A DNA stretch of 45,036 nt from Minisyncoccia bacterium (lineage in GTDB: Bacteria > Patescibacteriota > Minisyncoccia > Phycocordibacterales > UBA918). The translations under genes and the position numbers were made by a program. Each line of letters opens with the position of its first letter. Within the stretch, counting starts at the first letter, position 1. Below the pieces are notes generated by a model. That model saw only the letters and a list, made by a program, of their open reading frames with translations. It made no database searches and had not been told where the DNA came from. This document shows, one piece after another, positions 1 to 45,036 of this stretch. Location of the stretch: assembly GCA_041752975.1 (NCBI GenBank), contig JBGSVK010000088.1, positions 1 through 45,036 on the forward strand, in the 5' to 3' direction.

Positions 1-340
1 CGAAAAAAACCCACCCCTTTTCGTTTAATAATAAAAAATGATTAATGTAACAATTATACAGCCATAATAAACGTGTTCTCGGATTGGCGAGATTAAGTAA
101 TTATTAGAAAATGGCAGTTTTTCATCCAAAAAATGCACTAAAGTTAAAGCTCCTTGGAGGAGTAGGTGTTCTTTGAGTGCGGACTTAGATTTGTGTTAGT
201 TAAGGTGTTTCCTAGATTACGTGGAACACTTTTTAGTGAATTCTAGAGGTGAACCTTGAATTAATCATTGGTTACTTATACTGACTAACAAGTCCACTGT
301 AACTCTTATCGATAGGCTTGTCCCTGTAAAGTTTATCTTT

Positions 341-379
341 GGGTTGCTGATAAATTTTCCCAAAATTTATCAGCAACCC
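341..379. repeat. Perfect 18-bp inverted repeat (gggttgctgataaatttt / aaaatttatcagcaaccc) with a 3-nt spacer, in the non-coding leader of the giant gene
   Basis: Read directly: arm 341-358 is the exact reverse complement of arm 362-379, with loop ccc. It sits in an ORF-free, AT-rich 520-bp region. No clean T-tract follows on either strand, so terminator versus operator cannot be decided. Confidence 0.85.
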
Positions 380-510
380 AAATCAAAAAGTTTCAAAATT
401 TATAAAATGTTTTTTGGCTTAAGACCTAATTTAAAAATTTAATGAAAAGTTCATTAATTATATGGCTGTGTACAAATACAATATGTAATTTGGGCTACAG
501 TAATTATAAT

Positions 511-516
511 AAGGAG
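511..516 (+). promoter_or_regulatory. Shine-Dalgarno-like AAGGAG, 4 nt upstream of the ATG of the giant ORF
   Basis: aaggag at 511-516, then tatt, then ATG at 521. Confidence 0.6.
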
Positions 517-520
517 TATT

Positions 521-3500
521 ATGTTTTTTAGTGAGTCGGCACTTAAATCTATCTATACATATATTGTATACCTGACAAACAAGTTTTTAATTTTGTCGGT
601 GGTCTGTCTGACACTCCTTTTTTTTACAGCTGTAACTTTTGAAGCAAATGCAGCAGAGATAAAGCAGTACGACGCTGGTATTGTTGTCTATGCTGACGGA
701 TCGGCTGGTATTCCCAAGTATAAAGTTTTTGATGACCTGACTGGTTTAGGAGCTGAGCAGAGCGCAACCACTGTCGGCGGTACAGCTATTGAATGGATTC
801 GGGTTGCTGCTAGTCCCGTGCGGGACGAATGGATAATAGTCACCAGAGATGCTGGAGATAGAATCGCTGCCCAAGTTTGTACTGGTATTAACGATGGAAT
901 TTCCTGTGGAGCAACAACAACCATTAGTGCAACGGCTGGTACCCACGGTCTGCAAAACTTTGATGTCGCCTATGAACAGCTATCGGGACATGCCTTGATT
1001 GTCTATGGTACAGCTACGGCTGACGAACTTAGAAAAATTGAATGGGTCAACGGAGCTTGGACCAGTGATGCTGCAATCACGACCACAAAAACTAGTGGTA
1101 CTGTCGAATGGGTAGAGTTAACTTCTCAGCGAGGTAGTGACCAGATTGCTATTGGTTATGCTGATTCAAATGATGAAGTGAGTGCCTATCGTTGGAGTGG
1201 GACATCTGCGGCTAACGAAGCAACAGCAGTTATTACAGCAACCGCATCACAAGCTGATGTCCGCAAGTTTGATATTTCTTTTGAAGGTATTTCTGGCGAT
1301 ATGATTATAGCTTCACCACTAGCAAATGCCGGCACCACTGCTTTTGGGCACATGACTTCAGCTGGGACCTGGACGATTGTAGCCAACACTGAACCAGACA
1401 ACATTACGGCTTTTATTGACTTACAAGAGCAGGGACCAGATGATGATGTGGCGATGTTGGCCCATGGATCAACCACAGCCAACAATCCAACTGAGGGTTA
1501 CGAATTAAACGGAGCTACACCCAACACCACAACAACTGGTATGGTTGATGCTACGGTGGCTGTTGATACCACTACCACAGTCTGGGGAGTTAACTACATG
1601 ATGACCTCAGTAGCTTATCTTTCTCCAACTTATTATGCTGTCGGAGTTTTTTCTGATGTCACTGGGGCCGATGATATCAATTGGTTTACCATGAATAATG
1701 CCGGAGTTTGGACAGCCCAAACCGACAACACTAGAACTAGAGGCACGATTAGATTTACTAGTATGTTTGATTATCCAAATCAAAACAAAGTTTTGTTACT
1801 TTCATCTGACTCAAACAGTGATTTATGGATAGATACTAACGCCGGCACTACTACCGGCGCAACTGCTTGGGTAGATAGAACTAGTGCTGGCGCTGTCGAG
1901 ACAGCTCTTAGTTCAGCCACTACCAAAGTTTACGATTTTGCTTTTAGACTTTCTCCAGCAATTCTAGGTGTTTTGTATACTGATAACGGAATTACCGCCG
2001 ATACTTCAGGCCGGACTATCAAGATGGCGGTAGGGACTTCTACATTAAGTGTTCATACAGCTACTACTACGACCGGAGGAGAGTGGGCCTTCAACAACGT
2101 CTTAATAAATGCTACTAGTGGGACACCTTTTACGATTTGGCATGATGGCACTACTAACGACGCTACAACTATTGTCTCGGGATATGTAAACAGTTTTTCT
2201 ACTACTAGTTTGGCTAGCTCGAGTATTACCAATGTACCGCTGTACTACGGCCATACAGTTGTTTATGGCGCAACTAGTACAGCTTCTTCTACTGCTTCAA
2301 CCACCTCCCAAGTAAACTTTGCAAATTTTTATAACTACGACAGTACCGACGATGCAGACATACTTTACACTTTCCAAAGCACTTCTACTGCTACAACTTC
2401 TTCTCATTTATTTATCAAACAAGGAGAATTTATCCCAACCGAAAATTTAAATATAACTGGTGATTATACTAATCAAGGTAGGTTTGGTGGAGCAGGAGAA
2501 AACTGGCTTCCTCGAAGTGCTGACGCAAATGCTTGGTATGCTGTAACTTACGGTAATGGGATATTTGTAGCTGTTGCAGGCTCTGGTTCTAACCGGGTAA
2601 TGACTTCAACTGACGGTATTACTTGGACTCCCCGTTCGGTAGCTGGAAATAATGATATATGGGAAGATGTCACTTACGGCAATGGCATGTTTGTAGCTGT
2701 GGGTTCTGGAGCTTCGGGAGATCATGTTATGTATTCATCAGACGGTACTACGTGGACTACTACAACTGCGGCTGGGGATGATGATGCTTGGTATGAAGTT
2801 ACCTATGGAAACGGATTATTCGTGGCAGTTTCAGGAAGTGCCAATGGTACCACTCGAGTTATGACTTCACCCGACGGTATTACTTGGACAGCTGGTTCAG
2901 AGGCTGGAAACAATGACGATTGGTATAGTCTAGTCTACGGCAAAGGTATCTTTGTCGCAGTAGGTAACTCTACTGGTGCTGGGGATTCAGTTATGTATTC
3001 ATCAGACGGTATTACTTGGGCTACCTCGACCGCTCTAGGAGATAATGATTTATGGCTGTCAGTTACCTATGGAAACGGATTATTCGTGGCAGTAGGAAAT
3101 ACAGGAGATCGTATCATGACTTCTCCAGATGGTATTACCTGGACAGCTCGCTCGGCCGCTGGAGATAATGATGATTGGTTTGGTGTTACTTACGGTAATG
3201 GACTTTTTGTTGCAACTGGATATTCAGGAACTGATCGAGTAATAACTTCAGCTGATGGTATAAATTGGAAATTAGTATCTGCTGTTGGAAATGATGATGG
3301 TTGGAGAGATGTCACTTACGGCAATGGCATGTTTGTAGCTGTGGGTAATTCTGGTGATCGGGTCATGACCAGCAAGGACAGTAGTCTGTTCTTTAGTACT
3401 ACATCTCCTCAATTCTTGGCCGGAAATTTGACCGGAGCTTCGCAGTTACGAAATGTCACTTTTAATGGTTCGACTACCAACAATACAATTGCTCCTACCC

Positions 3501-6500
3501 ATGGCCTGCTAGGATACTGGAATTTTGAAAATTCGGAAGTTAACTGGACTTCTGCTTCGGCTGGAACAGTAAACGACCTTTCAGGTAACGGCTATACCGG
3601 AACTATGGCTAGTATGAGCTCTTCGACCTCACCAGTGATTGGAAAAGTCGGACAAGCTTTTGATTTTGATGCAGTTGATGATGCGGTCACTATAGATGCT
3701 GCTAGACAAGATGATTTTAATCCCGGAACTGGAAGCTTTTCGGTTTCAGTTTGGGCCAAGCCAGAGAACATCAATCAGACAGGTGCCTTTGTAGCAAAAA
3801 GAAGAAGTGGCGGAAATTATGAAAGATGGTGGGTTGGAGCTTGTATTACAACAGCTTGTACCGCTGGAAAAAGAATTTATTTTAGTAATATTGGGGTGAC
3901 ACCTGGCGATGCACGTGTTTTGATTACAAACTCAGACGTCGTTGATGGCAATTGGCATCATGTGGTTGCGGTAACAGATGCAGATAGTCAGACTATAAAA
4001 TTATATGTCGATGGCGTTGAACCAGCTTCAACTCTAACTAGTACGGGAGCTTGGCCAGATATTACTCATACGAGCCCGGTTCAGTTTGGTGCTTCTACAG
4101 CAGGTTCTTTTGAGTTAAACGGCGCTGTAGATGAAGTTCGCTATTATAATCGAGCTCTTTCGGCTGCTGAGGTGACTGCTCTCTACAATGAAAAGCCTAA
4201 AGTTTTTAGTGATAACGCATCGACTACAGATTTGACAATCAATAGCAGTATTGCAGTTGCTCCGAAAGCCCTAACCGTAGCAGGTAACTATACTAACTCA
4301 GATACCTTTAGAGCTGGTCTAGGCACAACTACTTTTTCGGGCAATGTACCTCAAACACTGTCTGGGAATATGACTGCCTCATCTTCTTTTTATAACGCAC
4401 ATTTTTTAGAAGCTGGTACTAAAAAACTTTTAAGTAACGCTTCGACCACAAATTTTTTCGTCGCTTCCTCTTCGGGTGATGTTGTTTTACCTCCTGCTTT
4501 TGATGTAAGCAGAGATTACACAAACAATGGAGTTACTACCCATGCTGGGGCAGTTTGGACTGCTCGAAGTGTGGCGGGGAACAATGACTCTTGGCGAGAC
4601 ATTACTTACGCTAACGGACTTTTTGTGGCGGTTGGTAATAGTGGCGATAGAGTAATCACTTCAACCGATGGTATTAACTGGGATGTACGCACACCGCCAG
4701 TTTCCGCTGGTTGGTACGGTGTTACCTATGGTAATGGGCTATATGTCGTCACTGCTTCTGGGGGTGAAATTATTACCTCCCCCGACGGTATTACTTGGAC
4801 ACAGAGAACTGCTCCGGCTGGGGGAGCGTGGCTAGATGTTGCTTATGGTAACGGAACTTTTGTGGCCGGAGGTTGGAACGCTTGTGCTACGGCTTGTTTA
4901 ATGTATTCAACTGATGGTATTAACTGGGCTACTACTACTCCTCCTGTAAATAATAGTTGGTATGGAGTGACCTATGGTGGTGGATTATTCGTGGCCGTTG
5001 GTTATGGAATTGTTACAAAATCAGTTATAACTAGCCCAGATGGTATCAATTGGACCGCACGAGATATTGGTGCTAATGATGGTCGATGGATTAGTGTTGA
5101 TTATGGAAATGGTATGTTTGTGGCTGTTGGTGGTTATCTAGATAATTCCCAAAAAGTTGCTACTTCACCCGATGGTATTAATTGGACAGTACGCTCAGTC
5201 TCTGGCAATAACGATAACTGGTGGGATGTAACTTTTTGTGACGGTCTGTTCGTGGCTGTGGCTACCTCTACTACTAATGGGGTGTTTACTTCTCCTGACG
5301 GTATTAATTGGCGAGAGTACCCGTCAGTATTTACAAGTATTAGCTATCAGAGTGATATCGCTTGTGGAAACGGAATAATGGTGGCGGTTTCTAGTGGTGA
5401 TACTAATCGGGTCATGACTGCCCATGACACTACGACATTTTTTAGTGGTTCGACATCTCAAAATATTAGTGGAAATTTAACCGGCGCCAGTACTTTTAGA
5501 GATGTGGTATTCAATGGAACTGGTTCCAAAACTTTTGCTAGTAGTTCAGCTTCAACTACTTCTTTTACAGTCGCTTCAACTAGCGGGGAGGTAATCACTC
5601 CACAAAATCTATCGGTTGCCGGTGATTATGAAAACAGAGGTAGTGTTGTGCAGGCCGGAAGAACTTGGTCAGTTGTAAGTGCTTTGGGCGACAATGATAC
5701 CTGGAGAGATGTTGTGTATGCCCAAGGTCTCTTTGTGGCAATTAGTAGTGGTGGCGATAGAATCATGACTTCGCCAGACGGTCTCATTTGGACAGTTCGA
5801 ACGGTGGGGACTAATAATAATTCAGAGGGTATTGCCTACGGTAATGGAATGTTCGTAGTGGTCGGAAATGCTCAAAGCGTGGTTCTGACTTCTCCTGACG
5901 GTCTTACTTGGTCAACAAGTACTGCACCGTCAGCCAGTGGTTGGAATGGAATTGCCTATGGTAACGGTCTCTTTGTGGCGGTTGCTGATACTGGTACTGA
6001 CCGCGTCATGACCTCTCCAGATGGAGTTAATTGGACAGCCAGAAGTGCTGCTGGTAATGACGATTATTGGTACGGTGTTACCTATGGTAATGGTCTATTC
6101 GTAGCTGTGGCCTACAGGACGACTGCAGATAGGATTATGACCTCTCCGGATGGAATTAACTGGACAGTCCGCAGTGTTGGTGGCAACGACGATGGCTGGA
6201 TACAAGCAGCCTACGGTAACGGCGTCTATGTGGCGGTTGCTTTTACTGGTAATGATAGAGTTGCTTATTCTTATGACGGTCTTACTTGGGCTACTACTTC
6301 TGTAGCCGGTAATGATGATAGTTGGTGGGGAGTAACCTACGGCAATGGTTTGTTTGTGGCGGTTGGTACCAGTACCAGTCATTCTGTAATAACTTCACCA
6401 GACGGTGTTAACTGGACAGCGGTTAGCGCGGCTGGAGACAATGATTCTTGGAGGTTTGTTACTTATGGCGATGGTAAGTTTGTGGCGGTTGGTTGTCATC

Positions 6501-9500
6501 AACAGCCTTGTGTGACGTCAACCGGTTCTGATCGAGTGATGATATCTTACGACACCAACACATTTTTTGATGGTAGTAACGATCAAACTATTAGTGGTGA
6601 CTTAACTGGAGATTCACTACTTCGTTCTGTTATCTTTGAAGAAAAGGGCACCAAGACATTTATTGATACAGCTTCGACGACAGATTTTATGGTCGCTACT
6701 AGTAGTGGCGAAGTAATTACTTCAACAAATATTGCTATAGCTGGGGATTATGAAAATAGAGGAAGGGTATCTCACGCCGGTACGGTCTGGGCAACTACTT
6801 CAGTGGCTGGAAATAATGATAATTGGGGAGATGTAATTTACGCTGAAGACCAATTCGTGGCTGTCGGTTATAGTGGTGATGATCGATTGATGACTTCACC
6901 AGATGGTTTAACTTGGACAGTCAGGACGGCTCCAGAGGCAAATTCGTGGCGAGGGATTGCCTATGGTAATGGGCGTTATGTAGCGGTTTCAAATACCGGT
7001 ACCAACCGAGTTATCTATTCACTTGATGGTATTAATTGGGCAACTAGTAGCGCGGCTCAGGCTAATCAATGGTACGCCGTGACCTACGGTAATGGAACTT
7101 TTGTCGCTGTTTCTAGAGATGGTACCGATAGAGTAATGTATTCATATAATGGTATTAATTGGGCAACTACTAGTGCAGCAGAGGTAAAAGAATGGTGGGG
7201 TATTACCTACGGCAACGGCCTTTTTGTCGCTGTCACTACAACTGGAGGTTCAAATCAAGTAATGACCTCTCCGGATGGAATTAACTGGACCGCAAGAGCT
7301 ACTACAGGTATTGATGGTGACTGGAATGCTGTTACCTACGGTAACGGTCGCTTTGTCGCTGTGTCATATAATAATGATTTAGTAATGTGGTCTGATGACG
7401 GTATTAATTGGACAGCAAGTGACGTTCCTAATAATGATGATTGGTGGGATGTAACTTATGGTGACGGCCTATTTGTAGCGATTGGTACTTCTACTGCTCA
7501 TTCCAACTTAATAATGACTTCTCCTGATGGTATTACTTGGACTTCTAGAGAGGTACCAGATGGGGGAGAGAGTTGGTATGGTATTGGTTATGGAAACGGT
7601 CGTTTTGTTGGAGTAGGTTATGGTGGCCCTAGTCGTGTCATGACCTCATCTGACACTTCTACTTTCTTTACGAGTGTAAATGACCAAGTAATATCTGGAA
7701 ATCTGACTGGTGCCTCACAATTACGAGCCGTTAATTTTGAAGAAAAGGGCAGTAAGACTTTTGAAGATAACGCCTCAACGACCAATTTTACTGTCGGTAG
7801 TGCTAGTAGTACTGGTGAAGTAATTATGCCGCAAAATATTGATATCGCTGGCGATTATGCAAATTTAGGGGCGGTGGCAAATTTTGGGGTTAATTGGACA
7901 ACTGTCACTGCAGCAGAAAACGATGATAATTGGGGAGATGTAATTTACGCTGAAGACCAATTCGTGGCTGTCGGTTATAGTGGTGATGATCGATTGATGA
8001 CTTCACCAGATGGTGTTAATTGGACGACTGTAAGTGTGGCTGGAAATAATGATGGCTGGAATGAAATAACTTATGGTAATGGTCGCTTTGTAGCTGTGTC
8101 TTGTGGAGCAAGTTGTTCAACTGCTGGTGATGTAGTGATGTATTCAGATGATGGTGTTACTTGGGCCACCACCTCTGCTGCTGGAAATAATGATGATTGG
8201 TATGCAGTTACTTATGGTAATGGTGTGTTTGTGGCTGGTGCCATTGCTGGGGATACAAGGGTTATGAATTCAACAGATGGTATTACTTGGACACCACTTT
8301 CTGTACTAGGAGATGATGATGGTTGGTCAGCTATAGTTTATGGAGGGGGACAATTTGTGGCCGTTGCTCGTAGTGGTGGTAATCGAATCATGACTTCACC
8401 AGATGGTACTAACTGGACACCTCAATCTGCTTTGGGTGACAATGACTCATGGAATTCTGTCACCTACGGAAATGGTTTATATGTTGCTTCAGCTTTTGCT
8501 GGTGACCATCGTCTTATGACTTCACCAGATGGTGTTAACTGGACCGCTAGATATTTCCCTGACTCTAATAATTTTACAGGTTCTGTCAGATTTTTAAATG
8601 GACTCTTCTTTGCATTTAATGGTAACACTGCAAGAGGTCATATGACTTCACCAGATGGTATTAATTGGACTGTCCGCTCAGTAGCTGGAGATGATGATTC
8701 TTGGGCACATCCAGCTTATGGTAATGGTACTTTGGTATATGTTAGTTTAGGAGGAAGTAATAGAGTAATGTACTCAAAAGTTGGTACTACCACCTTTAAT
8801 GGTTCTAATGCCCAAGACATCAGTGGCAAACTCTATGGTGAAGGTACTTTTGGTAACGTTCAATTTACTGGTGAGGGTGCCAAAACTTTTTCTGATAGAG
8901 CATCGACTACCAATATTTATATTAATAATAGGGCTACTACGACCTTTGCTTCGACTTTGCATGTCTATGATGATTTTAGTGCTAGTGCAGGAGCAAGGAT
9001 TTCGTTAGCTGATAATGCGACTACGACAATTAAAGATCAGTTATTACTAGCTGGTACAAGTACAAACCTTGTCTATCTTGTTTCTGAAACTTCTGGGCAA
9101 GCTTCTAACTTGGTCCTTTTGGGTTCTTCTACTATTACTAATACTTACGTACAAGACTCCAATGCTTGCGGTAGTATCGGCGGGGGAATTACTGCTACTT
9201 CGTCTACCGATGGTGGTAATAATACTTGTTGGACCTTCACTAGTGAAGGAGGAGCAGTAAACTTCTATGTCACTGGTATTCTCTACGAGGCTAATCGGAC
9301 TACTCCATACGCTACTAGTACCACCGTCAAACTAAACGTTGCTACTAGTACTACCAATACCTTTAGTACTACCACAGTCGCCACCACTGGAGCCTTCAGT
9401 TTTAGTGTCTCGGCAGGAACAGTTGCTACTGGTACCCCAATCACTGTCTTTATCGATGGTAGTGCAGTCATTAAAGCTGTTACAGTCACCAAGACAGCCA

Positions 9501-12500
9501 ATAGTGGAGCCAATACTATTTCTAACCTACCTCTATACAAGAATCACGTCACCATCAAGAACGAAGCGACTGGTACTACCACCAAAGCTTCTGATTTAGT
9601 ACATTACGACAGTGTCAATGACTCCGATATTCAGTTCACTGCTTCATCAACTCTCGGAACACTGAATGCTTTGGGCACTACTACTCTCTATGTAGCTTCA
9701 GGTACAACTTTCCACTTAGACTATCCAACGACCGCGCATGGGTTTGTAGTGGCAACTACTACTTCGACGGTACTCGCTTCTTCTACTCTCACTTTAACAG
9801 GTAATTATGCTAACTTTGGTACTTTCACCGCTGGTACTTCAACTGTCTATGCCTCTAGTTCAGCACCGACTTCCGCATACACTGGATTCTCTTTCGATAC
9901 TGCCGCAAGCGGAAATACTACTCCTCAGGGAATTGTTTCTTATGGTAGTTACATATACGTGACTGATAACGCAGGTTCTCAAGTTTATAGATACAACTCT
10001 GACGGTACTTATAGTGGCTTCACATTTGATACCGCTGCTAGTGGAAATTCTAATCCTGTTGGTATCACTGTATACAACGACTACCTTTATGTAGTTGACT
10101 TAGGTGACGCTGAAGTCTATAGATACAACCTTGACGGTACTTATAGTGGCTTCTCATTTGATACCGCTGCTAGTGGAAATGCTTTACCTTACAGTATCAC
10201 TGCCTACAACGACTACTTTTATGTTATTGACAACACTGATGATGAAGTTTATAGATACAACTCTGACGGTACTTATAGTGGCTTCTCATTTGATACCGCT
10301 GCTAGTGGAAATACTTCTACTTTTGGTATTACTACTTACAATGGTTTTTTATTCTCAACTGATAGTACGGATACAGAAGTTTATATTTATACAATGACTG
10401 GTGCTTATACAGGTGTTTCTTTCGATATCGCTAGTAGTGGAAATGGTACAGCTTATGGCATTACTGCTCACAACGGATACTTCTATATAGTTGATGGTGC
10501 TGACGATGAAGTCTATCAATACAACGTCGGTCAAGGTTTCTCTGGTAATATGACAGGCTCAAGTGCCTTCAATGACATTGTATTTACAGGTAGCTCGGGC
10601 AAGGACTTTGTAAATAACGCTTCAACTACAGGAAACTTCACCATTAGCACAAGTTCGGGTGAAGTGCGTGCCCCGCTAGGGCTTTCTATTGCTGGCAATT
10701 ACACAAATAGCACCTCCACTGGTTTTAACGCTAACTCTGGTACGACTACTTTCTCTGGCACAGGTACTCAAACGATTGCTGGATTTGCTACTGGTACTAG
10801 TGCTTTTGATAATGTTGTTTTTTCAGGGACTGGTACCAAATACTTTGCCACTAGTAGCTCGGCTTCAACCACCAACTTTGTTGTAAATACTGGAAGTGGG
10901 GAAGTAATCACTTCTCCTGCGTTAACTGTATCTGGCAATTATGTAAACAATAGTACAACCACTATGGTTGGGCTCAATTGGGTAGCACGGAGTGCGGCGG
11001 GAAATGATGATGGTTGGCGGGGTGTCACTTACGGCAACGGTCGCTTTGTGGCGGTCTCGCCAGGTATAGATACAGTCATGACATCTCCAGATGGTATTAC
11101 TTGGACTGCTCAAACAACCGCTGGTATTACGGGTCAGTGGTGGGGAGTGGCTTATGGCGAAGGTCTCTTTGTAGCAGTTGGTGTTGGTTCGGGGGCAGAC
11201 AGACTGATGACTTCACCCGATGGTGTTAACTGGACTAGGCGTGATATTGCAGGAAATGACGATAACTGGCGGGCAGTTGTTTATGCACAGGGACAGTTTG
11301 TGGCCGTAGCTTGTGGTACTAATGCTACTACTGCATGTAGTGGTGCTGGTGATCGAGTTGCAACTTCTCCAGACGGTATCACCTGGACCACTTTTGCGAT
11401 TGATCCAGGAAACACCGATGGGTGGATTGGTATTACCTACGGTAATGGTCTTTATGTAGCCGTTAGTGCTGTTGGTGATCAGGTCATGACTTCTCCTGAT
11501 GGTGTAGATTGGACGGCTCAAACCAATCCAACCGGTAGTTGGATAAGTGTCGCTTATGGTAATGGTAATTATGTGGCTGTGTCTTACGCAAGTACAAATC
11601 GAATCATGTCTTCACCTGATGGTGTAACTTGGACTTCACGTTTGGATAGTACCGGTAGTAAATCACTAGAATATGTTATTTTTGCTAATGGAACATTTGT
11701 TGCAGTAGGTAATACTGTTATGACCTCTCCGGATGGTATTACTTGGACGGAACATACTATATTGCGTAATAATGATGCTTGGAGAAGTATGGCCTACGGT
11801 AATGGCCGTTTGGTAGCAGTGGGTATTGGTGGAGATAGAGTGATGACACTTGATGACACAAGTCTAATCTTTAGTGGTAATGAAGATCAGACTATTAGTG
11901 GAAACTTAGATGGCGGAAGTTCATTCCGGTCCGTTTCGTTTACTGGTTCTGGTATCAAGACTATTACCAACAATGCCTCAACTACCAACTTTACTATCGC
12001 TGCAGGTACCACTGTGGTAGCACCAGTTGCGGTAGCGATAGCTAATAACGCTACAAATACTGGGGAGTTAATTACTTCGGCTGGTGATACTTGGGTATCT
12101 GCGTCTGGCACTGAGGCATCTATTTACTACAATGTTGCTTTTGGCGAAGGTATCTTTGTGGCAGTTTCTAGTGGTGGTACAAAGCGAGTTATTACCTCAT
12201 CGGATGGAATAAATTGGACTAAAAGAGATGCTGCCGAGCAAAATCGTTGGATTTCTGTCACTTATGGTGATGGAAAGTTTGTGGCGGTGGCTGATAGTGG
12301 TACCAACAGGTCTATGTATTCTTTTGATGGTATTACTTGGGCAACTAGTAGTGCAGCAGAAAATAATCTCTGGTATGGCGTAACTTATGGAGACGGTCAG
12401 TTTGTGGCGGTTTCATGTAGTGGTACCAACCGCGTCATGACTTCTCCAGATGGTATTAGTTGGTCACCACAATTGGCTGCCGAAGCAAATTGTTGGACTT

Positions 12501-15500
12501 CTGTTACTTATGGGGGAGGTCAGTTTGTGGCGGTGGCTGATAGTGGTACTAACCGCGTCATGACTTCTCCAGATGGTATTAATTGGTCACCACAATTGGC
12601 TGCCGAAGCAAATTCTTGGAATTCAATTAGTTATGGTAATGGAAGATTTGTCTCTGTTGCTTATTCTGGTACCAACCGTGTTATGTATTCTTTGGATGGT
12701 ATTACTTGGGCAACTAGTAGCGCTACTCAAAATATTGCCTGGTACGGGATAACGTACGGAAATGGTATGTTTTTAGCAGTCGGTACCAGTACCGAAAATA
12801 ATGTCATGACCTCACCGGACGGTATTACTTGGACAGCTTATAATGGTTCAGAAAACAGTGTTTGGTGGGGTGCTGTGTATGGAAATGAACGATTTGTGGT
12901 GGTAGGTGGTAGTGGTTCACGTGCCATGGCTTCCCAAGAAGGTCGTATATATTTAAATGGTTCTTCGGCTCAAACGGTCACTGGTACCCTTACTGGTACT
13001 TCACGTCTCGCTAACGTTACAATCAGTAATCGAGTCGGCACAACTACTTTTGGTTCCGCACTCGAAGTGGGAACTTTAAATATGCCAGTCATTGGTTCGA
13101 TTGCTTATCTAAAGAGTTCCGCTACATCTACAATTAATAATTTAAATATCACCGGAAGCTCCAGTCAATTAACAAAGCTTCGTAGTACTACATACGGTAC
13201 TCAGTCATCTATTGATGTGGTTGATAGTTACGATATTTCATATCTTGATGTCAAAGATAGTAATGCCTGCGGTAGTGTAAATGGTTGGATAAATGCTGGC
13301 GATACGTCTACTGATTCAGGTAATAATAATTGTTGGTTCTTTTTTGCAGGAGATGGGGACACTGTGACTGTTACAGGTGTACTGTATGAAAGTGATCGTA
13401 TTACTCCGTACGCTACCTCAACACTGGTTAAGCTTAATGTGGCAACTAGTACCATTAATACTTTTAGTGCAACTACTACTGCCGGTACGGGTGCCTTTAG
13501 TTTTTCAGCTTTGATAAGTGGAAATTTTGCTACTGGTACTCCAGTCACTATCTTTACTGATGGTAGTGCAGTAATTAAAGCAGTTACTGTCACTAAATCA
13601 AATGGTACCACTACTCTCTCAAGTCTTCCTTTATACAAAGACCATATTACTATTACCAACCAGGGTATTGGTTCAACCACCAAAGCTTCAGATCTCGTTC
13701 ATTATGATAGCGTCACTGACTCTGATATTCAGTTTACTGCTTCATCTACTCTCGGTACTCTTGCTGTTGCTACAGGCCAAACTCTCTATGTGGCATCTGG
13801 TACCACTTTCCATCTAGATTATCCAACCACAGCTCATACTTTAGAGATAGCCACCACCTCAACTTTCTTGGCTTCCTCAACGCTGTCGCTTTCTGGTAAC
13901 TATCAGAACAACGGAACATTTTATGCCGGTAATAGTACAACCACTTTTGCTAATAATGTCGAAGCGCAATTAATTGCCGGTAATCTAAGTGGTGCATCCA
14001 CTTTCAATCATCTAGCCTTTACAAGTACTAGTACTCAAGGAAGTACTGATGGCTTAGTTGGTTACTGGAATTTTGAAAATAATAGTACTCGTTGGTATAC
14101 AACGACAGATGGTACCTTCTATGATGTGTCTCCATATGGTAATCATGGTACGGATGTAGCCATGTTTGCCACTACAAGTGTGGCTGGAAAAATTGGTCAA
14201 GGTATCACTTTTGATGGAGTTGATGACTTTATTGAAGTTGCTGACGATGATTCTTTTACGATGGGTGATAATCCAGTAACTATCGCGAGTTGGGTAAAAT
14301 TTACGAGTGCCGCTTCAACTTCATATCAATTTATTGTTACGCAAAACAACGACTCTTTTGAACTTAATAAATCAAGTACAAACGCTCTTAGAATGGAAAT
14401 GATTTGTAGTAACGCGACGGCACGTCGTGCCAATGAATCGGTTGCGTCTTTGACACAACCGGACCGCTGGTATCATGTAGTTGGTATCTTTACACCAACT
14501 ACCGGTGCTTTCCAATTTTATGTTGATGGTAGCTCACGAGCTGTGACTTATATTGATGCACAGTCACCTTGTACAATAAAAGATTCTTCTAATTTGGTTT
14601 GGATTGGTTTGCGAGGAGGAATGTTCTTGAAAGGTTCTGTCGACGAACTGCGTATCTACAACCGTGCTCTAGATGCCACCGAAGTAGCTGCTCTGTATAA
14701 TGAAAAACCAAAGATATTTAATAATGACGCTACTGCAAATAACTTCATTGTTAACTCAGGAATTATAGTTTCACCAACTAACCTAAATATTTCAGGTAAC
14801 TATACCAACTTAGGTACTTACCGAGGAGGAATTTCTAATACCAATTTTAATGGTAGTGGCGCACAGTTACTATCAGGTAATATGACTGAGTCTTCAACTT
14901 TTGCTAGCACCACTTTCTCCAATACTGGTACTAAGACTTTTGCTGATAATGCTTCGACTACTAACTTTATGATTGCTTCTTCAACTACTACGGTAGTTGC
15001 TCCAAGTGTGTTGCATGTTGGTGGTTACTATACTAACAATGGTACCTTTACCAATAATAGTGGGACAGTCTTGTTTGGTAGCGAAGTAACGTCAATAGCT
15101 ACTTACACTGGAGAATCATTTAGTACTAGTGGTAGCGGTAATGCAAATCCTACAGGTAGCGTTATAGCAGAAGGGTATCTTTGGATAGCTGATGAAGTTG
15201 ATGACAGAATATATAAATATAATACAGATGGTACATATACAGGAGTTAACTTTAGTACTGCGGGTAGTGGCGCAACAAATCCGCATGGACTTACTTATGG
15301 TGATGGTTATTTATGGATTTCTGATTATGTAACAAGCATTGTGTATCAATATACCACCGCAGGTACATATACTGGATTTAGTTTTTCTATCACGGGCGCT
15401 GGTGCCGGCGGTACACCTTACGGTATTACTTTTGCTGATGGATATCTATGGATAGCCAGTGATAACCAAGATGACGTATATAAATTTAACACTGATGGTA

Positions 15501-18500
15501 CCTATACCGGTATTAGTTTTGATACTGCAGGAGCTGGTAATAATATTCCAAATGGAATTACCTATGCAGGTGGCTATTTCTGGGTCACAGATTGGGGAGA
15601 TGATAGGGTCTACCAATATACAGCTAGTGGAACTTATACAGGAAACTTCTTTGGGGACTCAAACACAATTAATGGTCCTACGGGTATTGTATACATTGAT
15701 GGTTATTTATGGGTGAATGGTTTTATAAATGTCAGGGCATATAAATTTAGTCTCGGACAACTTATTTCTGGTAATTTAACCGGTACAAGTGCTTTTAATA
15801 CCGTTGAGTTTGGTGATTCAAATCAAAAATTCATTATTACTCCATTAGGCACTACTGACTTTACAATCAAGGCAAATTCAGGCCCTGTAACTGCACCTAC
15901 AAGCACATTAACAATTAGTGGTAATTACACTAATAATAATTCAGATGGATTTATTCATAATTCCGGCACAACTACTTTTAATGGTTCTGTCAGTCAAATT
16001 CTCTCGGGAACAATGACTAACGTTTCTGCTTTTAATAATATCCTGTTCAGTGGTTCTGGTACTAAGACTTTCGCTAGTACTTCAGCTTCAACTACAAACT
16101 TTGTTGTGCAAAGTGGAAGTGGGGAAGTAATTGCTCCTTCGGCTTTAACTGTGTCCGGTAACTATTCTAATAACAGCACAACATCAATGTCAGGATCACG
16201 GTGGACAGCATACAGTGCAACTCAGGCTAATAGTTGGGGCTCATTAGCTTATGGTAACGGCAAATTTGTTGCTGTTTCATACAATGGAACAAATAGAGTT
16301 ATGTATTCAACTGACGGTATTACATGGGCGACCAGTACTGCCGCGCAAGCTAACTTATGGTTTGCTATAACTTACGGTAATGGCAAATTTGTCGCTGTTT
16401 CTGGTGACGGTACTAACCGTGTAATGTATTCAACTGACGGTATTACATGGGCGACCAGTACTGCCGCGCAAGCAAATCCATGGTATAGCGTCGCCTATGG
16501 TAACGGCAAATTTGTCGCTGTATCTTATAACGGTACTAACCGTGTAATGTATTCAACTGACGGTATTACATGGGCGACCAGTAGCGCTCCAGAAGCAAAC
16601 GCTTGGTACTCAGTCACTTACGGCAACGGTAAGTTTGTGGCCGTAGCTTGCGGAATTAATTCTACAACTTGTAATTTTACTGGTGGCGGTAGTCGTGTAA
16701 TGTCTTCAACTGATGGAATTAATTGGGTTGGTCACTCTGCTACTTCTGCGAGTGAATGGTACGCTGTGACCTACGGAAATGGGCTCTTTGTGGCAGTTGC
16801 AAGGTCCGGTTCTGATCTTATTATGACATCACCAGATGGTGCAAACTGGACTGCTCGAAGTGCTCCTGAGAGTAACTTCTGGTTGTCAGTCACCTATGGT
16901 AATGGCCTCTTTGTGGCTTTAGCTACTAATGGTACCAATCGTGTTATGACTTCACCAAACGGTATCACTTGGACCCCTTACATTGCAGCTGAAGATAATG
17001 CTTGGTATGACGTTGTCTATGGCAATGGTAAGTTTGTGGCGGTAGCAGGTAATGGCACCAACCGCGTCATGACCTCCGACGACACCACGGCCTTCTTCAA
17101 CAGTAGTGCCGACCAAACTATCTCTGGTAACCTAACTGGTGCCTCACAACTCCGTTCAGTTAACTTTGGTGGTTTAGGTACCAAGACTTTCTCTAGTAAC
17201 GCCTCTACTACCAACTTCTTTATCGCCACTTCGACCGCTACCGTCACGGCACCAACTATCCTCTCAGTCTCAGGTGATTTCACCAATCGCAGTAATTTCA
17301 ACGATAATAGTGGTACTGTCATTCTTTCTGGAGAAAACCAAACTGTCTTGGGTACTACCACCTTCCATAACCTCACTAAGTTTGCAACCGATAGAGCCAC
17401 TACCACCTTTGAAGCTGGTGCCTTATTCACTATCGAAAACAACTTCACTTTCTCTGGATATAATGCTACCAATACTCACGCTCTTCGCTCTAGTGTTGAC
17501 GGTACACAGTGGAAGATCGACCCACAAGGTACCCGCACCCTTTCATACCTAGACGTCAAAGATTCAAACAATATTAATGTCACAACCGTCAGTTGTGGTA
17601 CTGGCTGTATTGATGGTACCGGCAACACCAATTGGTCATTTGCTGGAGTAGGTTTTGACAACCTATCTTCAGGTGATAATTATCATTTCTATGTTGGACA
17701 AGGTACTACTACCCTAGATACTATTTTTATCACCTCAGAAGCCGCTGCCGCTACTGATCTCCGGCTCACCATCGCTACTACCACCACCAACTTCCGCTTT
17801 GATACCGGTACTACTAATCTGACTTTGACAGGAACTGGGGCTTCTAAAGTCAGTACTTCAGTGACTTATGAAAACGGTGGAGCAACTTTGGTTCTAAATG
17901 TTACCAATAATCTCAGTCTTGGCGATACCTTAGGGGTTAGTGGTATCAAGGTTGGAAGCTTTGCTAGTGTTAGTACAACTACTAGTGCGTTTACTCTTCA
18001 TACTGATGGAAACATAATCGGTGCTCCAGCAGCTACCGATAGTAAAACTATTCGTATTACTGGTCGACTAGCAGTTACTAACCACGCTTCAGGCCAAGTG
18101 GGTAATGAATTTAACTTCCAGAATAAAGTTGATAAACCAATCTTTGCTTTCAATCTGCAAGCTATAGGTGAGAACGCAACTATCACTGATATGGTCGTTA
18201 CTCTCAGTGGTGTCCAGGGCATTGATAGTTCAAATATCAGTGATTTCAAACTCTACCGAGACAACAACAATAATCAAACCTTAGACGGCCCTGACTTACT
18301 AATAGATGGCTCAGGTATCCTGACTGTTAATGGCCAACATGGTGCCATTACCTTCAGTACTGACTTCGTAGCTTCTTCTAGTGTTAACTACTTTGTGACC
18401 GCTGATATCAATTCAATCTCAGTTGGTGATGCTGTGGTCGTTAAGTTCCTTGCAAATGGTATTACCGCTCTTGGTGCTACATCACAGTATTCTCCAGTAG

Positions 18501-19159
18501 TTGTCGTTGATACGTCAGCTGTTCAACATGCTCGAGGTGGCAGTGGAGCTGGTGGTAGTAGTGCTCGCATTGGTGACGATGCTCCTCCGGGGGCGGGGGT
18601 AGTGACTGGTGGTGATGAAGGAGGAGGGGGAGAAGATGGAGCTGGAGAACCACAAGACGGAGCAAATATTGCCCCTGATAATGAATTCTTCCGCCCAACC
18701 ACTACTGGTAGTCCTGATAATGAATGGACTAATGGTGCAAACGCTCTCTTGTCTGATGGTACTTACGCTACAGCTGGTAACTCAAACCTCAAGCAAAGTT
18801 ACTCCAACTTCAACTTTGGTATTCCTACCAATAACACCATTCAAGGTATTGCCGTTAAAATAGACGCTTCTGGAACAACCCCGGCTGGAACCATCGATGT
18901 CTTGCTGTCTTGGGATGGTGGCGGTTCTTACACTGCAGCAAAAGCGACACCAACTCTCTCTGGTAGCGATGTTGTCTATACAGTCGGTGGACCTGGTGAT
19001 ACTTGGGGTCGAACATGGACAGCTTCAGAGTTTGGTTCACTCTTCCACTTACGAGTTTCAGCCCAGGTCTCTGCCAATAGTGTTCGCCTAGATGCTCTAG
19101 AGATTAGAGTCTATCACCAAGCTGGTGGCGGTGGTAGTGGTGGCGGTGGGGGGATTTAG
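521..19159 (+). CDS. Giant secreted or cell-surface mosaic protein (6,212 aa) with Asp-box-like beta-propeller arrays, LamG-like domains and NHL-like arrays
   Basis: Uninterrupted 18,639-nt ORF with a TAG stop. An RBS precedes the ATG. The N-terminal hydrophobic segment FLILSVVCLTLLFFTAVTF is followed by EANA|AE, which looks like a signal peptide. In-frame periodic repeats of 123-150 nt run throughout. There is no LPXTG motif and no C-terminal TM segment. Confidence 0.95.
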   Translation: MFFSESALKSIYTYIVYLTNKFLILSVVCLTLLFFTAVTFEANAAEIKQYDAGIVVYADGSAGIPKYKVFDDLTGLGAEQSATTVGGTAIEWIRVAASPVRDEWIIVTRDAGDRIAAQVCTGINDGISCGATTTISATAGTHGLQNFDVAYEQLSGHALIVYGTATADELRKIEWVNGAWTSDAAITTTKTSGTVEWVELTSQRGSDQIAIGYADSNDEVSAYRWSGTSAANEATAVITATASQADVRKFDISFEGISGDMIIASPLANAGTTAFGHMTSAGTWTIVANTEPDNITAFIDLQEQGPDDDVAMLAHGSTTANNPTEGYELNGATPNTTTTGMVDATVAVDTTTTVWGVNYMMTSVAYLSPTYYAVGVFSDVTGADDINWFTMNNAGVWTAQTDNTRTRGTIRFTSMFDYPNQNKVLLLSSDSNSDLWIDTNAGTTTGATAWVDRTSAGAVETALSSATTKVYDFAFRLSPAILGVLYTDNGITADTSGRTIKMAVGTSTLSVHTATTTTGGEWAFNNVLINATSGTPFTIWHDGTTNDATTIVSGYVNSFSTTSLASSSITNVPLYYGHTVVYGATSTASSTASTTSQVNFANFYNYDSTDDADILYTFQSTSTATTSSHLFIKQGEFIPTENLNITGDYTNQGRFGGAGENWLPRSADANAWYAVTYGNGIFVAVAGSGSNRVMTSTDGITWTPRSVAGNNDIWEDVTYGNGMFVAVGSGASGDHVMYSSDGTTWTTTTAAGDDDAWYEVTYGNGLFVAVSGSANGTTRVMTSPDGITWTAGSEAGNNDDWYSLVYGKGIFVAVGNSTGAGDSVMYSSDGITWATSTALGDNDLWLSVTYGNGLFVAVGNTGDRIMTSPDGITWTARSAAGDNDDWFGVTYGNGLFVATGYSGTDRVITSADGINWKLVSAVGNDDGWRDVTYGNGMFVAVGNSGDRVMTSKDSSLFFSTTSPQFLAGNLTGASQLRNVTFNGSTTNNTIAPTHGLLGYWNFENSEVNWTSASAGTVNDLSGNGYTGTMASMSSSTSPVIGKVGQAFDFDAVDDAVTIDAARQDDFNPGTGSFSVSVWAKPENINQTGAFVAKRRSGGNYERWWVGACITTACTAGKRIYFSNIGVTPGDARVLITNSDVVDGNWHHVVAVTDADSQTIKLYVDGVEPASTLTSTGAWPDITHTSPVQFGASTAGSFELNGAVDEVRYYNRALSAAEVTALYNEKPKVFSDNASTTDLTINSSIAVAPKALTVAGNYTNSDTFRAGLGTTTFSGNVPQTLSGNMTASSSFYNAHFLEAGTKKLLSNASTTNFFVASSSGDVVLPPAFDVSRDYTNNGVTTHAGAVWTARSVAGNNDSWRDITYANGLFVAVGNSGDRVITSTDGINWDVRTPPVSAGWYGVTYGNGLYVVTASGGEIITSPDGITWTQRTAPAGGAWLDVAYGNGTFVAGGWNACATACLMYSTDGINWATTTPPVNNSWYGVTYGGGLFVAVGYGIVTKSVITSPDGINWTARDIGANDGRWISVDYGNGMFVAVGGYLDNSQKVATSPDGINWTVRSVSGNNDNWWDVTFCDGLFVAVATSTTNGVFTSPDGINWREYPSVFTSISYQSDIACGNGIMVAVSSGDTNRVMTAHDTTTFFSGSTSQNISGNLTGASTFRDVVFNGTGSKTFASSSASTTSFTVASTSGEVITPQNLSVAGDYENRGSVVQAGRTWSVVSALGDNDTWRDVVYAQGLFVAISSGGDRIMTSPDGLIWTVRTVGTNNNSEGIAYGNGMFVVVGNAQSVVLTSPDGLTWSTSTAPSASGWNGIAYGNGLFVAVADTGTDRVMTSPDGVNWTARSAAGNDDYWYGVTYGNGLFVAVAYRTTADRIMTSPDGINWTVRSVGGNDDGWIQAAYGNGVYVAVAFTGNDRVAYSYDGLTWATTSVAGNDDSWWGVTYGNGLFVAVGTSTSHSVITSPDGVNWTAVSAAGDNDSWRFVTYGDGKFVAVGCHQQPCVTSTGSDRVMISYDTNTFFDGSNDQTISGDLTGDSLLRSVIFEEKGTKTFIDTASTTDFMVATSSGEVITSTNIAIAGDYENRGRVSHAGTVWATTSVAGNNDNWGDVIYAEDQFVAVGYSGDDRLMTSPDGLTWTVRTAPEANSWRGIAYGNGRYVAVSNTGTNRVIYSLDGINWATSSAAQANQWYAVTYGNGTFVAVSRDGTDRVMYSYNGINWATTSAAEVKEWWGITYGNGLFVAVTTTGGSNQVMTSPDGINWTARATTGIDGDWNAVTYGNGRFVAVSYNNDLVMWSDDGINWTASDVPNNDDWWDVTYGDGLFVAIGTSTAHSNLIMTSPDGITWTSREVPDGGESWYGIGYGNGRFVGVGYGGPSRVMTSSDTSTFFTSVNDQVISGNLTGASQLRAVNFEEKGSKTFEDNASTTNFTVGSASSTGEVIMPQNIDIAGDYANLGAVANFGVNWTTVTAAENDDNWGDVIYAEDQFVAVGYSGDDRLMTSPDGVNWTTVSVAGNNDGWNEITYGNGRFVAVSCGASCSTAGDVVMYSDDGVTWATTSAAGNNDDWYAVTYGNGVFVAGAIAGDTRVMNSTDGITWTPLSVLGDDDGWSAIVYGGGQFVAVARSGGNRIMTSPDGTNWTPQSALGDNDSWNSVTYGNGLYVASAFAGDHRLMTSPDGVNWTARYFPDSNNFTGSVRFLNGLFFAFNGNTARGHMTSPDGINWTVRSVAGDDDSWAHPAYGNGTLVYVSLGGSNRVMYSKVGTTTFNGSNAQDISGKLYGEGTFGNVQFTGEGAKTFSDRASTTNIYINNRATTTFASTLHVYDDFSASAGARISLADNATTTIKDQLLLAGTSTNLVYLVSETSGQASNLVLLGSSTITNTYVQDSNACGSIGGGITATSSTDGGNNTCWTFTSEGGAVNFYVTGILYEANRTTPYATSTTVKLNVATSTTNTFSTTTVATTGAFSFSVSAGTVATGTPITVFIDGSAVIKAVTVTKTANSGANTISNLPLYKNHVTIKNEATGTTTKASDLVHYDSVNDSDIQFTASSTLGTLNALGTTTLYVASGTTFHLDYPTTAHGFVVATTTSTVLASSTLTLTGNYANFGTFTAGTSTVYASSSAPTSAYTGFSFDTAASGNTTPQGIVSYGSYIYVTDNAGSQVYRYNSDGTYSGFTFDTAASGNSNPVGITVYNDYLYVVDLGDAEVYRYNLDGTYSGFSFDTAASGNALPYSITAYNDYFYVIDNTDDEVYRYNSDGTYSGFSFDTAASGNTSTFGITTYNGFLFSTDSTDTEVYIYTMTGAYTGVSFDIASSGNGTAYGITAHNGYFYIVDGADDEVYQYNVGQGFSGNMTGSSAFNDIVFTGSSGKDFVNNASTTGNFTISTSSGEVRAPLGLSIAGNYTNSTSTGFNANSGTTTFSGTGTQTIAGFATGTSAFDNVVFSGTGTKYFATSSSASTTNFVVNTGSGEVITSPALTVSGNYVNNSTTTMVGLNWVARSAAGNDDGWRGVTYGNGRFVAVSPGIDTVMTSPDGITWTAQTTAGITGQWWGVAYGEGLFVAVGVGSGADRLMTSPDGVNWTRRDIAGNDDNWRAVVYAQGQFVAVACGTNATTACSGAGDRVATSPDGITWTTFAIDPGNTDGWIGITYGNGLYVAVSAVGDQVMTSPDGVDWTAQTNPTGSWISVAYGNGNYVAVSYASTNRIMSSPDGVTWTSRLDSTGSKSLEYVIFANGTFVAVGNTVMTSPDGITWTEHTILRNNDAWRSMAYGNGRLVAVGIGGDRVMTLDDTSLIFSGNEDQTISGNLDGGSSFRSVSFTGSGIKTITNNASTTNFTIAAGTTVVAPVAVAIANNATNTGELITSAGDTWVSASGTEASIYYNVAFGEGIFVAVSSGGTKRVITSSDGINWTKRDAAEQNRWISVTYGDGKFVAVADSGTNRSMYSFDGITWATSSAAENNLWYGVTYGDGQFVAVSCSGTNRVMTSPDGISWSPQLAAEANCWTSVTYGGGQFVAVADSGTNRVMTSPDGINWSPQLAAEANSWNSISYGNGRFVSVAYSGTNRVMYSLDGITWATSSATQNIAWYGITYGNGMFLAVGTSTENNVMTSPDGITWTAYNGSENSVWWGAVYGNERFVVVGGSGSRAMASQEGRIYLNGSSAQTVTGTLTGTSRLANVTISNRVGTTTFGSALEVGTLNMPVIGSIAYLKSSATSTINNLNITGSSSQLTKLRSTTYGTQSSIDVVDSYDISYLDVKDSNACGSVNGWINAGDTSTDSGNNNCWFFFAGDGDTVTVTGVLYESDRITPYATSTLVKLNVATSTINTFSATTTAGTGAFSFSALISGNFATGTPVTIFTDGSAVIKAVTVTKSNGTTTLSSLPLYKDHITITNQGIGSTTKASDLVHYDSVTDSDIQFTASSTLGTLAVATGQTLYVASGTTFHLDYPTTAHTLEIATTSTFLASSTLSLSGNYQNNGTFYAGNSTTTFANNVEAQLIAGNLSGASTFNHLAFTSTSTQGSTDGLVGYWNFENNSTRWYTTTDGTFYDVSPYGNHGTDVAMFATTSVAGKIGQGITFDGVDDFIEVADDDSFTMGDNPVTIASWVKFTSAASTSYQFIVTQNNDSFELNKSSTNALRMEMICSNATARRANESVASLTQPDRWYHVVGIFTPTTGAFQFYVDGSSRAVTYIDAQSPCTIKDSSNLVWIGLRGGMFLKGSVDELRIYNRALDATEVAALYNEKPKIFNNDATANNFIVNSGIIVSPTNLNISGNYTNLGTYRGGISNTNFNGSGAQLLSGNMTESSTFASTTFSNTGTKTFADNASTTNFMIASSTTTVVAPSVLHVGGYYTNNGTFTNNSGTVLFGSEVTSIATYTGESFSTSGSGNANPTGSVIAEGYLWIADEVDDRIYKYNTDGTYTGVNFSTAGSGATNPHGLTYGDGYLWISDYVTSIVYQYTTAGTYTGFSFSITGAGAGGTPYGITFADGYLWIASDNQDDVYKFNTDGTYTGISFDTAGAGNNIPNGITYAGGYFWVTDWGDDRVYQYTASGTYTGNFFGDSNTINGPTGIVYIDGYLWVNGFINVRAYKFSLGQLISGNLTGTSAFNTVEFGDSNQKFIITPLGTTDFTIKANSGPVTAPTSTLTISGNYTNNNSDGFIHNSGTTTFNGSVSQILSGTMTNVSAFNNILFSGSGTKTFASTSASTTNFVVQSGSGEVIAPSALTVSGNYSNNSTTSMSGSRWTAYSATQANSWGSLAYGNGKFVAVSYNGTNRVMYSTDGITWATSTAAQANLWFAITYGNGKFVAVSGDGTNRVMYSTDGITWATSTAAQANPWYSVAYGNGKFVAVSYNGTNRVMYSTDGITWATSSAPEANAWYSVTYGNGKFVAVACGINSTTCNFTGGGSRVMSSTDGINWVGHSATSASEWYAVTYGNGLFVAVARSGSDLIMTSPDGANWTARSAPESNFWLSVTYGNGLFVALATNGTNRVMTSPNGITWTPYIAAEDNAWYDVVYGNGKFVAVAGNGTNRVMTSDDTTAFFNSSADQTISGNLTGASQLRSVNFGGLGTKTFSSNASTTNFFIATSTATVTAPTILSVSGDFTNRSNFNDNSGTVILSGENQTVLGTTTFHNLTKFATDRATTTFEAGALFTIENNFTFSGYNATNTHALRSSVDGTQWKIDPQGTRTLSYLDVKDSNNINVTTVSCGTGCIDGTGNTNWSFAGVGFDNLSSGDNYHFYVGQGTTTLDTIFITSEAAAATDLRLTIATTTTNFRFDTGTTNLTLTGTGASKVSTSVTYENGGATLVLNVTNNLSLGDTLGVSGIKVGSFASVSTTTSAFTLHTDGNIIGAPAATDSKTIRITGRLAVTNHASGQVGNEFNFQNKVDKPIFAFNLQAIGENATITDMVVTLSGVQGIDSSNISDFKLYRDNNNNQTLDGPDLLIDGSGILTVNGQHGAITFSTDFVASSSVNYFVTADINSISVGDAVVVKFLANGITALGATSQYSPVVVVDTSAVQHARGGSGAGGSSARIGDDAPPGAGVVTGGDEGGGGEDGAGEPQDGANIAPDNEFFRPTTTGSPDNEWTNGANALLSDGTYATAGNSNLKQSYSNFNFGIPTNNTIQGIAVKIDASGTTPAGTIDVLLSWDGGGSYTAAKATPTLSGSDVVYTVGGPGDTWGRTWTASEFGSLFHLRVSAQVSANSVRLDALEIRVYHQAGGGGSGGGGGI
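2501..3378 (+). repeat. Propeller array 1 of 8: seven tandem blade repeats with the (Y/F)GNGxFVAVG ... (M/I)TSxDGxxW signature
   Basis: I counted seven YG(N/K)G motifs, each followed by SxDGxxW. This is Asp-box-like but one residue shorter than the canonical BNR motif SxDxGxTW. The array spans about 293 aa. Confidence 0.8.
3500..4207 (+). other. LamG / concanavalin-A-like lectin domain, copy 1 (Laminin_G_3-like)
   Basis: The segment runs from HGLLGYWNFEN through FDFDAVDD, FSVSVWAKP and NWHHVVAV to GAVDEVRYYNRALSAAEVTALYNEKPKVF. This is the typical LamG_3 pattern, including the (V/I)DE(V/L)R(I/Y)YNRAL(S/T)xxE(I/V) ending. Confidence 0.75.
4550..5428 (+). repeat. Propeller array 2 of 8 (seven blades)
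   Basis: Seven (Y/F/C)(A/G/C)(N/G/D)G motifs alternate with SxDGI(N/T)W, from AVWTARSVAGNNDSW to NRVMTAHD. Confidence 0.8.
5660..6553 (+). repeat. Propeller array 3 of 8 (seven blades)
   Basis: Seven blades from RTWSVVSALGDNDTW to SDRVMISYD, with the same motif pair. Confidence 0.8.
6782..7654 (+). repeat. Propeller array 4 of 8 (seven blades)
   Basis: Seven blades from TVWATTSVAGNNDNW to SRVMTSSD. The first blade shares a 92-nt identical tract with the first blade of array 5. Confidence 0.8.
7889..8782 (+). repeat. Propeller array 5 of 8 (seven blades)
   Basis: Seven blades from VNWTTVTAAENDDNW to NRVMYSKV. Confidence 0.8.
9257..9739 (+). repeat. About 160-aa Thr-rich beta-sandwich-like module (VTGILYE...LYVASGTTFHLDYPTTAH), copy 1
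   Basis: This aligns along its full length with 13358-13837 at high protein similarity and roughly three-quarters nucleotide identity by eye. A more distant copy lies at about 1958-2390 (ILGVLYTDNG...). No family assignment is possible from sequence alone. Confidence 0.7.
9878..10537 (+). repeat. NHL-like array 1: five tandem 44-aa repeats (132-nt period)
   Basis: Five copies of Y(S/T)GFSFDTAASGNxxPxGITxYNxYxYVxDxxDxEVYRYNxDGT, spanning exactly 660 nt. The P-x-G-I ... Y-V-x-D ... V-Y-x-Y pattern matches the NHL/YVTN-type blade logic. Confidence 0.7.
10973..11857 (+). repeat. Propeller array 6 of 8 (seven blades)
   Basis: Seven blades from LNWVARSAAGNDDGW to GDRVMTLDD. Confidence 0.8.
12086..12940 (+). 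repeat. Propeller array 7 of 8 (seven blades; strict 123-nt period in its centre)
   Basis: Seven blades from DTWVSASGTEASIYY to SRAMASQE. Positions 12428-12491 and 12551-12614 differ at a single base. Confidence 0.8.
13358..13837 (+). repeat. About 160-aa Thr-rich module, copy 2 (VTGVLYESDR...LYVASGTTFHLDYPTTAH)
   Basis: Paralogous to 9257-9739. Shared strings include TPYATST.VKLNVATST.NTFS, GTP(I/V)T(V/I)F(I/T)DGSAVIKAVTVTK and KASDLVHYDSV(N/T)DSDIQFTASSTLGTL. Confidence 0.7.
14048..14719 (+). other. LamG / concanavalin-A-like lectin domain, copy 2
   Basis: The segment runs from DGLVGYWNFENN through ITFDGVDDFIEV and RWYHVVGIF to GSVDELRIYNRALDATEVAALYNEKPKIF. It is paralogous to 3500-4207. 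Confidence 0.75.
15104..15760 (+). repeat. NHL-like array 2: five tandem repeats of about 44 aa
   Basis: Five copies of YTGxxFSTxGSGxxNPxG(I/L)T(Y/F)xDGYLW(I/V)xDxxxDx(I/V)Y(K/Q)(Y/F)xTxGT. Confidence 0.7.
16196..17083 (+). repeat. Propeller array 8 of 8 (seven blades; three near-identical 123-nt units)
   Basis: Seven blades from SRWTAYSATQANSW to NRVMTSDD. Exact repeats: 16301-16350 = 16424-16473 and 16407-16460 = 16530-16583. Confidence 0.85.
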
Positions 19160-19256
19160 GAGGAGAAAAACTTAAAGTTATGCACAAAAATGATTAATAA
19201 TAAACAAAAAAAGCTTTATTTTTGGTAGAATTAAGGCATTAAAAGAATATAAACAT

Positions 19257-19958
19257 ATGAACACAAAACATTATTTTACAGTGGCTACACAAGCATTGAT
19301 TGCTTCCACGTTAATTTTGGCGATGTTGGGGGCAGGCTACTTGTTTGCAGAGCCACAAGTGGGTAGGGCACAAGCCACAAGTACTTTTACCATCTCTCAA
19401 TTAATTACCGGAGAAATTTCCTTCTTGGTTTATGGTGCCACCACCACTTTGTCAGGACCTTTAAATGGTATTACTGGAGGTACAGCTAACGGTTCAACAA
19501 GTGTAAAGGTACAAACCAACAGTGCGACAGGCTATGTGATGGATATTAAATTTGCCACTACCTCAACCGGTAATGCTATGCAAGCTTCAAATAATCCAAC
19601 AGCTTCAATTCATGACTTACCAGCCTCAAGTACTGAGCCTCATTACTTATTCTCAACCGCTAGTACCGCTGCAGTATTTGGCTATACCATCTCGGCTCCA
19701 CAAGCTTCAGATATTGCGCAAGCTTTTCTAGATGATAGTTCTGGTGCCTGTAATCAGCCTGGTGGAGATGCTAATGAGGATACTTGTTGGATGGAGCCAA
19801 GTTTTGCAAATTATCGTGTAGTTGATAGAGATAGTGCAGCGACTATTGGAGCTACTACCACGATTCATTTCCGTGTTCATGTACCAAACAACCCAGCTCC
19901 TGGCCTTGTAGCAGATACTTATGTTGCTACTGCCACCTTGACGGCAGCCAACCAATAG
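19257..19958 (+). CDS. Secreted 233-aa protein, candidate degenerate WxL-domain-like surface protein (paralogue of 21057..21833)
   Basis: It has an N-terminal signal-like segment (ALIASTLILAMLGAGYLFA). It shares LNGITGGTANGSTSVKVQTNSATGYVMDIKF and the C-terminal GATTTIHFRVHV...ADTYVATATLTA with the 258-aa paralogue. The family call is pattern recognition only. Confidence 0.85.
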   Translation: MNTKHYFTVATQALIASTLILAMLGAGYLFAEPQVGRAQATSTFTISQLITGEISFLVYGATTTLSGPLNGITGGTANGSTSVKVQTNSATGYVMDIKFATTSTGNAMQASNNPTASIHDLPASSTEPHYLFSTASTAAVFGYTISAPQASDIAQAFLDDSSGACNQPGGDANEDTCWMEPSFANYRVVDRDSAATIGATTTIHFRVHVPNNPAPGLVADTYVATATLTAANQ

Positions 19959-19973
19959 AGTTACTGTAGTCGG

Positions 19974-21053
19974 ATGACTATGACTACATTTTGTGTTCGA
20001 AAATTTGTTTATATTACCTTTTTGATTGTTAGTGGCCTGCTTCTGGCGACTCTAACTGTCAATGCTCAAGACAACACCCAAGCCTCTGGCGAGGGTGTTG
20101 TTTCTGCCTCTAGTACTCAAGAAGTATCTACCAGTACGGCAGTGTTGCCGGTAGATGACAGATCTTGGATGAAGATAGAAAAGCTGACTGGGACTGTAGA
20201 TCAAGGTGACTTTGTAGTCGGACCGGGCAGGGCAGAAATTGAAATCAAGCCAGGTCAAACTATTACTTATGATATCTCAATTACCAACCGTATCAGTAAT
20301 GAGCGTCAATTTCAGTTGGCTGTAGAGGATATTTCTGGTTCAGAAGATGGAAGTAAGTCTGTGATAATGCTGGGTGATGAACGCGGGCCATACAGTATCA
20401 AAGATTATATTTCTTTCCCAAAGAATACTTTTAATTTGGATTTAGGAGAGAGAGCAAGGATTCCTGTGACTATTAGTATTCCTAAAGATGCTGAGCCTGG
20501 TGGTTATTACGGAAGTATTCTAGTTTCTACAATTAGATTGGGTAGTGATAATGTGCCGGTAGGAGGAGCTAGTTCACCAATTATTGCTCGTATTGGTACC
20601 TTGTTTTTTATTACCGTTCCTGGCGATGTGAAGAGAGGAGGTGAATTTAAAGACTTTAGTCTAATTAATGAAAAACTATGGTACGAAAGTGGTCCAATAG
20701 ACATGGCTTTGTTATATGAAAATACTGGCTCCATCCATTTAAATCCCTATGGAGAGATTAGAATCAAGAATCTCTTTGATGAAGAAGTAGGTTTTGTCGA
20801 GCTGGAACCTTGGTTTTCATTACCTGGCTCTATGCGCTCGCGTGAGGTAAGTTGGGATAGGGAACTTCTCTTGGGGCGCTACACAGTCACCGCCTCAATT
20901 AATCGTGGTTATGACGATATAGTTGACGAAAAGACTTTAACTTTTTGGGTTTTGCCTTGGAAATTTATTGGTGGAATCTTTGCTGTTCTATTTATCATTA
21001 TTTTCTGTATTCGCTTTTTCTTCAGAACGTTTGAATTTAAACGTCGAGGATAA
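19974..21053 (+). CDS. Signal peptide plus two beta-sandwich-like halves plus C-terminal TM anchor; DUF916/DUF3324 (CscA-type)-like surface protein
   Basis: The signal peptide ends LTVNA|QD. Diagnostic strings are IPVTISIPKDAEPGGYYGSILVST and LPGSMRSREVSWDRELLLGRYTVTASI. The C-terminal TM segment is WKFIGGIFAVLFIIIFCIRFFF with a basic tail ending KRRG. The gene starts 15 nt after the previous stop. Confidence 0.85.
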   Translation: MTMTTFCVRKFVYITFLIVSGLLLATLTVNAQDNTQASGEGVVSASSTQEVSTSTAVLPVDDRSWMKIEKLTGTVDQGDFVVGPGRAEIEIKPGQTITYDISITNRISNERQFQLAVEDISGSEDGSKSVIMLGDERGPYSIKDYISFPKNTFNLDLGERARIPVTISIPKDAEPGGYYGSILVSTIRLGSDNVPVGGASSPIIARIGTLFFITVPGDVKRGGEFKDFSLINEKLWYESGPIDMALLYENTGSIHLNPYGEIRIKNLFDEEVGFVELEPWFSLPGSMRSREVSWDRELLLGRYTVTASINRGYDDIVDEKTLTFWVLPWKFIGGIFAVLFIIIFCIRFFFRTFEFKRRG

Positions 21054-21056
21054 ACT

Positions 21057-21833
21057 ATGTTTTTAAGTTCTTTCTACAAAACCTTCGTTCAGGCATTAAT
21101 TTTGACAGCGATTTTTTTGGTAACACTGGCTATTACTGGTGCTCAAGTGAGGACGAGTCCAAGCTACCAGCTACAGAGCGATAGTGTTAACTTTGGTGGT
21201 GGTCTTTCTACCTCTACCAACTATGGTTTAGAGAGTACGGCGGGTGAAGTAGCTACTGGAGATTCAGAAAGCTCTACCTATCGTTTGCGAGCTGGCTATC
21301 AGCAGATGCAGGAAGTTTATTTGAGTATGACAGAAGCATTGGACGTTGTTATGTCGCCAAATCTGGGGGGTTTAACAGGGGGTACTGCTAATGGTTCAAC
21401 AAGTGTATCGGTTTTGACTGATAGTCCTAGTGGCTATCAGCTTACTATTCAGGCTGAATCAGCGCCTGCTATGCAGATGATTTCGCTTCTTGAATCAATT
21501 TCAGATTATAGTCCTATTGATTCTCCTGAAGCGGATTATACTTTTACTACGTCTGCTAGTGATGCACACTTTGGTTATTCTCCAGAGGGAGTAGATATTG
21601 TCACTTACTTTAAAGACGATGGAATTTCTATTTGTGGTTCAGGGCTTCTTGATACAGCGCTTACTTGCTGGGACGGTCTTACTACTTCTGAGGTAATAAT
21701 TGCTCAAGGTCCCGCCAATCAACCAGATGGTGCAACAACAACAATTAATTTTAGAGTTGGGGTTGGAGCAAATGCCGGGGTAATTGCTGGCACTTATGTC
21801 GCTACTACTACTTTGACAGCAATTCCAATATGA
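21057..21833 (+). CDS. Secreted 258-aa paralogue of 19257..19958 (degenerate WxL-like candidate)
   Basis: It has a signal-like N-terminus and three S-x-(N/S/T)-Y-x-L repeats (SPSYQL, STNYGL, SSTYRL). Shared strings are LGGLTGGTANGSTSVSVLTDSPSGYQLTIQA and the C-terminal GATTTINFRVGV...AGTYVATTTLTA. It starts 3 nt after the previous stop and ends in TGA. Confidence 0.85.
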   Translation: MFLSSFYKTFVQALILTAIFLVTLAITGAQVRTSPSYQLQSDSVNFGGGLSTSTNYGLESTAGEVATGDSESSTYRLRAGYQQMQEVYLSMTEALDVVMSPNLGGLTGGTANGSTSVSVLTDSPSGYQLTIQAESAPAMQMISLLESISDYSPIDSPEADYTFTTSASDAHFGYSPEGVDIVTYFKDDGISICGSGLLDTALTCWDGLTTSEVIIAQGPANQPDGATTTINFRVGVGANAGVIAGTYVATTTLTAIPI

Positions 21834-23533
21834 AAATAAATATTATTAATTTAATCCTGACTTCTCTAACGATTTTTTTTTCAATTTGCGTACATTTAGT
21901 ACGGTTCTTACAAAAGAACCGTTTTATGTATAATCCCATCTCCAAGGGCAATTTCTTAAGACGAACAGGAGTTGCTCTGTTTATGGTCGGCTTGTTTTTG
22001 GTGCCCAACATAATTTGGGCACAAATTGAGAGTGGTGACTTTACTATCAGCGCTCAAATTGTTAATGACTTAGTTCCTCCCACTACTCCAACAATGTTAT
22101 CGGTCGTGCCTATTGCGTATGATCAGATTGATGTCACTTGGAGTGCATCAACTGATAACTTTTTATTAGGTGGTTATGTATTATTGAGAGACGGAAATCC
22201 GGTCGCCACTACGACATTGACAACTTATCTAGATACTGGACTTACGGCTTCAACCACATATTCTTATGAGGTCTATGCGTTTGATGTTTTTTATAACTTA
22301 TCTACGACTTCAAATTCATTATCTACCACAACCCCTAATCCACCACCAGCAACACCAACACCAACTTCAACTTCACAAACAAATACCGCTACTCGGGTTT
22401 TAGCCTTGCAAGATTTAAGTATTGAGACTGAGATTAATACGGCGGTATTTTCTTGGCAAACAAATAATCGATCACGATTTGTTCTGCGGTGGGGTAGAAA
22501 TGATGCTTATGACGAAGGTTACATAATGAACGACGCTTATAGAACTAGTCATCAGACATTAGTTGGAGAATTGGAACCAGGCACTATTTATCTCTATGAA
22601 TTAATCGGTTATGGCACGAACGGAATTCCGATTACTCTAAAGAAAGGTCAGTTTAAAACTAAAGATAGTATAAGTCAGTCTCCTTCTAACGTTCAAAATT
22701 TACAAGTAATAGTTCAGGAAAATGATATTACTTTGAGTTGGGAAAAACCAATTGGTTTTGAAGGTTCAACCATTAGAGTGGTGAGAAGTCATCTTGGTTA
22801 TCCTTCAGATCCTTACGATGGTGCAATTGTTTACGAAGGCAAAGGTAATTCTTTTTACGATAAAAGTTCGCTAGAGGTTTATGGTAAACAATATTACACA
22901 GTCTTTGTTTATGCAGATGACGGCGCCGTTTCTTCTGGTGCTGTGGTTAGAGCTGGTCGTAAGTATGTAGCTACAGCTACCTCTACCCCAGGAGATAATG
23001 AAGGAAATTTAGAAGAAGAGCTAATTGAAATCCCTGATTTTGGTTTTTCAGTAGAGAATATCTTGGTTAAGCAAGGAGATAGTTTTTTTGATTTTAAGAG
23101 CGAAAGAATATATCTCGATAATAGTAAATCTTTTATAATTAGCATTCCATATTCTGCACTACCTAAACACCTAAAATCTATCATCGTCACTCTACTTGAT
23201 CCGACTGATATGAATCGTAGTTATTCTTTTTTGCTTAGGATAAATAAAGACAGAACTGCGTACGAAGCAACTATTGCGCCAATAAAATTATACGGCCCGT
23301 CTCGTTTACAGATAGAGATATACGATTATGAAAGAGAGATTGTGGGTCGCTACCGAAAGCATATCGATTTCATCGCATCAGAAACAGAATTAGTTGAAGA
23401 AGTGGTTTTCCCCGATAAAATTGTGGGTATCTTCGAAAGGATTATGTCACCGCTATTTTGGATATTTATTATTATCTTATTAATTATTTTCTTACTTTAC
23501 CGTCGCTCAAAGGAGACTGAGGATAATCACTAG
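21830..23533 (+). CDS. Membrane-anchored protein with three fibronectin type III-like domains, a Pro/Thr linker and a C-terminal TM anchor
   Basis: FN3-like segments are PTTPTMLSVVPIAYDQIDVTWSAS...YSYEVYAFD, LSIETEINTAVFSWQTN...YLYELIGYG and PSNVQNLQVIVQENDITLSWEKP...YYTVFVYADD. The linker is PNPPPATPTPTSTS. The C-terminal TM segment is LFWIFIIILLIIFLLYRR. The start is ambiguous: ATG 21830 overlaps the upstream TGA (ATGA), while ATG 21926 gives a cleaner signal peptide (MYNPISKGNFLRRTGVALFMVGLFLVPNIIWA|Q). Confidence 0.85.
   Translation: MKINIINLILTSLTIFFSICVHLVRFLQKNRFMYNPISKGNFLRRTGVALFMVGLFLVPNIIWAQIESGDFTISAQIVNDLVPPTTPTMLSVVPIAYDQIDVTWSASTDNFLLGGYVLLRDGNPVATTTLTTYLDTGLTASTTYSYEVYAFDVFYNLSTTSNSLSTTTPNPPPATPTPTSTSQTNTATRVLALQDLSIETEINTAVFSWQTNNRSRFVLRWGRNDAYDEGYIMNDAYRTSHQTLVGELEPGTIYLYELIGYGTNGIPITLKKGQFKTKDSISQSPSNVQNLQVIVQENDITLSWEKPIGFEGSTIRVVRSHLGYPSDPYDGAIVYEGKGNSFYDKSSLEVYGKQYYTVFVYADDGAVSSGAVVRAGRKYVATATSTPGDNEGNLEEELIEIPDFGFSVENILVKQGDSFFDFKSERIYLDNSKSFIISIPYSALPKHLKSIIVTLLDPTDMNRSYSFLLRINKDRTAYEATIAPIKLYGPSRLQIEIYDYEREIVGRYRKHIDFIASETELVEEVVFPDKIVGIFERIMSPLFWIFIIILLIIFLLYRRSKETEDNH
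21901..21922 (+). promoter_or_regulatory. Perfect 9-bp stem / 4-nt loop hairpin (acggttctt acaa aagaaccgt) immediately before the alternative ATG at 21926
   Basis: Read directly. It is followed by ttt-ATG. It could be a weak attenuator between the paralogue gene and the FN3 gene, or simply lie inside the N-terminal extension if 21830 is the real start. Confidence 0.35.
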
Positions 23534-23594
23534 TGTCGATTGTTGTTTTTACCGCTATAGTAGTAGGAGTTTAGTCATAAAGTTTTAATTATCT

Positions 23595-24620
23595 ATGGTT
23601 CGTGTTGCAATTAATGGTTTTGGTCGAATAGGAAGAACATTTTTTCGCCTAGCTTATAATAACCCTGACTTTGAAGTTGTGGCGGTTAATGACTTGGGTG
23701 TTTTAGAAAACCTAGCTTATTTACTAGAGTACGATTCAGTTTATGGACGTAGTCCATTTTCTGTCGAAGCAAAAGATGGGGGACTTTTTATTCAAGGTAA
23801 GAAAGTAGCTTTTACTCAAGAGAAAGAACCAAACAAGCTTCCTTGGAAAGATTTGGCAATTGACGTAGTAGTTGAATCAACTGGCTTCTTTACAAGTTAC
23901 GAAGGCTCCAAACTTCATCTTGATGCCGGAGCTAAAAGGGTAGTGGTATCTGCTCCAGTCAAGGGAGACCCATCTGCTGTGGGTGTAAATGGAGCGACCG
24001 TGTTGATGGGAGTAAATCATGAATTACTTAAGACTTGTCAGGTTTCATCAAATGCTTCTTGTACAACAAATGCCACTAGTCCCTTAGTTGCTATCTTAAA
24101 AGAAGCAATTGGGATTGATAAAGCTGTTTTGAATACTGTTCATGCTTACACAGCGTCTCAAGCCCTCGTAGACAGTCCCAACAAGAAGGATATGCGGGAA
24201 GGTAGAGCCGCTGCTCTTAACATCGTTCCTAGTACAACCGGAGCGGCAATTGCGACCACTCTCGCTCATCCTGAACTAAAAGATAAGTTTGATGGTATTG
24301 CTATGCGGGTACCAGTGCCAGTCGGTTCAATAGTCGATGTTACCTTTATCGCCAAGCGCGATACTACTGTAGAAGAAGTTAATCAAGCTCTCCTAAAAGC
24401 TTCGACTTTACCTCGTTGGAAAAATCTTTTTGCAGTTACAACCGAGCAAATTGTCTCAACAGATATTATTGGCTCAAGAGTTGGTTCAATTGCAGATTTA
24501 TCTTTCACAAAAGTTGTGGGTGGTAACTTGGTTAAAGTATTGGCTTGGTACGATAATGAAACTAGCTACACCCAGACACTCGTTGAACACGTAAAAGAAG
24601 TATCCAAGCACGTTGGTTAA
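23595..24620 (+). CDS. gap: Glyceraldehyde-3-phosphate dehydrogenase (type I)
   Basis: Contains MVRVAINGFGRIGR, the catalytic SNASCTTN motif and the C-terminal WYDNETSY. Confidence 0.95.
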   Translation: MVRVAINGFGRIGRTFFRLAYNNPDFEVVAVNDLGVLENLAYLLEYDSVYGRSPFSVEAKDGGLFIQGKKVAFTQEKEPNKLPWKDLAIDVVVESTGFFTSYEGSKLHLDAGAKRVVVSAPVKGDPSAVGVNGATVLMGVNHELLKTCQVSSNASCTTNATSPLVAILKEAIGIDKAVLNTVHAYTASQALVDSPNKKDMREGRAAALNIVPSTTGAAIATTLAHPELKDKFDGIAMRVPVPVGSIVDVTFIAKRDTTVEEVNQALLKASTLPRWKNLFAVTTEQIVSTDIIGSRVGSIADLSFTKVVGGNLVKVLAWYDNETSYTQTLVEHVKEVSKHVG

Positions 24621-24625
24621 ACAAC

Positions 24626-25114
24626 ATGTCACTATCAAGCAAAATTAAAACTATTCATCTGGCCAGTGACCATGCTGGTTTTGAGCACAAAGAAGGAGTT
24701 AGAGAATGGCTATCGAGCTTGGGTTATGACGTCGTTGATCATGGCGCAAAAGTATATGATGAAGGAGATGATTTTCCAGATTTTATTAAATTGGCGTCCG
24801 AAGCCGTAAATCAAAATCCAGAAGATTCTTGTGGAGTAATTTTTGGTGGTTCAGGACAAGGAGAAGCAATGGTTGCCAATAGTTATCCAAAAGTCAGAGC
24901 CACTGTCTATTATGGTGGTAACAAGGAAATAATTAGACTCTCAAAAGAACATAATGATGCGAATATTTTATCAATTGGAGCAAGATTTGTTTCGTTTGAT
25001 GAAACTAAGGAAGTAATATGGGATTGGCTTAATGCGAGTGTACTTGATGATGACAAATATCAACGGCGCAATCAAAAAATTCAAACCATTAATCAGGAAA
25101 TTTACCGCTTATGA
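24626..25114 (+). CDS. rpiB: Ribose-5-phosphate isomerase B (RpiB/LacA/LacB family)
   Basis: Contains IHLASDHAGFEHKE and GVIFGGSGQGEAMVANS. At 162 aa the length is typical. The TGA stop overlaps the next ATG (ATGA). Confidence 0.9.
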   Translation: MSLSSKIKTIHLASDHAGFEHKEGVREWLSSLGYDVVDHGAKVYDEGDDFPDFIKLASEAVNQNPEDSCGVIFGGSGQGEAMVANSYPKVRATVYYGGNKEIIRLSKEHNDANILSIGARFVSFDETKEVIWDWLNASVLDDDKYQRRNQKIQTINQEIYRL

Positions 25115-25758
25115 TTCCAATTGTTCCAGCCATAATTCCAAAGTCCTCTCACCATCTAGTAGATACTTTGAGTCGATTAACTTTTTCTCCTGAGATACAT
25201 GTTGATGTAGTTGATGGAAAATTTGTACCTTTCACTTCGTGGCCATATGAGCCAAAAGGGGAACCAATTGAAGTCCGTAAAACAACTGACAAGTTTACAC
25301 TGGAGGTTGACCTAATGGTAGAAAATCCGCTTGTATCTGCTGATGCATGGCTAATGTCTGGTGCTGATATGTTGGTCTTTCATGTTGAGACTATTAACTT
25401 AGATGCTTTTGCGAGGTTTGTTGATTCAACAAGAATCTCTATTGGAGTCTGTGCTCTAAATGACACACCGCTTTCTGTTTTGGAACCTTATGTTGAAATA
25501 GCTGACTATATTCAACTGATGGGCATTGCCAAAATTGGTAGCCAAGGACAACCTTTTGACGAGAGGGTATTGGAAAGGATTTCTGAACTAAAAATAAAAT
25601 TCCCCAGACACCCGATAACAATCGATGGTAGTGTTAATAAAGAGACAATCGCCAAGATAGCTAAAGCCGGTGCAGATAGATTTATTTGTGGCTCAGCAAT
25701 TGTTGGTGCCAGTGACCCTAATTTGGCCCACCTTGAACTTTCTGCATTAATTAATTAA
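25111..25758 (+). CDS. rpe: Ribulose-phosphate 3-epimerase family protein (divergent)
   Basis: Contains IHVDVVDGKFVP, LVFHVE and ITIDGSVNKETIAKIAKAGADRFICGSAIV. The length is typical of the TIM-barrel Rpe family and the gene is translationally coupled to rpiB. Confidence 0.75.
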   Translation: MIPIVPAIIPKSSHHLVDTLSRLTFSPEIHVDVVDGKFVPFTSWPYEPKGEPIEVRKTTDKFTLEVDLMVENPLVSADAWLMSGADMLVFHVETINLDAFARFVDSTRISIGVCALNDTPLSVLEPYVEIADYIQLMGIAKIGSQGQPFDERVLERISELKIKFPRHPITIDGSVNKETIAKIAKAGADRFICGSAIVGASDPNLAHLELSALIN

Positions 25759-25927
25759 CTGAAGTTCTACCTACAATACTTTTGCGACAGGGTTTTAGCT
25801 TTTGTTATTTTTATTTGGATAGTTACAAAAGTATTATGGAGAATTTTGTAGCTCAATAAATTTTAATTATGGGGATGAAGCAACTACAATCTCTTCGGTA
25901 CTGCTGATATACTATAGTCGATTCAAT

Positions 25928-26824
25928 ATGCATTATTTAACCTCAAAAGAAGTAAATTTTTTAGAATTAAAGGCAAATCAAATTCGCCAAAGTATTATTG
26001 AAATGCTAGTAGCGGCTGGTAGTGGGCATACCGCTGGTCCGCTGGGAATGGCTGATATTTTTACATTACTTTACTTCAAGGTCTTGCAACATGATCCCAA
26101 GAATCCTCTATGGGCAGACCGAGATAGATTAATTCTATCCAATGGTCATATCTGTCCTGTACTGTATGCAACACTTGCTCATGCTGGTTATTTTCCAGTT
26201 GAAGAATTACTGACACTTAGAAAATTTGGTTCAAGATTACAAGGACATCCGCATCGAACAGCTTTGCCAGGATTGGAAACTAGTTCAGGTCCGCTTGGTT
26301 CAGGACTTTCTCAGGCGGTAGGTATGGCCTTGGCGGAAAGAATAGATAATCCATATTCTTCAAAATACATCTATTGTTTAACTGGAGATGGTGAATTAAA
26401 CGAGGGTCAGATTTGGGAGGCAGCACTACAGGCCGGAAAGGAAAAATTGCATAATTTAATAATGATTATTGATCGTAACGGGATTCAGATTGATGGCTAT
26501 ACTAAAGACGTGATGCCACTTGAACCTTTGGCAGAAAAATTTGAAGCCTTTAATTTTGATGTTCAAGAAGTAGATGGTCACAATATCCGCGCCATGAATG
26601 ATGCTATTGGTAAGGCACAAGCTGTCTATAGCCAGCCTTCAGTAATTATTGCGCATACAATTGCTTCTAAAGGTGTCGATGTTTTTGAAAGAGATTTTAG
26701 GTGGCACGGTAATCCTCCAGGGAAAGGTCCTGAGGACAAAGTTCCTAAGACTAAGCAAGCTGAAGTGGCGCTTGAAAAACTTCGTACCTTGGCCGGCTTA
26801 ATCGCTAAAGAAGATTTATCTTAG
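25928..26824 (+). CDS. Transketolase, N-terminal (TPP-binding) subunit of a split enzyme
   Basis: Contains GSGHTAGPLGMADIF, DRDRLILSNGH and GDGELNEGQIWEA. Confidence 0.92.
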   Translation: MHYLTSKEVNFLELKANQIRQSIIEMLVAAGSGHTAGPLGMADIFTLLYFKVLQHDPKNPLWADRDRLILSNGHICPVLYATLAHAGYFPVEELLTLRKFGSRLQGHPHRTALPGLETSSGPLGSGLSQAVGMALAERIDNPYSSKYIYCLTGDGELNEGQIWEAALQAGKEKLHNLIMIIDRNGIQIDGYTKDVMPLEPLAEKFEAFNFDVQEVDGHNIRAMNDAIGKAQAVYSQPSVIIAHTIASKGVDVFERDFRWHGNPPGKGPEDKVPKTKQAEVALEKLRTLAGLIAKEDLS

Positions 26825-26845
26825 TAAAATGACAAACTTCTAATT

Positions 26846-27835
26846 ATGTTAGCACCACACCTCGACAAAAAATTTGATACTAAAGAAATGGCTAGTTTGC
26901 CGAGCCGTAATGGGTACGGTGAAGGTTTACTAGAAGCCGCTAAAAGAGACGTTAACGTGGTGGCACTTTCTGCTGACCTGACTGAGTCAACTAGAACACT
27001 GCCTTTTGCAGAAGCTTATCCAGATAGATTTGTGCAAGTTGGTATAACTGAACAAAACATGGCTAGTGTGGCATCTGGGATGTCTGCTATGGGCAAAGTA
27101 CCTTTTATTGCTTCATATGCGATGTTTTCTCCTGGAAGAAACTGGGAGCAGATACGCACAACAATTGCTTATAACGAAAGTAATGTGAAAGTAATTGGTG
27201 CACATGCTGGAGTGTCAGTTGGTCCTGATGGAGCAACACATCAAGCAATTGAAGATATTGCTTTAATGCGAGTAATTCCCAACATGATTGTGATTGCTCC
27301 GGCAGATGTCCATGAAGCGCGAAAAGCTACTCTCGCCGCAGCTAAATATGAGGGACCTGTCTATATTAGAGTTGGTCGCAGTAATACTCCGGTGGTAACT
27401 ACACCAGAGTCTCCGTTCGAGATAGGTAAAGCTGTCGTGATGTATGAAAAAAATAGTAAACATGAGAAATCAGTTGGTATTGTAGTGACTGGTACCTTGC
27501 TCTTTAACGCCCTCAAAGCAGCACAGACTTTGGAAGAGAAGGGAATTGGCGCAACCGTCTTGCATATGCCGACAATTAAACCACTTGACGCAGAAGCTCT
27601 ACTAAAGTTAGCCAAAAATCATGATGGGCTAGTGACTGTAGAAGAGCATCAGAGAGCCGGCGGTCTCGGTGGAGCTGTTTGTGAGTATTTGGGCGAGGTG
27701 AGTCCAACTAAGGTTGTTCGAGTAGGAGTAGATGATTTGTTTGGTCAGTCTGGTGAACCGGAAGAATTGATAGAGTACTACGGAATGGGTATTGAAGGCA
27801 TTTTAAATGCTAGTGAAAAAGTTTTAAAGAGTTGA
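26846..27835 (+). CDS. Transketolase, C-terminal (pyrimidine-binding and C-terminal domain) subunit
   Basis: Contains RNGYGEGLLEAAK, FPDRFVQVGITEQNMASVASGMS and GPDGATHQAIEDIALMR. It ends in TGA. Confidence 0.92.
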   Translation: MLAPHLDKKFDTKEMASLPSRNGYGEGLLEAAKRDVNVVALSADLTESTRTLPFAEAYPDRFVQVGITEQNMASVASGMSAMGKVPFIASYAMFSPGRNWEQIRTTIAYNESNVKVIGAHAGVSVGPDGATHQAIEDIALMRVIPNMIVIAPADVHEARKATLAAAKYEGPVYIRVGRSNTPVVTTPESPFEIGKAVVMYEKNSKHEKSVGIVVTGTLLFNALKAAQTLEEKGIGATVLHMPTIKPLDAEALLKLAKNHDGLVTVEEHQRAGGLGGAVCEYLGEVSPTKVVRVGVDDLFGQSGEPEELIEYYGMGIEGILNASEKVLKS

Positions 27836-27850
27836 TTCGATTCAAATGAC

Positions 27851-27890
27851 AAAGGGGTACCCTTGGTAAACTACCAAGGGTACCCCTTTG
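27851..27890 (+). terminator. 18-bp-stem hairpin after the transketolase C-subunit gene
   Basis: aaaggggtacccttggta / taccaagggtaccccttt with a 3-nt loop, 16 nt after the stop. The U-tract is weak (gttgggattt). Confidence 0.6.
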
Positions 27891-27933
27891 TTGGGATTTC
27901 TTTGACATAAAACTTTAACAAAGCTTCCAAAAT

Positions 27934-27966
27934 AAAAATCCCTAGGGGAACCCTAGGGATTTTTAT
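27934..27966. terminator. Bidirectional intrinsic terminator between convergent genes
   Basis: The stem is atccctaggg / ccctagggat with loop gaa. An A-run lies on the left and a T-run on the right, so a U-tract follows the stem on either strand. It lies 12 nt beyond the stop of the minus-strand kinase gene. Confidence 0.7.
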
Positions 27967-27977
27967 TTGACTATGTA

Positions 27978-29003
27978 CTAATCAATCATCTTGGCTTTGT
28001 ATTCTTCTGGTGCTTCAGCGATAAACTTGTGCAGTTGTTCTTGTGTAAGTAGACCAGCTTGGGCTCCTACATATTGAACTACTGACATTGAATTTACTGG
28101 TCCCCAAGTCAGTGCTTCTGCTGGTGTCTTGCCCATAGCAATGGCCGCTGTAAAGGTTGATGAGAAAGAGTCTCCGGCCCCAGTACGGTCTACTGGTGGA
28201 GCAGGGTCTGGGTACATTGGCATATGCCAAGCTTGGTCATTTTCATCAACTACATACGCTCCGTGTGGGCCATCGGTTATAACCGGTAGTTTTGGTCCTA
28301 GTTCTTTAAATTTACGAAGTAGGGTTGGGACATGTTGTTCTTTTGTATTAAGAATTTCTTGGGCTTCTTCTAAGTTACAGAAAAAGATTTCGGTAACTTG
28401 ATAGAGTTCCTTTAGTGCTTCGTAACCTAGTTTAATTTGGAAAGTTCCTGGTTGGAAAACTAATTTTGTACCATTTTCTTTGACGTACTTTGCTATCTCA
28501 AAATGAAATGGTAGTCCATGTTCACCGATAGAAGAGAAGTAAAGGTAACGTGGCGGTACTTGGAAATCAGGTAGACTATATGGGAATTTTTCGTGCTTAA
28601 TCAAGATTGTTCGCTCTGGACCATAGCGCAGTACATAGTGATAATTGGTACTCTTTCCTTCAAATAATTTTATATAGTCTGTATGAACACCTTCTTGTCT
28701 AAGTGTCTCCAAACAGTCTTTGCCATTACGGTCTTGTCCTAAGCTTGCTACTAGGGCGGTTTTTAGACCTAGTCGGTGGGCTGAAACAGCGGCATTTGGA
28801 GAATTTCCAACTGCATTTACAACCACTACATCATCATAAGGAAGCTTGTTTCCAAACGGCATATGTAGGGTTTGTCTCCCTGTGTCCAAATCCTCACTTA
28901 CGTCGGCTGCGTCTTTGTTTAATTCTATAAATGCATCAATGACGATGTCACCGATGGCTACGAAATCATATTGTTCTTCTGACATATAAGTAGATTGTAC
29001 CAC
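27978..29003 (-). CDS. pfkB/ribokinase-family carbohydrate kinase
   Basis: Contains the N-terminal FVAIGDIVIDAF and the C-terminal anion-hole motif DRTGAGDSFSSTFTAAIAMG. Substrate cannot be determined from sequence. Confidence 0.85.
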   Translation of the reverse strand: MVQSTYMSEEQYDFVAIGDIVIDAFIELNKDAADVSEDLDTGRQTLHMPFGNKLPYDDVVVVNAVGNSPNAAVSAHRLGLKTALVASLGQDRNGKDCLETLRQEGVHTDYIKLFEGKSTNYHYVLRYGPERTILIKHEKFPYSLPDFQVPPRYLYFSSIGEHGLPFHFEIAKYVKENGTKLVFQPGTFQIKLGYEALKELYQVTEIFFCNLEEAQEILNTKEQHVPTLLRKFKELGPKLPVITDGPHGAYVVDENDQAWHMPMYPDPAPPVDRTGAGDSFSSTFTAAIAMGKTPAEALTWGPVNSMSVVQYVGAQAGLLTQEQLHKFIAEAPEEYKAKMID

Positions 29004-29058
29004 CCTGGGTAGCGTGCTATGGCCTGCTAATGGGGAGTAGTGCCAAGTAGACCTATTT

Positions 29059-29706
29059 ATGATATCGTTTAGTCATATGACAGTAATATTGCCAGTAGAA
29101 CTTAGAACAAAGGAAAAATCAAATAAAGGTGAGCAATCACGCGAATTTATATCAGCCGTAGTTTATGGTCCAAAATATCCAACTACACCAATTCGCCTAA
29201 ATAGAAGTGAGTTTGAAAAAACTTTTAAAATTACCGGTGAGTCAACTATTATCGAACTACAAGGACTAAAAGATCCAGTAGAAGTTTTGGTTAAAGAAGT
29301 TGTCTTTGCTCCAATCAAAGGAGGCATCATGCACGTCGATTTTTATGCTCTAGAGATGGGTAAGGAAATGACAACTGATGTACCATTACACTTTATTAAT
29401 GAAGCGCCTGCAGAAAAAATCGGTGCTGTTGTAAGTAAGGTAATGCACGAAGTAGAAATTACTTGTAAGCCAAACAATCTCCCTGCCTTTATCGAAGTGG
29501 ATTTGAGTCTACTTGTTAATACAGAAGACAAGATTCATGTCAGTGAAATAGTTTGTCCTAAGGGAGTCAAAATCAATCAAGATGCAAATGATGTAGTTGC
29601 AATTGCAGAAATTATTGCGGAGGAAGTTGAGCCAGAAGTTACTCCAATTGCAGCCGCAGATGTTCCGGTTGAAAAGAAAGGGAAGGATGAAGAAGGGGTT
29701 GTATAA
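29059..29706 (+). CDS. rplY: Ribosomal protein L25 / general stress protein Ctc (long form)
   Basis: Contains PVELRTKEKSNKGEQSR...SAVVYG, VKEVVFAPIKGGIMHVDF and an acidic C-terminal tail. ATG 29077 (MTVILPVELR) is an equally plausible start. Confidence 0.85.
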   Translation: MISFSHMTVILPVELRTKEKSNKGEQSREFISAVVYGPKYPTTPIRLNRSEFEKTFKITGESTIIELQGLKDPVEVLVKEVVFAPIKGGIMHVDFYALEMGKEMTTDVPLHFINEAPAEKIGAVVSKVMHEVEITCKPNNLPAFIEVDLSLLVNTEDKIHVSEIVCPKGVKINQDANDVVAIAEIIAEEVEPEVTPIAAADVPVEKKGKDEEGVV

Positions 29707-29936
29707 AAACCTTACGGAGATTCTAGAAACCACCAGCATAACTTTTCCTACCTGCGTCCTCGCTTCTGACATTGTCACTGCGGTAGGTTATAAAAGTCAT
29801 ACTGGTGGTTTCTTTGTGTAAAAACAGCCTTAAGGGAACCTCTTTGGTGCTGTTTTTGTTGGTGATGACTAGTTTCTTCTGATAAGTCTATAGTTATTTT
29901 TTGATAAAAAATCTTAAAATTTGTTATACTAAAGTC

Positions 29937-31301
29937 ATGAAGAAAGTCTCTGTCATTAGCGCCTATTTTTTGTTGCTGTTTTTGCCATTTTTTACCATAC
30001 AGGCAGAAACTGAGGCCGAGAGAAGAACTCGACTTGAAACAGAACTGCAGAATGTTGAAAGACAGATACTGACTCAAAGTCGCTTGGTTGAAGATAAACA
30101 GCTTGAGAGACAATCACTTGAGCGTGATGTGTCTATAATTGAAGGACAAATCAAGCAAGCGCAACTAGGTATACACGCACGCTCGGTAGCGATTATGCAG
30201 TTGACCGACCAAATCGGAGAGAAGGAAGTAGTCCTCTCAATTCTTGAAGAAAAGCTAAAGAGCCAGCGAGAGGCTCTGGCTGATTTGGTGAGAAAGTCTG
30301 CTTTGATTAATGACTACTCACTGGTAGAGGTTATGCTAAGTAAGCAAAGTTTCTCTGAATTTTTTACTGATGTCGCAACCTTTAATTCTCTTAAGGAGTC
30401 ATTAAATGAATCTTTGGCTACTCTTCATACGATTCAAAGAGATACTTTTAGTCAAAAAGATCAGCTAGAATCAAAGCAGGAAACTGAAGCGGAAATGAAG
30501 AGAATTCAAGAATTGGAAAAAAAAGAAATTGAACGAAAGGAAAGGGAAAAGGAAGAAATTTTAAAAGTCACCAAAGGCGAAGAAAAAGTTTATCAGCAAC
30601 TTTTGGAATCCCAACAAAGAACTGCTTCTCAGCTACGTAACGCACTCTTCCAACTTCTGGGTGGAGGTGGGGGAATACCATTCCCTCAAGCAGTTGAACT
30701 TGCTAAATATGCTTCTAGACAAACAGGGGTTGAGGCTGGTTTGATTTTGGCTATTTTGGAACAGGAGACAAATCTTGGTTCGAACCTCGGTAGTTGTATT
30801 TATAATGATATGCGTGGAGGGAAGGTGGTTATGCATCCGGATAGAGACGCTCCTATATTTGTTGCGGTAGCTGGAATTCTTGGATTTGAACCCAGGACCA
30901 AGCAAGTCTCTTGTCCGATTGTTTCTAATGGCGAAAGGTATGGATGGGGAGGGGCCATGGGTCCTTCGCAGTTTATTCCTTCGACTTGGGCGATTTATGG
31001 TGGGATTGTAAATAATGGAAGCGGTTGGGTCTATAGTGAAAGTGCTGATGCTATTAGAAGAATTAATGGAACAGGTTCTCCCGCCAATCCATTCAATAAC
31101 CAAGATGCTTTTATTGCTACAGCACTTCTCCTTCGAGATAATGGCGCCAATGGAACATATAGCGGAAATCGATTAGCGGCTCTAAGGTATTATGCTGGAT
31201 GGGGAGGAGCAAGTAATCCTGCTAACGCTTTTTACGGCGATCAAGTAATGAATCGAAAGGCTAGGTTAGACGGAGATATAAAGGTTATCAGTGGCTCTTA
31301 G
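29937..31301 (+). CDS. Secreted coiled-coil (EnvC/PcsB-like) protein fused to an MltB/SLT_2-like lytic transglycosylase domain
   Basis: The signal peptide is MKKVSVISAYFLLLFLPFFTIQA|ETEA. About 220 aa of heptad-rich E/K/Q/L sequence follow. The catalytic-type motif is LILAILEQETNLGS, with WGGAMGPSQFIPSTW downstream. The ORF track begins at 29901, but 29937 gives a canonical signal peptide. Confidence 0.8.
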   Translation: MKKVSVISAYFLLLFLPFFTIQAETEAERRTRLETELQNVERQILTQSRLVEDKQLERQSLERDVSIIEGQIKQAQLGIHARSVAIMQLTDQIGEKEVVLSILEEKLKSQREALADLVRKSALINDYSLVEVMLSKQSFSEFFTDVATFNSLKESLNESLATLHTIQRDTFSQKDQLESKQETEAEMKRIQELEKKEIERKEREKEEILKVTKGEEKVYQQLLESQQRTASQLRNALFQLLGGGGGIPFPQAVELAKYASRQTGVEAGLILAILEQETNLGSNLGSCIYNDMRGGKVVMHPDRDAPIFVAVAGILGFEPRTKQVSCPIVSNGERYGWGGAMGPSQFIPSTWAIYGGIVNNGSGWVYSESADAIRRINGTGSPANPFNNQDAFIATALLLRDNGANGTYSGNRLAALRYYAGWGGASNPANAFYGDQVMNRKARLDGDIKVISGS

Positions 31302-31350
31302 TCACGGTGGGTTGCTAAAATATGGATATTTGTTATAGTGTGGCGCACAT

Positions 31351-31620
31351 ATGAAAGCTGATATTCACCCAAAAAATTATAGACTGGTAATCTTCCAAGA
31401 TAACTCAAGTGGAGAGCGTTTTCTTGTCGGTTCAACAATTAATACTTCAACAACTGATAAGTGGACTGACGGAGTAGAGTACCCAATTGCTTATGTAGAC
31501 GTTTCAAGCGCTTCTCATCCATTTTATACTGGACAAGAGAAGGTTATGGACACTGCAGGACGGGTAGAGCGCTTCAAGGCTCGTGCTTCACAGGCTACTA
31601 CAAGAAAGAAGAAGGCTTAA
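31351..31620 (+). CDS. rpmE: Ribosomal protein L31, type B (no CxxC zinc motif)
   Basis: Contains [23 protein letters not shown] and GRVERFK. There are no cysteines. Confidence 0.9.
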
Positions 31621-31625
31621 CGAAA

Positions 31626-31666
31626 AAGACCGCCTTTACCTGCAAAAAGGTAAGGCGGTCTTTTCT
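31626..31666 (+). terminator. Intrinsic terminator after rpmE
   Basis: aagaccgcctt(t)acc / ggtaaggcggtctt forms a 14-bp stem with one bulge, followed by ttttctgtt. Confidence 0.75.
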
Positions 31667-31754
31667 GTTATTGGTGTACACTAGTAATGAGGTTTGTGTT
31701 TTGAATGAGATTTAGATTAATACTAAATATCTTTAAAATACAGATCTTATAAAT

Positions 31755-32738
31755 ATGGAATATAACGAAGAGGAATTACAGTCATTTAGAGAGAATCATA
31801 AAACGCAGTTCATTGCGAGTCAGTTTGATGATGTCTCCAAAAAACTGGTTTCAGCAAAACAGATGGCTATCGATGAGCCGGAAATGGCTGAATTAGTTCA
31901 GGAGGAAATAGCTACTCTTGAGGCGCAGAAGCAGGTTATCTATGAAGAAATGCAACGTATTACCTTGGCCGCCAAAGTAGAAGATGAGATTCCGTACGGA
32001 GTGGTTTTGGAAGTTCGGGCTGGAGCCGGTGGCGATGAGGCCGCTTTGTTTGCAGAGGAGTTGGCACAAATGTACTTACAGTATGCAACTCTTCAAGGTT
32101 GGTCGTATTCGACTGAAAATGAATCAAGAGGGACTTCTGGCGGTTATAAAGAAGCGGTTTTTGAAATCATCCATCCAAAAGTCTATGATGATTTACGCTT
32201 TGAGACTGGAGTTCATAGAGTGCAACGTATTCCGGTGACTGAAAAAGCTGGTCGCATCCATACCTCTACTGCCTCAGTAGCTATTTTGCCTTTACGTAAA
32301 AAGCCAACTATCGAGATTAATCCAAGTGATATAGAGATGGAATTTTCTCGTTCTGGTGGGGCAGGAGGTCAAAATGTGAACAAAGTAGAAACCGCTGTTC
32401 GTTTAATCCATAAACCAACTGGTATCGAAGTTCGTAGTCAGACCGAGCGCTCTCAGCTAAAAAACCGAGAAAAGGCCATGAATATCTTGGTAGCAAAGCT
32501 AGAAGCGGCTCACGCCGAAGAAGAGGCAAAAAAGCATGCCTCAGTTAGAAAAGACCAAATTGGAACCGGTGACCGCTCTGAAAAGATACGGACCTACAAT
32601 TTTCCGCAGAATCGAATTACCGACCATCGTATAAAGGTATCTTGGCACAATATAGAGGGAATAATGGGTGGTCAGCTAGAGCCGGTTATTGAAGCTATCA
32701 GGGAAGCTACTTCACTGGAGGCTGAGGTAGTTGCGTAG
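31755..32738 (+). CDS. prfA: Peptide chain release factor 1
   Basis: Contains the GGQ motif ([17 protein letters not shown]) and an RF1-type PxT tripeptide in [14 protein letters not shown]. At 327 aa it is somewhat short. Confidence 0.9.
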
Positions 32739-32802
32739 GTTTTTTATATATGATAAGCTCTCGAAGCTTAAGCGCAGTGCGCTTTTTTGCTTAGTATTAA
32801 TT

Positions 32803-33564
32803 ATGTCAACACAAACTAACAACCAATCACTCATCGAGCGCCTTTTTGGCGCAGGTGCACACTTCGGCTTCAAAAAAAGTCGACGTCATCCAAGCGTTAC
32901 ACCTTTTTTGTTTGGAACAAAAGAAGGTAACGATATTTTCAATTTAGAACAAACTAACGAACTTATTAATAACGCCAAGGCCGTATTGAAGGAGGCAGCT
33001 ATGAACGGAAAGACTGTCCTTTTTGTGGGAACAAAAAGTGAAGTTATCGATAATGTAAAATCAGCTGCTCTTAAAGTAGAAATGCCTTACGTTGTAAATC
33101 GATGGATTGGCGGAATGCTTACTAATCTTCCAGAAATTAAGAAGCGTATTATGCGTATGGAGGAGCTAGTTAGAGAGTCAGAGTCAGGTGAACTTGAAAG
33201 AAAGTATACAAAAAAAGAAAGACTACTTTTGTCTCGAGACTTGGCCAAGCTAAATCATAATTTCTTCGGTATAAGTAAAGTTACAAAAACTCCAGATTTC
33301 ATGGTGGTTGTTGACCCACGACATGATTCAATTGCTGTAAAAGAGGCTATTCACATGAACGTACCTATTATTGGTATTATGAGTTCAGATTGCAATGTTG
33401 CCCAAGTAACTTACCCAGTTTTAGTAAATGACGCTCTACAAGGAAGTGTTAAACTAGTACTTGGCGAACTGACAGCGGCAATCGCTGAAGGAAAAGCTGC
33501 TTTTGTTCCAAAGCCAGTAGCCCCAAGAACAGAAGTTCGTCCTCGACCATCTACTCCAAGATAA
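32803..33564 (+). CDS. rpsB: Ribosomal protein S2
   Basis: Contains LFGAGAHFGFKKSRRHP, VLFVGTK and VNRWIGGMLTN. The ORF track starts at 32731, overlapping prfA. ATG 32803 (MSTQTNN...) gives the conserved S2 N-terminus and lies just after a small hairpin plus T-run (32770-32790). Confidence 0.9.
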   Translation: MSTQTNNQSLIERLFGAGAHFGFKKSRRHPSVTPFLFGTKEGNDIFNLEQTNELINNAKAVLKEAAMNGKTVLFVGTKSEVIDNVKSAALKVEMPYVVNRWIGGMLTNLPEIKKRIMRMEELVRESESGELERKYTKKERLLLSRDLAKLNHNFFGISKVTKTPDFMVVVDPRHDSIAVKEAIHMNVPIIGIMSSDCNVAQVTYPVLVNDALQGSVKLVLGELTAAIAEGKAAFVPKPVAPRTEVRPRPSTPR

Positions 33565-33636
33565 TTAAAAATAAAATCCACTTGGATTTTAAACAAAGGT
33601 TTTGTTCTCTAAATAATATAAGTAATATCATTAACT

Positions 33637-34221
33637 ATGGAAATCACTTCAACTCAACTAAAAGAACTTCGTGATAAGACTGGTATCTCTGTGATGCAAT
33701 GTAAAAAAGCTCTCGAAGAAGCCGAGGGTGATATGGATAAAGCGGTTATTATTTTGAAAAAGAAGCGTAGCGAAGCTGCTGATAAAAAATCTGATCGAGA
33801 ACTAGGTGCTGGTGCTATTGGTGCCTATGTTCACAATACAAATGAAGTAGCTGCTTTTGTGTTGTTGGCTTGTGAGACAGACTTTGTTTCAAAGAACCTA
33901 GAATTCGTTGCTCTAGCAAAAGAAATTGCTATGCAAGTAGCAGCTACTAACCCTACCTATGTTTCTAAAGATCAGGTACCAGCTGAAGTTCTTAAAAAAG
34001 CTGAAGAGGTATTTGCTACTGAGGTGGTAGGTAAGCCAGCAGAAATGCAGGCAAAAATTCTTGAAGGTAAGATGTCGTCATACTTCAAGGAGCAAATTCT
34101 ACTTGAGCAGCCATTTATCAAGAATCCTGATACTACCATTGGAGAAATGGTTTCAGGAGCTGTGCAAAAATTTGGAGAGAACGTTTCAGTTGCTCAAATC
34201 TCACGACTGTCAGTAAAGTAG
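33637..34221 (+). CDS. tsf: Elongation factor Ts (short form, 194 aa)
   Basis: Contains the UBA-like N-terminus LKELRDKTGISVMQCKKALEEAEGDMDKA, plus ETDFVSKN and QPFIKNPD. Confidence 0.9.
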   Translation: MEITSTQLKELRDKTGISVMQCKKALEEAEGDMDKAVIILKKKRSEAADKKSDRELGAGAIGAYVHNTNEVAAFVLLACETDFVSKNLEFVALAKEIAMQVAATNPTYVSKDQVPAEVLKKAEEVFATEVVGKPAEMQAKILEGKMSSYFKEQILLEQPFIKNPDTTIGEMVSGAVQKFGENVSVAQISRLSVK

Positions 34222-34228
34222 TTTTATT

Positions 34229-34669
34229 ATGCTCAGTATTGGACAATTGTTTCTGCTGAGTCTAGGTTTATTTTCTTTCTTTACTTTCATTATTTCTCGA
34301 GAAGAAAGAAGAGGTAAGCGATATTTTTTCAGCGGAATTAGAAGTTCTCTGGATTTTGTTATAGAAAAGATTACTGACTATTTGGTTGCAAAAGCAATCT
34401 ATTTAGGTAGGCATATAATAAAACTCTCTTGGTATTATGGAATTCATAAGGCCTTGCGCCTAGTTTTGACTGGGCTAGTAAAATTTTATGACATGCTGGA
34501 AGAGGTATTTATCCGTAATCGAGACAGGGCTAGGACTCTAAAGATTGAAAAGCGTTCTTATAAACAAAACCACGGTCATCTAGGCCAAGTAGCAGAACAT
34601 AAAGCCTCAACGGCATTGACGGAAGCTCAAAAGAAGAAGTTGCTTCAAAAGAAGCTAGAAAGCGGATAA
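34229..34669 (+). CDS. Hypothetical membrane protein (146 aa)
   Basis: It has an N-terminal TM segment (LFLLSLGLFSFFTFII) and a basic C-terminal tail. It starts 7 nt after tsf. No recognisable family. Confidence 0.6.
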   Translation: MLSIGQLFLLSLGLFSFFTFIISREERRGKRYFFSGIRSSLDFVIEKITDYLVAKAIYLGRHIIKLSWYYGIHKALRLVLTGLVKFYDMLEEVFIRNRDRARTLKIEKRSYKQNHGHLGQVAEHKASTALTEAQKKKLLQKKLESG

Positions 34670-34728
34670 AAAGGTTGCGATTTTTTTCAAAAAGGGCATA
34701 ATAGCAGGCGCAGAAGCAGGGAAGTATT

Positions 34729-34808
34729 GCCATCTTAGCTCAGTTGGAGAGTTAAAATAATCTGGGAGATTATTTTAAAGTTTTGTAACAAAACCACTCT
34801 GACTAGAT
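34729..34808 (+). pseudogene. Decayed tandem copy of tRNA-Thr (5' part intact, hairpin insertion, no T arm or 3' acceptor strand)
   Basis: A 30-bp exact direct repeat (34718-34747 = 34828-34857) covers 11 nt of 5' flank plus tRNA positions 1-19. Downstream remnants are gttttgtaa (anticodon loop) and tctgac-agat. A 27-nt perfect hairpin at 34752-34778 is inserted after the D arm. Confidence 0.6.
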
Positions 34809-34838
34809 AAATTTGGTAGAGTGCATGAGGGAAGTATT

Positions 34839-34911
34839 GCCATCTTAGCTCAGTTGGTAGAGCAACGGTTTTGTAAACCGTGGGTCGTCAGTTCAAATCT
34901 GACAGATGGCT
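34839..34911 (+). tRNA. tRNA-Thr (anticodon UGU), 73 nt, CCA not fully encoded
   Basis: Manual cloverleaf: acceptor gccatct/agatggc, D arm gctc-agttggta-gagc, anticodon arm acggt-ttTGTaa-accgt, variable gggtc, T arm gtcag-ttcaaat-ctgac, discriminator t. Confidence 0.93.
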
Positions 34912-34949
34912 CCGATACGAGGGTCGCGATTACGAGTGAAGCGAGTAGG

Positions 34950-35007
34950 AAACCACAAAAAATACCTAAAAGAAAGTTAACTTTCTTTTAGGTATTTTTT
35001 GTGGTTT
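34950..35007. repeat. 58-nt perfect palindrome (29+29 nt, centre gttaac)
   Basis: aaaccacaaaaaatacctaaaagaaagtt followed by its exact reverse complement. It lies 39 nt after the tRNA and could act as a very strong bidirectional terminator. Confidence 0.9.
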
Positions 35008-35046
35008 CAGTCTGGCCTTAGCCAGACGTTATCATGACCGAGTGAG

Positions 35047-35078
35047 GCCATACTGTATCCGCAGATACAGATGGCTCC
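35047..35078 (+). other. tRNA-Thr-derived acceptor/T-arm-like minihelix
   Basis: gccat(a)ctgtatc-cgca-gatacagatggc-tcc forms a 12-bp stem with one A bulge. Its outer 7 bp, discriminator t and following cc are identical to the acceptor end of tRNA-Thr (12-nt exact match, 34902-34913 = 35067-35078). Confidence 0.5.
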
Positions 35079-35243
35079 CGTTTGTTATTTAAATTGATGA
35101 CTCCTTTAAAGCTATCACTCCGCTTTGTCTTAGGTAGATACGATTATGGACTGAGGTAGTAAAACAGGTAGTATTTAAAGCATAAAATACTCACAGGTCT
35201 TTATTTATAGGCATTTTAGGTATATACTCACATAATTTAAGTT

Positions 35244-36809
35244 ATGAGTAATCCCGACCAATCACACCTTTTGCCGTATGCCAGAAGATCAGATTTTCAT
35301 GTTGGGAGGGCAACTGAATTGTCAGGCAAAAAGCGATTTTTTTATCGTTGCCTTGAAATATTTCCTGGCTTAGCTTCGTGGTCCACTTTAATTGGAGTGG
35401 TCCTGTTGTCTGTCTACGCACCTTTTATTGCTGCTTATTTTGTAATTGCTTTTGCGTTGTATTGGGTCCTGAAGACGGCGTTTCTTTCTTACCATCTACG
35501 CTATAACTGGAAGAGACTGCGGCACCATATGTCGCTTGACTGGCAGTCAATGATTGCGCGTTTTGATTATCAAAAATTACATCATGTAGTAATTCTACCT
35601 TTCTATAAAGAACCAACATCAGTAATTGAGGCAAGTCTTGAGGCACTTTCAAAAGTAAATTACGATAAGAAAAAAATTATTATTGTCTTGGCAGGAGAAG
35701 GAAGGGCAGAAGAACATGCTAGAGAAATTGGTGAGATGATGAAAAATAAATATGGAAATATTTTTGGTTATTTCTTAAATACTATTCATCCCAAAGACTT
35801 ACCTGGAGAAATGGCAGGGAAAGGTTCAAATGCCTCATATGCAGCCGAACAAGTTCGAACTCAGATACTTGATGCCAATAATATTTCTTATACTGAAACA
35901 ATAGTATCTATTTTTGATATTGATACAGTTTTGTACCCAGACTATTTTAATTGTCTAGTATGGCATTTTCTGACAGCAGAAAATCCACTCAAAAGTTCAT
36001 TCCAACCAGTTCCAATCTTTAATAACAATATATGGGAGGCACCAGCGATTTCTCGAGTGGTTGCTATGAGTAGTACTTTTTGGGAAATGGTCCAGCAAGA
36101 GAGACCTGAACGAATGGCCACCTTTTCCTCTCATTCAGTAAGTTTCCAAGCTTTGTACGAAGTCGGTTATTGGCAGAGTAATATGGTTAGTGAAGATTCC
36201 CGAATCTTTTGGAATTTATTGATGGCAAATAATGGTGTATATAGTGTTATACCTCTATCATACCCAGTATCAATGGATGCAAACGCTGCTCCACATTTGT
36301 GGCAAACAATAGTTCAAATTTACAAACAACACAGAAGATGGACTTACGGTGTTGAAAATCTTTGCTATATTCTTTATCACTTCTCCCAGAACAAAAATAT
36401 TCCTCTTAGACAAAGAATAACAGTCGCTCTACAGCAGGCCGAGGGTTATTGGTCTCTGGTAACAAATCCAATTATGTTGTTTATTTTGGGTTGGGCTCCG
36501 ATTTTTTTGGGTGGACAAGAATTCCATCAAACCGTACTTTCATACAACCTACCGATTGTAGTACGAGATTTACTTATTTTGGCTATGTTTGGTTTAGTAA
36601 TTTCTTCAGTAATATCTTTGACACTAATCCCTCCTAGACCACAAAATGCCAGTCGTTTTAGATATTTGGTCATGGCCCTACAGTGGATTATGGTACCGGC
36701 TACGATGATTATATTTAGTGCTATTCCAGGTATTGATGCTCAAACAAGATTAATGTTTGGTAAGTACATGGGTTTTTGGGTTACTCCCAAGACGCGTGTT
36801 GTGCAATAA
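35244..36809 (+). CDS. Integral-membrane family-2 glycosyltransferase with processive-synthase motifs (cellulose/chitin-synthase-like)
   Basis: The GT-A core is VILPFYKEP...IIIVLAGEG. It has a DxD-type IFDIDTV, an ED motif VSEDSRIFW and a Q(Q/R)xRW-type QHRRWTYG. Two N-terminal and several C-terminal hydrophobic helices are present. Confidence 0.85.
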   Translation: MSNPDQSHLLPYARRSDFHVGRATELSGKKRFFYRCLEIFPGLASWSTLIGVVLLSVYAPFIAAYFVIAFALYWVLKTAFLSYHLRYNWKRLRHHMSLDWQSMIARFDYQKLHHVVILPFYKEPTSVIEASLEALSKVNYDKKKIIIVLAGEGRAEEHAREIGEMMKNKYGNIFGYFLNTIHPKDLPGEMAGKGSNASYAAEQVRTQILDANNISYTETIVSIFDIDTVLYPDYFNCLVWHFLTAENPLKSSFQPVPIFNNNIWEAPAISRVVAMSSTFWEMVQQERPERMATFSSHSVSFQALYEVGYWQSNMVSEDSRIFWNLLMANNGVYSVIPLSYPVSMDANAAPHLWQTIVQIYKQHRRWTYGVENLCYILYHFSQNKNIPLRQRITVALQQAEGYWSLVTNPIMLFILGWAPIFLGGQEFHQTVLSYNLPIVVRDLLILAMFGLVISSVISLTLIPPRPQNASRFRYLVMALQWIMVPATMIIFSAIPGIDAQTRLMFGKYMGFWVTPKTRVVQ

Positions 36810-36818
36810 TATACTTTT

Positions 36819-37952
36819 ATGAAACCGATTGTTGAACCATTGGCCTATTGGCGACGTAAATTAATTTTCATACTCTTGCTCGGAGCTTTTTTGTTAAGTC
36901 TCCCAGTCTTTATATTTTACGCTACAGGGTATCGATACGATTTTTTCTCAGGTAAACCAACCTTTACTGCAACTGGTGGTTTGTATATTGCTGCCGAAGC
37001 TCTAGAGAGTACAATTTTCTTGGACGAAATTGAAGTTACCAATGCTCGTGTATTTAGAAACGCTTCTTATATTCAGGGTCTGCAACCTGGTCTGCATCGT
37101 GTCCACGTCCAAACCCCAGGTCGACATACTTGGGTCAAGAATCTATCAGTCTACCCACATATAGTGACTGAAGCAGAAGCTTTCAACTTACCTCTGGTGC
37201 CACAGATTAGGCCAGTGACTGAGTTCCAAACTATTCGGGGAGAAGCCGTTTTTATTGTTGCAACTACCAGTCAACCGGTTTTTGATTTTGCCTCTAGTTC
37301 TATTCCTTTGTTCATTACTGCGTCGACCGCTACTAGTAGCTATCGAATTAATCCTGAGTATACTTTAATAAAAGATTTGTTTGCTTCTGAAGCTTCAACA
37401 ACGGCGATGCTAAACAAAATTGAAGAAACTTTTGGTTTTGCTACTTCGGCCTTAGACGCAAATGTAAATACTGCTACTACAACAATAGTACGTGATGACC
37501 TAAGGTTGTATAAGAGCGGGGAAGATGTCTATGTAGAAGCTCTAGGTACCGGAAGACAGATACCGCACTATTTTTGTAGTAATCAAGTAAGCACAACTAC
37601 AGAGGATTTGGATTTATCTGCCTCACTACAAGACGCCATTGAAGAAGAATTAATTTTCCAAGAAAACATAATAGAAGTATCTAATAATGACCGAGAATGT
37701 CGAACCATAATCAGAATTGATAGAAGATGGCAAACTGTCCAAGACTTTGACTTTATGCCTGACAATGAGGATCTCATTTTAATGACATTAGAAGATGGCT
37801 TGTATGTAATTGAAATTGACGACCGTTCTTGGCAGAATGGACAAGTCCTTTATGCGGGAAAAAATTTAAAAAGCTTGGTTCATGGCGGTGGAATCTTTGT
37901 AAAAGATGGGAAGCAAATAATTGAAGTATTGACTGATATTATTGTTCCATAG
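36819..37952 (+). CDS. Membrane-anchored hypothetical protein with a PEGA-like beta-sandwich segment
   Basis: The N-terminal TM segment is LIFILLLGAFLLSLPVFIFYA. The segment LESTIFLDEIEVTNA...IQGLQPGLHRVHVQTPGRHTWVKNLSV resembles the PEGA pattern. The gene starts 9 nt after the GT2 gene. Confidence 0.6.
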   Translation: MKPIVEPLAYWRRKLIFILLLGAFLLSLPVFIFYATGYRYDFFSGKPTFTATGGLYIAAEALESTIFLDEIEVTNARVFRNASYIQGLQPGLHRVHVQTPGRHTWVKNLSVYPHIVTEAEAFNLPLVPQIRPVTEFQTIRGEAVFIVATTSQPVFDFASSSIPLFITASTATSSYRINPEYTLIKDLFASEASTTAMLNKIEETFGFATSALDANVNTATTTIVRDDLRLYKSGEDVYVEALGTGRQIPHYFCSNQVSTTTEDLDLSASLQDAIEEELIFQENIIEVSNNDRECRTIIRIDRRWQTVQDFDFMPDNEDLILMTLEDGLYVIEIDDRSWQNGQVLYAGKNLKSLVHGGGIFVKDGKQIIEVLTDIIVP

Positions 37953-37964
37953 GAAATATAAATT

Positions 37965-38681
37965 ATGAAAAAACAAATTGGTCATCATCATCCTTTGTCT
38001 CAAGTAATTGCCGAGGTTAACAGTATATTTGCCGAAATCGGTTTTACTTTTGCTGAAGGTCCAGAAAGAGAATTGGTCGCCTATAATTTTGATGCACTAA
38101 ATGTGCCAAAAGATCATCCGTCTCGAGATATGCAGGATACTTTTTATATCGCCGGCAAGTCAGATGTGGTAATGCGTACACATACTTCTCCGGTACAGGT
38201 TAGGTATATGCAATCACACCAAGCGTCAATAAGAATGATTTGCCCTGGTAAGGTTTTTCGTAACGAAGCGACTGATGCTACTCACGAAGCGCAATTTTTT
38301 CAATTGGAAGGTCTAATGATAGACGAGAATATTTCTTTAGGTCACATGAAGGGTCTACTTGAATATTTCTTTACCAACTTCTTTGGCGGTGAAGTAGAGG
38401 TTCGTTTTCGGCCAAGTTTTTTCCCATTTGTTGAACCAGGGGTTGAAGTTGATATGCGCATAGCTCCCGACCCACAAAATAAGCTCTCAGGCAAATGGAT
38501 AGAAATTATGGGAGCTGGAATGGTTCACCCAAATGTACTGCGAGCAGGAGGTATAAATCCAGATAAATACCAAGGATTTGCTTTTGGTATGGGTATGGAT
38601 AGATTGGCGGTTTTGAAATACGGAATTGACGATATTCGTCTTATGTATAATGGCGATTTGCGCTTTGTTAATCAATTCTAG
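37965..38681 (+). CDS. pheS: Phenylalanine--tRNA ligase alpha subunit, catalytic core only (238 aa)
   Basis: Contains HPLSQVI, FDALNVPKDHPSRDMQDTFY, RTHTSPVQ, FRNEATDATHEAQFFQLEG and GFAFGMGMDRLAVLKYGIDDIR. The N-terminal helical arm of about 90-100 aa is missing. Confidence 0.92.
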   Translation: MKKQIGHHHPLSQVIAEVNSIFAEIGFTFAEGPERELVAYNFDALNVPKDHPSRDMQDTFYIAGKSDVVMRTHTSPVQVRYMQSHQASIRMICPGKVFRNEATDATHEAQFFQLEGLMIDENISLGHMKGLLEYFFTNFFGGEVEVRFRPSFFPFVEPGVEVDMRIAPDPQNKLSGKWIEIMGAGMVHPNVLRAGGINPDKYQGFAFGMGMDRLAVLKYGIDDIRLMYNGDLRFVNQF

Positions 38682-38831
38682 TAAGTATTTATGAAAACAA
38701 CGAACTTCTTTGTCACATATCGTCAAATATTTCTCAACATATACACGATATGCCTCATGATATTTGGTTTGGGCGCCGCGAACTTTACTTATTTTCATAA
38801 ACACTCCGAAACCCTAAAAGATTAAATAAAT

Positions 38832-40736
38832 ATGAAATTTTCTCACAACTGGCTCCAAAAGTTTTTTACCGAAGCGTTACCTGCACCGGAAGTTTTGGCT
38901 GAAAAAATAACCTTTCATTCTTCTGAAATTGAAGAGATTATTTCTCTACCCAAAGACACTGTTTTAGATGTAAAGGTCTTGCCAGACAAGTCAGCTTGGT
39001 TAATGTCGCATCGTGGTTTGGCAAAAGATATTTCAGTAATGTTAGATATTCCACTTGCGACTGATCCTTTTCAAAACAAGTCAGAAATCAGTAATTTGGA
39101 TAATGTTTCAATTAAACTCTCTTCCTCGACTTGTACTTATTATGGAGCAGCTCTAATTAAAGATGTACAAATTAAACCTTCCCCAGAGTGGTTAAAGGAA
39201 GCAATAGAAGCAATCGGGCAGCGTTCAATCAATAATATTGTTGATGCTACAAATTATGTAATGTTCGAATTGGGACAACCTCTACATGCTTTTGATGTAG
39301 GTAAACTCAAATGTGTCGATGGTCAGTATAGCGTTGGGGTTAGACAGGCTACTCCTAAAGAATCGATAGTAACTCTAACTGGAGAGACTTACGAATTGTC
39401 TGAAGCTGACGCAATTATTATTGACGCTAACGATAATGAACCAATTGGTATTGCTGGAATAAAAGGCGGTAAACACGCAGCTATCGATAACTCAACTACA
39501 GATATTTTAATTGAATCAGCAAATTTTGATCGTGTGGCAATTAGAAATACAGCCAAACGTATAAAACTACAAACTGATGCCTCAAAGCGTTTTGAAAACG
39601 GTATCAGTCCTGCTGTGGCGCCAATAGCTCTGACAAGGGTTGTTGAACTTGTGCTTGAGATTGCTGGAGGAATTAATTTGGGTCAGGTATCTTCTGGGGA
39701 GGCATCTGTTGTTAGGGAGTCCGTCTCATGTTCACTTAAAAAAGTTAATTCGGTATTAGGGCTTAGTCTTGGTCAGGAAGATGTTAGTTCGATTATAAAC
39801 CGTTTTGGCTATGCATATTCTTGGGCAGGGGACATTGTTTCTGTGACGCCATCATTTGAAAGAGATGACTTAATTATTGAAGAAGACTTAATAGAGGAAA
39901 TTGGGCGCATGTATGGACTTGGTCATATTGTTTCAGTTCCGCCAACAAAACAAGTTGTGAGTGAATTTAATAAGCGACATTACTATGCCGAAAAAATTCG
40001 GGCTTGTTTAATTGAGCTAGGTTTCTCAGAAATTTACACCAGTTCATTTAGGAGTAAGGATTTAGTTAAGTTAGAGAATGCACTTGCTTCAGACAAGGAA
40101 TTCCTACGCAGTACCTTAACGGCTAATTTACAAGAAGCGATTGAGCGAAATATTTCACACCGAGATTTGCTTGGTCTTTCGGCGATTAAAATATTTGAAA
40201 TCGGAACAGTTTTTTCTGAGGACTCAGAGGAGTTCAGGGTTTCGATAGCTGTTCAATCTGGCACAACCTTTAAGGCCAAAGCAGACAAACCACTTATTGA
40301 GGAGGCTTTGACAGAATTGGCAAATGCTTTAGGGTTTGCACCTGAGCTGTTATTTGATATTGATGGAGTAGTAGAATTTTCCTTGGACTCACTATTACTG
40401 AAACTACCTTCGCCAACTGATTATGAAGAGGTGGAAAAAAAGTCGCCGAAAAAGTATCAAGCCTTTTCCGTTTACCCAGCTATGACTAGAGATATTGCTA
40501 TGTGGGTAGAGCAGGGAACAGATAGTGAAACAATAACAAAGATTATAAAAGATTCTGCAGGAGCATTGCTTTACAGAATTACGCTATTTGATGAGTTTAG
40601 TAAGGATGGTAAAACCTCTTATGCATTTAGGTTAGTATTTCAGTCTTACGAGAAGACCTTGACCGATGAAGAGGTTCAGGTGTATATGGATAATGTTTAT
40701 AAAAACGTTGCAAATCAAGGCTGGGAAGTACGGTAA
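38832..40736 (+). CDS. pheT: Phenylalanine--tRNA ligase beta subunit (634 aa), lacking the B2 OB-fold tRNA-binding insert
   Basis: It starts MKFSHNWLQKFF and contains the B3/4 motif NNIVDATNYVMFELGQPLHAFD, a B5 region and a C-terminal FDX-ACB-like YPAMTRDIAMWV...YAFRLVFQS. Confidence 0.9.
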   Translation: MKFSHNWLQKFFTEALPAPEVLAEKITFHSSEIEEIISLPKDTVLDVKVLPDKSAWLMSHRGLAKDISVMLDIPLATDPFQNKSEISNLDNVSIKLSSSTCTYYGAALIKDVQIKPSPEWLKEAIEAIGQRSINNIVDATNYVMFELGQPLHAFDVGKLKCVDGQYSVGVRQATPKESIVTLTGETYELSEADAIIIDANDNEPIGIAGIKGGKHAAIDNSTTDILIESANFDRVAIRNTAKRIKLQTDASKRFENGISPAVAPIALTRVVELVLEIAGGINLGQVSSGEASVVRESVSCSLKKVNSVLGLSLGQEDVSSIINRFGYAYSWAGDIVSVTPSFERDDLIIEEDLIEEIGRMYGLGHIVSVPPTKQVVSEFNKRHYYAEKIRACLIELGFSEIYTSSFRSKDLVKLENALASDKEFLRSTLTANLQEAIERNISHRDLLGLSAIKIFEIGTVFSEDSEEFRVSIAVQSGTTFKAKADKPLIEEALTELANALGFAPELLFDIDGVVEFSLDSLLLKLPSPTDYEEVEKKSPKKYQAFSVYPAMTRDIAMWVEQGTDSETITKIIKDSAGALLYRITLFDEFSKDGKTSYAFRLVFQSYEKTLTDEEVQVYMDNVYKNVANQGWEVR

Positions 40737-40814
40737 TTATCCCTTTTTTAGACAGACAAGCGAGCCCTTTTCTGCTATACTATAAGGATATTTTTAAGGG
40801 TAAATAATTTCGGC

Positions 40815-42926
40815 ATGGCAGAAAAAAAAGAGAAGAAAAGTAGTTATGATGCTTCATCAATTTCCGTTCTAGAAGGTCTAGAACCGGTACGAAAGCGTCC
40901 GGGAATGTATATTGGTACAACAGGACCAGAAGGCCTCCATCATTTGATTTGGGAAGTTTTCGATAACTCTCGCGACGAAGCGATGGGTGGTTTTGCTAAT
41001 AGAATTGAAGTAGCCCTTTTGCCAGGTGGATATGTTCGTGTAGCAGATAATGGTCGCGGTATTCCTGTAGATATGCATAAACAAACTGGCGTATCTGCTC
41101 TTGAGACTATTCTTACTGTACTGCATGCTGGAGGTAAATTTGGAGGAGAAGAATCTGGCTATAAGGTGTCTGGAGGTCTTCATGGTGTAGGTGTATCTGT
41201 AATGAATGCGCTTTCTTCACACGTAATAGTAGAGGTACACAGAGACGGAGCCTTTCATATGCAGGAATATGCTATAGGTGTGCCAAAGTATAAGGTAAAG
41301 AAGATGGGTGCTTCAAAACTCAAGGGGACTATTGTTACTTTTCAAGCAGACGCTACTATTTTTCCTGAAACCGATTATGACTTTAAAAAGATTGTAAACA
41401 ATCTTCGACAACAGGCATACCTAGTAAAAGCCATGCAACTATCTGTAATAGATGCACGACTTGTGGCAGGCGAGGAAGCTGCTGTGCATGCTTCTTCTGA
41501 CAAGGCTTTGGTTAAGTTTCTGGATAGTATTAGAGGTAAACAATACCTGACAGATGAGCGATTTGAAGTACCACACCAACACTTCTATTTTGAAGGTGGC
41601 TTGCGTTCTTTGGTGGCTTTCAACAACCATTACCAAAAGCCGGTACATAAAAATATCTTTTATGTAGAAAAGAGTGATCCTAAAGCAATTGTGATGTCCG
41701 TAGAGGTGGCTCTACAGTATGTAGATGACATTTCAGCGCGAATCTCTGCTTTTGCTAATAATATTTATAATCCAGAACACGGTACGCACGTTACAGGCTT
41801 TAAAACAGCACTTACTCGTACTCTAAATAACTATGCTAGGAAGAATAATTTCTTCTCGGTAAAAGATAAAGACACTGGTTTTACTGGAGACGATGTGCTT
41901 GAAGGTATTACAGCGGTGGTCTCAGTTAAGATGCCCGAAATTCAGTTTGAAGGACAAACCAAAGCCAAGCTTGGCTCTGTAGAAGCAAGAGGAGCGGTGG
42001 AATCTATCTTTGGAGAAGCTTTTGCAGCTTATCTAGAGGAAAATCCTGATGATGCCAAAGCCATCATCAACAAAGTGGTGATTGCTGTAAAAGCCAGAAA
42101 AGCCGCCAAGGCTGCCAAGGACAGTGTACTTCGTAAGGGAGCTCTCGAAGGAATGTCTCTCCCTGGAAAACTGGCTGACTGTCAAAGCAAGAAAGCAGAA
42201 GATTCCGAGTTGTTTATTGTAGAAGGGGACTCAGCCGGCGGTTCTGCCAAAATGGGACGTGATAGAAAAACTCAAGCTATCTTGGCTCTACGAGGAAAAA
42301 TTTTGAATGTTGAGCGAGCTCGTATTGATAAAATGCTCGCTTCTGAGCAAATTAAGAACGTTGTAATTGCGCTAGGTACGGCTATTGGTGATGTGTTTGA
42401 TATTTCTCGATTGCGCTACCACAAGATTATTATCGCAACCGATGCGGATGTCGATGGTGCACACATCAGAACTCTACTACTAACTCTGTTCTTCCGTTAT
42501 TTTAAACCATTAATTGAAGGTGGTTTTATCTATATTGCTCAACCTCCACTTTATAAAATCCAGAGAGGAAAAGAAATCCAGTATGCTTTTACAGATGAAG
42601 AAAAATTCAGTGTTTTGGCAGGGATGGGAGTTGATGTTAATGAGGATGAAGTAGCTGAGGAAGATGGGGCTGAGCCTGAAGAGGAAGTAGAAGTAGCAAA
42701 GAAAAATAGTAAAGTCAGAATTCAGCGCTATAAGGGTCTAGGAGAAATGAACGCAGACGAACTTTGGGAGACAACCATGAATCCTGAATTTAGAATTCTC
42801 AAGCAAGTAAATATTGATGACGCACTGATGGCAGATAAGGTATTTGATGTTTTGATGGGGACTGATGTTTCAAGTCGAAAATCATTTATCCAATCAAACG
42901 CCAAGATGGCAAACCTAGATATTTAA
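40815..42926 (+). CDS. gyrB: DNA gyrase subunit B
   Basis: Contains VLEGLEPVRKRPGMYIG, GLHHLIWEVFDNSRDEA, the Toprim EGDSAGGSAK, ALRGKILNVE, IIIATDADVDGAHI and QRYKGLGEMNADELWETTM. It carries a roughly 35-aa insertion before YFEGG and an acidic insertion of about 25 aa (NEDEVAEEDGAEPEEEVEV). Confidence 0.95.
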   Translation: MAEKKEKKSSYDASSISVLEGLEPVRKRPGMYIGTTGPEGLHHLIWEVFDNSRDEAMGGFANRIEVALLPGGYVRVADNGRGIPVDMHKQTGVSALETILTVLHAGGKFGGEESGYKVSGGLHGVGVSVMNALSSHVIVEVHRDGAFHMQEYAIGVPKYKVKKMGASKLKGTIVTFQADATIFPETDYDFKKIVNNLRQQAYLVKAMQLSVIDARLVAGEEAAVHASSDKALVKFLDSIRGKQYLTDERFEVPHQHFYFEGGLRSLVAFNNHYQKPVHKNIFYVEKSDPKAIVMSVEVALQYVDDISARISAFANNIYNPEHGTHVTGFKTALTRTLNNYARKNNFFSVKDKDTGFTGDDVLEGITAVVSVKMPEIQFEGQTKAKLGSVEARGAVESIFGEAFAAYLEENPDDAKAIINKVVIAVKARKAAKAAKDSVLRKGALEGMSLPGKLADCQSKKAEDSELFIVEGDSAGGSAKMGRDRKTQAILALRGKILNVERARIDKMLASEQIKNVVIALGTAIGDVFDISRLRYHKIIIATDADVDGAHIRTLLLTLFFRYFKPLIEGGFIYIAQPPLYKIQRGKEIQYAFTDEEKFSVLAGMGVDVNEDEVAEEDGAEPEEEVEVAKKNSKVRIQRYKGLGEMNADELWETTMNPEFRILKQVNIDDALMADKVFDVLMGTDVSSRKSFIQSNAKMANLDI

Positions 42927-42945
42927 TTATATTTAAATAAAAAAG

Positions 42946-42968
42946 AGCGAAAGGTGATACCTTTCGCT
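42946..42968. terminator. Bidirectional intrinsic terminator between gyrB and the convergent surface-protein gene
   Basis: agcgaaaggt-gat-acctttcgct forms a 10-bp stem. An A-run lies upstream and attttttatttt downstream. Confidence 0.8.
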
Positions 42969-42986
42969 ATTTTTTATTTTGAATTT

Positions 42987-44108
42987 TTATTCTAGGACAA
43001 ATATTGACCAGCTAGCTGAATTATTCTTTGAGTTTGTGTCTCTGTCTGTTTTGGTTGAAAGACTGTATGAGTATAGTTTTTCATCATCTACAGCAGGGAA
43101 GCTGATAGTGAGAAGTGATTTCTCATTTGGCTTGAGAGCGGTTTGTTTTGTAGATTCATAAGTAATCCCTCCAGGTAGCTTGGCAGTAAAATACCAATCT
43201 TCTGAAGTTTTTGTACCAATGTTCTTGACTGAAAATTGCATGGCACCTTCCTCGTCGGTAGTTAATTTACCGGTGTTTAGATAATTTCCACCAGAAGTAA
43301 TTCTACCAATACCAATATATGTAACTTCTAGGTCTGTAAATCCATTTGGATTTGAAGTAGGAATTGCGTACTCGTAAACATATTCATAAACCGGAGCGGG
43401 TTTAACTACTGGTTTTGTTGGCTCAACGACCGGAGTGGTGGTTGTAGCCTCAGTTGTTGGACTTGTTGTAGTGGCAACAGGAGTTACTTCTTCAGCTGGT
43501 TCTGTTACTTCGGTTTCAGGTTCCGTTACCGCAACTTCTTCGGTTGTTGTAGCAACCTCTTCAGCTACTTCAGTTGTACTATCTGGAGCAAGTCTAGGAT
43601 TGAGTACTGTGACAGATTGAGAGCTGTTAGTAGTTGATGTAGCAGAATTAGTTTTAAAGTATGAAACTGTATAGTTCATTTCTAGTACTGACTTCTTTTC
43701 AGAGTTAACCAGAATTTGTGCTGTTCCTACAGTACCAAGATCGTAGGTACTTCCACACTCAGCATTTTTAAAATCACTCAGAGCGGTTTTTACCTGAAGA
43801 GAAAGACCATCTTGGCATTCGTAATTAAAGGTATAAGTACCTTTTTTGGCTGGCTTATCCCAACCGATAGTAAATTCGTTACCAGTTATAATCGGTCCAG
43901 CTACTGGCTTTAAATCAATTTCTACTTCCGCTGTTGGGTCGTAGCTATAGACACTATCAGCAAGAGAGGCAAGTGAACTGATAGCGCTTGGGAAAACAGA
44001 CACTATTTGTACTGAAAGCCAAGCTATTAAAATAATAACTCCAAATAATCCAATAATTGCTAAGGTTTTTAATAAGCCCGCCTTTTTTTCTGGTGTAACG
44101 TTATTCAT
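42987..44108 (-). CDS. N-terminally anchored surface protein with an acidic Thr/Glu/Val/Pro-rich linker and a CARDB-like C-terminal beta-sandwich
   Basis: The N-terminal TM segment is LAIIGLFGVIILIAWLSVQIV. The linker is EVAEEVATTTEEVAVTEPETEVTEPAEEVTPVATTTSPTTEATTTTPVVEPTKP. The C-terminal segment DLEVTYIGIG...FSVKNIGTKTSEDWYFTAKLP resembles CARDB, but support is weak. Confidence 0.8.
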   Translation of the reverse strand: MNNVTPEKKAGLLKTLAIIGLFGVIILIAWLSVQIVSVFPSAISSLASLADSVYSYDPTAEVEIDLKPVAGPIITGNEFTIGWDKPAKKGTYTFNYECQDGLSLQVKTALSDFKNAECGSTYDLGTVGTAQILVNSEKKSVLEMNYTVSYFKTNSATSTTNSSQSVTVLNPRLAPDSTTEVAEEVATTTEEVAVTEPETEVTEPAEEVTPVATTTSPTTEATTTTPVVEPTKPVVKPAPVYEYVYEYAIPTSNPNGFTDLEVTYIGIGRITSGGNYLNTGKLTTDEEGAMQFSVKNIGTKTSEDWYFTAKLPGGITYESTKQTALKPNEKSLLTISFPAVDDEKLYSYSLSTKTDRDTNSKNNSASWSIFVLE

Positions 44109-44222
44109 GTTGAGAAAACCCTACCATATTGATTAAAAAAGTCAAGCATATGTATAGGTTAAGAAATTTCAATATAAGAAAAGTCATTGCAAAATAAGCT
44201 AATATTGACTTTCCGATAAAAT

Positions 44223-44936
44223 GTGCTATCATATATAAATATGGAAGTACGCTCATGGTCACAGTTGATTGATGCAATTTTGCTCCGCAAGGTGGCTTTT
44301 CTTGTGACATTTTTTCTTGTTTTTTTAGTTAGCTACGGCGTATTGGCCTGGCTGGATTTTTTGCCTGAGTTAGTTTTAGAAAACGAAAATACTGAACAAG
44401 TTGAACAAGTTGTTGAATCAGATGTTGTTGATTCAACTTCAATCGATTCAATTGAAAACACCACTGATTATCTGAATGAAGTACAGTCTCCAGCAAATGT
44501 TCTCCCTCTCACAATGACTATTGAAGCTTTAGGTAAGAGTATTACTGTCTTAAATCCTACTTCAAGAGATAACTCTGATTTGGACACAGCATTGTTAGAT
44601 GGAGTTGTTAGACACCCAGATTCAGCTACTTTAGATCAAGACGGGACTGTATTTATATTAGGTCACTCTAGTTATTTGCCAGTAGTTCGTAATAAAAATT
44701 TCCAAGCCTTTAATGGTATTCAGGATTTAAAATGGGGAGATACAATAAAAATAAGTGCCAATGAGGGGGAGTATATTTATCGTGTCGACAAGGTTTATCG
44801 AGCTAAAGCTCAAGATGTTGTGGTGCCTATAGCTGGGCCTGATAAACGTCTAGTTTTAGCAACTTGTAATAGTTTTGGTAGTACCGACGATCGTTATATT
44901 GTGGAAGCGGACTTAATTGAAACAAATTTATTTTAA
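44223..44936 (+). CDS. Sortase-family transpeptidase
   Basis: It has an N-terminal TM anchor and the catalytic-triad context FILGHSS (His), LVLATCNSF (TLxTC-type Cys) and DDRYIVEADL (Arg). The motif spacing is typical of sortases. Confidence 0.75.
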   Translation: MLSYINMEVRSWSQLIDAILLRKVAFLVTFFLVFLVSYGVLAWLDFLPELVLENENTEQVEQVVESDVVDSTSIDSIENTTDYLNEVQSPANVLPLTMTIEALGKSITVLNPTSRDNSDLDTALLDGVVRHPDSATLDQDGTVFILGHSSYLPVVRNKNFQAFNGIQDLKWGDTIKISANEGEYIYRVDKVYRAKAQDVVVPIAGPDKRLVLATCNSFGSTDDRYIVEADLIETNLF

Positions 44937-44946
44937 TCAAGCCCGC

Positions 44947-44975
44947 TTGACAAACCATGATTATTCATATATTAT
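44947..44975 (+). promoter_or_regulatory. Near-consensus sigma-70-type promoter: TTGACA, 17 nt, TATTAT
   Basis: ttgaca at 44947-44952, a 17-nt spacer, then tattat at 44970-44975. It faces out of the window and is followed by the small hairpin ggcc-ttttga-ggcc. The target gene is not visible. Confidence 0.45.
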
Positions 44976-45036
44976 ATTAAGTAATAAACGGTTCTCTTAG
45001 GCCTTTTGAGGCCACATTTCAAAAGCAAACACAGAT

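What the first reader, a model, noticed from the sequence alone, without database searches (positions are those of the whole stretch)
521..19159. One 18.6-kb ORF encodes a 6,212-aa secreted mosaic of 56 propeller blades, two LamG lectin folds and two NHL-like arrays
The ORF is unbroken for 18,639 nt. It has an RBS, a signal-peptide-like N-terminus and a regular modular layout that I mapped by hand. There are eight arrays of exactly seven blades each, carrying the (Y/F)GNGxFVAVG and SxDGxxW motifs. These lie at 2501-3378, 4550-5428, 5660-6553, 6782-7654, 7889-8782, 10973-11857, 12086-12940 and 16196-17083. Two LamG/ConA-like domains lie at 3500-4207 and 14048-14719, and two five-repeat NHL-like arrays at 9878-10537 and 15104-15760. 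The Asp-box here is systematically one residue shorter than the canonical BNR motif SxDxGxTW. Multiple propellers combined with lectin folds point to a multivalent carbohydrate or host-surface binding fibre. In a reduced-genome organism, devoting this much coding sequence to one protein implies a central role, for example attachment to a host cell. That functional reading is inference. I do not recognise the overall architecture as a described family.
Basis: partly seen in the sequence, partly recalled or inferred. Interest (0 to 1): 0.85.

Follow-up and report, generated by a model that had tools for sequence, protein, structure and literature searches.

The report
Giant modular surface fibre of a CPR bacterium
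A single intact 18.6-kb gene in a tiny-genome (Parcubacteria-type) bacterium encodes a 6,212-residue secreted protein made of rod-like scaffold cassettes that carry many plug-in binding domains; it is one member of a widespread but undescribed family that sits at a conserved locus and most likely serves to grip other cells.

Summary
ORF 521-19159 is unbroken (6,212 aa). It has 8 arrays of exactly 7 blades, two Laminin_G_3 domains and two five-repeat arrays, all at the stated coordinates. An AlphaFold2 model of one array (pLDDT 89.8) matches seven-bladed propellers, with Ycf48 as the top hit. The "NHL-like" arrays are better called Vgb-lyase-family blades.

- A ninth, lectin-like propeller at the N-terminus.
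- A higher-order grammar: three "X ... CAP" scaffold cassettes of solenoid-like linker coils, with the binding domains inserted between the coils.
- A conserved C-terminal cassette.
- The protein is not unique. Dozens of 2,000-7,400-aa metagenomic proteins use the same grammar.

In six Parcubacteria/Nomurabacteria-type loci, a giant gene with the same scaffold and C-terminus lies at the same position. Four small surface-protein genes follow it (two pilin-like, one WxLIP/PamC-like membrane-anchored, one FnIII+TM), then GAPDH. The inserted binding domains differ between genomes.

Best reading: a Sec-exported multivalent adhesin or host-recognition fibre, anchored through its conserved C-terminus with help from the downstream cluster. 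Function is inferred. This is a new variant of a known kind (giant CPR surface proteins) and is moderately interesting.

The parts
511..516 (+). Shine-Dalgarno AAGGAG, 4 nt before the ATG
   Evidence: sequence
521..19159 (+). giant ORF, 6,212 aa plus stop
521..652 (+). signal peptide (aa 1-44: long n-region, hydrophobic core aa ~22-41, ANA|AE cleavage-type motif)
   Evidence: conservation with homologues begins right after it
656..1960 (+). N-terminal propeller (aa 46-480), lectin-like; shared at 52-62% identity (one divergent fragment 46%) with N-termini of 385-1,154-aa Giovannonibacteria/Brennerbacteria-type proteins
1949..2443 (+). X domain 1 (start of scaffold cassette 1)
   Evidence: HMM of X2/X3 matches aa 477-641; weak self-similarity
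2501..3385 (+). seven-bladed YGNG/short-Asp-box propeller 1
3500..4198 (+). LamG/ConA-like domain 1 (Laminin_G_3)
   Evidence: 92.3 bits
4553..5434 (+). propeller 2
5663..6559 (+). propeller 3 (modelled with flanking linkers)
6785..7660 (+). propeller 4
7892..8788 (+). propeller 5
8921..9244 (+). CAP module 1 (..DSNACG..GGNNTCWTF), end of cassette 1
9254..9844 (+). X domain 2 (70-75% identical to X3), start of cassette 2
9866..10540 (+). five 44-aa Vgb-lyase-like blades, array 1
   Evidence: 36.3 bits, below cut-off
10976..11863 (+). propeller 6
12089..12946 (+). propeller 7
13022..13348 (+). CAP module 2
13355..13939 (+). X domain 3, start of cassette 3
14048..14710 (+). LamG/ConA-like domain 2
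   Evidence: 82.3 bits
15092..15766 (+). five Vgb-lyase-like blades, array 2
   Evidence: PF24684, 60.2 bits, above cut-off 50
16199..17089 (+). propeller 8
17336..17647 (+). CAP module 3
17636..19156 (+). conserved C-terminal cassette: CTA (aa 5706-5860), CTB (5860-6000), Gly-rich linker, CTC (6045-6200), Gly-rich tail AGGGGSGGGGGI
   Evidence: 38-58% identity to C-termini of family members
6816..6907 (+). exact 92-nt repeat, copy 1 (copy 2 at 7923-8014, 1,107 nt away, in frame)
19257..19958 (+). 233-aa secreted pilin-like protein, paralogue of the 258-aa protein
19974..21053 (+). 359-aa WxLIP/PamC-like protein: N-terminal signal, Ig-like region, C-terminal TM helix
21057..21833 (+). 258-aa PamT-like protein
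   Evidence: NF058579, 46 bits, E 3.8e-12, far below cut-off 240
21830..23533 (+). 567-aa FnIII-containing protein with C-terminal TM helix

Best explanation
The gene encodes a Sec-exported giant cell-surface fibre of a Parcubacteria (Nomurabacteria-like) CPR bacterium.

After the signal peptide comes a lectin-like beta-propeller. Three scaffold cassettes follow. Each starts with an "X" domain, runs through ~75-aa linker units of three ~25-residue coils (probably beta-solenoid) and ends in a Cys-containing "CAP" module. Ligand-binding domains are inserted between the coil sets: eight seven-bladed Ycf48/DUF6242-type propellers, two LamG domains and two five-blade Vgb-lyase-like arrays.

A C-terminal cassette (CTA-CTB-Gly linker-CTC-Gly tail) is conserved across the whole family. 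I infer that it holds the fibre on the producer's envelope, together with the four co-conserved downstream genes (two pilin-like proteins, a membrane-anchored WxLIP/PamC-like protein and an FnIII+TM protein). The variable N-terminal and inserted domains would then project outward and bind surface glycans or proteins of a host cell multivalently.

Shown: ORF integrity, domain identities and folds, the module grammar, family membership, and the conserved synteny with variable inserts.

Inferred: solenoid geometry, which end is anchored, the ligand class, and the role in host attachment.
For: - ORF and export signals.
- Propellers: AF2 model pLDDT 89.8, pTM 0.89; Foldseek hits Ycf48 and Vgb lyase.
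- N-terminal propeller: pLDDT ~80-90 over aa 50-478 (the alignment behind the model has only 16 sequences); best structural matches are the Photorhabdus PHL/PLL and fungal AAL/AofleA fucose lectins.
- LamG. Vgb_lyase blades.
- Linkers are modelled as short regular strands with high confidence.
- The X...CAP grammar occurs three times here and recurs in P0136-P0253.
- The C-terminal cassette is 38-58% identical in P0138, P0160, P0161, P0163, P0288 and P0289, while the N-terminal heads and inserted propellers differ.
- Locus order giant - 233 - 359 - 258 - 567 - GAPDH - RpiB - Rpe - Tkt is conserved in L010, L012, L013 and L014, and partly in L011.
- The 359-aa protein matches WxLIP_PGBD (25.7 bits) and EfmWxLIP1 in the PDB (E 1e-3), and has a C-terminal TM helix. 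In Firmicute WxL clusters, WxLIP is proposed (from structure prediction and docking) to bind and stabilise large host-binding WxL proteins on the wall (PMC10599100).
- The 258-aa protein hits CPR pilus PamT. The Pam system is described in bioRxiv 10.64898/2026.03.03.709456.
- The same propeller type sits in phage tail-fibre-like proteins at 30-43% identity and rmsd 1.6-2.1, and in a Paenibacillus "tail fiber protein".
- Giant surface proteins of CPR bacteria are already inferred to mediate host attachment (PMC8080830).
Against: - No ligand, localisation or expression data exist.
- The giant protein has no recognisable anchoring motif: no LPXTG, no WxL domain, and no convincing second TM segment (only a marginal 1.67 window at aa 3823-3824).
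- Profile-profile comparison finds no homology between its C-terminal domains and the neighbouring pilin-like proteins, so physical coupling to the downstream cluster rests on synteny alone.
- The PamT and WxLIP matches fall below the curated cut-offs.
- In three related genomes the gene is fragmented. This could be assembly or sequencing error in a repetitive gene, but it could also mean the gene is dispensable.
Confidence: 0.6

Rival explanations
1. The protein is mainly an extracellular polysaccharide- or cell-wall-degrading enzyme array. The propellers would act as sialidase/GH-type or lyase catalytic domains that attack the host envelope, rather than as binding modules.
For: The best structural relatives of the folds include enzymes: Vgb lyase, and sialidases appear among lower-ranked hits for the N-terminal domain. 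Giant Omnitrophota proteins have been linked to cell-wall degradation (bioRxiv 10.1101/2023.11.21.568195).
Against: No glycoside-hydrolase, sialidase-catalytic or lyase family passes threshold, apart from the blade-level Vgb_lyase match of only 5 of 7 blades. The blades are minimal (38-52 aa) and near-identical in consensus, leaving little loop material for active sites. The top hit Ycf48 and the PHL/PLL/AAL lectins are binding proteins. The same propeller occurs in tail-fibre-type phage proteins.
Confidence: 0.1
2. It is a structural envelope component of the bacterium itself, such as an S-layer-like coat or spacer fibre. Its many domains would serve self-assembly or protection rather than recognition of another cell.
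For: The composition is Thr/Gly/Ser/Ala/Asn-rich, low in charge and nearly Cys-free, which is typical of extracellular structural proteins. The scaffold and C-terminus are conserved. The gene sits next to housekeeping genes at a fixed chromosomal position in six genomes.
Against: Between orthologous loci the inserted domains are swapped for different propeller types while the scaffold is kept (LVIVD/Kelch-like in P0160, YGNG/Vgb in P0138 and here). That pattern is expected for a diversifying recognition surface, not a self-assembling coat. Lectin-type folds dominate.
Confidence: 0.15
3. The giant protein is the tip adhesin or cargo of a Pam-type or WxL-type donor-strand filament built by the four downstream genes. 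On this reading it is physically part of a pilus rather than an independent fibre.
For: The five-gene order is conserved in six loci. There is a PamT-like hit. A WxLIP-like protein carries a C-terminal TM helix, as PamC/PamD do. The FnIII+TM protein resembles PamR in architecture. In a Brennerbacteria locus, a protein with the same N-terminal propeller ends in a domain homologous to the adjacent 196-aa pilin-like protein (E 6e-47), next to a homologue of the 359-aa protein. This mirrors the adhesin-plus-pilin-domain logic of chaperone-usher and WxL systems.
Against: hhalign finds no similarity between CTA/CTB/CTC and the pilin-like neighbours (probabilities <1%). The PamT score of 46 bits is far below the 240-bit cut-off. 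No PamA or PamB homologue was detected at E<=1. A 98-nt gap separates the giant ORF from the next gene.
Confidence: 0.25
4. The unbroken 18.6-kb ORF is an assembly artefact: a chimeric or collapsed repeat.
For: The gene is repetitive. One 92-nt exact repeat lies 1,107 nt from its copy, in frame. Related genomes show the gene broken at contig ends or by frameshifts.
Against: All other internal repeats are at most ~80% identical at the DNA level. The frame is open throughout, and every module boundary is regular. Intact orthologues of 3,121 and 5,201 aa exist at the same locus.
Confidence: 0.05

Closest known systems
Giant multidomain surface proteins of CPR/Patescibacteria (e.g. Vampirococcus lugosii, ten proteins of 1,392-4,163 aa; PMC8080830)
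   Same: Reduced-genome epibiont-type bacterium; very large predicted surface proteins built from interaction domains; inferred role in host recognition and attachment.
   Different: Those proteins are described with WD40, PKD, integrin, fibronectin and DUF11 domains. The X-linker-CAP grammar, the YGNG propellers, the conserved C-terminal cassette and the fixed locus with a WxLIP/Pam-like cluster are not described there. At 6,212 aa this protein is also larger.
Ycf48/HCF136 and BNR/Asp-box seven-bladed propellers; Pfam DUF6242 (PF19755)/EPTP-type blades
   Same: Seven four-stranded blades, with an Asp-box-like S-x-D-G-x-x-W turn between strands 3 and 4. Ycf48 is the top Foldseek hit. Close homologues (45-52% identical) score above the DUF6242 cut-off.
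   Different: The motif is one residue shorter than canonical SxDxGxTW. There is no BNR or PSII_BNR profile hit. The giant protein's own best DUF6242 score is 24.2 bits against a cut-off of 29. Here the propeller is an insert in a scaffold, repeated eight times.
[quoted passage not shown]
   Same: The gene-cluster logic is the same: a large host-binding protein, small secreted beta-proteins and a membrane-anchored Ig-like WxLIP-type protein. The 359-aa protein matches WxLIP_PGBD and EfmWxLIP1.
   Different: No WxL domain or W-x-L motifs appear in the giant or the small proteins. The WxLIP match is below the Pfam cut-off. The organism is a CPR bacterium, not a Firmicute.
Pam pilus of Ca. Mycosynbacter amalyticus (PamA/B pilins, PamC/D TM-anchored chaperones, PamT tip, PamR FnIII anchor; bioRxiv 10.64898/2026.03.03.709456)
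   Same: CPR-specific; the 258-aa neighbour hits the PamT model; a chaperone-like protein with a C-terminal TM helix and an FnIII+TM protein are present.
   Different: The PamT score is far below the equivalog cut-off. No PamA or PamB homologues were detected. No giant protein is described as part of the pam operon (that paper mentions only a "tail fibre-like protein" in pam neighbourhoods).
Phage tail fibres / receptor-binding proteins carrying the same propeller
   Same: The YGNG propeller occurs at 30-43% identity in viral proteins that also carry intramolecular-chaperone or collagen-like fibre domains, and in a Paenibacillus "tail fiber protein" with Phage_fiber_2. The logic is also the same: a modular scaffold with swappable distal binders.
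   Different: The gene is chromosomal, with no phage genes nearby. It has one giant chain with eight copies, whereas those viral and Paenibacillus proteins carry the propeller within much shorter chains (about 300-1,400 aa).

Membership tests
BNR/Asp-box repeat (Pfam PF02012; sialidase-type) | Repeated SxDxGxTW motif recognised by the BNR profile | tested here: not met
   No BNR or PSII_BNR hit at E<=0.01 for any segment, or at E<=5 for propeller 3. The motif is SxDGxxW, one residue shorter.
BNR/Asp-box repeat (Pfam PF02012; sialidase-type) | Six- or seven-bladed beta-propeller with the Asp-box in the strand 3-4 turn | tested here: met
   The AF2 model has 7 x 4 strands and the motif lies between strands 3 and 4. 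Ycf48 is the top Foldseek hit, E 1.4e-13.
DUF6242 (PF19755)/EPTP-like propeller | Profile score above the gathering threshold | tested here: inconclusive
   Giant protein: DUF6242 24.2 bits against 29. EPTP whole-protein scores of 25-32 bits exceed the 21 cut-off, but no single stretch passes. Homologues at 41-45% identity to the query unit (P0016, P0023 and P0078) score 32.5-37.8 bits on DUF6242.
Laminin_G_3 / ConA-like lectin-glucanase (PF13385) | Full-length profile match above threshold | tested here: met
   92.3 bits (profile 4-150 of 151) and 82.3 bits (1-151 of 151) against a cut-off of 27.6.
NHL repeat (PF01436) | NHL profile match | tested here: not met
   No NHL hit at E<=5 for either array.
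Virginiamycin B lyase family (PF24684) | Profile score above threshold | tested here: inconclusive
   Array 2 scores 60.2 bits (cut-off 50); array 1 scores 36.3 bits. PDB 2z2n matches at E 5e-4.
Virginiamycin B lyase family (PF24684) | Complete seven-bladed domain with the catalytic His/Glu/Mg site | tested here: not met
   Only five 44-aa repeats per array, covering profile positions ~64-230 of 290. Catalytic residues were not examined.
WxL cluster (Firmicutes) | WxLIP: DUF916 + DUF3324 + C-terminal TM helix | tested here: inconclusive
   The 359-aa protein scores 25.7 bits on WxLIP_PGBD against 27.3. EfmWxLIP1 matches at E 1e-3. An N-terminal signal and a C-terminal TM helix are present. There is no DUF3324 hit.
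WxL cluster (Firmicutes) | C-terminal WxL domain on the large protein and a small WxL-only protein | tested here: not met
   No WxL Pfam hit in the giant protein's C-terminus or in the 233/258-aa proteins. No dual W-x-L motif is visible.
Pam pilus (CPR) | PamT equivalog match | tested here: not met
   NF058579 scores 46.1 bits against a cut-off of 240, covering only profile positions 7-129 of 241.
Pam pilus (CPR) | Major pilins PamA/PamB in the operon | tested here: inconclusive
   No NCBIfam hit other than PamT for the neighbours at E<=1. I do not know whether the library holds PamA/PamB models. The Pam paper reports that sequence searches miss distant PamA homologues.
Pam pilus (CPR) | TM-anchored chaperone and FnIII terminator/anchor | not testable with these tools
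X-linker-CAP mosaic giant proteins (unnamed family defined here) | One or more X...CAP cassettes with LNK coils, then CTB and usually CTA/CTC and a Gly-rich tail | tested here: met
   HMMs built from the giant protein recover the same order in P0136, P0138, P0145, P0160, P0163, P0180, P0288 and P0289.

The most novel reading that the evidence does not exclude
Nomurabacteria-type Parcubacteria keep a fixed "host-recognition locus". It consists of a giant fibre gene built from X-solenoid-CAP scaffold cassettes into which binding propellers or lectins are swapped between lineages (much as phage tail fibres are rebuilt), plus a four-gene WxLIP/Pam-related module that anchors or assembles the fibre through its invariant C-terminal cassette. 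If so, this would be a previously undescribed surface-display system, and the main genetic determinant of host range in these uncultured epibionts.
Probability: 0.3. Interest if true: 0.7.

Novelty: new variant of a known kind. Interest (0 to 1): 0.55.

Why it matters
CPR/Patescibacteria are thought to live attached to host cells, but for Parcubacteria neither the hosts nor the attachment machinery are known. This gene takes up roughly 2-3% of a genome of the size seen in its relatives (0.6-1.0 Mb contigs). It lies at a locus conserved in at least six genomes, and it keeps its scaffold and C-terminus while exchanging its binding modules. That pattern points to a concrete, testable candidate for the host-recognition determinant and for its anchoring partners. 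It also offers a way to predict host range from the inserted modules. The individual ~300-aa propellers, the LamG domains and the N-terminal lectin-like domain are small enough to express and screen on glycan arrays or candidate host cells.

Tried and rejected
- Whole-protein homologue searches failed: 6,212 aa was over the length limit, and 4,999 aa timed out. I searched segments instead.
- PDB sequence searches found nothing useful for the propeller, the cap+X region or the C-terminal cassette.
- Pfam and NCBIfam gave nothing for the N-terminal 660 aa, cap/X or the C-terminus.
- I tested whether the giant protein's C-terminal domains are pilin-like, that is, homologous to the 233/258-aa neighbours or to the Brennerbacteria pilin-like domain. 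hhalign probabilities were <1%, so I rejected this.
- There is no LPXTG-type sorting signal in the giant protein, although a sortase-like ORF lies at 44223-44936.
- A self-BLASTP of the full protein returned nothing usable. A tiled search was used instead.
- The genome-contig scan with the N-terminal domain did not find the source genome (best 61% identity), so the organism is named only by its relatives.
- Promoter and terminator scans around the gene were not informative.
- Rfam and tRNA scans found only tRNA-Thr at 34839-34913.
- The literature search for DUF6242 gave only a Bacteroides BAM-associated lipoprotein, which is not informative here.
- I could not inspect model coordinates, so the claim that the flanking linkers stack into one solenoid remains an inference.
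Full report
**Observation**

The window holds a single ATG-initiated ORF at 521..19159 on the + strand, 6,212 codons long. My own translation has no internal stop. AAGGAG lies at 511-516. The only strongly hydrophobic stretch is aa ~14-45, followed by ANA|AE. This behaves like a Sec signal peptide with a long n-region. The one other window above the 1.6 hydropathy threshold (aa 3823-3824, 1.67) is marginal.

Motif mapping gives eight arrays, each with seven (Y/F)GNGxFVAV blades of 38-52 residues. Blades 1-6 of each array carry SxDGxxW, for 56 blades in total.

Internal repeats are divergent at the DNA level, at most ~80% identical. The exception is one exact 92-nt repeat (6816-6907 and 7923-8014), whose copies are 1,107 nt apart and in frame. 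That is the only spot where an assembler could add or drop a unit.

**What the modules are**

- **LamG domains.** Pfam confirms two full-length Laminin_G_3 domains at 92.3 and 82.3 bits against a cut-off of 27.6.
- **Seven-blade arrays.** No segment hits BNR, PSII_BNR or NHL models. The blades give only weak EPTP and sub-threshold DUF6242 matches.
- **Structure of one array.** I built an alignment of the eight paralogous units plus 55 homologues. It gave an AlphaFold2 model of aa 1640-2090 (linker-propeller-linker) with mean pLDDT 89.8 and pTM 0.89, showing 7 x 4 strands. Foldseek against the PDB ranks Ycf48 first (E 1.4e-13). It gives the closest superposition on virginiamycin B lyase (TM 0.87, rmsd ~2.5). 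Both are seven-bladed propellers. The seven-blade claim and the Ycf48-like guess therefore hold.
- **The short Asp-box.** SxDGxxW sits in the strand 3-4 turn. It is a family-wide trait: the consensus over 63 sequences is MTSPDGITWT.
- **How common the propeller is.** It is extremely common. 7,268 of 8,000 scored candidates reached E<=1e-5, at 45-52% identity. They come from Paenibacillus, Bacteroidota (with T9SS sorting domains), Acidobacteria, Mesorhizobium, Nomurabacteria and Andersenbacteria. Most are 400-800-aa single-propeller proteins named "hypothetical", "DUF6242 domain-containing" or "tail fiber protein".
- **The propeller in phages.** It appears in viral proteins with tail-fibre features at 30-43% identity and rmsd 1.6-2.1, and in nine phage genomes.
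- **The "NHL-like" arrays.** Each is five 44-aa repeats that match Pfam Vgb_lyase (PF24684). Array 2 scores 60.2 bits (cut-off 50) and array 1 scores 36.3 bits. Both also match PDB virginiamycin B lyase and LRP YWTD propellers weakly. Whether five blades close into a propeller could not be tested.

1. **A ninth propeller.** The N-terminal 435 residues after the signal peptide are 52-62% identical (46% for one divergent fragment) to the N-termini of 15 proteins of 385-1,154 aa. These come from Giovannonibacteria- and Brennerbacteria-type organisms and share nothing further downstream. The AF2 model is confident over aa ~50-478 (pLDDT ~80-90), though the alignment has only 16 sequences. It is all-beta and best matches the Photorhabdus PHL/PLL propeller lectins (E 3.6e-10, TM 0.65) and the fungal fucose lectins AAL/AofleA.
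2. **A higher-order grammar.** Tiled self-comparison and module HMMs give the following layout:
   - NTD
   - [X - P - LamG - P - P - P - P - CAP]
   - [X - Vgb - P - P - CAP]
   - [X - LamG - Vgb - P - CAP]
   - CTA - CTB - Gly-rich linker - CTC - Gly-rich tail

   Here P is a seven-blade propeller. Every inserted domain is flanked by ~75-aa linker units made of three ~25-residue coils with the pattern ..F.G...Q.ISGNLTG.S.F..V.F.G.G.KTF...ASTTNF.V...SGEV..P..L.V.G.Y.N.G. In the model these linkers are short regular strands at pLDDT 85-94. I read them as beta-solenoid rungs with the propeller as an excursion. This is inference, because I could not see the coordinates.
3. **The architecture is not unique.** An exhaustive HMMER search with aa 2760-3480 found 2,127 relatives (147 at E<=1e-30), including proteins of 2,091-7,400 aa. 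The same X...LNK...CAP cassettes and the same C-terminal cassette, ending ..RVYHQA.GGGGGGGG.I, recur in P0136, P0138, P0145, P0160, P0161, P0163 and P0180. Their N-terminal heads and inserted propellers are of different kinds. All are unnamed or "hypothetical".

**Genomic context**

The neighbouring genes are typical of CPR bacteria: GAPDH, RpiB, Rpe, a split transketolase, PfkB, L25, RF, S2, EF-Ts, a short PheS, PheT and GyrB.

Four tightly packed genes lie directly downstream of the giant gene, on the same strand:
- Two paralogous 233- and 258-aa secreted proteins, 42% identical over 160 aa. The 258-aa protein hits NCBIfam "CPR-type pilus protein PamT" at 46 bits, E 3.8e-12, far below the 240-bit cut-off.
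- A 359-aa protein with an N-terminal signal and a C-terminal TM helix. It matches WxLIP_PGBD at 25.7 bits (cut-off 27.3) and PDB EfmWxLIP1 at E 1e-3.
- A 567-aa FnIII protein with a C-terminal TM helix.

The order giant - ~233 - ~355 - ~255 - ~530 (fn3) - GAPDH - RpiB - Rpe - Tkt is conserved in several assemblies:

| Locus | Assembly | State of the giant gene |
|---|---|---|
| L010 | GCA_964399295.1 | Cut by the contig start and by a frameshift |
| L012 | GCA_020632095.1, Ca. Nomurabacteria | Split over many frames |
| L013 | GCA_040384005.1 | P0138, 3,121 aa, intact, with a second giant upstream |
| L014 | GCA_021733405.1 | P0160, 5,201 aa, intact |
| L011 | Parcubacteria OLB19 | Order only partly covered |

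 Housekeeping proteins are 67-91% identical to those of the window. The four small proteins are 30-62% identical, and the C-terminal cassette 38-58%.

The inserted binding domains differ. P0160 carries LVIVD- and Kelch-like repeats. P0138 carries YGNG and Vgb-like modules.

In a Brennerbacteria locus, an 840-aa protein with the same N-terminal propeller ends in a domain homologous to the adjacent 196-aa protein (E 6e-47). A homologue of the 359-aa protein follows.

**Interpretation**

The best-supported reading is a Sec-exported, multivalent surface fibre. The conserved parts are the scaffold and the C-terminal cassette. The variable parts are lectin-type and propeller binding modules, which are exchanged between orthologous loci. 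This is the pattern expected of a recognition surface under diversifying pressure, and it parallels the modular rebuilding of phage tail fibres.

By analogy with C-terminally anchored Gram-positive surface proteins, I infer that the invariant C-terminus is the cell-proximal end. The closest analogy is the Firmicute WxL cluster, where a membrane-anchored WxLIP is proposed to bind and stabilise a large host-binding protein on the wall (PMC10599100). On this view the co-conserved four-gene module anchors or assembles the fibre.

The module also resembles the CPR Pam pilus in architecture: a tip-like pilin, a TM-anchored chaperone and an FnIII anchor (bioRxiv 10.64898/2026.03.03.709456).

There is evidence against direct coupling:
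- hhalign finds no homology between the giant protein's C-terminal domains and the pilin-like neighbours.
- All Pam and WxLIP matches are sub-threshold.
- No LPXTG or WxL motif exists in the giant protein.

Ligand class and host attachment are untested. The general idea that giant CPR surface proteins mediate host attachment is already in the literature (PMC8080830).

**Rivals**

- **Enzymatic array.** Unlikely. No catalytic family passes threshold, the blades are minimal, and the closest folds are binding proteins.
- **Purely structural coat.** Disfavoured by the swapping of inserts between orthologous loci.
- **Pilus-tip adhesin.** This is a sub-variant of the main model and remains open at about 0.25.
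- **Assembly artefact.** Unlikely given divergent repeats and intact orthologues, but it needs long reads around the 92-nt repeat.

**Novelty and score**

Giant adhesin-like surface proteins of CPR bacteria are a known kind, and each constituent fold is known. The following appear to be undescribed, based on literature searches:
- the X-solenoid-CAP cassette grammar;
- the shared C-terminal cassette;
- the fixed locus with a WxLIP/Pam-related four-gene module;
- the lineage-specific exchange of inserted binders.

I rate it a new variant of a known kind, interest 0.55. It gives a concrete, testable candidate for host recognition in Parcubacteria, but no function has been shown.

Noticed in passing
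window 19257-23533: Four-gene cluster right after the giant gene: two paralogous pilin-like proteins (one PamT-like), a WxLIP/PamC-like protein with a C-terminal TM helix, and an FnIII protein with a C-terminal TM helix. It is conserved with the giant gene in at least five other genomes. It may link Firmicute WxL clusters and the CPR Pam pilus evolutionarily.
   Followed up: partly
L006 6638-11716 (contig JBKKCM010000057.1, binned as Nitrosarchaeum sp.): An open frame of at least 1,693 aa in a contig assigned to a thaumarchaeal MAG contains, internally, a copy of the N-terminal lectin-like propeller at 58% identity to the CPR protein. It also carries a LamG-like segment and long Ser/Thr repeats. 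This is either cross-domain transfer or a mis-binned contig.
   Followed up: partly
L005 9803-13980 / L008 8001-12082 (Ca. Brennerbacteria): An 808-840-aa protein with the same N-terminal propeller ends in a ~160-aa domain homologous to the adjacent 196-aa secreted protein (E 6e-47), followed by a homologue of the 359-aa WxLIP-like protein. This is an adhesin-plus-pilin-domain arrangement.
   Followed up: partly
window 44223-44936: A sortase-like ORF (best match class D sortase, 47 bits, below cut-off). No LPXTG-type signal was found in the giant protein.
   Followed up: partly
window 338-382: A perfect ~21-bp inverted repeat (tttgggttgctgataaatttt ccc aaaatttatcagcaacccaaa) lies about 140 nt upstream of the giant gene's start. 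It could be a terminator of an upstream unit or an operator-like element.
   Followed up: no
window 6816-6907 and 7923-8014: An exact 92-nt repeat sits inside otherwise ~76%-identical propeller-4 and propeller-5 units (both encode NWGDVIYAEDQFVAVGYSGDDRLMTSPDG). This suggests recent gene conversion, or it is a point where the assembly could mis-join.
   Followed up: partly
L013 1-7613: The related genome GCA_040384005.1 carries a second giant gene (more than 2,536 aa visible; rich in Vgb-like arrays, with the same CAP and CTB-CTC end) immediately upstream of the orthologous giant. The locus can therefore hold tandem paralogues.
   Followed up: partly
window 34839-34913: tRNA-Thr (TGT), the only RNA gene detected in the window. 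It lies in the ~1-kb gap between EF-Ts and a glycosyltransferase gene.
   Followed up: no

Follow-up and report, generated by a model that had tools for sequence, protein, structure and literature searches.

The closest described system is the Pam pilus of Ca. Mycosynbacter amalyticus (Troman et al., bioRxiv 10.64898/2026.03.03.709456, 2026 preprint). There, PamC and PamD are PapD/FimC-like chaperones that keep a C-terminal TM helix. The major pilins PamA and PamB have two domains, with an NTD, a donated linker strand and a truncated Ig-like CTD. PamR is RbmA-like, with two FnIII domains between an N-terminal strand and a C-terminal TM helix. Pam systems were reported mainly in Saccharimonadia and Microgenomatia (bioRxiv 10.64898/2026.03.03.709456).

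The Csc/WxL clusters of Firmicutes are the second point of comparison. In Lactobacillales, CscA is the WxLIP (DUF916+DUF3324+TM), CscB and CscC are WxL proteins and CscD is an LPXTG protein. A cluster is defined by a minimum of one WxLIP plus two WxL proteins within a few genes (Siezen 2006; Hassan 2023). In pEfm12493 of E. faecium, the order is LPXTG protein, WxL protein (232 aa), WxLIP (340 aa), WxL protein (237 aa).

The locus studied here lies in a window of 45,036 nucleotides (contig JBGSVK010000088.1) from a Minisyncoccia bacterium. The host is a CPR bacterium, in agreement with the initial annotation, which had placed the locus outside the Firmicutes. CPR bacteria are monoderm. Four ORFs, P1 to P4, follow a giant ORF on the + strand. 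The features are:

521-19159, + strand: giant secreted protein, 6212 aa (ORF; Pfam EPTP-like repeats and Laminin_G)
18068-19159, + strand: conserved C-terminal part of the giant, roughly its final 360 aa (C-terminal comparison across loci)
19160-19256, + strand: AT-rich giant-P1 spacer (z = -1.3 for RNA structure)
19257-19958, + strand: P1, ORF of 233 aa
19974-21053, + strand: P2, ORF of 359 aa
20172-20537, + strand: P2 domain 1 (AF2 model)
20592-20951, + strand: P2 domain 2 (AF2 model)
about 20958-21026, + strand: P2 TM helix (AF2 model)
21057-21833, + strand: P3, ORF of 258 aa
21141-21314, + strand: N-terminal motif of P3 at residues 29-86, consisting of three [ST]x[NS]Yx[LI] units with AGYQQM at the end
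21830-23533, + strand: P4, longest ORF, 567 aa
21901-21922, + strand: stable RNA hairpin and, after it, UUUAUG, within the probable spacer between P3 and P4 (dG -15.9 kcal/mol)
21926-23533, + strand: P4, probable coding region (Pfam fn3, conservation, TM segment)

The four-gene cassette is real as a unit. The order P1-P2-P3-P4 followed by GAPDH is kept in 67/67 related Patescibacteria loci, wherever the contig extends far enough, and intergenic gaps in these species-level loci are of a few nucleotides. The P2 and P3 families each comprise more than 1500 clusters at 90% identity. In the window, the tight packing noticed at first was verified for the P1-P2 (15 nt) and P2-P3 (3 nt) gaps. The ATGA overlap claimed between P3 and P4 exists for the longest P4 ORF only; homologue starts lie further in, their start Met being aligned near window residue 43. 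This alignment, together with the strong hairpin just before ATG 21926, indicates that P4 is probably a 535-aa protein starting at 21926 and preceded by a 92-nt spacer. The hairpin is markedly stable (z = -5.27; none of 200 shuffles folded equally well) and may act as an attenuator or as an mRNA-stabilising element. P2 probably starts at 19980, since the database gene call is 357 aa long.

An N-terminal hydrophobic segment is present in all five proteins (P1 to P4 and the giant), and a C-terminal one only in P2 and P4. The LPxTG motif is absent from all five. No sortase-like ORF adjoins the cassette, and neither the cassette nor the 67 loci contain a further large beta-barrel-type gene that could encode an usher.

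P2 had been described as a DUF916+DUF3324 protein with a signal peptide, two beta-sandwich halves, a C-terminal TM segment and a basic tail. This plan was recovered in the AF2 model (pLDDT 80), with a signal-like helix, two Ig-like beta-sandwich domains and a C-terminal helix at residues 329-358; the hydrophobic segment spans residues 324-355 and is followed by the basic tail. The DUF916 half was also detected by sequence. P2 scored 25.7 bits against Pfam PF06030 (DUF916 / WxLIP_PGBD), just below the gathering score of 27.3, and 27 of the 29 family members examined matched this model. The N-domain aligned to DUF916 with hhalign at 97.7% (E=2e-12), and the family profile retrieved EfmWxLIP1 from the PDB (E=1.8e-5). 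The DUF3324 half, on the other hand, was not detectable by sequence, with zero matches of the family to Pfam DUF3324 (WxLIP_HBD) and 1.1% for the P2 C-domain in hhalign. The best Foldseek matches of the P2 model (E=2e-11) were 9i25_C and 9i1y, structures of 'WxLIP from E. faecium' in complex with WxL, in an alignment of 272 columns covering both domains. P2 is a true, though remote, homologue of the DUF916 domain found in Firmicutes WxLIP/CscA, with the same overall plan.

The next Foldseek matches of P2 were the chaperone-usher chaperones CfaA, CsuC, EcpB, FimC, Caf1M and DraB, with target TM-scores of about 0.5. RbmA, a structural analogue of the PamR anchor, was matched as well (E=1e-9, with low TM-scores), so that chaperone and anchor roles are not completely distinguished by fold alone. 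No NCBIfam Pam model matched P2. We propose that P2 is a strand-donating chaperone, both WxLIP/DUF916-like and PapD-like. P2-P3 fusion proteins occur in 13 of 150 representatives and provide Rosetta-stone evidence suggesting a P2-P3 partnership. They would also impose equal amounts of the two parts, as expected of a stoichiometric complex more than of a long homopolymer.

P1 and P3 are paralogues, as first proposed (BLASTP E=2e-24; hhalign E=5e-36), and the conserved blocks quoted for them are present in the sequences. Their proposed line-up with the two WxL motifs, with Trp replaced, did not hold. No Pfam WxL match was obtained with P1, P3 or any of 32 P3-family members. Comparison of P1 and P3 with 12 Firmicutes WxL proteins in hhalign gave probabilities of 0.5-0.7%, the W-x-L motif is absent from both proteins, and WxL chains are missing from the best 50 Foldseek matches of the P3 model. 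P1 and P3 as WxL-domain proteins were thus rejected by sequence, profile and fold search.

P3 is a pilin-type subunit, secreted and related to PamT, in which a signal peptide is followed by the three-unit N-terminal motif and then by an Ig-like domain. It matched the PamT model NCBIfam NF058579 (E=3.8e-12), as did 32/32 family members (best E=1.6e-13). The P3 score is 46 bits, as compared to an equivalog cut-off of 240 bits, and the alignment covers model positions 7-129 of 241, the N-terminal half only; P3 is accordingly best regarded as a distant PamT relative, not as an equivalog. The Pam pilin C-domain model NF058581 (Pam_pilin_C) was matched by two relatives only, and weakly. With an AF2 model of P3 of pLDDT only 67, the top Foldseek list consisted mostly of chaperone-usher pilin domains (FimF/G, CfaB, PapG pilin domain, FimA), individually non-significant (best E=0.013). 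A strong hit to a pilin or chaperone family had been named as evidence against a Csc-like locus; such a relation emerged in part, P3 being related to PamT and P2 also matching chaperone-usher chaperones.

The N-terminal 58 residues are the best-conserved part of P3 across 63 species, yet they are disordered in the AF2 monomer model. The motif was found in 385 representative clusters with several architectures. It stands at the N-terminus of 23 P4-type anchors among 150 representatives and, in the relative P0296, between a jelly-roll N-terminal domain and an Ig-like domain, which is the PamA/B plan. We propose that it is a donated segment, linker or donor strand. According to the Pam preprint, PamT has no linker strand, and yet the PamT model aligns to the P3 N-terminal motif, a discrepancy between the two.

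P1 is a secreted, single-domain, Ig-like, pilin-type subunit in which two Cys and the C-terminal strand TYVATATLTA are conserved. As compared to P3, it carries a short N-terminal strand (TFTISQLI) and misses the first two units of the motif. It matched no Pam or WxL model. A common N-terminal strand pattern links P1, P4 and unit 3 of P3. Within-genome identity between P1 and P4 exceeded that of all 5000 permutations, in a co-variation test in which phylogeny is uncontrolled.

P4 begins with a signal peptide and the conserved N-terminal strand DFTISAQIV, continues with FN3 domain(s) and a C-terminal domain that is likewise conserved, and closes with a TM helix followed by a basic tail. The initial annotation had assigned it three FN3 domains and a C-terminal anchor. 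The anchor and one FN3 domain, which passes Pfam (fn3, E=2.7e-7), were found; two further FN3 domains are plausible from the conservation pattern. P4 matched no NCBIfam Pam model, and its architecture, compared with PamR by description, would fit a PamR-like anchor.

Overall, the cassette is on balance probably a compact, Paceibacteria-wide variant of the chaperone-assisted, usher-less Pam-type surface-fibre system. Several lines argue for this Pam-type reading: the PamT match throughout the P3 family; the P3 fold matches to chaperone-usher pilin domains; the P3 motif, conserved, disordered in the monomer and heading P4-type anchors; the PamC/PamD plan of P2, two Ig-like domains and a TM helix, a likeness of fold and topology description; the recurrent P2-P3 fusions; the N-terminal strand pattern of P1, P4 and P3 unit 3; the PamR features of P4 as an anchor, with FN3 domain, TM helix and N-terminal strand; and the invariant gene order across the 67 loci. 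Both systems are CPR-restricted with Sec-exported Ig-like pilins, both are devoid of usher, sortase and ATPase, and both have a large fibre-like or adhesin gene nearby.

Differences are however observed. The cassette has four genes, as compared to the long Pam operon, and neither it nor the window contains a PamA/PamB-type two-domain major pilin, relatives of that plan occurring elsewhere (P0296). It belongs to Paceibacteria, outside the classes in which Pam was mainly reported; its neighbours are GAPDH and pentose-phosphate genes, whereas those of Pam are ATP synthase genes; and P4 is larger than PamR. The low, half-model score of P3 against PamT, the missing Pam matches of P1, P2 and P4, the stoichiometry suggested by the fusions, the resemblance of P2 to RbmA, the non-significant Foldseek matches of a P3 model of low pLDDT, the lack of a PamA/PamB-type major pilin from the window, the linker-strand discrepancy with PamT and the uncontrolled phylogeny in the co-variation test all weigh against the Pam-type reading.

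The support consists of homologies, folds, topology features, synteny and fusions, from which we infer strand donation, the subunit order, a polymer or a 1:1 complex, and any link to the giant. In the proposed mechanism, Sec would export all four products, and P2 would be tethered by its C-terminal helix to the membrane, on its external side. Like PamC/PamD, Firmicutes WxLIP or a PapD-type chaperone, P2 would lend a beta-strand to the incomplete Ig-like domains of P1 and P3. The conserved N-terminal segment of P3, and perhaps that of P1, would be inserted into the next subunit, giving a head-to-tail fibre or a short stoichiometric stalk. The related N-terminal strand of P4 would cap the proximal end, while its FN3 stalk and TM helix would tie the structure to the membrane. 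In other genomes the pilin would itself carry a lectin-like adhesive module; alternatively, and with less certainty, the adjoining large secreted protein would provide it.

Chaperone-usher pili (Pap, Fim, CFA/I, Csu) offer a similar logic. The P2 fold resembles their two-domain chaperones, P3 resembles their pilin domains, and the subunits have conserved N- and C-terminal strands, as donor-strand exchange requires. In contrast, the cassette host has no outer membrane or usher, the P2 chaperone would be membrane-tethered, sequence similarity is not detectable, and the donated element of P3 is apparently a three-unit segment instead of one short strand. The cassette also differs from sortase-dependent Gram-positive pili by the absence of LPXTG pilins and of an adjoining sortase-like ORF.

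The giant could be a tip adhesin or cargo specifically docked or assembled by the P1-P4 structure, a reading that we hold as tentative and rather doubtful. The giant comprises a signal peptide, propeller-like repeats and LamG-like modules (Pfam). Neither a membrane nor a wall anchor was found in it, with a single N-terminal hydrophobic segment and no LPxTG. Its C-terminal region contains a jelly-roll-like domain and a near-invariant tail ...LDALEIRVYHQAGGGGSGGGGGI, with poly-Gly at 19124-19156. A large, anchor-less secreted protein is encoded immediately 5′ of the cassette in most loci, and in about 30 of them its C-terminus is of the giant type, 35-62% identical and always with the same poly-Gly-Ile tail. 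P3-type pilins of P0296 and P0281 carry a domain of the same type as a fusion, and at locus L077, where the fused form is present, the upstream giant is missing. A 'tail fibre-like protein' was also linked to pam operons (bioRxiv 10.64898/2026.03.03.709456). However, the coupling first proposed is not general, the giant's C-terminal domain being found in only about 30 of the loci. The upstream gene varies among genomes: about a dozen loci have an unrelated large tail-fibre-like protein with a Pro/Glu-rich tail, and several merely a small ORF. The giant C-terminus showed no profile similarity to P1, P3 or WxL in hhalign, no copy of the P3 motif occurs in the giant, and the fused jelly-roll may be just an adhesive passenger, not a docking domain. 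Giant-P1 spacers range across loci from 97 to almost 700 nt, which permits separate transcription. Because the upstream gene differs between genomes, the link is only suggestive, and the giant is best described as a neighbour of the cassette and a possible cargo or tip adhesin.

As first noted, no hairpin terminator follows the giant; the giant-P1 spacer in the window shows neither a terminator-like site nor significant RNA structure. An extended -10-like sequence, TGGTAGAAT, was spotted by eye only at 19223-19231.

As the initial annotation proposed, the cassette could also build a Csc/WxL-type non-covalent surface complex, in which P2 would act as a WxLIP stabilising P1 and P3 at roughly 1:1 on the cell wall, and P4 would be the counterpart of anchored CscD, with no polymeric fibre. 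The DUF916 homology and WxLIP-like plan of P2, with WxLIP as its best structural match, are consistent with such a complex, as is the 1:1 stoichiometry implied by the P2-P3 fusions. The 233-359-258 aa layout, with a small protein on each side of P2 and an anchored protein, mirrors pEfm12493 in order and almost exactly in sizes, and a large adhesin is in the neighbourhood. In addition, strand insertion by WxLIP into WxL has been predicted (PMC10599100). Nevertheless, we consider this complex unlikely: neither sequence nor profile searches gave any WxL signal for P1 and P3, no DUF3324 similarity was detectable by sequence in the second P2 domain, anchoring is through the P4 TM helix, where Csc uses LPXTG, with neither an LPXTG protein nor a sortase, the phylum is another one, and the relative of P3 is a pilin of a filament solved by cryo-EM. 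The Csc/WxL-type complex and the Pam-type reading may describe one ancestral mechanism.

Finally, four unrelated exported proteins, merely syntenic and serving for instance in carbohydrate binding or in the cell wall without shared assembly, are highly improbable: Ig-like and FN3 folds are generic, the cassette is set among sugar-metabolism genes and Csc clusters were first proposed for carbohydrate utilisation (PMC1534035), but the invariant order with near-zero spacing, the recurrent P2-P3 and motif-P4 fusions and the N-terminal strand common to P1, P3 and P4 argue against it.

Together with the Pam-type reading, the P2-DUF916 homology is a first sequence-level bridge from Pam-type systems to the WxL/Csc clusters of lactobacilli and enterococci, which have long been enigmatic, a link mentioned neither in the Pam preprint nor in the literature searched. 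Through P2, the cassette may connect two systems so far described separately. It is conceivable, though speculative, that Csc/WxL clusters, CPR Pam pili and the Paceibacteria cassette derive, as three branches, from a single ancient monoderm system. In this system, a membrane-tethered two-Ig-domain chaperone (DUF916/WxLIP/PamC-D/P2) would use strand complementation to complete unfinished beta-sandwich subunits and pass them on. If so, WxL proteins would be pilin-like subunits, more than peptidoglycan binders, the cassette would be close to the minimal ancestral form, and P3 would provide a portable three-strand donor module by which the fibre could acquire lectin domains, anchors or giant adhesins. 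Provided that the bridge holds, findings on either side could inform the other, enterococcal virulence loci included.

Paceibacteria (Parcubacteria) rank among the CPR bacteria that are most abundant and least understood. The cassette would extend Pam-type assembly beyond the classes originally reported, in a far simpler four-gene form. Since every related genome that was examined carries it in the core chromosome, the cassette is a prime candidate for the basic attachment apparatus of Paceibacteria.

The giant protein and the four cassette proteins, P1 to P4, are encoded by the following open reading frames.

521-19159, same strand as P1-P4: giant, 6212 aa (ORF call)
19257-19958, same strand as giant: P1, 233 aa (ORF call)
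19974-21053, same strand as giant: P2, 359 aa (ORF call)
21057-21833, same strand as giant: P3, 258 aa (ORF call)
21830-23533, same strand as giant: P4, 567 aa (longest ORF)

These coordinates match the 15-nt and 3-nt intergenic gaps of the initial annotation, which had also noted that no terminator follows the giant gene. Indeed, the spacer between this gene and P1 carried neither a terminator-like site nor significant RNA structure. Across the cassette, promoter-like and terminator-like sites were no commoner than in shuffled sequence, and the hairpin between P1 and P2 was not significant (z=-1.1). Inspection by eye showed TGGTAGAAT, resembling an extended -10 element, at positions 19223-19231, 26 nt 5′ of the P1 start, so that the cassette may be transcribed from a promoter of its own instead of together with the giant gene. 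The database gene call gives P2 a length of 357 aa, which makes position 19980 its probable start. The ATGA overlap described for P3 and P4 is present with the longest P4 ORF but is probably not used. In an alignment of homologues, their start methionine falls near residue 43 of the window P4, and a hairpin with a perfect 9-bp stem and UUUAUG after it (21901-21922; dG -15.9 kcal/mol, z=-5.3, 0/200 shuffles as stable) lies directly 5′ of the ATG at 21926. Therefore, the true P4 probably starts at 21926 and has 535 aa. The hairpin is contained in a window-specific insertion of about 92 nt between P3 and this start, and may serve, after the pilin gene, as an attenuator or to stabilise the mRNA.

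A hydrophobic, signal-like segment was found at the N-terminus of all five proteins, and a C-terminal membrane segment in P2 and P4 only. LPxTG was absent from all five; this absence and the ORFs of the window excluded sortase-type and usher-type systems.

P2 had been proposed to combine DUF916 and DUF3324, as in the CscA (WxLIP) proteins of Firmicutes Csc surface complexes. The DUF916 relationship was borne out. P2 scored 25.7 bits against Pfam WxLIP_PGBD (the renamed DUF916), just below the gathering score of 27.3, and 27 of 29 P2-family members matched this model. The sole significant PDB sequence match of the P2-family profile was EfmWxLIP1 (E=1.8e-5). Reference alignments of Firmicutes WxLIP and WxL proteins were made from nine plasmid loci; with hhalign, the P2 N-domain aligned to DUF916 at 97.7% (E=2e-12). 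For the DUF3324 half, hhalign detected no similarity of the C-domain to DUF3324 in the Firmicutes WxLIP alignment. The AF2 model of P2 (pLDDT 80) begins with a signal helix and a disordered linker, followed by two beta-sandwich domains and, at the C-terminus, a TM helix. Its top Foldseek matches were the solved E. faecium WxLIP structures, both free and WxL-bound (E=2e-11); RbmA came next, and then many chaperone-usher chaperones, whose target TM-scores were near 0.5. Homology of P2, the proposed chaperone, to the Firmicutes WxLIP DUF916 domain is the best-supported reading. Hassan et al. (PMC10599100) reported AlphaFold2 models in which a strand of DUF916 enters the WxL domain; this predicted insertion is, mechanistically, donor-strand complementation. 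A link between DUF916/WxL and CPR was not found in the literature searched.

The paralogy of P1 and P3 extends over about 160 residues, an Ig-like domain in which two cysteines and the C-terminal strand are conserved. The suggestion that they are WxL proteins with the signature tryptophans replaced was rejected: it found no support in Pfam scans, in a PDB profile search, in hhalign comparison with 12 Firmicutes WxL proteins aligned for the purpose or, for P3, in the fold search. With the P3 model (pLDDT 67), Foldseek matches were weak and the top of the list was mostly chaperone-usher pilin domains. P3 and all 32 members of its family matched NCBIfam NF058579, 'CPR-type pilus protein PamT', with E-values down to 1.6e-13, P3 itself reaching 46 bits, far short of the equivalog cut-off of 240. 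No true PamT orthologue was found among the motif matches described below, none of which exceeded 55 bits.

Residues 29-86 of P3 comprise three [ST]x[NS]Yx[LI] units and close with AGYQQM; they are its best-conserved part (63 species), but the monomer model shows them as disordered. This motif was present in 385 representative clusters, according to an exhaustive HMMER search. Among the best 150 of these, 104 representatives were P3-like, 23 were P4-type anchors with their own N-terminal copy of the motif, 13 were P2-P3 fusions, and several were P3 variants with inserted lectin-like domains. Some P3-type pilins reach 465-617 aa (loci L015 and L046, proteins P0269, P0294, P0450, P0460 and P0497) owing to a LamG or Laminin_G_3-like domain that stands between the motif and the Ig-like domain, a layout resembling the two-domain tip adhesins FimH and PapG. 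Motif-bearing proteins of about 520-550 aa were considered as PamA-type pilins and rejected, their sequences being P2-P3 fusions. Such single-ORF fusions recur (P0251, P0265, P0268, P0299, P0303, P0340 and others); in them the signal peptide of the P3-like pilin comes immediately after the TM helix of the P2-like chaperone, and signal peptidase probably cleaves the product. Fusion in one ORF implies equimolar synthesis. In another representative, P0296, a jelly-roll domain precedes the motif and the Ig-like domain, as in the NTD-linker-CTD plan of PamA/B. Its cassette, P1-P2-P0296-P4, is otherwise identical, with no giant upstream. P1 and P4 have an N-terminal strand, of the pattern [ST]xx[FY]x[ILV][RKS], in common with unit 3 of the P3 motif. 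Within genomes, the P1 and P4 strands were identical at 3.61 of 12 positions, above all 5000 permutations (3.03 ± 0.12), a modest excess with phylogeny not controlled.

The claimed coupling of the giant to the cassette does not hold in all loci: most have a large secreted anchor-less protein upstream, but not always the same one. In about 30 loci, this protein has the last ~350 residues of the giant and its almost invariant tail, ...LDA[LI][EQ]VRVYHQAGGGGxGGGGxI-COOH (its poly-Gly stretch at window 19124-19156). A GlyGly-CTERM/rhombosortase signal was ruled out, since no TM segment follows the tail, which might act as a tag for sorting or processing, or as a flexible tether. The giant contains many propeller-type, Pfam EPTP-like repeats (W..V.YGNG.FVAVG...R.MTS.DG..WT), with LamG-like modules and NHL-like YRYNSDGTYSGFSFDTAASGN repeats interspersed, an architecture typical of a modular CPR adhesin. 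In about a dozen loci, the upstream protein is unrelated and tail-fibre-like, with a Pro/Glu-rich tail; those of L007, L034, L038, L045 and L064 share a conserved N-terminal INYQGKLT...GEMTPRKILGTVPAAF domain. P0360 joins a motif-P4 unit to such an INYQGKLT-type large protein with a tail-fibre-like C-terminal region. Some loci have only a small ORF before P1. In giant-less loci this is often of 245-290 aa (L077, 5289-6158; L017, L030, L032, L033, L035), with a conserved C-terminal ...F.V.VP[IV]... tail and, in L077, an HTH-like N-terminus; its product may have a regulatory role or be one more component. By hhalign, the giant C-terminus showed no profile similarity to P1, P3, P4 or WxL, and no copy of the P3 motif was found in the giant. 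The jelly-roll type of its C-terminus occurs elsewhere fused to P3-type pilins, which suggests that a structure is shared. The jelly-roll may also be only an adhesive passenger domain.

More than 1500 relatives (90% clusters) were found for P2 and likewise for P3; those with a given name all belong to CPR/Patescibacteria. A scan of species-representative genomes gave 67 loci, all in Patescibacteria (Paceibacteria, Nomurabacteria, Kaiserbacteria, Parcubacteria). The order P1-P2-P3-P4-GAPDH, on one strand with few-nt gaps, was kept wherever the contig was long enough, and GAPDH adjoins the cassette in nearly all loci. In the window, the stretch directly 3′ of the cassette (23595-27835) holds GAPDH; the other genes there, as judged by eye, are RpiB, one resembling ribulose-phosphate epimerase, and a transketolase split over two ORFs (25928-26824 and 26846-27835). 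The remaining genes are housekeeping and composition is even; the cassette belongs to the chromosomal core and is not an island. One MAG (CAZWXM01) carries two differing P1-P2-P3 fragments (L043, L044), reflecting either two cassette copies per genome or strain heterogeneity in the bin.

In the solved filaments of Ca. Mycosynbacter amalyticus, the Pam system, Ig-like pilins are joined by donor-strand exchange, with PamT as tip pilin; PamC and PamD are PapD-like chaperones retaining a C-terminal TM helix, PamR is an RbmA-like FnIII anchor that has an additional N-terminal strand besides its C-terminal TM helix, and an associated protein is tail-fibre-like (Troman et al., bioRxiv 10.64898/2026.03.03.709456). 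This preprint mentions neither WxL/DUF916 nor Paceibacteria. In plan, P3, P2 and P4 fit the roles of PamT, PamC/PamD and PamR, the last three being likened by description, and the alternative upstream proteins may be the tail-fibre-like protein found beside pam operons. Overall, the best-supported reading takes the cassette for a minimal system of the Pam type, working by strand complementation with the help of a chaperone and universal in this part of Paceibacteria. The P2-P3 fusions favour roughly equimolar amounts of the two proteins, which bears on the choice between a long pilus and a short stoichiometric stalk as the product.
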